Part shown: positions 1-29,188 of the stretch, piece by piece | How positions within the stretch are numbered: the first letter of the stretch is position 1 | Layout: the number at the start of each line of letters is the position of its first letter | IMG/VR virus record: IMGVR_UViG_3300017912_001074 | Span: 1-29,188 of that record | Source: a virus | Taxonomy: Duplodnaviria; Caudoviricetes | Length of the DNA: 29,188 bases | Reading direction: 5' to 3' (one strand) | The notes under the pieces: generated by a model | Database searches by the model: none | Seen by the model: the letters and a program-made list of their open reading frames with translations, nothing else | Told to the model about the DNA's origin: nothing | Program-made: the position numbers and the translations under genes

Positions 1-260
1 CTTGCCGCAACCTCATAGGTTCTTACATTGTCTAGGTGTTGAGTGTTTTGGCATAACAGTTCATAGTTTATGGGTTCTAGTGCTGTTACTCTATCAAACG
101 TGTCAGCGAATCGTCTTGTGAATATACCTATGTGTGCACCAATGTCCACAGCGTGTCTACTGTTGTTGATGTGTTGTATGCCTGTGAGGTATTGATTCAA
201 TTGATAGTCTTCGTCCCAGGTTTCTCCCTGTGGACATGCTAGGTCTGTCTTGCCAAACAT
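1..260 (-). CDS. FkbM-family SAM-dependent methyltransferase (partial, runs off the window; absent from ORF track)
   Basis: Manual translation from ATG at 260 (AGGAGG RBS upstream): MFGKTDLACPQGETWDEDYQ...HAVDIGAHIGIFTRRFADTFDRVTALEPINYELL. The DIGAHIG and ..LEP motifs are typical of FkbM. Confidence 0.85.
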   Translation of the reverse strand, partial: MFGKTDLACPQGETWDEDYQLNQYLTGIQHINNSRHAVDIGAHIGIFTRRFADTFDRVTALEPINYELLCQNTQHLDNVRTYEVAA

Positions 261-466
261 CTTGCCTCCTGAGGTGTTATGGTGTCTATTGAATCAAAGT
301 GTAAGAGTGTCCATGTATCTGTAGCTACATCATATCTCCATGGTGCCCAACGCTTTGCTATCCACCTATCTTGATCTACTGAGCTCTTTATAGCACCAGG
401 TTCTAGTTGTTTAAGACGTGGGTTAGCTAGTAGTTGCATTACATCTTCTTTGATCTGTGACTCCAT
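239..466 (-). CDS. hypothetical protein
   Basis: 75 aa ORF overlapping both flanking methyltransferase genes in operon fashion; true start may be the second Met. Confidence 0.55.
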   Translation of the reverse strand: MESQIKEDVMQLLANPRLKQLEPGAIKSSVDQDRWIAKRWAPWRYDVATDTWTLLHFDSIDTITPQEARCLARQT

Positions 467-966
467 AGGTGCAGTCTTCTGCGTCCATCACGATAACGGT
501 GTAGTTCTGTTCTTGTATCACACATTACACTGTCAAATAGATCTCTCCACTCCTGGGGTTCTAGCAGTGTAACATGTGCATTGCGTCCATCTGCTAGTGT
601 TTTCTTAGCAGGATCTAGATCTATTATGTGGAATGTAGTATCTCTTATGCATGAGTTGAACCATGCGAGAACACCTGCTTTGCCTTGTAGATCTGCTAGT
701 TCTATATGCTCTAGCACATCAACTGAGTATATGCAGTCCCAATATCTTGATTTCCAGTCTTCACTTGCAAACTCTTCTATGCCTGGTTCGTAGCGATGCA
801 CTCGTGCTCTTGGATGTAGTTGTTCAATCCACGTTGCTGTGCCACCTTTGCCACAACCAAAGTCAAGTATGCTTCGTGTTTCTGGTCGTTCACCTATGTA
901 GTCTAGTATTGCGGGAAATTGTTTGCCAACACCTGAATTTGGAAACTGTGTGTGAAAGTCGCTCAT
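439..966 (-). CDS. class I SAM-dependent methyltransferase
   Basis: ILDFGCGKG motif I and YSVDVLEHI motif. Start reassigned to ATG at 966 (MSDFH...) because the ORF-track extension runs through the structured non-coding element. Confidence 0.85.
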   Translation of the reverse strand: MSDFHTQFPNSGVGKQFPAILDYIGERPETRSILDFGCGKGGTATWIEQLHPRARVHRYEPGIEEFASEDWKSRYWDCIYSVDVLEHIELADLQGKAGVLAWFNSCIRDTTFHIIDLDPAKKTLADGRNAHVTLLEPQEWRDLFDSVMCDTRTELHRYRDGRRRLHLWSHRSKKM

Positions 967-985
967 AGTGTGGCCTTTTTGTGTA

Positions 986-1155
986 GTAGAAAGACTGCAA
1001 GATAGTATCAAATGGCAATATGATATATGTTCAAGTTTGTGTTCTCTAGACTCTGACGAAATCACGCTAAGTCCTAAGAGAATATATCATGTCATATAAA
1101 ACAAACAAAATGCGAAAACACAAACGGAGCTTTACGAACTTTGCAGTCTTTCTAC
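986..1155 (-). ncRNA. candidate structured non-coding RNA or leader (~170 nt)
   Basis: Perfect 15 bp inverted repeat 986-1000/1141-1155. Nested stems 1020-1028/1082-1090, 1042-1047/1077-1082 and 1049-1052/1070-1073. TATAAATA lies 5 nt upstream on the minus strand. Confidence 0.55.
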
Positions 1156-1160
1156 ACATG

Positions 1161-1168
1161 TATTTATA
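1161..1168 (-). promoter_or_regulatory. T4-late-like promoter TATAAATA
   Basis: Exact TATAAATA on the minus strand, overlapping the palindrome ATTTATATAAAT (1162-1173), just upstream of the structured element. Confidence 0.55.
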
Positions 1169-1198
1169 TAAATGTGTGCGTGTGTATGCGAAAACGGT

Positions 1199-1708
1199 TT
1201 AATCTGTGCAACCCATAAACCCTAGATCATATTCTAAGGTTTCTTCTTTGTATTGCCAGCGATGTCCTGCGATTGCATTCTGTTCACGCTGACGATCTGT
1301 TATTGCATCTGTTTCTAGATCGCATTCATAGTAGTCTTTGCCTAGTTGTAGTTGCAGTGTGTAATAACCTTTGCCTTTGACCATAAACGCTGTTGCAGGA
1401 ACTGTGTGTCCTTTGCCTAGTTTGCCATCACTGAGATATCCTTTGCTTAACCAACAGTCTAGTCCTGCATCTATGCATCCTTTGACTTTTTTGCGCCACT
1501 GCTGTTTGTCTTCTTCAAAGAAGTTTCTAAGTTGCGGGTTCTTTATACCATTGATGCCATCTACATAGCTTTTCATGTTGCAGTGTGTGCCTTTGCCTTT
1601 GTATGAGAAGTTTACTCTCTTGCCACCATAGTTGTAGTTAGGTGTCACACTTAGGGTCATGCCATCTTCGTTGTTGAATAGTGTTACTAATATTTCTTTT
1701 ATTGCCAT
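1199..1708 (-). CDS. hypothetical protein (putative early gene)
   Basis: Start reassigned to ATG 1708 (MAIKEIL), preceded by AAAGGAG; 169 aa; no family recognised. Confidence 0.75.
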   Translation of the reverse strand: MAIKEILVTLFNNEDGMTLSVTPNYNYGGKRVNFSYKGKGTHCNMKSYVDGINGIKNPQLRNFFEEDKQQWRKKVKGCIDAGLDCWLSKGYLSDGKLGKGHTVPATAFMVKGKGYYTLQLQLGKDYYECDLETDAITDRQREQNAIAGHRWQYKEETLEYDLGFMGCTD

Positions 1709-1736
1709 TTTGTTTGCTCCTTTGTTATGACGGGAT

Positions 1737-1768
1737 ATTATATAATACATTGAATACATTAAAGACAA
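1737..1768 (-). promoter_or_regulatory. possible sigma70-type promoter
   Basis: TATAAT at 1742-1737 and TTGTCT at 1768-1763. Spacing is 20 bp (non-optimal) and the spacer contains a direct repeat AATGTATT x2. Confidence 0.35.
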
Positions 1769-1790
1769 AGAATACTATAAGTTCTGTCAT

Positions 1791-2012
1791 CTACAGAACC
1801 TCTTTTTTCTCTTTGTCAAAAGAAGACGAAGTCACAGAATAAAATAACTCACCGCCGTAGTGCCGCGCCAAAAAAACCGCATCACGCCTAGTCAACCACT
1901 GTATGTGTTTGTGGTGATCCTTGCACATAAGTCGTGCAAAGTGAGGTCCAAAAGGACCGCGTTCTACTGCTACACAGCAGTCATCATGATGGGTGTGTTG
2001 TAATATTGCCAT
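1791..2012 (-). CDS. small His/Cys-rich hypothetical protein (possible metal-binding)
   Basis: HHDDCC...HFARLMCKDHHKHIQWL; GGAG RBS and TAAATA upstream. Confidence 0.65.
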   Translation of the reverse strand: MAILQHTHHDDCCVAVERGPFGPHFARLMCKDHHKHIQWLTRRDAVFLARHYGGELFYSVTSSSFDKEKKEVL

Positions 2013-2028
2013 ATGTTCGCTCCAATAG

Positions 2029-2034
2029 TATTTA
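2029..2034 (-). promoter_or_regulatory. TAAATA late-type promoter motif
   Basis: CATAAATA followed by GGAG and the ATG at 2012. Confidence 0.45.
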
Positions 2035-2071
2035 TGTTATTGTGCTATTATATGGTAAAAAATGGATCTTG

Positions 2072-2314
2072 TCAACCTCTTAGACGCAGACTATTGAATC
2101 CTGCACGGCATTGCCTGCATTCAAACTTCCAAACCAATGTGTCATGTGGATACCATGGGTTGAAATTGGGTGATGTTTTGTAGTTTGCGCTTTTGCGTAT
2201 CATGTAGCGATCACCACCGCATTCTAGGCATGTATGCGTTGTGTGAAAATGATCTCTTCGTAGATTGTTGCACTCTTGACTGTGTGGTGCTACATAGTTT
2301 GGTCTTTTTGGCAT
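2072..2314 (-). CDS. zinc-ribbon hypothetical protein
   Basis: CLECGG...CRQC pair; GGGAGG RBS. Confidence 0.65.
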   Translation of the reverse strand: MPKRPNYVAPHSQECNNLRRDHFHTTHTCLECGGDRYMIRKSANYKTSPNFNPWYPHDTLVWKFECRQCRAGFNSLRLRG

Positions 2315-2335
2315 TTTGCCCTCCCATTATAGTAG

Positions 2336-2341
2336 TATTTA
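2336..2341 (-). promoter_or_regulatory. TAAATA late-type promoter motif
   Basis: GTTAAATA in the intergenic gap upstream of the 2314 start. Confidence 0.45.
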
Positions 2342-2373
2342 ACTAATCTATAAAAAAGAGGGCCCTAATGTGT

Positions 2374-2826
2374 CTATGTTGCGCTTATTGCTGAACCAAT
2401 TTGCACTACTTTCCAAGTAGGATTACCTGCTGAATCATCTTCTCCTACTGCAACAGCAATACACTCTGTGCCTGCATCACCATTAGAACAAAATGCAACA
2501 TCGCCTTGTTCTATGTCAGTTCTTGCGTTCAGTTGTGCTACTGTTTGCGGATTTAGATTTAGTATGTGCTCTAGTAATACTTTGTCAGTGTTAGGATCCA
2601 ATGTTAGATTGTTTCCTGAACTTGATACTATTGTATCTGGCAATTGACTGTTGGCAATCTTTGAATTGCTGTCTAGTCCTGCAACACCACTTGCTGTGTT
2701 GCGTCCATCAATTACATTAGTAACTTCATCCAGTGCGGCCTTGAGATCAGCTCTTGCGGCCGCTGGTGAATCAGTGCCACTGTCTAAGTTAGTGGTTATT
2801 ATATTTGAGCTATTTCCCCAACCCAT
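2374..2826 (-). CDS. virion/tail fibre-associated protein
   Basis: End of tail module; GVAGLDSNSKIANSQLP fibre-type motif; N-terminal module shared with 2837-3442 and 21945-22472; contains DSAG. Confidence 0.6.
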   Translation of the reverse strand: MGWGNSSNIITTNLDSGTDSPAAARADLKAALDEVTNVIDGRNTASGVAGLDSNSKIANSQLPDTIVSSSGNNLTLDPNTDKVLLEHILNLNPQTVAQLNARTDIEQGDVAFCSNGDAGTECIAVAVGEDDSAGNPTWKVVQIGSAISAT

Positions 2827-2836
2827 CGTTTTCCTC

Positions 2837-3442
2837 CTATGCTATTTTATAGATCTGTATTTTCATTACAGGATCTGTGTTTGCTGGACCTTGTTCTTTG
2901 AATGTTAGAGTTGGACTTCCAGCTTTTGTCCAACTATAATTTATTGTAAATTCTTCTGTGCCTGTGCTTGTAGTAGATCCAACTATTGTAGCATGACTTT
3001 CATGGTCATTGATGTGTCTACGATTTGCAAATGAACTGCCGCCTTTTGCAAGACTAAATTCTAATTCATTGCTTAGGAATGTGCCACTAATAGGTGATAT
3101 GTTGTAGTAGATATCACACACAAATAGATAAGTGCCACTGTCTAACAAGAAACTACCACCTTGACCTGCACTGTCTGTGCTGGTAACAAATCCGTCTGGA
3201 TCTACTATGTTATCAAAATCAAGATTACCTGTTGCACTTGCTGTAATAATACCATTTGATCCTGGTGCGTTTGTTCTGTTTAGTGTTAGCAATGCACCTG
3301 CTGAACCTCCAAGTGTGCCAGCATTGTATTCATCTGCAATGGTATTGAAACTTGTTACAAGAGTATGCAGTTCTTCTCTTGCACTTGCAATTGAATCATC
3401 TGCTGAGTCAAATGCGTTTGCGTCTGGTTTAGTTACACTCAT
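2837..3442 (-). CDS. virion/tail fibre-associated protein
   Basis: Tail module position; N-terminal helical module then a beta-rich C-terminal domain; contains DSAG. Confidence 0.6.
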   Translation of the reverse strand: MSVTKPDANAFDSADDSIASAREELHTLVTSFNTIADEYNAGTLGGSAGALLTLNRTNAPGSNGIITASATGNLDFDNIVDPDGFVTSTDSAGQGGSFLLDSGTYLFVCDIYYNISPISGTFLSNELEFSLAKGGSSFANRRHINDHESHATIVGSTTSTGTEEFTINYSWTKAGSPTLTFKEQGPANTDPVMKIQIYKIA

Positions 3443-4248
3443 TATAATAATCCTATATCAACAGTTTGCACAACAATACTACCGTTGTCTGTGCTTTGTA
3501 GGTTTGGTAATCCTTCTACAATAGCATCTATTGTGCAGTCCATTGCTTTGCGTTTGCCAAATGCGTCTATATCATAAATGTATAGCGTAGGTGGCGCAGT
3601 TGTTTTGTCTACATACACCATAGGTGTTGCTGTAGTTGTTGTTGTTGCTACATATGTATCTGCTACATAATTTGCGGCAACATAAGGTGATGCACTAGGA
3701 TTGTGTGGTTGTGTAACTATGCTTGTTACACTTTTTATTCTTCCTATTGCATCAAGTTGTCTGACACCAACACTGCCTCCCAACGTGCTGGTGTCAAGAT
3801 CTGCGATGCTTGCCTTGATAGTGTCTTGTCTTAGTTCTATTACTACATCTTCAATTTCTGGTATTTCATCTAGAGCACTGTCTGGTGATAGTGCAATATC
3901 AAACTGCCAATATCTACCTTTCTTTGCTGTAAGGTCTAGTGTGCCTGGTGAAACTGTAAGTGTGCTTGGCGAATCTATTGCGCCATCACTTATGAGTGTG
4001 TCACCATAATTTACTGTAATTGTTGCAGGATAATTTGCTGTAACCAATATAATATAATGATACAATTGACTTACACCTGTGTCAATTACACCTGTTTGAT
4101 AAGTTAGGTCTTGTGCTACACCTTGCCAACTTGTTAAACTGTCCCAATCATTACCTGAACTACTAGCATCATAGTCTGCCCAAGTAACAGTGCCATTGCC
4201 TACTAGTGTTGATCTACTTTTGTCAAAATATCCGTTTACATTAGGCAT
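3442..4248 (-). CDS. minor tail protein
   Basis: Directly downstream of the tail tip gene; T/S/D-rich; YVAANYVADTYV repeat. Confidence 0.6.
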   Translation of the reverse strand: MPNVNGYFDKSRSTLVGNGTVTWADYDASSSGNDWDSLTSWQGVAQDLTYQTGVIDTGVSQLYHYIILVTANYPATITVNYGDTLISDGAIDSPSTLTVSPGTLDLTAKKGRYWQFDIALSPDSALDEIPEIEDVVIELRQDTIKASIADLDTSTLGGSVGVRQLDAIGRIKSVTSIVTQPHNPSASPYVAANYVADTYVATTTTTATPMVYVDKTTAPPTLYIYDIDAFGKRKAMDCTIDAIVEGLPNLQSTDNGSIVVQTVDIGLL

Positions 4249-4249
4249 G

Positions 4250-6553
4250 TTATGCTCCTAGATCCTGTTTACCACCAAATGATGTTGCACCACCATTTGC
4301 AGTGTTGTCAATTAGATAGTTTATAAATGCTTCTAAATTGCGTCCTGTTCTAGTTGTGCCATCAGGTATTTGATATGTATAATTTGAAAACTCTGAACTT
4401 ACAATGCTACCATCTGGAAACTCCATACCTAAACTGCTTTTACGCCATCTAACTTGACATGTAACACCAGGTTGTGTAGGTAATCCTATTTTTATAGTCA
4501 TAGGATGATGATTACCTGTGTTGAATATTGTATCTAATCTACTACCATCTATTGTGCCATGTCCATGATTAGGATCTCTCAATGGATATAATATTTCTCC
4601 ATCTTGTCCTATGTCAAAAAACAATTCTCCATCTAGATAGTAACGGAACACTAAAAAGTCTACACTTGTATCTATTGGACATATAATACTTGCTTTGTAT
4701 TGTCTTGCAAAACCTAAGTCTTCAAATTTTGCTACACCAAAGTTGCCATCATACACATCTCTATAAGGAGAACCACTAGGATAGTATAACAAAGGCGATG
4801 TGCCATCTGCTTGTGCATAACCTATATAGATACCTCTTAGACTGTATGTAGGTGTAACTGCTTGTGTGAATATTTCAAACTGCGTAACACTTGGATCTGG
4901 ATCATCCCATTCAGGCGGTAGTGGATTATCCTGTGTTGGATCATCTGGATCAATAGGAGGAAATATACCAATTGGTTTTGTTGGCACATTTCTTACATAT
5001 GGTCCAATATAAAATTCATCTGGTCTATACAAAGGTGGATCTATGTTAATTTGTTCACCTGTTGTAAATGGATAAAGCGTAGCATCATGTTCTGTTGCTT
5101 CTATGTCTACCAATCCATCTGGTCTTAGTTTTGATCCAACTACTCTAAATGTATCTAAATTAAGATCTAACACTGTATCTGTTACGCGAATAATATCACC
5201 AACTTCTACTTCTAGTAATTCTTGACTTGCTTGAAAACTAATTGTGCGTTGCTTTCTTGATTTGTCATAGATCATTTGTGCAAGGTCTCTTGCAATCGCT
5301 TTGTTTGTTAGTGTGTGAAAAGTAAATTCACCTGTTAGCAATTCATCATTGTCTATGGTTTGGTCACCATCTACATCATGCACAACCTGTTGGTTTGTAA
5401 AATCTTTGTCAGGATCAATATAGTTTACAATAACTTGATTGTATTTAGAACCTTTTCTTTCACCTGTAAGACTTATACCACCTATGATTTCTGATTTGTC
5501 TACATCATATGCAACATTTACACTAGTAGAACTTATGTCAGTAGCATTGCCACCATCTTCAACTTTTAGTTTGTATCTACCCTGTATAAAAGGCATTATA
5601 CCTCTACAACCTGCTGTAAGAGCTTTTACATTGTCTAAAACTTTTTGATCTGTGCCAACAACAGCATTTAAGGTTAGTGCTCTACCACTCTGTCTGTTTG
5701 AATACCTTACAGTTTGCTCATATTTGTTAGCGGCAATCTTGAAAGTGTCTGCATTGATTTCTGTTGTGCTTAGTCCAACACCATATCTTGAGTTTTCAAG
5801 ATAATCTAACAAACAACTTGCAGGATTTATTTGATAGCTCTTTGATCTTGAACTATAACTACCGCTTAGATTTAGGCCGCCCCCATGCGTTCTAACATCA
5901 TAAACTTTTTTACCATATACATCAAATTTTGCTTGAGGTATACCACCTGAGAAAGGATTGTTATCTGCATCCTCTTGTGTTTTAATTTCTTTCCATTCAT
6001 AACGGATAACAGCATAAGCAAGTCCTGGTAATTTTCTTTGTTTCTTACCCCAACTAGCACTTTCATTTGCTAGACTGCTTTGTCCTTGACCTTCTGTTCC
6101 ATTGAATACTTGTAATTTTATTCTGTCTTTGTATCTTGTAGAAGTTATTGTGTAGGTTTGACCATGTGTGTATTTGCCTCCACTAGGTTTAGGTAATTCA
6201 ACATCGTTGATTAGGATTCTACCAACACCTTCTATTTCACCTTCACATAGTGCATATACAACATACAAATATTTGTTAGATGTGCCATTTGTTTCTGTAA
6301 AGATGTTAGATCCACCTACTCTACGAAAACCATACACAACAGGCACTGCAACATTTGTGCCTTGTTTTGTAACCTGCACACCTTGTGCTTCTGAACCTGG
6401 ATCAGGAACTTGTGGTGTATCTAGTGCGCCAAAAGGATTGATTACAAATCCAATTACATCACCTACAAAGTTTACTACCGCTTTGACAACGCCAACGACG
6501 ACTTTTACAATGCCTTTGACAATATCTTTTACTGCATCAACTACGCCGCCCAT
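4250..6553 (-). CDS. tail tip / central fibre protein (lambda gpJ/GTA-like)
   Basis: VPVVYGFRRVGG, LCEGEIEG, NPASCLLDYL..RYG and LEVEVGDIIRVT motifs typical of tip proteins; synteny. Confidence 0.85.
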   Translation of the reverse strand: MGGVVDAVKDIVKGIVKVVVGVVKAVVNFVGDVIGFVINPFGALDTPQVPDPGSEAQGVQVTKQGTNVAVPVVYGFRRVGGSNIFTETNGTSNKYLYVVYALCEGEIEGVGRILINDVELPKPSGGKYTHGQTYTITSTRYKDRIKLQVFNGTEGQGQSSLANESASWGKKQRKLPGLAYAVIRYEWKEIKTQEDADNNPFSGGIPQAKFDVYGKKVYDVRTHGGGLNLSGSYSSRSKSYQINPASCLLDYLENSRYGVGLSTTEINADTFKIAANKYEQTVRYSNRQSGRALTLNAVVGTDQKVLDNVKALTAGCRGIMPFIQGRYKLKVEDGGNATDISSTSVNVAYDVDKSEIIGGISLTGERKGSKYNQVIVNYIDPDKDFTNQQVVHDVDGDQTIDNDELLTGEFTFHTLTNKAIARDLAQMIYDKSRKQRTISFQASQELLEVEVGDIIRVTDTVLDLNLDTFRVVGSKLRPDGLVDIEATEHDATLYPFTTGEQINIDPPLYRPDEFYIGPYVRNVPTKPIGIFPPIDPDDPTQDNPLPPEWDDPDPSVTQFEIFTQAVTPTYSLRGIYIGYAQADGTSPLLYYPSGSPYRDVYDGNFGVAKFEDLGFARQYKASIICPIDTSVDFLVFRYYLDGELFFDIGQDGEILYPLRDPNHGHGTIDGSRLDTIFNTGNHHPMTIKIGLPTQPGVTCQVRWRKSSLGMEFPDGSIVSSEFSNYTYQIPDGTTRTGRNLEAFINYLIDNTANGGATSFGGKQDLGA

Positions 6554-7035
6554 TCACTGCTCCCAATTTCTTTCACAAAATGATAACCTACTTCATTCAT
6601 CTGTCTTTTTTCAAAGTAGTTGCTACATGCTTCTACATAATCTTCATTTTGTTCATAATGTTTGTTGTATGCCATAACACTGGCCTGCATAAAGAAACAG
6701 TTGTTCTCTAAGAACCAAGTTTCTAGTGTGCTTACCATGTCATCTATCAACATTTTATTTCTTATTTCTGGCAATAGAAATAGAAACAATAATTCTCCAT
6801 ATCTTTTGCCATTCCATAATTTTTCTTTGATGGCACCCACAGCATAACCAACCAATCTACCACCTTGTTCAACCACTATAGGTTGCATATGTTCTGCAAT
6901 CATCATTTGTTTGATTTGTTTTTTCAAATAGGCACGGTCAATGTCATCATGTCCTGCTTGTCCACTGTCCTTGCAATGTGCAATGCTTAGATCAACTAAT
7001 TTTTCTAAATCATCTACTCTAGGTTCTCTAATCAT
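6541..7035 (-). CDS. GNAT-fold acetyltransferase-like protein
   Basis: MIREPRVDDL start, VVEQGGRLVGYAVG, LFLLPEIRNK motif A-like segment. Confidence 0.65.
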   Translation of the reverse strand: MIREPRVDDLEKLVDLSIAHCKDSGQAGHDDIDRAYLKKQIKQMMIAEHMQPIVVEQGGRLVGYAVGAIKEKLWNGKRYGELLFLFLLPEIRNKMLIDDMVSTLETWFLENNCFFMQASVMAYNKHYEQNEDYVEACSNYFEKRQMNEVGYHFVKEIGSSEWAA

Positions 7036-7613
7036 TACTTCTTACCCCATTTGATATCTAACAATGGTTCATGTGAATATTGCATACCAAAGTCTGTTGG
7101 ATGTTCTTTTTGAAAACTTCCTAAGTTAGTCCTACGACCAGTTTTCTTTTGGAAGTTTGTAAACTGTGAATTAACTTCTATTGTAAGTGTTGCAGTTTCT
7201 TTTGCATCTTCAATTCTATATCCTGCAATCTTACCTTTGAACAATAGTATTGCTTCATCACCTGCTGAATCACCAATTAGTGTGTTGTCAGTAGGATCAA
7301 TAAAAACTCTACGCACTTCTACATCTTGGTTTATTTGATTTGAATTTGCAAGTGTTTGCACAGTAGATAAATCTAAAGCACTAACAATAATATTGATTGA
7401 TGTAATCTGTAGATCAGCAGTTTCTGATGTTTCGCTTATACCTAAAAATTGTCCTTGTGCAGTGTAAGTGTCACCGTCATAGGTTACATCAAAAGGACCA
7501 TCTGTATAGTAAAGATCTGAAGCGCCATATACACTGATGTGTATAAGTGTAAAACTTGTTAAACTATCTCCAGCGAGATAACTGTTTTGGTTCGCACTTA
7601 GACCTCTGGTCAT
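7035..7613 (-). CDS. baseplate hub / minor tail protein (DUF2163-like)
   Basis: YYTDGPFDVTYDGDTYTAQGQFLG and LLFKGKI motifs; second gene after the tape measure; contains DSAG. Confidence 0.75.
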   Translation of the reverse strand: MTRGLSANQNSYLAGDSLTSFTLIHISVYGASDLYYTDGPFDVTYDGDTYTAQGQFLGISETSETADLQITSINIIVSALDLSTVQTLANSNQINQDVEVRRVFIDPTDNTLIGDSAGDEAILLFKGKIAGYRIEDAKETATLTIEVNSQFTNFQKKTGRRTNLGSFQKEHPTDFGMQYSHEPLLDIKWGKK

Positions 7614-8224
7614 TATAATACCTCTTCAACATCTATTTCATATGCTATTCTGTTGTCAGTTCTATAGTTGAACTCTTGTATGTCATTTGACAATATCATT
7701 CTAAAAGGCACATTTGTTGTTGTAATGCTTTCTGTGTTACTAACATTCTCAACAAGTGCTGGTGCAATGCTTACATCTACATTGCCACTGCCATTTGTTG
7801 TTGCATCTGCTGTAACCATATAAACTTTTGTATGATTTGTAAAGCGTATTACATCACCTGCTTTTAGAACAACAGTTGAATTTTTATTTGTGCTTATAGA
7901 TACTGCTGTAGCACTTGCACTTTGATTACCATTTACTGTTGCTGTCAATGTGCCAGGATTATCTGCTTGACTTGTGCTTACAGTAGGAATAACAATGTCA
8001 AATTCATTTAATGGACCTTGTGCTAGTGCAACAAATGCCTGCACTGGTCTAAATTCAGCAAGACTCATAACAGGAAATGCAAGTGTGCCACTCCAAAGTG
8101 TTGTAGAATTAGTTGCGCGGATTACTCTACCACTTGCTGTTTGTGTTTTTTTAGTAATTGTATTTTGTTTAAAGTTCGCCGCTGAAAAACCTGGTGAACT
8201 TGGAAATGTTCCTATGACTGCCAT
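7613..8224 (-). CDS. distal tail protein (Dit-like)
   Basis: Immediately after the tape measure; TASGRV...WSGTLAFP and LKAGDVIRFTNHTKVYMV. Confidence 0.7.
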   Translation of the reverse strand: MAVIGTFPSSPGFSAANFKQNTITKKTQTASGRVIRATNSTTLWSGTLAFPVMSLAEFRPVQAFVALAQGPLNEFDIVIPTVSTSQADNPGTLTATVNGNQSASATAVSISTNKNSTVVLKAGDVIRFTNHTKVYMVTADATTNGSGNVDVSIAPALVENVSNTESITTTNVPFRMILSNDIQEFNYRTDNRIAYEIDVEEVL

Positions 8225-10743
8225 TATACTACTCCTACTCTACCTTTCTGCTGAATTGCATTGTTAATAATACCTGTAATAGTTCCTCTTCTACTAATTA
8301 ACAGTTCGTCAAAACCTTCTGCATCAACTGTGGAGATGTTAAAGTTTACTACAACAGAATCTTGGTTGCCACCCATGCCTTCAATTGCTTGTGCAACTTC
8401 TCTTGGTATAACTGTGCTAGGTTGCTTAGGAACAATTAGCTCTGGTCCATCTTCACCAACAACTGCTTGTTCACCAATTGCAAGAGCACCACCTCTTTGT
8501 CTACCAGTATACTGTTGACTTCTAATTGCGGCCACTTGTGCAAAACCACTAGCTACAACTGCCGCCGCCGCTATAAAGTTAAATGGTGGTGGATAAGTTG
8601 CAAGTGCTTTGGTTGCACCAGCGTATGTGTTCATAATTGCGTTTGCAATATTGAATGCTTTTGCCGCTTCAAATGCTTTTTTGTTTGCTGTGCCTAGTGC
8701 ATCAAAAAACTTACCAGCTTGTTGAATACCAAATTGATATTTTTCAAATTCTGATTTCTTTTCAAATTCTATTCTGTCATTTACAATGCCTTCTGTTCTT
8801 TCTTCTTGACCTTTGCGTTGTAAAAATTCTTTATCACTTGCACTTAATTGTTTTGCAATAGCACTTTCGCTTGCACGAAGTCTTTTTTGTAGACTTTGCA
8901 TATAGTATGAATCTTGTCTATCTTGAGCTTCTTTGAATAACCTTTCTATCTCCATATTGTAGGCCATATTCAAAGATTGTAGTGCTTGTAATCTTTCTTC
9001 TTCTTTTTTGTAACTAGCTTCTGCAATAGCATCTTGACTATCAGCATATGCTTTTTCTAATTCATTTAGAGATTTAACAAGTGCAAACGGATCTAAAGAA
9101 GTTGCCGCTTTTGTTAGATCTTCTTGAATTTTTGCAAGGCGTTTTGTAGTTTCTGCTTGCTCTTTGATACTTGCAGTAGCTCTGTCAGTGTTACTAACAA
9201 TTTTAGGAAGTTGTATGTTAGTTTCTTCTAGTGCATCATTTTTAAGAATAGTTGCTTCATATTCTTTTCTTGCCGCGGCCTGTGCTTCATCATAACTTAG
9301 ACCTGCTTCTTGATATGTCTTTGTAAGATCTGCTAATAAACTATTACTTGCTTCTGTTGCCTGTTGCACAAGTTCACTTGTGCTGATGTATTTTGTAAGT
9401 TCTTCAACATTTTCTTCTACTGCTAGACTTACAGCATTGAAACCTTCTACAGCAACATCTGCAACAGCATTACGCATACTTTCACTTGTTGCTTTTATAA
9501 TTGGATCCATACCTAAGAAGTCAGCAATAGCATTGATACCATCAATTATGCCATTTACAAAACTGTCAAATGCATCAGTAACTGTTCTTATAATTTTGTG
9601 GAAACTGTCTTTTAAGAATTTGCCAACTGCCGCAAACACTTCACCAAGTTTGTTCATAACAGCACTAACTTGTGCAATGGTTCTACCTAAACCATTCTCC
9701 ATGCTTAGATATGTGATTGCACTGGCGGCCGCTACAGCAATTAGTCCAATAGGATTTCTTGCTAGTGCAATAGTAAGAGCTTTGACTCCTTTGGTTACAC
9801 TAGATAAGACTGCTACTAATCCTGCACCACCTAATACTGCTATTGCAATTTGTGCACCTTCTAAGAACAATGCAAAATTAAAGTTTGTTTCTTTTAAGAA
9901 TTTTGTAAATTGAAATACTGCAAATCCTAGATTTTCACCTATTTGTCTTGCTAGGGGAACAACTCTTGCCAATGCATCATTTAGTAGATTGACAAGTTCT
10001 GTCATTGCTCCACCAAATCCACCTGCACCTACTGCGTCTTGAACATTTTGGAAACCAATCTGCATGTTTGATAATGCAGTTGATAGGTTGTTTACTCTTT
10101 CAGCTGTTGCACCGCCAAAACTTTCATTCAATCCTTCAACAAGTGCATCTGTAATTTTTTGTGCACCTTCAGCAGTCTTACCAAACTCTGATATTTCTAA
10201 TCTAGTGATACCTAACTGTTCTTCTAGTATACGGAATACAGGTATACCTCTATCTGCTAGTCTGTTAAGTTCTTCTAGACCTAAACCACCTGATGTAGTT
10301 CTTGCAAATAGATCTGTAATGGCAGTCAACGAACCTATTTGATCCGTTGTTACTGCCGCTGTATCTGTAAATGTAGTAAGAAGTTGTTCTGTAGGTTCAA
10401 TACCAGCGGCCTTTAGTTTTATAAAAGTCTCTGATAGTTGATCAACACCAAACTGTGTTTTTGTTGCAAACTGACTTACAAAATCAAATGCTTCTGCACC
10501 TGCTCTTGCACTTCCTGTAACACTTGTTAGTGCTGTTCTTAGATCTTGAAATCTTGCAGTTGTAGCAATGACACCTCTTACGAGATTGGCACCACCAATA
10601 GCACCTAATGCCGCGGCCGCAAGGCCAGCAACCTTATTGACACTTAGTAAACTACCTTCTAAACCTTGTAAACGCCTATCAATATTACCTAAGGCATTTT
10701 TGGTTTTATCGTTTACGCGGACGTCTATTGTTTGTGTTGCCAT
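8224..10743 (-). CDS. tail tape measure protein
   Basis: 839 aa Ala-rich helical protein; tape-measure domain (FATKTQFGVDQL...EELNRLADRGIPV); C-terminal VGEDGPELIVP. Implies a tail of roughly 125 nm at ~0.15 nm/residue. Confidence 0.92.
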   Translation of the reverse strand: MATQTIDVRVNDKTKNALGNIDRRLQGLEGSLLSVNKVAGLAAAALGAIGGANLVRGVIATTARFQDLRTALTSVTGSARAGAEAFDFVSQFATKTQFGVDQLSETFIKLKAAGIEPTEQLLTTFTDTAAVTTDQIGSLTAITDLFARTTSGGLGLEELNRLADRGIPVFRILEEQLGITRLEISEFGKTAEGAQKITDALVEGLNESFGGATAERVNNLSTALSNMQIGFQNVQDAVGAGGFGGAMTELVNLLNDALARVVPLARQIGENLGFAVFQFTKFLKETNFNFALFLEGAQIAIAVLGGAGLVAVLSSVTKGVKALTIALARNPIGLIAVAAASAITYLSMENGLGRTIAQVSAVMNKLGEVFAAVGKFLKDSFHKIIRTVTDAFDSFVNGIIDGINAIADFLGMDPIIKATSESMRNAVADVAVEGFNAVSLAVEENVEELTKYISTSELVQQATEASNSLLADLTKTYQEAGLSYDEAQAAARKEYEATILKNDALEETNIQLPKIVSNTDRATASIKEQAETTKRLAKIQEDLTKAATSLDPFALVKSLNELEKAYADSQDAIAEASYKKEEERLQALQSLNMAYNMEIERLFKEAQDRQDSYYMQSLQKRLRASESAIAKQLSASDKEFLQRKGQEERTEGIVNDRIEFEKKSEFEKYQFGIQQAGKFFDALGTANKKAFEAAKAFNIANAIMNTYAGATKALATYPPPFNFIAAAAVVASGFAQVAAIRSQQYTGRQRGGALAIGEQAVVGEDGPELIVPKQPSTVIPREVAQAIEGMGGNQDSVVVNFNISTVDAEGFDELLISRRGTITGIINNAIQQKGRVGVV

Positions 10744-10885
10744 GCTTCATTGTCTCCTGTTGGATACGAAAATATTCATACCACAATTTTATTTCAAGGA
10801 CGCTGAGTTGCATTACTTCTTCTATGCTCTTGCCTAGAGTTTCTGCTATTCTCATTAGCAGTTGTAACTCAACATCCTGTTTTAG
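10706..10885 (-). CDS. tail assembly chaperone C-terminal extension (gpT-like, reached by -1 frameshift; not in ORF track)
   Basis: The -1 frame after the slippery A AAA AAC reads LKQDVELQLLMRIAETLGKSIEEVMQLSVLEIKLWYEYFRIQQETMKHGNTNNRRPRKR*. Confidence 0.8.
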   Translation of the reverse strand, partial: LKQDVELQLLMRIAETLGKSIEEVMQLSVLEIKLWYEYFRIQQETMKHGNTNNRRPRKR

Positions 10886-11220
10886 TTTTTTTCTACACCC
10901 TCATATTCTTGGGTAGCAGAATTCAACTTGCCTGCAACTCTTAATAACACTGCTGGGTCAGCTTCATACATTAACATGTTACGATCTGAACTTTGGAACA
11001 ATGGTTTGCCATCTGGATCTAATGCTTTTAGAATGATGCTTTCAACCAATGCTTCTACAGTCTTACCTTGTTGCTGTAAACTTATTATTTTAGATTCTAC
11101 AGCAAAGCTGTATGCACTTTTATAGAAGATGTCTGTCTTCCATTCATCTACTGTTACTTTGTTTAAATCACCACCAAGTTTTTCCTTGAAGTGGGTTTTT
11201 ATGTTGTCCTTTAGACTCAT
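10882..11220 (-). CDS. tail assembly chaperone (gpG-like)
   Basis: Between tail tube and tape measure; KALDPDGKPLF motif; ends GAA AAA AAC TAA. Confidence 0.82.
   Translation of the reverse strand: MSLKDNIKTHFKEKLGGDLNKVTVDEWKTDIFYKSAYSFAVESKIISLQQQGKTVEALVESIILKALDPDGKPLFQSSDRNMLMYEADPAVLLRVAGKLNSATQEYEGVEKN
10885..10891 (-). other. programmed -1 frameshift heptamer A AAA AAC
   Basis: X XXY YYZ heptamer just before the chaperone stop codon, with an open -1 frame. Confidence 0.8.
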
Positions 11221-11510
11221 TTATATCTCCTTCTAGATATCTCCCTTGTGGTAGGTCCTAGAATACCACGAGGTGCTTGTTTGGATCGCCCTTTTTCTAG
11301 GTATGGTATGTGTTGGACACGGTTGGCAATGCGGATATCGTCACCCACATTTTCACGACGCCAACCTGCTCTTGCAGTGCCCTTGTCAATTGGTGTGTTG
11401 CGTTTTGCAACAACCAGAGTATCGTCAGCGATCTCGCCCATAATACGGTCTTTTTCTCGTTCAAGACCGCGCATGGTTTCTTTTATCCCGTGAACGGATA
11501 TGCTAATCAT
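11217..11510 (-). CDS. HK97 gp10-like tail completion protein
   Basis: RNTPIDKGTARAGWR...YLEKGRSKQAPRG motif. Confidence 0.8.
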   Translation of the reverse strand: MISISVHGIKETMRGLEREKDRIMGEIADDTLVVAKRNTPIDKGTARAGWRRENVGDDIRIANRVQHIPYLEKGRSKQAPRGILGPTTREISRRRYK

Positions 11511-11513
11511 AGA

Positions 11514-11927
11514 TTATACGCTCTCTATGTCCATAGCGCCTGTTCCTTGGAAAGAAACACTTGCTGTGATTAAGTCATCAAATGATGCTGTTCTTGAAAC
11601 AGATGTTACAAGCACTTGACCTGTAAATTTTTCACCTGTTGCAGTTGATGGATAAAACTCAACATAGAGTGCACCATCGTTGTCAGGACGGAAAGCATCG
11701 CCGTATGTTGCATCACCTGAGTGAGTGCTATCATAGACTACTTCCATAGTTCCTGTAAACTGGTGTAGACCAGCTTTGTATGTTCTTGCCGCGTCGCCCA
11801 TAACAGTGTCTTCAATCACATCTTTTGTGTGTTCAACTGTCCAGGAACGAACTTCAGCAACTTGTGCTTCACCAGCGGAATCGCTTCCAATGTATACAGC
11901 ACCGTTTTCACCTGTAAATGTCGCCAT
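11514..11927 (-). CDS. major tail (tube) protein
   Basis: MATFTGENGAV...AEVRSWT...EDTVMGD...SVSFQGTG; synteny; contains DSAG. Confidence 0.85.
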   Translation of the reverse strand: MATFTGENGAVYIGSDSAGEAQVAEVRSWTVEHTKDVIEDTVMGDAARTYKAGLHQFTGTMEVVYDSTHSGDATYGDAFRPDNDGALYVEFYPSTATGEKFTGQVLVTSVSRTASFDDLITASVSFQGTGAMDIESV

Positions 11928-11930
11928 AAT

Positions 11931-12209
11931 TTAGTCCTCCTTTTTGGCAGTTTCATCATCGTCAATGAAACCTTCTTCTGAGTCTGCCCAATCTTCTTGT
12001 GCAGGATTCCAGTCGTCAGTCTCCTCAACGACTTCTGAAGTCACTTGAGCGTCAGCTGTAATTTTGTTCTTACTTGCTTTAGCTGGTGACTTTTTTTCAG
12101 GAGCAGGTTGTTTTTCACTCCAACCTAACTCAAGAAATCTTTGTAGACGATCGCTTTCAACTTTTTGCCAAGCATCGTCTTTGTATATTTTTACATATTT
12201 TATTGGCAT
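11931..12209 (-). CDS. hypothetical protein with acidic tail
   Basis: 92 aa, tightly packed between tail terminator and tail tube genes. Confidence 0.65.
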   Translation of the reverse strand: MPIKYVKIYKDDAWQKVESDRLQRFLELGWSEKQPAPEKKSPAKASKNKITADAQVTSEVVEETDDWNPAQEDWADSEEGFIDDDETAKKED

Positions 12210-12658
12210 TATACTGCTCCTTTAGTGAATGAATATTGAACTTCAGCAGTCAAAACAAATTCACCTAATGGTGCTGTTCTTTCTATGATTTCAATATTTG
12301 TTACATGAGTAGTTGAGGCCCTAGCTGTTGCTAGTTCTCTGTCTCTATTGGCATTGAGGGCCTCTTCAATGCGTTCAATAAGTAAATTTCTTTTTTCGTC
12401 TACAGTTTGGACAAAACCTTTTCGTCCATCTGAACGCACGAATCCTCTAATAGTCACCTCCATGGTGCCTCTTCTATAACCGCCCATTGCACGGTCTTCG
12501 CGAGTTTCGTTGCCGCTTGTAACCAATACAGCGGGAAACTGTGTAATTGCTAATTTTTCTAGATCAAAAGGTTCTCTAGTAATGAAACTAGGTCTTGGTG
12601 GATCCATGTCCTCCAACACTTCTATTATGTTTTTGATTATATCTTCTCTGTTTGACAT
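12209..12658 (-). CDS. tail terminator / completion protein
   Basis: MSNREDIIKNI..., FPAVLVTSGNETRED, LIERIEEAL; position in the head-tail module. Confidence 0.7.
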   Translation of the reverse strand: MSNREDIIKNIIEVLEDMDPPRPSFITREPFDLEKLAITQFPAVLVTSGNETREDRAMGGYRRGTMEVTIRGFVRSDGRKGFVQTVDEKRNLLIERIEEALNANRDRELATARASTTHVTNIEIIERTAPLGEFVLTAEVQYSFTKGAV

Positions 12659-12664
12659 TGCCTA

Positions 12665-13120
12665 CTACCTTTTTAGGCGTAGGTAATGAGTAGGTTCTCT
12701 TTCAGCAGTATCTACTGTGCCTGAACTATCTGCATCATATTCCACGCCATCTCTAAGAACAAGATCTAATTCACGAGCATATTCTGCTCTGTAAAAGTCC
12801 ATTTTTCTTTCAAACAGATCTGTTTCTGGTTCAAATTTTGCTAACTTTGGATAAATGTGGAAACCTAACGCATGATAACACGCCGCACGAGTAAGTTGAC
12901 TTGCAGTAAACAAGTCTTCATCTGGTTCTTGTTGTCCAGAAGCAAGATATTTTAGATCATATAGGCCAGTTTGATATGTAGGCCACCATTGTATTCGTAG
13001 ATCTCTGAATACATCGTTTTGTGCTTTTGTTAGTTCGTCAGTGAAATCAGGTATACCAAAAGAAAGTATATCTGGTTCGTATTCTTCTACATCAGTAATC
13101 GTCGCTAATGTAATTGCCAT
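12665..13120 (-). CDS. head-tail adaptor / head completion protein
   Basis: First gene after the capsid gene; C-terminal GVEYDADSSGTVD; AAGGAGG RBS. Confidence 0.7.
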   Translation of the reverse strand: MAITLATITDVEEYEPDILSFGIPDFTDELTKAQNDVFRDLRIQWWPTYQTGLYDLKYLASGQQEPDEDLFTASQLTRAACYHALGFHIYPKLAKFEPETDLFERKMDFYRAEYARELDLVLRDGVEYDADSSGTVDTAEREPTHYLRLKR

Positions 13121-13187
13121 GAGGTTCTGCCTCCTTAAAATTAAAGGTGATAGTCCTTCTATCTACCCAAGTTATTTGTTATAATGT

Positions 13188-13193
13188 TATTTA
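13188..13193 (-). promoter_or_regulatory. TAAATA late-type promoter motif for the tail operon
   Basis: GCTAAATA located downstream of the capsid terminator and upstream of the adaptor gene. Confidence 0.5.
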
Positions 13194-13206
13194 GCAGTTA
13201 GTATGA

Positions 13207-13230
13207 TTTACCCTATGATATGAGGGTAAA
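13207..13230. repeat. 8 bp inverted repeat TTTACCCT-N8-AGGGTAAA
   Basis: Seen directly between the terminator and the TAAATA motif. Confidence 0.5.
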
Positions 13231-13234
13231 AGGT

Positions 13235-13260
13235 AAGAAAAGGGCCCGTAGGCCCTTTCC
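13235..13260 (-). terminator. Rho-independent terminator after the major capsid gene
   Basis: Minus strand reads AAAGGGCC-UACG-GGCCCUUUUCUU: GC stem, UNCG tetraloop, U tract. Confidence 0.8.
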
Positions 13261-13319
13261 TCTATGGTATATTTGCTATACTATTTCTAAAGGATATTAA
13301 CAAATAGCACAGTTATTTA

Positions 13320-14165
13320 TTATAACTGAGCGTCTCCAATAATACCAACGCCATAAGCGTCAAATAGTTCACCTACTCCGTAGGCCATAGAACCTACATA
13401 TTCAGTTGCTCTTAAAGAAGCATCTCTTTGCTCTTCAATACGCATGTTACGCTTAACCATGTAACCAATAGCATCTGAAGACATTGCCGCACCAACAAAT
13501 GCACCAGCTGAGTCGCCAGTTACAACAGTTGATTCAAAAATGTCAATACCAGCTATTCTACCAACGAAACCGTCTTGTAGCGCAATGTTACCTACATCAC
13601 TTAGGTTGTGTGACATAGTTGCACCTGCGTTAGTTAACTGTTTCTTGATTTGGAATGCTTGGTATGGATGTAGCACAGCTACATATGGTCCAGGAGCATT
13701 GTTGTTTCTTAGTGTTGCCGCCGCTTTGAATAAGTCTTCAATAGTGATTTCTGCCGCACCTGATCCAACAGTGTTTGAGAAACCGCTGAATAATGCCGCT
13801 AAATCTTCGTCAACTTTCTTCGCCATGCCTTCACCAATCTGACGACCAATTGCCGCCGCAACATCTTCTGCCGCGCCTTCTCTTGCGATGTCAGTTAGTG
13901 TAACATTCACGCCAACTTCTGCCGCTGTTAGTGTAGCAACATCTGTTGAGAATGAAGTTGGACTTGAAAGGTCTGTGCCTTCTGCAACACCTGCCGCCGC
14001 GATAGTTCCGTATTTTGGAATCTGCGCAACAAGACCTGGTGTGTTTGTCATGTCGTAATTTCTTACCAGCGGACGAATGACTGTCTGCTCACTTAGTGTG
14101 AACAAGGCCGCTTGAACTATATTTGCATATAGATCATTTAAGGTAGTTGTAGTTGAAACTGCCAT
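13320..14165 (-). CDS. major capsid protein
   Basis: 281 aa downstream of the scaffold; QIPKY, MAKKVDEDL, AVLHPYQ, GRIAGIDIFES and IEEQRDASLRATE motifs of HK97-fold capsids; contains DSAG. Confidence 0.9.
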   Translation of the reverse strand: MAVSTTTTLNDLYANIVQAALFTLSEQTVIRPLVRNYDMTNTPGLVAQIPKYGTIAAAGVAEGTDLSSPTSFSTDVATLTAAEVGVNVTLTDIAREGAAEDVAAAIGRQIGEGMAKKVDEDLAALFSGFSNTVGSGAAEITIEDLFKAAATLRNNNAPGPYVAVLHPYQAFQIKKQLTNAGATMSHNLSDVGNIALQDGFVGRIAGIDIFESTVVTGDSAGAFVGAAMSSDAIGYMVKRNMRIEEQRDASLRATEYVGSMAYGVGELFDAYGVGIIGDAQL

Positions 14166-14185
14166 TTTTGTCTCCTTGTGTCAGT

Positions 14186-14890
14186 TTATATTCTTACACC
14201 TTTTGCTTTCATTATCTCACGATACTGTAAGCGGTGTTCTGGATTATTCATGTCCAGTTTTGTTACATCATTGTCTACCACAGGAGGTTGTTTACCTACA
14301 CCTTGTCCTGTTCCAGCACCAGTTGGTCCTGCTTGGACGAAATGCGGATTTGCTGTAAGGAATTCATTTACTAGGGTAGATACAGATAATGGATTACCAC
14401 TTTCGTCATATCTAACCTGGCCATTTGCATCAATGACATCAACAGCACCTGCTTCATTTAGCTTAATTTGCGATTTCAACAGTTGCACCACTTGTTGTGG
14501 ATTTACTGCTTTTGCCGCACTTGCTTCATTTAGCAATGCACCATCAACTTTGATAGTATGCAATTCAGTTTCATACTGTTGAATTTTGCCTGTGAATTTC
14601 TCCGCCTGCTCTTTCAACAATTTTTCAAACTCGCCGCGTTTTTCTAATTCTTCTTGGCGTGCTTGTTCCTGTTTGCCTACTAGCTCATTGTATAGATCAA
14701 GATCAACATTTGAATATTTCTTTTCAAACTTTGCTCTTTCTCTTGCTACCCTTTCTGCTACAATACGATTTACATCATCTTGTGACAGTGAAGGTTCTTC
14801 CTTAACAGTTTCCTGTGTGTTTGCGACCTGCTGTTCTGTTTGTGGAGAAGCAGTTGTCTCCGTTTCATTTACCGCTGATTCTGCGTTCAT
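14186..14890 (-). CDS. capsid scaffolding protein
   Basis: SQDDVNRIVAERVARERAK coiled coil, NPHFV...GAG C-terminus; directly upstream of the capsid gene. Confidence 0.85.
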   Translation of the reverse strand: MNAESAVNETETTASPQTEQQVANTQETVKEEPSLSQDDVNRIVAERVARERAKFEKKYSNVDLDLYNELVGKQEQARQEELEKRGEFEKLLKEQAEKFTGKIQQYETELHTIKVDGALLNEASAAKAVNPQQVVQLLKSQIKLNEAGAVDVIDANGQVRYDESGNPLSVSTLVNEFLTANPHFVQAGPTGAGTGQGVGKQPPVVDNDVTKLDMNNPEHRLQYREIMKAKGVRI

Positions 14891-14950
14891 TTTATTACCT
14901 CTTTCGTTATGAGTTGAGTCTACTCCCTGCCCTCATAAGCAGTATGTTAT

Positions 14951-14958
14951 TATTTATA
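14951..14958 (-). promoter_or_regulatory. T4-late-like promoter TATAAATA for scaffold/capsid
   Basis: Exact TATAAATA in the intergenic gap upstream of the scaffold gene. Confidence 0.55.
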
Positions 14959-14977
14959 CAAATGTATAAAAAATCCT

Positions 14978-15166
14978 TTATTTACGACGTCTTCCGCCGC
15001 GCATAGGTTTTCTTCCACCACGCATTGATTTCTTTTTGTCGTCTTTTTTCTTCTTTCTTCCACCACGCATTGCCATGATAGTCCCTCCTAATCTTAGTTT
15101 AAACTTGCGTCTACTAGGACGCTCTCCTACTACACCACCTAGAGTTGAACTTGTAGATACTGTCAT
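14978..15166 (-). CDS. small Arg/Lys-rich (protamine-like) protein
   Basis: ATGA overlap start at 15166; internal ATG at 15076 with TAGGAGGG RBS gives MAMRGGRKKKKDDKKKSMRGGRKPMRGGRRRK. Confidence 0.6.
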   Translation of the reverse strand: MTVSTSSTLGGVVGERPSRRKFKLRLGGTIMAMRGGRKKKKDDKKKSMRGGRKPMRGGRRRK

Positions 15167-15450
15167 TTTTTCAATATCCTTTTGGCCCAACTTAGTCCAG
15201 CATTACCACCCCAACCTAAGTATGCTTGGGTGCCTGGTGTATTCTTGCCTGGTTTGTAGTATGCCTTTGCCCTACTAAGATAACTGAATGTGCGTTCTAC
15301 TGTTTGTAGACTAACATTCTTACCTTTGGCGAATTGATTAGCTCTGGCCAATCCAACTGCTGTCATGCCTTTAGCACTTTTGGGTGCCCTCTCCCTTAGT
15401 GCTAGTGCTTTCTTGGCATTTCGTTGCATTTGTCTAGTAGGTCTAGGCAT
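15163..15450 (-). CDS. basic hypothetical protein, head-module associated
   Basis: GMTAVGLARANQ...SYLSR...AYLGWGGNAGLSWA pattern resembles a recurrent phage head-region protein of unknown function. Confidence 0.7.
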   Translation of the reverse strand: MPRPTRQMQRNAKKALALRERAPKSAKGMTAVGLARANQFAKGKNVSLQTVERTFSYLSRAKAYYKPGKNTPGTQAYLGWGGNAGLSWAKRILKK

Positions 15451-15472
15451 ATTTCCCCCACGCTCTGCTGTT

Positions 15473-15661
15473 CTACATCACCATGTTGGCAACAACTGCA
15501 ATCAGTTGTGTAAACACAACCAATGCAACAGCGCCTAGTATTTTTTTCATGGTGCTTAAATCTTTTTCCATATGACGTAAATGATTATCTAAAACTAGAT
15601 CTAATTTTTGTTCTAGCAGTGAAAGTCTTTTATCTAAATCTTCATACTGTTTCATCTTCAA
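15473..15661 (-). CDS. small coiled-coil protein with C-terminal transmembrane helix (possibly holin-like)
   Basis: LDNHLRHMEKD then hydrophobic ILGAVALVVFTQLIAVV; GGAGG RBS. Confidence 0.6.
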   Translation of the reverse strand: MKMKQYEDLDKRLSLLEQKLDLVLDNHLRHMEKDLSTMKKILGAVALVVFTQLIAVVANMVM

Positions 15662-15893
15662 AATCCTCCACTAATGTATAATCATTTATTGAATGCATTC
15701 TTTCAAGAATCTCTTTTCTTCTTGCTCTGCACAAATGGAATAGCGTTAAAAGGTTTGCTCTAGCTCTACGGCCTGCTCTTTTACTATTCTTTTGTTCAAA
15801 CTTATGGATGTTTGTATTGTAGTCAGCGAGAACTTCTCTGATCTCTTTTTCAAGACCAAAAATAAATTCTCTATCTGGCACATACTTACCCAT
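15642..15893 (-). CDS. Hc1/histone H1-like basic protein
   Basis: KFEQKNSKRAGRRARANL...RARRKEI resembles the K(G)NKAAGTRARK core of Hc1-like proteins; start reassigned to 15893 (MGKYV), overlapping the portal stop. Confidence 0.55.
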   Translation of the reverse strand: MGKYVPDREFIFGLEKEIREVLADYNTNIHKFEQKNSKRAGRRARANLLTLFHLCRARRKEILERMHSINDYTLVEDFEDETV

Positions 15894-17403
15894 TGTCCTG
15901 TTCACCGTTTGTAAACAAAGCACCTAGCTCTGGATGCAAGTTTTTGATTTCTTCATCTGTGTAACCTGCTTCTACCATTTCTCTAAGATGTGTTACTAGA
16001 TCATCTGCACTTGTAACAGGTGCATGTTCTACTAAGTCCTTAGCTGGTGCTGGCATTTCTTCAATTGATTCTTCAGTGATAGTTTCGTATATTCTGTTGT
16101 CAATTTCTTTATTGATTCTACTATCACCAATGTTTGCTTCTTTTGCTAGTTTTAACATAGCAATATCATTTGCTTTGTCTTGTATTGAGAAGCTACGTGG
16201 ATATTCAATGAATCCATCCCATCTGTTACCTTGATAGATAGACCATAGTCTCCATAGTTGTTCTTCTGCATGTTCTAAATTCATTGCAAAGTCAGCAAGT
16301 CTAGCGTTTAGCATTTGGAATTCTGTTTGTAAACCAATGCCTGACAATCTACGACTTTCTATACTTCTTATACCACCTAGGTTGGCCATTCTATCAATTG
16401 AATCTACTTTTTTAGTAATGCTGTCTAGCACTGCTTCAATTGATGCACCATCTGGTTGTAGCAAATAAGGTTTTAGTCCTGGATCCATACCTTGTGGCAT
16501 TTGCACAATAGATCCTGCGCCTGCACTTGCTTCAGTGTCTGCTGTTTTTACAAGACTTGGGTGGTTAGTAAGTCTAATAATTTGTTCTATTTCTGAATTG
16601 AATTCGTATATTTCTTTTTGAACATCTGCAATATCACCTACTGCACTTATACCTACACCACGCACACTGCTTCTTTGTGCATATACACAAATAGCAGGAA
16701 CACTACCTAAGTCATTTGGAAGTGTTTCAATTAGTTCACCTCTTTTGTCGTCACCGTCAATAAGGTAAATGTTTACTTCAGTAGGTGTGTATTCTCTAAT
16801 ATACTGTTTGTTTTCAATTATTTCTTCTTTAACTTTAAGATAGGTAAGTCTATATAAACCATTTGTTTCTCTTGTGTATTCCCAATCTAAAACATTATCA
16901 GGAGTAAACAAACTAACATAAGGTCTAATACCTTGATCTAATTCTTCTGCTCTTGTGCCTACTTGAACATTGCTTTTGTCTACAATTATCCAACAGTTAC
17001 CGTATACCATTGAGTATGCACTAACATCACGCATGAAAGCAGTGAAACTTCTACCATCAAGATCTGCATCTGCAAGGAAAGGTGCAAGTCCTGGATTAGT
17101 TTCTATGCTTCCAAAATCTCTTTTGATGTCTTTGCGGAACAAGAAACTGTTGTAGATGCCTACAACACTTTTAACATGATTATCAAGTCCTACTTGGCGT
17201 AGTCTTTTTTCATAATCATCTCTTGATTCGTAATAGTATGGTTCTAAGTATCTACCTGCGTAGTAATCAAAACCTCCATTGTAGCTGTCCCCTAAAAAGG
17301 TCCAACGATTTACATAATATTTGTATGCATCATGCGCTTCAGTGATATAATCTACTGCATACCTACTGTCGCCTTTGATGACTCTGTCTCTAATAACGGG
17401 CAT
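15886..17403 (-). CDS. portal protein
   Basis: 505 aa immediately after terL; ADADLDGRS, YGNCWIIVD, RPYVSLFTPDNVLDW and SGIGLQTEF motifs. Confidence 0.9.
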   Translation of the reverse strand: MPVIRDRVIKGDSRYAVDYITEAHDAYKYYVNRWTFLGDSYNGGFDYYAGRYLEPYYYESRDDYEKRLRQVGLDNHVKSVVGIYNSFLFRKDIKRDFGSIETNPGLAPFLADADLDGRSFTAFMRDVSAYSMVYGNCWIIVDKSNVQVGTRAEELDQGIRPYVSLFTPDNVLDWEYTRETNGLYRLTYLKVKEEIIENKQYIREYTPTEVNIYLIDGDDKRGELIETLPNDLGSVPAICVYAQRSSVRGVGISAVGDIADVQKEIYEFNSEIEQIIRLTNHPSLVKTADTEASAGAGSIVQMPQGMDPGLKPYLLQPDGASIEAVLDSITKKVDSIDRMANLGGIRSIESRRLSGIGLQTEFQMLNARLADFAMNLEHAEEQLWRLWSIYQGNRWDGFIEYPRSFSIQDKANDIAMLKLAKEANIGDSRINKEIDNRIYETITEESIEEMPAPAKDLVEHAPVTSADDLVTHLREMVEAGYTDEEIKNLHPELGALFTNGEQDNG

Positions 17404-18657
17404 CTAACTCCATCTCCTTGCTGTTGCGGTATCTCCAGAAAATGCCCAACGCTGTGGTGTTGAATCTTCCATTTTAGTATGCAGTGGATATAGGAAATCA
17501 ACAAGATAACCTACTGCATCTGCCATATGGTCTAATTCTCCATCTTTTTCTATTATAGATGTGCCTGGTTTGTATACCATTTTTTCTAAACTATTTACAA
17601 TTTGCTTACATTTAGGATCAATGAACAAGGATCTTATGCCATCTGCGCTTTGCAGTTTAGCGTTTACACTGTTTACCCTATCTCTAATAGGTGTGTGTGC
17701 ATTTCTTACTTGGACCGTAAATCCTGCATTTTGTAAAATACTAATATCTGTTTTGCCTCCAGCAGATGTTTTTCTTTGTCTTCCTGCTGGATCAGGATAC
17801 ATAACAATTCTTGACTTTGGATATCTGCGTTTTAATTCATCACAAACTTCATCTGTGTTTGAACCACGCATACATATTTCATCAATCATATAAATTGTGT
17901 TGTTTTCAATTACACTTATACAAACACTCATAGGATCTACGTTGAAGTCAATACCACAGTGTATTTCTCTAGTGTCCATGCCTTTGCATTCACGCAATGA
18001 AACTTCTCTACTAAAATTATAATATACCACACCTGAATAAGTTGTAAAGGTTGCTAGATATTCTTGTTCAAATGTTCTTTGATCCATATCACGCTTTGCT
18101 TGGTTTACTTCATCTTCACTTACCATGCCACCTTCTAGTGTAGTATACATGAAACTATCCCAATCACTAGTAGCATCTGCCATTGTATACATGTCATGAC
18201 TCCAACTACCAACGCCTCTTGGTGTGCCTGTAAACAACGCATGTCCTTGTTTGTCAGAAAGTGTTGGTCGTAGAACTTCAGTCCAAGTCTTTGGATCTAT
18301 ATCTTGGAATTCGTCTAAAACTATAAAGTTCAAACCTACACCTCTCAAACTATCTGGTGCATCAGCACCTTTTAAATAAATCTTTGATCCGTTTTTCAAA
18401 CGCAACATCAATTCTGCTTCATTTGTTGCATCAACCCATCTTAAATCTTTCAATTTAGTTTTGAGTTGATCCCAAACAATATTTTTTGCCATCCTATAAC
18501 TAGGCGCTACATACCAAACCAATTGATCTGGTTTGCTGGCATATCTAGCAAGTTCACGCATTGCTACATGTGTCTTGCCAAATCGTCTTCCTGTAACTGC
18601 TACACGAAAACGACTGTCTGAATCACAAATTGTTTTTTGTGGTTCACTTAGAGGCAC
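17404..18657 (-). CDS. terL: terminase large subunit
   Basis: Walker A TGRRFGKT, LRGVGLNFIVLDE Walker B, TGTPRG coupling motif, nuclease GIDFN and DHMADAVGY. Confidence 0.96.
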   Translation of the reverse strand: MPLSEPQKTICDSDSRFRVAVTGRRFGKTHVAMRELARYASKPDQLVWYVAPSYRMAKNIVWDQLKTKLKDLRWVDATNEAELMLRLKNGSKIYLKGADAPDSLRGVGLNFIVLDEFQDIDPKTWTEVLRPTLSDKQGHALFTGTPRGVGSWSHDMYTMADATSDWDSFMYTTLEGGMVSEDEVNQAKRDMDQRTFEQEYLATFTTYSGVVYYNFSREVSLRECKGMDTREIHCGIDFNVDPMSVCISVIENNTIYMIDEICMRGSNTDEVCDELKRRYPKSRIVMYPDPAGRQRKTSAGGKTDISILQNAGFTVQVRNAHTPIRDRVNSVNAKLQSADGIRSLFIDPKCKQIVNSLEKMVYKPGTSIIEKDGELDHMADAVGYLVDFLYPLHTKMEDSTPQRWAFSGDTATARRWS

Positions 18658-19367
18658 TATTTGTCCTCCAAAATCACTTCAAATGCCGCACTAACTGCGG
18701 AAGTTGCACTTGCCTTTGCTTGTATTTCTATATCAAGTTTTTCATCAACAACAGTTGGTATAAAAAAGTTCTTTTCCATGAATCCACCTCTTGTTGTTAC
18801 AAACGCTTTGGTGTTAAAAACACCACCACTATTTTTTGTAATTAATCTAACTTCATTTTCTAAATCTTTTGAACTACCAACATCTAGTTGCACAACATAA
18901 GCTCTTTTACCTGCAGGCACTGTGTATAAGGCCATTAGTGTTTGACCTTGTCCAATACTAATAATTGCGGCACTTTTTGAATCTGCTGTTATTGTAATTG
19001 CACCTATGTTGGTGTTGCCAGTTGGATGTGTTACAAGTTGTGCTCTAAATATTCTATAAAATTCTACAGTGCCTGCTGAACCACCTATCGTAAGTGTTTC
19101 TTCAACAGGATTATAACTTGAGTCTAAACCTTGAACTAAAACTGTGCCTGTATTGTCACCTGAGTTTGAACTAGTTGCTGTTGCTGTGCCAGCACTTGCA
19201 ATATAGGTATAGACATTGTTGCCATCCCATATAGTTTCATAACCTGTGCCAACTGCTGAATTGTAACCAAACTTGTATAAACCTGATAGGTCTGTATATA
19301 GACCTCTGCGTATACCTACGCCAACAGGTGCATTGAAATTATGTTGAAAACTGCTTATGTCACTCAT
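18657..19367 (-). CDS. hypothetical beta-rich protein (possibly virion)
   Basis: KFGYNSAV...ETIWDG and GQGQTLMALYTVPAGK; G/T/S-rich; inserted between terS and terL. Confidence 0.65.
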   Translation of the reverse strand: MSDISSFQHNFNAPVGVGIRRGLYTDLSGLYKFGYNSAVGTGYETIWDGNNVYTYIASAGTATATSSNSGDNTGTVLVQGLDSSYNPVEETLTIGGSAGTVEFYRIFRAQLVTHPTGNTNIGAITITADSKSAAIISIGQGQTLMALYTVPAGKRAYVVQLDVGSSKDLENEVRLITKNSGGVFNTKAFVTTRGGFMEKNFFIPTVVDEKLDIEIQAKASATSAVSAAFEVILEDK

Positions 19368-19368
19368 C

Positions 19369-19686
19369 TTAGTCCTCCCATGGAAGCGGTGCTTTGTTTT
19401 CGCTGTCCTCAGGTGTATCTTTCATACCTAAGTATTGCTTAGATAAAAAGATTTGCACTCTAGTATCACCATTCATTGCTTTTTCCCACATTGCACGGCG
19501 TAAACTTTTCTTACCTTCTTCTTTTCCTTTGGCAATAATTTTACTAAATCTACGATTGAGTGTTTCAACAGTAACACCACACACTTCAGCTATCTCTTGA
19601 GGTGTGCATTGTATACATGCCAGCTTGTAAACAAGATCACGATCTATTGTTTTATATTTTTTCTGTTGTAGTGGTTTTTCAGTCAT
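19369..19686 (-). CDS. terS: terminase small subunit (HTH)
   Basis: HTH CTPQEIAEVCGVTVETL, KSLRRAMWEKAMNGD...IFLSKQYLGMKD; near terL. Confidence 0.78.
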   Translation of the reverse strand: MTEKPLQQKKYKTIDRDLVYKLACIQCTPQEIAEVCGVTVETLNRRFSKIIAKGKEEGKKSLRRAMWEKAMNGDTRVQIFLSKQYLGMKDTPEDSENKAPLPWED

Positions 19687-20015
19687 TATAATTGCCTCTC
19701 CACTACTTTAATTCTAATATTCCTACTGTCTTTTTTGTTGTTGTCAGTAGTAATACGATATTCTACGTTGTATATGTTTCCTGCTGTGCCACCACTTAAA
19801 TTAGCAGTCGCGACATAGTCAGTGTTACCTGTGCTGTCCAGTGCTAGTGGAGATGCGTCACCTGAAATGGTTTCTACATTAACACTTAAGACACTTATAA
19901 CTTCTCCTGTTGGCATCCAATTTGTCCAATCAAGAGAATAGTCTAACACAGCGAAGGGGTCTTTTTCAATATAAACGCCTACGCGGTCAGTCTTAAAACC
20001 TGTCAGTGTGGCCAT
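19686..20015 (-). CDS. virion-associated protein (KDPxxxLDYxxDW type)
   Basis: KDPFAVLDYSLDWTNW...LSGGTAGNIY motif; follows the fibre-like gene. Confidence 0.65.
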   Translation of the reverse strand: MATLTGFKTDRVGVYIEKDPFAVLDYSLDWTNWMPTGEVISVLSVNVETISGDASPLALDSTGNTDYVATANLSGGTAGNIYNVEYRITTDNNKKDSRNIRIKVVERQL

Positions 20016-21442
20016 TAACCTTCTCTCCTATCTAGGAAACCGTCATTTTCAACCAATGCTGTCTTTTGAACCTTAAGATTTCTTGTTTCAGATGGCACTG
20101 TATAACCACGAGTTTCCTGTTCTATTGTATTTACACGATTCTCAGTTTTTAGGGTGTAATTCCGTGTTTCTTCGCCTATTTCTTGCGTTCTTGACTCAAT
20201 TGGAACTGTGTATACCCTAAATGGATCAATGTTATAGATTGTTAATGCTGTAAGTTGTGTTACAAATGCATTCAATCTAAGATCTGCTACGCCTAAAAGT
20301 GTGCCTGCTAGAGTTGTTATTGAGAATGAGCTGTCTAAGCTCAAGTCGTCTGGGCCTTTGAATTGATTTGCGTCTACTGTAAGTGTGCCTGAGCTTGCCT
20401 TTAGTATAGTTGGACCAAATATTGCACTTTCATTTGCTGTAAATCCAAATACACCTGTTAGTGTTTCAGTGATGCCTCTTATTCTAAAGTCATCACTTGT
20501 AATTGTTGTTGTTGCTACTGCATCTAGTGTTGCATCACCACCATTTAATTTTCTAGGTGTTGTTGTAACAGTAAATGTAGAACTTAGTGTAGCATTGCCA
20601 TCTACTTGTATAATAGCACTTGCATCTAGTGTTGCTACTGCATCTAATGAAGGAGCAACATCAAAATCTGCTGTTCCTACTACACTAACACTTGCTACTG
20701 CGTCTAGTGTAGCATTGGCATCTAAAACAAAATTGCCTGTAACTGCTACACTTGCAAAATTGTTTACAGTTAGATCTGCGCCAGCTGTAAAGTTCTCATC
20801 AGTTGATAATGAGAAACTAGAACTTAGTGTTGCTTCACCTTCTGCTGTTACAAATGCACTGACATCAAATAATGGACCCCAATATTCACTGCGTGGATTT
20901 GCCCATGTGTCACCTTCTTGCCATTGAACTTCATCACCTGGTGTAATTAGTTCTGCTTCACCACTTAGTGTAGCGACTGCATCTGAACTTAGACTTGCAA
21001 CAACATTTACTGTGGCGCTTTCCTCAGAAATTATGTTTGCAACGATTGTGCTAGATAACACACCATCTATTGTAGCACTAGCATTTCTAGTTGCTACAAG
21101 ATCACTTGAAAGTGTAGCACTTGCACTTGCACTGCTTACACCACCATGTGTTATTACTGCACTTTGACTGGTTGTAAATGCACTTGAAATAGTGCTGTCA
21201 CTGCTTCTTGTTCTATCAGCATCTACTGTGACTGTTCCGCTACTGGCCTGTAGGACTGTGCCTTGTTTTATATTTGTAGCATCTGCCGTGACGGTTGCGT
21301 TGACGCTAAGAACAGCATCTGCTGATACTATTGCGCCTACATAATTCGCATCTACATAAAGATCTTGGTCTGTGCCAACAAAGTTAGCATCAACATAACC
21401 AGATTCTAAGTAGTCGTTATTTGCAATTACATAATCCGCCAT
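20015..21442 (-). CDS. low-complexity repetitive fibre-like virion protein
   Basis: A/S/T/V/D-rich with recurring 'ATL(D/S)(A/S)' units; N-terminal YVDAN(F/Y)VG repeats; C-terminal ETRxYT repeats. Confidence 0.65.
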   Translation of the reverse strand: MADYVIANNDYLESGYVDANFVGTDQDLYVDANYVGAIVSADAVLSVNATVTADATNIKQGTVLQASSGTVTVDADRTRSSDSTISSAFTTSQSAVITHGGVSSASASATLSSDLVATRNASATIDGVLSSTIVANIISEESATVNVVASLSSDAVATLSGEAELITPGDEVQWQEGDTWANPRSEYWGPLFDVSAFVTAEGEATLSSSFSLSTDENFTAGADLTVNNFASVAVTGNFVLDANATLDAVASVSVVGTADFDVAPSLDAVATLDASAIIQVDGNATLSSTFTVTTTPRKLNGGDATLDAVATTTITSDDFRIRGITETLTGVFGFTANESAIFGPTILKASSGTLTVDANQFKGPDDLSLDSSFSITTLAGTLLGVADLRLNAFVTQLTALTIYNIDPFRVYTVPIESRTQEIGEETRNYTLKTENRVNTIEQETRGYTVPSETRNLKVQKTALVENDGFLDRREG

Positions 21443-21465
21443 GGGTAGGTCCCCTTAGATGCGGA

Positions 21466-21888
21466 TTATGCTAATGTTACTGTTAAATTGCCACTAGTGA
21501 TTTGGAATGTGTCACCAGACTCAATAGTCTTTGAAGTAGATAGAGCACCGTAGAACAGAACATTGCCTGATGTTAGTGCATCCATTACTGCTACATGGGT
21601 AATTGTTCCCCAGTTATTGTCTGTAGCTGTTGGAAATGTAACATTGGCATCTGTTGATACTGAACCACCACTAATAGTTCCAAATGAAGCACTTTGGCGA
21701 GCGTATGCTCCACCACTGCATTCATCTGTGATAGTTCCTGCTTCTAAATTTTCGCTTGTTAGACCAGCTGAATCATCAGCGTTGAACAGAGCGACATATA
21801 CTGTGCTTGGTGCACTGGTTGTCTGCGAGTTTGCTTTCAACCAAAAATCAAGTGTGCGATCTTCTGTGTAATTGCTTGCGGCACTCAT
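21466..21888 (-). CDS. virion structural protein
   Basis: MSAASNY...YVALF...GGAYARQ...FPTAT..WGTITHVAVMDALTSGNVLFYG, a recurrent phage fibre-associated family; contains DSAG. Confidence 0.75.
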   Translation of the reverse strand: MSAASNYTEDRTLDFWLKANSQTTSAPSTVYVALFNADDSAGLTSENLEAGTITDECSGGAYARQSASFGTISGGSVSTDANVTFPTATDNNWGTITHVAVMDALTSGNVLFYGALSTSKTIESGDTFQITSGNLTVTLA

Positions 21889-21934
21889 TTTTGTCCTCCT
21901 ATATAGGTTTTTTAATTGTTAGTTGCAACATTGT

Positions 21935-21940
21935 TATTTA
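21935..21940 (-). promoter_or_regulatory. TAAATA late-type promoter motif
   Basis: AATAAATA in the intergenic gap upstream of 21888. Confidence 0.45.
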
Positions 21941-21944
21941 TTGT

Positions 21945-22472
21945 TTAGGCAAATTTATGGACTAAAAGTTGTGCGTTTGAGTCATTTCTAGTGGGCGTGC
22001 TACTGCTGTTGACCCTATAACTAATATTTGTTGCACTGCTTAGTTCAAAACTTACTGCATCACGATATAAAGAAGTCCCAGTTGTGCCAATTTCAAATAC
22101 TAGATGTTGTCCTAACTGTGAATCAGCATCTTCATCATGAATAAGGGCAGTTGTTCCTTCACCAACTATCTTAGGTAGCGGTGTCAAAATGTATTTGCCT
22201 GCTGGTAAACTAAAAGTGTAGGTGCTGTTAGTGATTAAACTGTCTAAATCTGCACTTACTGTGACTGCTTTTCTATAGATGTTACCACTTACATTTTGTT
22301 CTGTGTTAGTTGCAGTAATAACGGCAAATTTTTGTGTTACACTGTCAGTTAAATGATCAATAATCTCATTTACGTTGTCAATGTTTTGTTTTATGTCAGG
22401 TCTTGCGTTGGAGATTAAATCTGTGCCAGCGTCTACGTTGGCAGTTGATGCTTTAGTTGAAGGTATTCCCAT
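21945..22472 (-). CDS. virion fibre-associated protein
   Basis: N-terminus VDAGTDLISNARPDIKQNIDNVNEIID is paralogous to the genes at 2374 and 2837. Confidence 0.6.
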   Translation of the reverse strand: MGIPSTKASTANVDAGTDLISNARPDIKQNIDNVNEIIDHLTDSVTQKFAVITATNTEQNVSGNIYRKAVTVSADLDSLITNSTYTFSLPAGKYILTPLPKIVGEGTTALIHDEDADSQLGQHLVFEIGTTGTSLYRDAVSFELSSATNISYRVNSSSTPTRNDSNAQLLVHKFA

Positions 22473-22482
22473 ATTTTATCTC

Positions 22483-24477
22483 CTAGTTATCGTCAAGTAT
22501 TCTTGTGGCGCCATCTGTGCCATTTAGATGAAACAATGCTATTGTATTTGCGTCATTTTTGAATGCAGTAGTTGGTGCACTGAATCCTGCTGTGTATCTT
22601 GCTGTGTTACTGACTCTTATTTCATCAATATGTCCACGCCAAGATTTTGTTCCGCCTCTATCAACACCAAATGTGTATTCAGTATTGCTAGACCAGTCTC
22701 CACTATCACTGTATGCGCTACCTTCTTGACTGCCATCTACATATAGTTTGACATCGCCAGCACTGTCTCTTACAAGAGCAACATGATACCATGTGTTGTT
22801 ACTGATTGCTGTGGTTCCTGTTATTCTAAGTGTTTCACCTGTGCCTGTTGCGTATTCAAATCTGTTGTTTGTATCATCATAATACAAACATTGTCCACTG
22901 TTACCATTGAACACATACTGATTTCCTGTGATATCAGTATCTTTCCTTACAAAAGCTTCTACTGTAAATTCGCCTGTGCCAATTGTGTCAAAAGGACCTT
23001 CATCTCTAGCAATAAATCCGTAGTATTGAGCACTTTGATACCAACTTGATCCACCAAATTTAGACTGTGCAGTATCAATCTCACCACCAAATACTTCACC
23101 TATGTTAACAGGCACTCTCTTACCATTGTCATCAAAGAATTCATTTGAATTATTTTCACCATCCATATGCACTAACAACAGTGTGTTACTATCATTAACA
23201 AATGCACTAGTGTCAGGTGTAAAATTACTTGTGTATCTTGCGGTGTTTGATACGCGGAATTCATCTATGTGTCCATCATTCGTATTTGATGTGTTCACAA
23301 TACCGCCTATTGCACCATACCAATCTGAACTGTAGTCTGTTGAATCTGTAGAAGTTTTAACACTTGTGCCATCTATATACAGTGTTGCTGAAGTTCCTGA
23401 TCTTACCAGTGCAAAATGATACCATGTGTTTGCTGACACAGTAAGACCTGTTGTTTCTTGCCATGTAGCATTTGCAATGTATCTCCATTGTCCTGTAGAT
23501 GTTCTCAATTGAAATGCTATACCACCTGTGTATGTTCCACTTAGTCCTGTAGATGAATTTGGTGTTAATTGGAAAATACCATTGAATGAACTTAGATTTG
23601 CAATTCTAACTCTACCTTCAATAGTATAATCTCCTGTGCCAATTGCAGGTATTTTGTCAATTTTGAGATAGTCGCCTGAACTTGCACCTCTAGTATCTAA
23701 ACTTGTGCCGCCAAATACATTTTGTGAAGTATCTATATCTGCACCACTTATTGCTGTTAGTCCAATAGGCAATCTTTCACCATTGTCGTCTATGAATACC
23801 GTTGAAGCATCAGTTCCGTCCATGTGCATCAACATCAATGTATTTGAGTTGTCATTTGTAAAAGGTGTTGTTGATGGTGTAAATCCTGCTGTGTATCTTG
23901 CTGTTGACGAAATACGAACTTCATCTATATTACCAATAAATCCGTCACTTCCTGAACTGTTTAGTGCTCCAAGAACGCTGTCAATCTGTTGCACACTTGG
24001 TGAACCTGTTCCTGAACCGTCTTCTGTGCCATCAATATAAATTTTGAAACTACTGCCATTTCTTACCCAAGCAATATGTTGCCAAGTGCTTGCAGAAAGT
24101 GTGCCTGTTGAAGTAAAACTTGGACCGCCATTTATAAACAGTCCTACTTGTCCTGAAGCATTCATATACATTGTAGTTCTACCTGAAGTGCCTGCTGAAT
24201 ATTGTGTAAAGAAATAGTCTATAGCACCTATTGAAGTAGGATATACCCACATCTCAACAGTCCAATCATCAGTTGCTGGTAGTATTGGTGTATTCAATAG
24301 AACAGCATCACCAGTGCCATCAAATAAACCGCTTGAACCATTAAACTTTGATTGTGCTGTGTCTATCTGTGCGTTGCCTATAGCACTTCCATCAATCGCA
24401 CTTCTTTGTTCTGCTACTACTTCATCTGCGGCAAATCTCTTTGCTAAAAAATTTAATCTACTTGCTCCTAATGGCAT
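22483..24477 (-). CDS. triple LamG/concanavalin A-like lectin domain protein
   Basis: Three ~215 aa repeats, each with IDTxQxxFxGxS, (D/E)(W/Y/F)T(V/I)E, W(Q/Y)H(I/F/V)AxVR, IDExRxSxTARY and a DDN end. Confidence 0.88.
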   Translation of the reverse strand: MPLGASRLNFLAKRFAADEVVAEQRSAIDGSAIGNAQIDTAQSKFNGSSGLFDGTGDAVLLNTPILPATDDWTVEMWVYPTSIGAIDYFFTQYSAGTSGRTTMYMNASGQVGLFINGGPSFTSTGTLSASTWQHIAWVRNGSSFKIYIDGTEDGSGTGSPSVQQIDSVLGALNSSGSDGFIGNIDEVRISSTARYTAGFTPSTTPFTNDNSNTLMLMHMDGTDASTVFIDDNGERLPIGLTAISGADIDTSQNVFGGTSLDTRGASSGDYLKIDKIPAIGTGDYTIEGRVRIANLSSFNGIFQLTPNSSTGLSGTYTGGIAFQLRTSTGQWRYIANATWQETTGLTVSANTWYHFALVRSGTSATLYIDGTSVKTSTDSTDYSSDWYGAIGGIVNTSNTNDGHIDEFRVSNTARYTSNFTPDTSAFVNDSNTLLLVHMDGENNSNEFFDDNGKRVPVNIGEVFGGEIDTAQSKFGGSSWYQSAQYYGFIARDEGPFDTIGTGEFTVEAFVRKDTDITGNQYVFNGNSGQCLYYDDTNNRFEYATGTGETLRITGTTAISNNTWYHVALVRDSAGDVKLYVDGSQEGSAYSDSGDWSSNTEYTFGVDRGGTKSWRGHIDEIRVSNTARYTAGFSAPTTAFKNDANTIALFHLNGTDGATRILDDN

Positions 24478-24478
24478 A

Positions 24479-24793
24479 CTATACTACTCCCTTGTTCCAT
24501 TCATCTGTGGCAAGTAAGGTTTCAAAAGCATCTCTATCCATTTCTGTGCCTTTGCTTGCAATAGACGCCACACTGCTAGGCAGTGTTTCTAAATAACTTA
24601 AGATCATTTGTGAATTGTCAACACTGTAATGTGCATAATCTGGACCACTAGTTAGCATGCCTGGTTGCTCTACTACCATAATAGGTTCACCTGCACTATT
24701 GTATCCTGATTTAGTAATTGCACGGTCTTTAAAATCTACACTTGCACTATCTGCGCTGTCAATTACAATCCATTTTCTTTGATCACTAATCAT
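24479..24793 (-). CDS. hypothetical protein
   Basis: 104 aa; AGGAG RBS; lies between fibre genes. Confidence 0.65.
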   Translation of the reverse strand: MISDQRKWIVIDSADSASVDFKDRAITKSGYNSAGEPIMVVEQPGMLTSGPDYAHYSVDNSQMILSYLETLPSSVASIASKGTEMDRDAFETLLATDEWNKGVV

Positions 24794-24801
24794 AGTTGCT
24801 C

Positions 24802-25716
24802 CTATGAGAAGTTAGTTGATAAACTAGCGTAGTATACACCACCAAAATATAGTATGCTCATAATATCTACTGAACTACCAGTTGTTGAAAGTGTTTGCTC
24901 ACCACCTGCAAAAATCATTGCACTGTCTGATGCAAGTCCTTCTGAGAAAGTATGATTACCTGTAGTATCTTGTTCTAGTATAAGTGTAACACTTTGTCCA
25001 TCTGCTTCATTTTGAAAACCTGTAAATGTTACGCTTTGGTCTAGTGTAATTTTTTGTATTGGTCCATCTGCTGGATCAATGTTTATACTTCCTGCACTGT
25101 CTGTTGTTAGTGTGTGAACTGTTTCTTTGTAATCACCAAATGTTTTGTTTGTAAGTGTTTGTGTTGCAATTTCACTTACTAGAGTTGAGTCACTGCCTTT
25201 AGGCATAAGCATTGTATTTGTAACTGCTTCACTGTGTGGTTGTGATCTAATCTTTTGTCCATGAGTGTTTGATTCACAGTTAAGTTGGATTGTTCCTGCG
25301 TTTGTGTTGCCTCTAATTTCAACATGACCTGTTCCGTTTGGTGCTAGGTCTAAGTTTGCATTTGAAACTGTAACAATGTCATTGCCGTTTGTATCTAAAT
25401 CCCCACCAAGTTGTGGAGTTGTGTCATCTACAACATCTGCAAGTCCTGCTGAACCACTTGCTGTGATTGTGATATTGGCGTTACCTGCACTATCTTCTGT
25501 TACACTAGTAGTTACATTGGTTCCGCCTATGATGTTTAGCACACCATTTGATTGTGCTTCACCTACAGTCACTGATCCTGTGTCAGCATCTACCTGTAGT
25601 GGTAAAATTTTGTTTGTAAGTAGATCAATAAAGTTATTGTCTAGTTCCGCATATGTAAGACTGCTACCTTTTGTGGTTGCGCCTGTTTGCGATTCTTGTC
25701 TTAGGGTTATTGTCAT
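24802..25716 (-). CDS. tail/head fibre-like virion protein
   Basis: KGSSLTYAELDNNF N-terminus, DTTPQLGGDLDTNG, TQTLTNKT, C-terminal TLILEQD...LST....VDIMS; contains DSAG twice. Confidence 0.75.
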   Translation of the reverse strand: MTITLRQESQTGATTKGSSLTYAELDNNFIDLLTNKILPLQVDADTGSVTVGEAQSNGVLNIIGGTNVTTSVTEDSAGNANITITASGSAGLADVVDDTTPQLGGDLDTNGNDIVTVSNANLDLAPNGTGHVEIRGNTNAGTIQLNCESNTHGQKIRSQPHSEAVTNTMLMPKGSDSTLVSEIATQTLTNKTFGDYKETVHTLTTDSAGSINIDPADGPIQKITLDQSVTFTGFQNEADGQSVTLILEQDTTGNHTFSEGLASDSAMIFAGGEQTLSTTGSSVDIMSILYFGGVYYASLSTNFS

Positions 25717-25750
25717 GGTAGTAGTATCCTTGGTTTAAAACTCTTCAACT

Positions 25751-26194
25751 CTATTTAGCAGGTTCTTTGAAAAATGTATAGTATTTGGTGTTCTTAGCAA
25801 GTTCTTTGCGAGCTTTGAGCAGTGTGCTACGCCTTTGTATAATGATTAGAGGTTCATCTCTATAGGTATAATCAATTTTTAATGGTGTATCAGTGGTGTC
25901 AGGGTGCATACCAAGGCATTCTATGTCTTTTCTACGGTATTTTTTGTTCAAATATTCAAGTTCTTCTATCATATCATCATATTCCCAGTCAAAACCATGC
26001 ACCACAACCGCCTCTAGTTGGAATATGTCCTTGAATGCAACAAAATTCTTTACAACTTGTTCTGGATCTTCACTGGTAGTGACCATTATGCGGTCCAAAT
26101 ACTGTTGAATGTATGGACATATGCTGTGATCACCCAGTTTTTTGTTAGGTGCACCTATTCTATTCTTGATGTATCTTAAGATTTTCTGCTTCAA
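25751..26194 (-). CDS. hypothetical protein (weak DUF1415-like)
   Basis: ICPY near the N-terminus and GMHPD...LIIIQR. Confidence 0.55.
   Translation of the reverse strand: MKQKILRYIKNRIGAPNKKLGDHSICPYIQQYLDRIMVTTSEDPEQVVKNFVAFKDIFQLEAVVVHGFDWEYDDMIEELEYLNKKYRRKDIECLGMHPDTTDTPLKIDYTYRDEPLIIIQRRSTLLKARKELAKNTKYYTFFKEPAK
25752..25757 (-). promoter_or_regulatory. TAAATA late-type promoter motif
   Basis: GCTAAATA overlapping the stop codon of the upstream gene, ahead of the fibre module. Confidence 0.4.
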
Positions 26195-26693
26195 TGTTGA
26201 CTACTCCCTTGGTTTTGTGTAACACAAATTCTGTTTGAGGATATTTTGCAAATATATCCTTCCAAATAGGTCTCCACCAACGGTTGAGGTCTGGTCTAGT
26301 TGGTCTTGGCACTTTGTAATCCATAGCTGAAGTTAGATCTTCACTCCATAAGCTATCAAATCCCCAGAGATGAATGATATCATATCCTTTTTTGGCCAAA
26401 GTTTCCACTGCGTGGTGACCTGAATTCTTTCTTGACTGTTTTGTATATAATTCTTGTGTTTCTAAACCTAGGTTTAGTCTTTGATTTACTTTTTGTATGT
26501 TAGGTGTGCACCATATGGTGCGGTTTGTGTGCCATTTGTGTTTGTCCATCCACAGCACACACTTGTCATCTATTATGCTGAGAACATCATAGCTCTCTAT
26601 GTTTGGTATATTGCAGGCAACAACAAATTCTCCCTGTGGCAAAAACACTTGCCAACTTGCACCATTACCTACTACGCTTGCCTGTTTGCTCAT
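26160..26693 (-). CDS. glycosyltransferase-like protein (Maf/sialyltransferase-like Rossmann motif)
   Basis: VVGNGAS...VACN and SGHHAV...GYDIIHLWGFD motifs; start reassigned to 26693 (MSKQ). Confidence 0.6.
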   Translation of the reverse strand: MSKQASVVGNGASWQVFLPQGEFVVACNIPNIESYDVLSIIDDKCVLWMDKHKWHTNRTIWCTPNIQKVNQRLNLGLETQELYTKQSRKNSGHHAVETLAKKGYDIIHLWGFDSLWSEDLTSAMDYKVPRPTRPDLNRWWRPIWKDIFAKYPQTEFVLHKTKGVVNIEAENLKIHQE

Positions 26694-26877
26694 ACACCTT
26701 TTCCTGTATACCATATAGCGCATCTTCTAGATGATCTATTCTTGTTTTTAGTCTTTTGAGTTCTGCTACCAATAGTTCTTGATTTTTGCTCATCTGAACT
26801 ATGTGTGCATCTGCTTGTATGCAAAACTTTTCCATGTCTTGCAGTTGTTTTAGCGGATCAAATTTAGGATCAATCAT
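26665..26877 (-). CDS. small coiled-coil hypothetical protein
   Basis: 70 aa with overlapping operon junctions. Confidence 0.6.
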   Translation of the reverse strand: MIDPKFDPLKQLQDMEKFCIQADAHIVQMSKNQELLVAELKRLKTRIDHLEDALYGIQEKVYEQTGKRSR

Positions 26878-27299
26878 ACTATTCTTCTTTTATATGCTAG
26901 ACCTGTGTGTGGTGGCATTGTTGCCGCATCTTTTGGATCCCAACCACTCCTACATCTTGACCAAAATGTGCGATATGGTATGCCATTGCTTCGTGCAAGT
27001 TCTCTCAGTTTAGGATGTTTGATGCCACGGCGTCCTGTTTGGCATTGTTTCTTTGTTCGTGCCCAATAACAGTTGTCTTTGTTCCAATCGCCTAGTTTAT
27101 TGTGTCTTGCTAGTATGCGTCCTGGTTTTTTTGATCCCATATCATCTACAAAGTTTATAAACCCACTAGGACCATGCCATTCCTCGCACACAGAGCTCTC
27201 TACATAGGCATATTCTTCAGTCTGCACTATTTGGTGCATACGATACCAAACCCGCCATGTAGCAAGGTCTTGTTTGCGTAATTCTGTATAGTAACTCAT
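26874..27299 (-). CDS. HNH-endonuclease-like protein (degenerate) with C-terminal HTH
   Basis: VCEEW...FINFVDDMG...LARHNKLGDWNKDNCYWA and LRELARSNGIPYRTFWSR..SGWD. Confidence 0.7.
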   Translation of the reverse strand: MSYYTELRKQDLATWRVWYRMHQIVQTEEYAYVESSVCEEWHGPSGFINFVDDMGSKKPGRILARHNKLGDWNKDNCYWARTKKQCQTGRRGIKHPKLRELARSNGIPYRTFWSRCRSGWDPKDAATMPPHTGLAYKRRIV

Positions 27300-27643
27300 T
27301 GTTTGTTCCTTTGATCATGACGATCTGCCCAGTCTGTTTTAGGCAGTTTTGCTAGACTTTCATAACCGCATTTTTTGAAGAATTGTCTTCTGCTGGCGAT
27401 TATACAGTTTTTAGGTGACCATGCTTCAATTGGATCTTTGCGAACCATACAATAGCTGTGTAATTCTTTGCCTCTGTGTTCAATCAATCCTGAATCACGC
27501 CATAGCTCATACCAAGTTTCACAACTAAACGCCCATTCTTGTTTGCGAAAACGTGCTTGTGCTCTTGCCCTTGAATATTTTTTGCGCCACTCTAAACTTA
27601 TGTCTTTTGGGTATTCTAATCTACCTGTCATAGTGTTCTCCAT
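27296..27643 (-). CDS. HNH-like protein (degenerate)
   Basis: ARFRKQEWAFSCETWYELW...RG....YCMVRKDPIEAWSPKNC pattern. Confidence 0.6.
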   Translation of the reverse strand: MENTMTGRLEYPKDISLEWRKKYSRARAQARFRKQEWAFSCETWYELWRDSGLIEHRGKELHSYCMVRKDPIEAWSPKNCIIASRRQFFKKCGYESLAKLPKTDWADRHDQRNKQ

Positions 27644-28530
27644 GTTCCTTCAAATAGTTCTCTTTTGTGTCTTGTTTGTGCAAGCATCTCCAAACACAAC
27701 TTGCGTTGTTGGTCTGTGTCCCATAATCTTAGGTGGCCCTGTAGATATTCATTCCAAGGTGTTGCATACTTGTGTGCAGGTGACGCTCCTGTGGTCACAG
27801 CAGGCACACCTGCTACGATGCTTTCAACTGCCGCTACACTGTGTTGACTTATGGTCACAGCATAACGACCATCTTCTAATTGATCTGTTAGTTCACCATT
27901 TAGTTGTCTTGTTTTTCTTGATGGTTTGTGTCTTATGTCATAGTCTACGCCCATACGCTCTAGTTCTTGAACAACACCTTTGATCCATGCACTTTTGGTT
28001 GTTGCATAGTAGTTGGTATACACATGTTCTGAACAGGGCACAATGAGCGCACGACCACGCACACCATCTAGTCCTGTCATTGAGCGTATGTGTATGAAAT
28101 GATGCCAACAGTTGAGTGCTTTGTGTGAAAACTCTTGCAGTAGCGTGTTGATTCTACGTTCGTGTGAGTCTAGATCTATATTACCAAGTGTGCCATGTGT
28201 GCCTTGACTCCAACGCACCCATTCTTTTGCACCTGTTGGATTGTGTGCTCTTGCCCAATTGAAATGTGGTAAGAAAGGATTGTCCCAAAAGCGCCAACTA
28301 CCGTGCCATATCTCACGAGGATGTTGAAAAGGTTTGTCATAGAAAGGATCACCTGGTTTTGATGCCCATGTGTTGCCAAACTGTATCAACAATCTATCTC
28401 CTTCAGTCTTTGAGATATCCCAACAGGGTTCGTAGTTGTCTATGTGTATGCGACCATCGTCATTTGCGTCCTTTTGCACCCAATAACCCCAGTGCAGTCC
28501 ATGACGCTGTTTTTGTGCCCAGAAGCTCAT
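27628..28530 (-). CDS. glycosyltransferase-like protein (GT-B / capsule-biosynthesis KpsS-like C-terminus)
   Basis: DIRHKP and VTISQHSVAAVESIVAGVPAVT motifs. Confidence 0.6.
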   Translation of the reverse strand: MSFWAQKQRHGLHWGYWVQKDANDDGRIHIDNYEPCWDISKTEGDRLLIQFGNTWASKPGDPFYDKPFQHPREIWHGSWRFWDNPFLPHFNWARAHNPTGAKEWVRWSQGTHGTLGNIDLDSHERRINTLLQEFSHKALNCWHHFIHIRSMTGLDGVRGRALIVPCSEHVYTNYYATTKSAWIKGVVQELERMGVDYDIRHKPSRKTRQLNGELTDQLEDGRYAVTISQHSVAAVESIVAGVPAVTTGASPAHKYATPWNEYLQGHLRLWDTDQQRKLCLEMLAQTRHKRELFEGTWRTL

Positions 28531-28943
28531 TAGAAGTCAGTGCCTCCTTGTGAGAACAGTGATTGTTGAAACTGTATCTGTGGAAAGCGTTCATTGTCTA
28601 TTGCTGAAAACAGTTGTGCTACAAATTCTAGATCTTCCATTTGTTTTTTGCTTAATCTACAGATGCCATACTGCTTGGTGTTACGCCAATAGTTTGCAAG
28701 CAGTCCTGTTACCACACTTACCACTGAGTTAGGTCCATTGCGACCCTTGTGTAGATGCTTGGGTCGTCTTTTTTGTAGTGCGTCCCATAGGAAATCATCT
28801 TTGCTTTGTCCTGCATGACTGATGTAGTCACACCAATCTATGAGTTGTTCAAAATACCAAGCACTGTCATCAGGATGCATGTCCATGAGTGGATTGCGAG
28901 GATCTCTGCCTACTGAACTTGGTGAATATTTTATTTGTTTCAT
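28530..28943 (-). CDS. hypothetical protein (putative early gene)
   Basis: Start reassigned to 28943 (MKQIKY), with ACGGAG RBS; 137 aa. Confidence 0.7.
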   Translation of the reverse strand: MKQIKYSPSSVGRDPRNPLMDMHPDDSAWYFEQLIDWCDYISHAGQSKDDFLWDALQKRRPKHLHKGRNGPNSVVSVVTGLLANYWRNTKQYGICRLSKKQMEDLEFVAQLFSAIDNERFPQIQFQQSLFSQGGTDF

Positions 28944-28968
28944 TTTTAGTCTCCGTTTGTTGCGTATG

Positions 28969-28974
28969 TATTTA
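28969..28974 (-). promoter_or_regulatory. TAAATA late-type promoter motif
   Basis: GATAAATA upstream of the RBS of the 28943 gene. Confidence 0.45.
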
Positions 28975-28987
28975 TCAAGGTAACTTA

Positions 28988-29016
28988 AATATAGCATGAA
29001 ATTGGCACAGTGTCAA
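28988..29016 (-). promoter_or_regulatory. sigma70-type promoter
   Basis: TTGACA (29016-29011), 17 bp spacer, TATATT (28993-28988) with an extended -10 TG. Confidence 0.75.
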
Positions 29017-29188
29017 CCGCTAGGGCATTCCATCGTGAGCGTAGCGAAACGCTTGCGGTAGCGAAAGATGGGTGTCTTTGGCAGTCTCCCAAAAGAACGG
29101 TGTCTTCCACGGTTTTGATGAGGTGGTATATTTTAGATCACAGTTTGACAGAGTCTAAAAAGAGAGGTTTGATTGAGATGAGATACAA

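Follow-up and report, generated by a model that had tools for sequence, protein, structure and literature searches.

Predicted late-type antisense RNAs of small aquatic siphoviruses and their pairing bias towards own early gene starts

The 29,188-nt stretch of viral DNA analysed here (the window), estimated to be 94% of a siphovirus genome, carries on its minus strand a predicted structured RNA that is conserved as a family, follows a late-type promoter box and displays loops directed against the starts of the phage's own sigma70-driven genes. We consider it likely, with a probability of roughly 0.6, that this RNA acts as a multi-target antisense switch which ends early translation. The family itself we regard as real and new, an uncatalogued set of structured, putatively antisense RNAs whose target logic is supported by comparative statistics and whose function is predicted. 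The original prediction, of a late-expressed multi-target sRNA that shuts off early translation, keeps its core, in that a bias towards pairing with own early starts was found against null controls; the effect is modest, and some details of promoters and accessibility did not hold. If the reading is right, the early-to-late translational switch of this phage would be built of RNA.

The predicted RNA and its family

The window codes for a complete head and tail of siphovirus type, and so has its own encapsidation genes, and also codes for methyltransferase, glycosyltransferase-like and HNH proteins. Its nearest named relative is DSL-LC06 (OR003941), whose major capsid protein is 75% identical and whose complete 29.8-kb genome has the same gene set and gene order; this phage has been placed in a proposed family, 'Nanhuiviridae', with a predicted Pseudomonadota host (PMC10611076). 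The family consists of aquatic siphoviruses of ~30 kb related to DSL-LC06 and is globally sampled. Among 185,579 species genomes the sole relative was L564 (NZEU01000001.1), a 28-kb contig in a Porticoccaceae MAG, which is likely a binned phage contig and is weak at best as a host clue for the family.

The T4 late promoter consensus is TATAAATA, and a T4-type late box with these letters stands on the minus strand at 1168–1161 (one of two perfect copies in the window genome), where it is predicted to drive a small RNA of ~177 nt (981–1157, minus strand). The transcript is a prediction from the fold of minus-strand 1157–981 (z = −3.85), the stability of which was equalled in none of 200 shuffles. 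A terminal stem of 15 contiguous Watson–Crick pairs joins a 5′ arm (1155–1141) to a 3′ arm (1000–986) and encloses, on the same strand, segment 1 (1118–1131), an anti-SD element that pairs with the ribosome-binding sites (RBSs) of genes 28943 and 1708; segment 2 (1099–1113), which forms a duplex of 14–15 bp over the SD-to-AUG interval of gene 1708; and segment 3 (1006–1025), a hairpin whose 10-nt loop (1020–1011) exposes an anti-AUGGCA seed conserved in the RNA family. In the predicted fold the unpaired probability is 0.80 for the loop of segment 3 and 0.59 for segment 2, which is partly open; segment 1 is mostly base-paired (mean 0.33, opening cost 6.2 kcal/mol), so the description of the first two segments as largely unpaired stands for segment 2 and fails for segment 1. 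The window sequence has no U-tract terminator after the RNA, and the 3′ end is probably made by processing. Directly downstream lies a methyltransferase gene (439–966, minus strand), a common but not obligatory neighbour.

We gathered 156 relative loci through a conserved tail-end gene and found 59 non-redundant candidates with TAAATA followed by a stem, 39 of which were kept by eye, the remainder being dropped as coding or chance; this selection was made before the own-versus-foreign tests described below, and five further RNAs were added by eye. What recurs is an architecture in which TAAATA is followed by a terminal stem, unrelated in sequence, around a loop of 25–150 nt. The stem begins 3–7 nt past TAAATA in 36 of the 39 RNAs, under a search that allowed 0–21, and UGCCAU, the anti-AUGGCA seed, is found in the loop of 26 of the 39 (unpaired in 25 of these 26), and in many cases an anti-SD UCC(U) comes after it. 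In 31 of the 39 RNAs, the window not being among them, the more stable fold is that of the TAAATA strand. A strict rule combining TAAATA, stem and seed picks out 5 of 215 boxes in 12 small genomes versus 0 of 502 in five jumbo contigs, and conservation in an alignment of 12 RNAs is limited to TAAATA and the seed. Because the family is kept by architecture and seed and not by sequence, it is invisible to Rfam and BLAST. Rfam gave no match at E ≤ 1 for the window RNA and, on 10 relative loci, one sub-threshold Spot 42 match (E 0.42) that falls at a coding-region position; nhmmer detected no homologous sequence for the RNA, relatives included, and a DNA scan with the terminal-stem 15-mer returned 118 matches, all of them chance.

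The RNA usually lies upstream of the methyltransferase, as does the variant carried by DSL-LC06, and is located elsewhere in loci L127, L203 and L206. A second TAAATA separates RNA and methyltransferase in L123, L136, L187, L218, L222 and L237, and G014/L128 and L126 gave no recognisable RNA. The late operons of the window phage and DSL-LC06 are both preceded by TAAATA boxes; after one of these, the scaffold-gene leader contains a near-identical motif of ~30 nt in the window (14890–14960) and in DSL-LC06 (L275, 16731–16800), possibly a cis-regulatory element. Several genomes carry two or three RNAs, each with its own TAAATA, or tandem hairpins; such loci include L123 (16750–16840 and 17545–17660), L130 (5592 and 6597), L218 (5821 and 6632) and L169 (11689 and 11796). 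Besides the anti-AUGGCA seed, loops of L135, L144, L153, L181, L192, L206 and L223 contain a second one that is conserved, GGCUGUCA, and a third, GCUGACAU. No phage target was found for either; no target of GGCUGUCA recurred in pattern scans, in small and jumbo fragments or in lists of jumbo starts, and baseplate-wedge starts, tried as its target, did not fit.

Pairing with early gene starts

The three candidate target genes of the window all lie on the minus strand. Gene 1708 (1199–1708; 169 aa) has a perfect −10 box (1742–1737) and no −35 at 16–18 nt; in place of the −35 there are TGTATT repeats with 9-bp spacing (1737–1768, minus strand), possibly an activator-binding site, and the promoter of its orthologue in L206 (1350–1392) retains three of them. 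A first search of viral contigs found no relative of this gene, and the orthologue was met in the L206 locus. Its protein has a confident predicted fold (pLDDT 89) resembling only uncharacterised phage proteins, and searches with the target proteins against Pfam, Atlas, PDB sequences and Foldseek likewise matched only proteins of that kind. Gene 2012 (1791–2012; 73 aa) encodes a small Cys/His-rich protein behind a 12/12 sigma70 promoter (2047–2075, minus strand; TTGACA-17-TATAAT), and gene 28943 (28530–28943; 137 aa), conserved in several relatives, has an 11/12 promoter with an extended −10 (28988–29016, minus strand). Of the sigma70-like promoters first assigned to 28943 and 1708, that of 28943 is thus borne out, while 1708 has only its −10 box and the canonical promoter belongs instead to 2012. 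TAAATA boxes also stand before 2012 (2034–2029) and 28943 (28974–28969); since two of the three targets carry one, late transcription of them would go on and a post-transcriptional brake would be needed. The gene-2012 family is usually sigma70-driven and often predicted to be leaderless: many orthologues (L162, L165, L215, L218, L222, L124) start 6–7 nt after the −10 box. The DSL-LC06 homologue (L275, 607–760) is unannotated, apparently with an in-frame TGA, and its leader matches the variant seed of the DSL-LC06 RNA over 8 nt.

The complementarities originally reported between the RNA and these starts proved exact in all seven coordinate pairs. The stretch 1129–1120 is a perfect complement of the 28943 RBS (mRNA 28960–28951), both 1112–1102 and 1020–1010 complement the 1708 start (1716–1706 and 1710–1700, respectively), and an overlapping 10-nt segment, 1021–1012, matches the 2012 start (2012–2003). 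The longest perfect complements among 44 gene starts are those of 1708 (11 nt) and of 2012, 28943 and 7035 (10 nt each), and the summed match length of 1708, 2012 and 28943 is equalled by 3 of 12,341 gene triples. The caveat that short matches can arise by chance was met with shuffled controls, in which dinucleotide-shuffled loops reached this sum in 1 of 3000 cases (p 0.0003) and, with complementarity to AUGGCA (the family seed) kept, in 11 of 3000 (p 0.004). Taken singly the matches are weak, because most of the 23 ten-mer matches to the RNA in the whole window genome lie away from starts. When the 44 starts were ranked with accessibility counted, 1708 came first (−11.3 kcal/mol, 14 bp from SD to AUG) and 28943 fifth, in keeping with their proposed role, and 2012 fell outside the top 14, contrary to it. 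Segment 1 pairs with the 28943 RBS at −17.5 kcal/mol and with the 1708 RBS at −13.6 kcal/mol (one bulge), and segment 3 matches the starts of 1708 and 2012. Counting against the own-early-gene reading, the start of the window's major capsid gene pairs with segment 3 at −12.3 kcal/mol.

Each RNA loop was then scored against the start regions behind sigma70-type promoters, in its own genome and in relatives, and the scores were permuted after row and column effects had been removed; exclusion of loci without a scored sigma70 gene left 33 and 29 loci. An initial run on 7 complete genomes gave p 0.01–0.02. Across 33 loci with 80 early starts, own pairing is better (p 0.001–0.005), and the same bias is present with the window excluded (p 0.001–0.008); the complementarity is thus kept in relatives. 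For the early starts of 29 loci the own residual is 0.50 nt (p 0.0004), and the same 29 loci gave null results in each control: −0.15 (p 0.98) for other SD genes, mostly late, −0.03 (p 0.73) for internal ATG windows and 0.02 (p 0.45; energy p 0.10) for reversed loops. Loops taken from the sense strand likewise show no own bias (0.07, p 0.29), in agreement with the minus strand originally assigned to the RNA. When one locus was drawn per similarity cluster, the worst p in 40 draws was 0.015. The own residual climbs with promoter score, being 0.17, 0.45 and 0.75 for scores of at least 9, 10 and 11.

Bases 3′ of the seed follow the spacer of the genome that carries them (18 loci, p 0.0005); codon 3 is tracked less (p 0.019, due to two loci). 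A compensatory change, as looked for in related phages, is seen in L206, where the 1708 orthologue has TTG as codon 3 and the RNA carries the matching change and still pairs. The RNA of L160 pairs over 9–11 nt with three of its own early starts and over at least 10 nt with none of 75 foreign ones, and those of L130, L137 and L172 match their own leaders over 8–10 nt. The own bias is small on average, at ~0.5 nt or 1.2 kcal/mol, some of the 'early' starts in the test are mis-called core genes, and the own residual is zero or negative in 9–13 of the 33 loci, many relatives having no good own target. An automatic held-out set of only 3 loci was null (p 0.50 and 0.83), and six held-out RNAs, chosen by eye, placed their own set at ranks 1, 2, 7, 10, 31 and 31 of 39. 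A first listing of exact matches within the relatives' own genomes contained no full-length (14–18 nt) target, and of 8 loci tabulated, 5 have a seed that stops short of codon 3 in the gene-2012 orthologue of the same genome. As a target score for long loops, free duplex energy was rejected, since chance pairs rich in G–U swamped it (11 of 16 loops scored). The most frequent start of these small phages is AUG GCA (83 of 561), and late and helper-phage genes opening with it are matched by the conserved seed as well.

Late transcription, a probable helper and competing readings

No polymerase, helicase, primase, integrase or sigma match was found among the window proteins with PHROGs and Pfam, in a search that covered the window without ~850 bp of a 30,038-bp contig and in which about half of the accessory ORFs are unannotated. 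None of the 65 accessory proteins encoded by three terminally repeated genomes matched a replication family, and integrase and repressor families are absent both from the window proteins and from these 65 proteins of complete relatives. No polymerase, helicase, integrase or gp55-type sigma was detected in complete relatives, the annotation of DSL-LC06 lists no replication gene, and the late-sigma family phrog_12791 is found in none of 4 small genomes and is present in the jumbo contig. The window, G006, G010, G013 and L275 have no detected replication gene, integrase or late sigma, and their late operons carry TAAATA. Uncultured jumbo T4-like phages with the same TAAATA boxes, related at 41–46% to the Atu_ph07/PA5oct group, encode gp55, a polymerase and a T4-type capsid. 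Only 30 of 537 jumbo proteins are common to the small phages, comprising fibre, glycosyltransferase-like, methyltransferase and similar accessory proteins and one terminase match, and no jumbo replication or sigma protein among the 537 has a match in 12 small genomes. Since the small phages have no detectable polymerase or gp55, their TAAATA boxes are probably read by the gp55 of a co-infecting jumbo T4-like helper, and the family of the window phage probably comprises satellite viruses of gp55-encoding jumbo phages. If so, an aquatic family would be exposed as probable satellites borrowing a jumbo late sigma, a point that we did not find in the family description, which treats taxonomy and host prediction and in which we found neither small RNA, late promoter nor helper dependence (PMC10611076).

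According to the reading we prefer, in which the RNA silences the phage's own early genes, late-type transcription, probably through a helper gp55, would yield a precursor RNA that is cut from a longer transcript at the terminal stem, its paired ends likely being trimmed. Pairing would be nucleated by the exposed seed at AUG GCA starts, with specificity coming from variable segments next to it that change with the early spacers and RBSs of each genome. Pairing would then extend over the RBSs of the phage's own host-promoter genes and block ribosome loading, such that early genes would be shut down translationally once late transcription starts. A broader proposal, which we advance only tentatively, is that 'Nanhuiviridae' are widespread jumbo-phage satellites and that the RNA is a helper-triggered switch, produced solely after the late sigma of the helper has appeared, silencing own host-promoter genes and also throttling, by means of its AUG GCA seed, the helper's tube and sheath mRNAs, with seed cassettes of a modular loop re-tuned in each genome.

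It seems unlikely that late structural mRNAs of the helper (tail tube, tail sheath and other AUG GCA genes) are the main targets and that the own matches are secondary or additional, as in SviR (see below). Such targets would fit the 22 of 30 seeds in which the middle base of codon 3 faces an A (the loops contain 26% A), which requires U there, as in MAL, MAI or MAV starts; this codon-3-facing side of the seed is poorly explained by own genes. Watson–Crick pairing extends at least 4 nt into tube or sheath starts for 9 of 30 seeds versus 2–3 for random AUG GCA sets, the sheath takes first and the tube second place among 37 jumbo families, and the window seed matches a jumbo tube start over 13 nt. 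In L135 the RNA (5168–5350) forms a 19-bp duplex, interrupted by one bulge, over the start of a conserved HNH-like gene adjacent to the jumbo tail sheath (L422 8205, L459 2778, L445 7185). A point against the own-gene reading is that segment 1 matches one jumbo-phage gene start over 12 nt. However, the sheath set was fetched by a pattern requiring AUG GCA and a Leu codon, and both genes were picked after the seeds had been seen; the tube/sheath test is therefore partly circular and amounts to a lead. With G–U pairs allowed, moreover, the mean extension into tube and sheath is not significant (p 0.16–0.17), and targeting of such a putative helper leaves the own-genome bias unexplained.

A generic decoy against any AGGA..AUG GCA mRNA of host or phage, or targeting of host genes, with the own matches mirroring start-site style, is improbable. 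The invariant part is merely UGCCAU with the anti-SD UCC(U), AUG GCA is very common, and the seeds GGCUGUCA and GCUGACAU, for which no phage target was found, would suit a decoy; yet only own sigma70 genes show the bias, which increases as the promoter score rises and is accompanied by slight avoidance of own late genes.

Disfavoured, and hardly probable in our view, is a cis-acting methyltransferase leader or a non-regulatory element (6S-like, packaging or origin) with matches by chance: the stem has no following terminator, the methyltransferase ATG (966) is 15 nt away and the two strands fold equally well in the window (−48.7 vs −48.8), but the methyltransferase has its own TAAATA in several relatives and the RNA lies elsewhere in three loci, which argues against a cis leader, the loop varies between 25 and 150 nt with no conserved bubble and no Rfam match, and the own-target statistics count against it.

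Comparison with known systems

Two traits of trans-acting multi-target sRNAs were found here, an exposed seed directed against the initiation regions of unlinked genes and own complementarity kept under divergence. Beyond the taxonomic paper, and with subscription journals outside the search, we found no published TAAATA-driven satellite or sRNA and no report of helper dependence in this family.

The CI and C4 RNAs are short, have paired ends and exposed seeds, and act in trans as antisense RNAs on the phage's own genes; they are made from host promoters, maintain immunity or lysogeny and recognise fixed, conserved target boxes, and the C4 family is present in Rfam. The P4 CI and P1/P7 C4 RNAs are RNase P substrates (PMC5499578). 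By analogy, the window RNA would be a paired-end antisense RNA with exposed seeds, and its terminal stem is compatible with RNase P maturation. It differs from CI and C4 in being late-type, in having a stem whose sequence is not conserved and in carrying specificity segments that vary from genome to genome. It also shows no sign of lying in a lysogeny or immunity region, in that no integrase or repressor family was matched by the window proteins or by the 65 accessory proteins of complete relatives.

MiniFlayer and MulchRoom are described as having encapsidation machinery while missing key replication genes, MiniFlayer also being without an integrase (PMC10690885). The window family resembles MiniFlayer, so described, in having its own encapsidation genes and no detected key replication genes. 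These are Streptomyces systems with cultured helpers, whereas helper dependence is deduced for the window family, and we found no promoter or sRNA mentioned in the published account of them (PMC10690885). The T4 late promoter is described as an AT-rich TATA box at −10, without a −35, that is read by gp55 (PMC2988020); here, by contrast, the boxes occur in a 30-kb phage without detectable gp55, and their conserved core is TAAATA.

Close in kind is SviR, an sRNA of the Vibrio cholerae satellite PLE with a helper-induced promoter, in which separate seeds pair near the ribosome-binding sites of own and helper mRNAs (10.1101/2022.04.08.487710). With SviR as described there, the window RNA would share a satellite origin, helper induction and seeds for own and helper mRNAs, the induction and helper targets of the window RNA being predicted. 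PLE integrates and uses the helper virion, whereas the window phage has complete head and tail genes and no integrase. In addition, the 5′ and 3′ ends of the window RNA pair with each other and its promoter is a T4 late box, unlike SviR. By analogy, then, the window RNA would work like SviR and like CI and C4, but is a member of neither group.

Follow-up and report, generated by a model that had tools for sequence, protein, structure and literature searches.

To our knowledge, tailed phages are usually thought to be unglycosylated. Mycobacteriophage virions are a known exception. As described in the accessible parts of the cited reports, phage-encoded glycosyltransferases modify capsid and tail-tube subunits (PMC12619734, PMC11256854), with the glycans at the C-termini of both proteins (PMC12619734), and no acceptor word is described there. 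For O-glycosylation in Bacteroidota, the accessible text gives the motif D(S/T)(A/I/L/V/M/T), into which DSA fits (PMC5420450). Maf enzymes are described as transferring Kdo or Neu5Ac directly onto Ser/Thr in the cytoplasm, from CMP-ulosonic acids (bioRxiv 10.1101/2020.06.03.131540), and as recognising flagellin via extra domains (bioRxiv 10.1101/2023.12.03.569772); neither preprint uses "consensus", "motif" or "sequon" in its accessible main text. In the literature searched on phage virion O-glycosylation we found no phage sequon, DSAG included.

The window analysed here, the whole stretch of 29,188 nucleotides of IMG/VR record IMGVR_UViG_3300017912_001074, represents almost the whole ~30 kb genome of a marine siphovirus, a relative of DSL-LC06 (OR003941; proposed "Nanhuiviridae"). 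The two were nested together in the TerL tree, 32 of the 43 window proteins had homologues in DSL-LC06, and the ~30 kb genome and the structural gene set were common to both. The capsid proteins are 75% identical, the gene order is the same, and DSL-LC06 has 8 DSAG as well as annotated KpsC-like and sialyltransferase-like genes. The accessible part of its description mentions a possible glycosylation system via an acetyltransferase only and names no peptide motif (PMC10611076). The host prediction for DSL-LC06 is Pseudomonadota. A GTDB scan for the host returned two short MAG contigs and a single 27-residue match, 3 loci in all and none of them informative.

The first-pass annotation of this DNA had listed nine DSAG tetrapeptides with varied codons. 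A six-frame search of the window returned exactly these 9, at the same coordinates and with the same variety of codons, all in frame on the minus strand and in 8 of the 43 called ORFs (9,331 aa in total). The sites are listed below with the share of homologues carrying DSAG, followed by two ORFs that have DSAG in relatives but not here.

2425..2436 (ORF 2374-2826), minus strand: DSAG in a 150-aa tail-tip-region protein; 8/11 non-redundant homologues
3164..3175 (ORF 2837-3442), minus strand: DSAG in a 201-aa tail-tip-region protein; 4/6 homologues
7260..7271 (ORF 7035-7613), minus strand: DSAG in the baseplate hub protein; 15/37 homologues
11871..11882 (ORF 11514-11927), minus strand: DSAG in the tail tube protein, residues 16-19; 22/49 homologues
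13503..13514 (ORF 13320-14165), minus strand: DSAG in the major capsid protein, HK97 A-domain turn; 31/54 homologues
21763..21774 (ORF 21466-21888), minus strand: DSAG in a GP4 gp80-like fibre protein; 23/43 homologues
22756..22767 (ORF 22483-24477), minus strand: DSAG in a LamG-domain protein; 3/40 homologues
25483..25494 (ORF 24802-25716), minus strand: first DSAG copy in a 304-aa putative virion protein (PHROG)
25090..25101 (ORF 24802-25716), minus strand: second DSAG copy in the same protein (PHROG)
3442..4248, minus strand: 268-aa tail-tip-region protein with DSAL, not DSAG; its family is DSAG-rich
4250..6553, minus strand: central tail fibre (PHROG 31/5616), without DSAG here

From the composition of each protein, 0.31 copies of DSAG were expected in the window, in line with the earlier estimate of well under 1. 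Over 1,000 shuffles within proteins, the maximum was 3 copies for DSAG and 7 for any 4-mer at all; 9 was never reached. DSA (15 versus 3.9 expected) was the sole D(S/T)x form in excess, while DTA (5 versus 4.6) and likewise DSV, DSI, DSL, DST and DSM were at the background expected from composition. All five near variants named by the annotation (DSSG, DSTG, NSAG, DSAL, DSAM) were present, one each. Its statement that the hosts are eight unrelated structural proteins was accurate in part. There are indeed eight ORFs, but BLAST linkage groups three of them (2374-2826, 2837-3442 and 24802-25716) in a single cluster. Pfam and PHROG matches supported a structural role for the hub, tail tube, major capsid, LamG and GP4 gp80-like fibre proteins, and the remaining three are weaker: the 304-aa protein had a weak virion-protein match only, and ORFs 2374-2826 and 2837-3442, for which Pfam and PHROG gave no match, are structural by position only.

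The bias extended across the clade. The outer-particle set, 514 non-redundant proteins of the capsid, tail-tube, tip and fibre families, held DSAG 277 times versus 6.72 expected, and 614 other proteins (tape measure, portal, scaffold, terminase, adaptors) had 0 versus 4.35 expected, a contrast that is partly post hoc because the outer set was chosen after earlier counts had been seen. The excess over chance was some 30 to 40 times, and the limitation of DSAG to particle proteins, as the annotation had proposed for the window, was supported. Among near-complete relatives, 12 of 14 have 8-16 DSAG; for 22 metagenome contigs the counts cover loci of 10-21 kb rather than whole contigs. DTAG was not enriched in the clade (6 versus 8.5 expected). 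Both Ser codon families were used (AGY 149, TCN 128) and DSAG was encoded by 67 different 12-mers, which supports the earlier view that selection acts on the peptide rather than on the DNA. Since, in addition, 146 of 151 six-frame copies from 15 genomes lay in called ORFs, a DNA repeat or nucleic-acid motif was rejected.

DSAG was found in 14 protein families, and 9 well-aligned families held at least 23 separate site clusters, mostly in indel-prone places. In the 268-aa tail-tip-region family, 20 of 23 homologues carry DSAG, with 32 copies that form 7 site clusters; for the 304-aa putative virion protein the figures are 28 of 46 homologues and 48 copies. Relatives of the central tail fibre carry DSAG near residue 539 (14 of 35 homologues with DSAG). 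In the alignment, the tail tube DSAG sits in an insertion missing from distant tail tubes, and in relatives of the GP4 gp80-like protein a second DSAG site is a clear insertion. Outside the capsid, 134 of 139 sites adjoined an indel column, compared with 13-63% of other Ser, whereas none of 32 capsid sites was next to common indels. Placement in lineage-specific variable stretches was supported overall; the capsid result counts against the tag reading. The HK97 A-domain turn of the capsid probably faces outward; the literature searched contained no paper on capsid-loop orientation. Several exposed-looking families never had DSAG, among them the 475-aa filament protein (0/64) and the gp77 adaptor (0/47). 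Of 165 near variants at homologous sites, 133 retain Ser, 129 Gly, 106 Asp and 64 Ala.

Most contexts look like strand-turn-strand, as would be seen if DSAG were a favoured Asx/Gly beta-turn spread in a structural proteome rich in Ser, Ala, Gly and Asp. The LamG family points in this direction, with 3 copies versus 1.59 expected and ordinary alternatives at the site, and DSAG in the window's LamG protein is possibly no more than a common turn. As a general explanation the beta-turn is disfavoured and we consider it very unlikely: DSAG accounts for 277 of 1,185 D-x-x-G in clade outer proteins, whereas the usual turn words were not enriched (DANG 8 versus 4.7, DSNG 4 versus 5.0, DSDG 0 versus 5.7), three pelagiphages (HTVC026P, HTVC111P, HTVC202P) have 0 DSAG, homologous proteins included, and DSAG comes as insertions with different flanks, which a turn does not need.

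Two further readings of the peptide were rejected. An EF-hand-like calcium loop would have Ala at the fifth position, which, by our reasoning, cannot be a ligand. GDSAG is an esterase nucleophile elbow motif, and here the hosts are virion folds, not alpha/beta-hydrolases, with Gly preceding DSAG in 53 of 277 cases.

A strict four-residue word in loops would also suit an unmodified docking motif, bound by a phage decoration or chaperone protein or by a host or environmental ligand, and small conserved proteins of unknown function exist, such as the PHROG 10325 protein in 21 of 26 contigs. This appears distinctly unlikely to us. Up to four DSAG occur in one protein, with copies eight residues or fewer apart (L014), which suits a small adduct better, and the constant non-structural genes are transferase-like. 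These genes and their neighbours are:

3..293, minus strand: methyltransferase-like ORF truncated at the contig end; its cluster points to the FkbM type
439..1065, minus strand: class I SAM methyltransferase, variable cargo, in 7/26 contigs
25751..26194, minus strand: PHROG 10325 protein, in most cases flanked by the Maf-like gene and the first structural gene
26160..26723, minus strand: stand-alone Maf/Cst-fold protein of ~180 aa, candidate Ser O-ulosonyl transferase (AlphaFold pLDDT 88.6)
27628..28530, minus strand: KpsC/WbbB-fold GT-B protein of 300 aa, candidate elongating transferase (pLDDT 92.2)

The annotation had invoked GT-like genes in the window; structural models predict glycosyltransferase-like folds for two of its proteins. 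Both genes lie on the same strand, upstream of the structural genes. By linkage, 25 of 26 clade contigs carry the Maf-like gene, more than any other non-structural gene; the KpsC-fold gene is present in 21 of 26.

The best fold match of the 26160-26723 model was Maf (5mu5; Z 11.7, rmsd 3.3, 159 aligned), followed by SteA (Z 10.7), Cst-II (9.8), HPPK (9.5) and thiamin pyrophosphokinases (up to 8.8). The extra flagellin-binding domains of Maf are missing from the phage protein, whose model spans Maf residues 269-506 of 632. Foldseek ranked the sialyltransferases Cst-I/II at the top. Because the margin for the Maf fold is small and Foldseek puts Cst first, the enzyme might act on a sugar acceptor instead, or catalyse something other than glycosyl transfer. 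Among the clade copies, D52 is conserved in 26/26, S101 in 15/26 and D123 in 23/26 (Asn in 3); these residues were matched to the essential CbMaf residues D272, S334 and D357 by order and spacing only (22 versus 23 residues), and the modest conservation of the Ser counts against a Maf-like role. PF01973 did not match the window protein at E 0.01, nor 30 sampled of 148 new homologues at E 0.1. PDB sequence searches with profiles A1, A2 and A3 (the A3 alignment comprising 30 rows of 38 intended) gave nothing relevant, and NCBIfam had no match for the Maf-like or the KpsC-fold protein. Stand-alone forms of 170-220 aa predominate among 150 listed of 742 Maf-like homologues.

HPPK and the thiamin pyrophosphokinases share the fold of the Maf-like protein, and among named Atlas clusters the one closest to it is PF01973 MptE-like (score 0.92, with the label on 34% of members). 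Both would suit a non-sugar group, phosphoryl-type or acyl, on the Ser, attached by a protein acting like its pyrophosphokinase relatives. We hold this to be highly improbable, since the alignments to Maf and the sialyltransferases are longer (149-168 versus 117-133 residues) and the gene neighbourhood is glycan-related.

KpsC was the best match of the 27628-28530 model both in Foldseek (E 3.6e-4, TM 0.39) and in VIA (Z 8.4, rmsd 5.2, 204 aligned), these being modest values. QXXXD, with the nucleophile, and HP are KpsC motifs according to the accessible part of PMC10148158. In the segments judged equivalent, QXXXD was found in 0/35 and HP in 0/35 sequences, and KP in 29/35. Pfam identified GT9 in relatives. 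For the 439-1065 methyltransferase, glycan decoration is a possible role. DNA glycosylation by these enzymes was rejected on the weak evidence that no base hydroxymethylase was recognised in the window.

The proposed link between the motif and the GT genes was supported by their co-occurrence in the clade and in an unrelated T4-like clade, where the same Maf-like subfamily goes with a looser Asp-Ser-Ala/Asp excess. The T4-like contig G078, which was found via the enzyme and not the motif, had DSA 62 versus 10.4, DSD 37 versus 10.2 and DSAG 8 versus 0.8 in 19 proteins. C48C1, on which the literature searched held no paper, carries a Maf-like gene and showed DS[AD] 36 versus 15.3 in two structural stretches and 7 versus 10.0 in two non-structural ones. 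HTVC026P, HTVC111P and Melnitz had no match to the Maf-like enzyme profile.

The link was weakened by several exceptions. In G029, which has a window-type Maf-like gene and the KpsC-fold gene, the 11 outer proteins hold just 1 DSAG. Both genes also occur on the fragment G057, whose 5 outer proteins have 0 DSAG and show the relaxed D-S-[ATSG]-G at 4 versus 0.26. G028 kept 11 DSAG despite a swap to a divergent Maf-like subfamily, whose other three carriers (G044, G068, HTVC008M) showed no motif excess. As motif and enzyme are both clade traits, only about two independent lineages underlie their co-occurrence. The Maf-like gene is also present on four fragments (G080, G082, G086, G088) that had no DS excess but contain no homologue of the DS-bearing structural proteins of G078. 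The same was seen for G084.

The Foldseek rank of the glycan-acceptor Cst-I/II and the 11 DSAG of G028 after its gene swap would also agree with modification of DSAG by another writer, be it the product of the KpsC-fold gene, the PHROG 10325 protein or an enzyme from the host cytoplasm; the Maf-like protein would then act later on the glycan, or on host LPS or capsule. That complete G049, with only 3 DSAG, lacks the KpsC-fold gene is also in favour of another writer. We nevertheless regard another writer as unlikely. Credible KpsC-fold matches were seen in 0/5 T4-like DS-motif contigs with an open frame, where the Maf-like gene is present, and G068 and G057 have the KpsC-fold gene but 0 DSAG. 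The tail-operon GNAT is missing from G008 and G034, which have 11-12 DSAG. A GNAT or a methyltransferase as writer was rejected because neither is constant among DSAG-rich genomes.

DSAG is a short peptide tag found over and over in variable stretches of this family's particle proteins, and it likely serves as the acceptor whose serine would receive an acidic sugar from the predicted Maf-like transferase. That it is specifically a Ser O-glycosylation sequon primed by this enzyme we consider somewhat better than an even chance. The DSAG sites would face outward. Working in the cytoplasm of the host, the 26160-26723 protein would draw on a CMP-activated ulosonic acid that the host supplies (if it is Gram-negative, most simply CMP-Kdo) and would modify the Ser directly, in the way Maf treats flagellin. 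Because it is without the extra domains of Maf, it would pick its sites by sequence. The KpsC-fold protein would extend the first sugar, and variable cargo in relatives (GT9 heptosyltransferase, methyltransferases, asparagine-synthase-like amidotransferase) may cap or decorate the glycan. Capsid and tail-tube subunits would, in their hundreds, end up with an acidic glycan that differs between strains and acts as a shield or surface mimic. More tentatively, and with rather more doubt than trust, we propose that a minimal, stand-alone viral Maf-like enzyme reads an exact sequon and puts either Kdo or a sialic-acid-like sugar directly on Ser, that a second enzyme adds an LPS- or capsule-like chain, and that the same subfamily uses a looser Asp-Ser-Ala/Asp code in T4-like phages.

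If this is true, there is a defined sequon for virion glycosylation, and head, tail and fibres of a 30 kb phage are dressed as a bacterial-surface mimic. It would explain why small aquatic phages keep glycosyltransferases, and suggest acidic glycan coats on many uncultured virions. DSAG would then be a four-residue tag that could be moved into any protein so as to attach Kdo or sialic-acid-like sugars to it in the cytoplasm, at a chosen site. It offers an exact site, a 180-residue candidate enzyme and a donor already made by laboratory E. coli.

Bacteroidota O-glycosylation acts on exported proteins, and phage particle proteins are not exported. The parallel to that system drawn by the first-pass annotation was not supported, since its motif is degenerate, but DTA, DSV, DSI, DSL, DST and the clade DTAG were at background here; DSAG has no Thr forms or other third residues in excess, and Gly at position 4 is near fixed. 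Compared with Maf (PF01973; 5mu5), the phage protein has ~180 aa versus 632, is without a Pfam match and would use a strict word across many folds. The KpsC (GT107)/WbbB (GT99) beta-Kdo transferases were the sole near-full-length fold matches of the 27628-28530 model; unlike in KpsC systems, the window had no recognisable gene for KpsS or for capsule export. The proposal resembles mycobacteriophage virion glycosylation (Freeman et al. 2023) in having phage-encoded glycosyltransferases, here by predicted fold only, and capsid and tail-tube targets. In contrast to that system, as far as its accessible description goes, DSAG is internal, extends over 14 protein families as one exact word and is accompanied by candidate enzymes with CMP-ulosonate transferase folds.

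Six-frame translation of the window yielded exactly nine copies of DSAG (Asp-Ser-Ala-Gly), every one of them minus-strand and at a position listed in the first-pass annotation; they lie in 8 of 43 ORFs (9,331 aa). The annotation had put the expectation at well under one copy, and per-protein composition gave 0.31. In 1,000 shuffles, DSAG reached at most 3 copies and the commonest 4-mer of any kind at most 7, so the excess withstands the post hoc choice of the word. The submotifs DSA (15 vs. 3.9 expected) and SAG (17 vs. 4.4) were raised, DS was barely so (63 vs. 48), and DTAG did not occur in the window. The five near variants noticed earlier (DSSG, DSTG, NSAG, DSAL, DSAM) were each present there once.

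Twelve of the 14 relatives of at least 25 kb carried 8–16 copies, G049 carried 3 and G029 one; HTVC026P, HTVC111P and HTVC202P had none. In the TerL tree, the DSAG-rich genomes formed the crown, and the basal G044, G068, G057 (all three fragments) and G049 had 0, 0, 0 and 3 copies. When IMG/VR was scanned twice for tandem DSAG codons without regard to lineage, 53 loci came back, of which 21 belonged to the clade, some sharing a contig. For a clade-wide count, 302 of 332 loci were pooled (30 non-clade loci excluded) and reduced to non-redundant homologues of window proteins. The motif had been described as confined to virion proteins and absent from terminase, scaffold and chaperone, and this held clade-wide: 14 capsid, tail-tube, tip and fibre families (the outer families) contained 277 copies vs. 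6.72 expected, and tape measure, portal, scaffold, TerL, adaptors, chaperone, GNAT and a 475-aa filament protein 0 vs. 4.35, a ratio that is only descriptive since the outer set was chosen after first counts and homologues are not independent.

DSAG-free families (DSAG carriers/proteins)
Tape measure: 0/65
Portal: 0/59
Scaffold: 0/61
TerL: 0/49
475-aa filament protein: 0/64

Among the clade copies, serine was encoded by AGY 149 times and by TCN 128 times, in 67 different 12-mers, which supported the view that selection acts on the peptide. The sites formed 23 clusters in 9 well-aligned families and, with rougher alignments, about 53 over all 14 families. The proposal of a lineage-specific insertion applied to the tail tube, where the entire DSAG-bearing insertion was missing from distant homologues, and to the second site of gp80, an insertion whose flanks differ between lineages; in the capsid, 0 of 32 sites adjoined an indel column, although rarer length changes do occur there. 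Of the 139 sites in non-capsid proteins, 134 adjoined such a column; for other serines the share was 13–63%. In these respects, DSAG behaves like a tag.

The capsid DSAG aligned to a turn in the A-domain of Gp6 (PDB 9m66). DSTG (46 vs. 9.0), DSSG (34 vs. 7.5) and DSGG (16 vs. 7.7) were tolerated in the clade; DTAG (6 vs. 8.5), ESAG, NSAG, DAAG and the usual turn words stayed near background, and we consider it very unlikely that DSAG is a structural turn. Selection for DSAG as a recognition motif, whatever its kind, is very likely. The capsid turn and the tail-tube loop presumably face outward, as judged by HK97-fold and tail-tube structures; a literature search on capsid-loop orientation found nothing. 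DSSG also occurred within an acidic stretch of the head-tail adaptor (12665–13120, minus strand), a pattern we take to resemble an EF-hand calcium loop. This conserved site is probably the source of the DSSG excess in the non-outer set (44 vs. 3.7).

The window spans the entire IMG/VR record and encodes, on a single strand, genes of siphovirus type (terminase, portal, scaffold, HK97-type capsid, tail tube, tape measure, distal tail, hub, central fibre). It also has a LamG protein and a fibre module like gp77/gp80 of GP4. A methyltransferase-like ORF is cut by its left end. Relatives with terminal repeats measured 30.5–32.5 kb, so little is missing. An independent 11,964-base contig was co-linear with the window between the portal region and the KpsC-fold gene, aligning as four pieces, and the linkage of structural and enzyme genes is therefore not an assembly artefact. 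The public runs best holding the sequence were seawater or marine metagenomes. The nearest named phage was DSL-LC06 (capsid 75%), followed by HTVC111P-type pelagiphages (43–45%). For DSL-LC06, a proposed family 'Nanhuiviridae' and a predicted host in Pseudomonadota have been put forward (PMC10611076); a GTDB scan found no host for the window phage. The complete relatives G017, G046 and G049 are only 30–32 kb long, and Pfam and PHROGs revealed no polymerase, helicase, integrase or lysin in the window. The constant non-structural genes were two transferase-like genes, PHROG 10325, PHROG 16521 and an HNH protein, and replication may rely on the host or a helper. Two further regions were observed:

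14978–15923, minus strand: several small ORFs rich in Lys and Arg that lie between portal and scaffold; one matches Hc1 (histone H1-like), and their products may condense DNA
6541–7035, minus strand: GNAT acetyltransferase gene between hub and central fibre; HTVC111P-type phages have an annotated acyltransferase at this position, and G008 and G034 lack GNAT

Two candidate enzyme genes, neither with a curated family match, share the strand of the structural genes and lie immediately upstream of them:

26160–26723, minus strand: Maf-like protein, candidate writer (model pLDDT 88.6, 14 sequences)
27628–28530, minus strand: KpsC-fold protein, candidate elongating transferase (model pLDDT 92.2, 35 sequences)

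In Foldseek, the Maf-like model matched Cst-I/II and other sialyltransferases; among the best 1,000 matches, realignment placed Maf 5mu5 first (Z 11.7, rmsd 3.3, 159 aligned), followed by SteA (10.7), Cst-II (9.8) and HPPK (9.5). The KpsC-fold model matched KpsC and WbbB, and Atlas pointed to Capsule_synth (17% of one cluster). The margins between fold matches of the modelled enzymes are small. The KpsC-fold gene was present in 21 of 26 clade contigs. The basal complete genome G049 lacks it and has zinc-dehydrogenase and Gfo/Idh/MocA oxidoreductase genes at 22336–24856, possibly serving sugar synthesis.

Whether DSAG co-occurs with glycosyltransferase-like genes had been posed as a check. By linkage, the Maf-like gene was found in 25 of 26 clade contigs, with a divergent copy spotted by eye in the 26th. 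We regard an unmodified docking motif as unlikely. Exceptions to the co-occurrence were G029, with a window-type enzyme yet one DSAG in 11 outer proteins, and G028; the fragment G057 had none in 5 outer proteins. In a divergent Maf-like subfamily, the motif was absent from three of four carriers; G028 retains 11 DSAG copies, which requires a recent swap or a different writer. Sister genomes G028 (25830–26378) and G027 (26856–27410) carry different subfamilies at the same position, and we concluded that the gene was recently exchanged. Modification by another writer is rather unlikely overall. The cultured pelagiphage HTVC008M has an intact distant Maf-like homologue (752–1309, L488) adjoining a carbamoyltransferase-like ORF, clustering with the copies of G044, G068 and G028 (support 0.93), and lacks the motif; it offers a tractable place for testing the family. 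Its region 35001–80000 (L487) showed excesses of SFE (21 vs. 2.5, 7 proteins), FEG (19 vs. 2.4) and ITL (33 vs. 7.1), probably a repeated fibre module.

The Maf-like profile search also picked up unrelated phage contigs. One of them, G078 (L387–L390), is T4-like and showed DSA 62 vs. 10.4, DSD 37 vs. 10.2 and DSAG 8 vs. 0.8 in 19 proteins including the capsid; G077 had DSA and DSD together at 18 vs. 6.8. Five other fragments, without relevant structural genes, showed no DS-motif excess. In the G078 capsid clade (14 contigs), the four longest carry a Maf-like gene and the remaining ten are 10–33% complete; its 37 loci had DSD 168 vs. 58.7 and DSA 116 vs. 56.9, with at least threefold excess in 9. 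In the complete C48C1, which like G078 encodes a window-type Maf-like gene, DS[AD] counts for the structural stretches were 14 vs. 6.6 and 22 vs. 8.7; outside them, the counts were 4 vs. 5.6 and 3 vs. 4.4 (100 of 156 kb covered). Melnitz, with no Maf-like match (11 vs. 9.6), and HTVC008M (9 vs. 12.5) showed no excess. The T4-like motif is looser than DSAG. The T4-like marine phage loci L384, L380 and L369 had a similar Asp-Ser-Ala/Asp(/Asn) excess in particle proteins. Support for the motif-enzyme link comes from about two independent lineages.

On balance, we favour a scheme of predicted chemistry in which the Maf-like protein would prime the DSAG serine in the cytoplasm using host CMP-ulosonate, the KpsC-fold protein would extend this first sugar, and variable cargo genes would decorate the glycan. 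The outcome would be an acidic coat over exposed subunits, with internal proteins untagged. Among 50 selected proteins, the relatives' cargo included a GT9 heptosyltransferase, FkbM and Methyltransf_24 methyltransferases and an asparagine-synthase-like amidotransferase. A non-sugar adduct on the serine is very unlikely.

According to a preprint (bioRxiv 10.1101/2020.06.03.131540), Maf enzymes put Kdo or Neu5Ac straight on Ser/Thr in E. coli and depend on three residues: Asp, Ser and either Asp or Asn. The phage proteins have the same residue order (D52 in 26/26, S101 in 15/26, D123 or Asn in 26/26), matched to Maf by spacing only. The QXXXD and HP motifs of KpsC, as given in PMC10148158, were missing in all 35 KpsC-fold phage proteins. 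Virion glycosylation by phage enzymes is already known in mycobacteriophages, as two citing papers indicate (PMC12619734, PMC11256854); a search largely without subscription journals found no phage sequon. New here are an exact word in 30- to 40-fold excess and a small candidate enzyme testable in laboratory E. coli.
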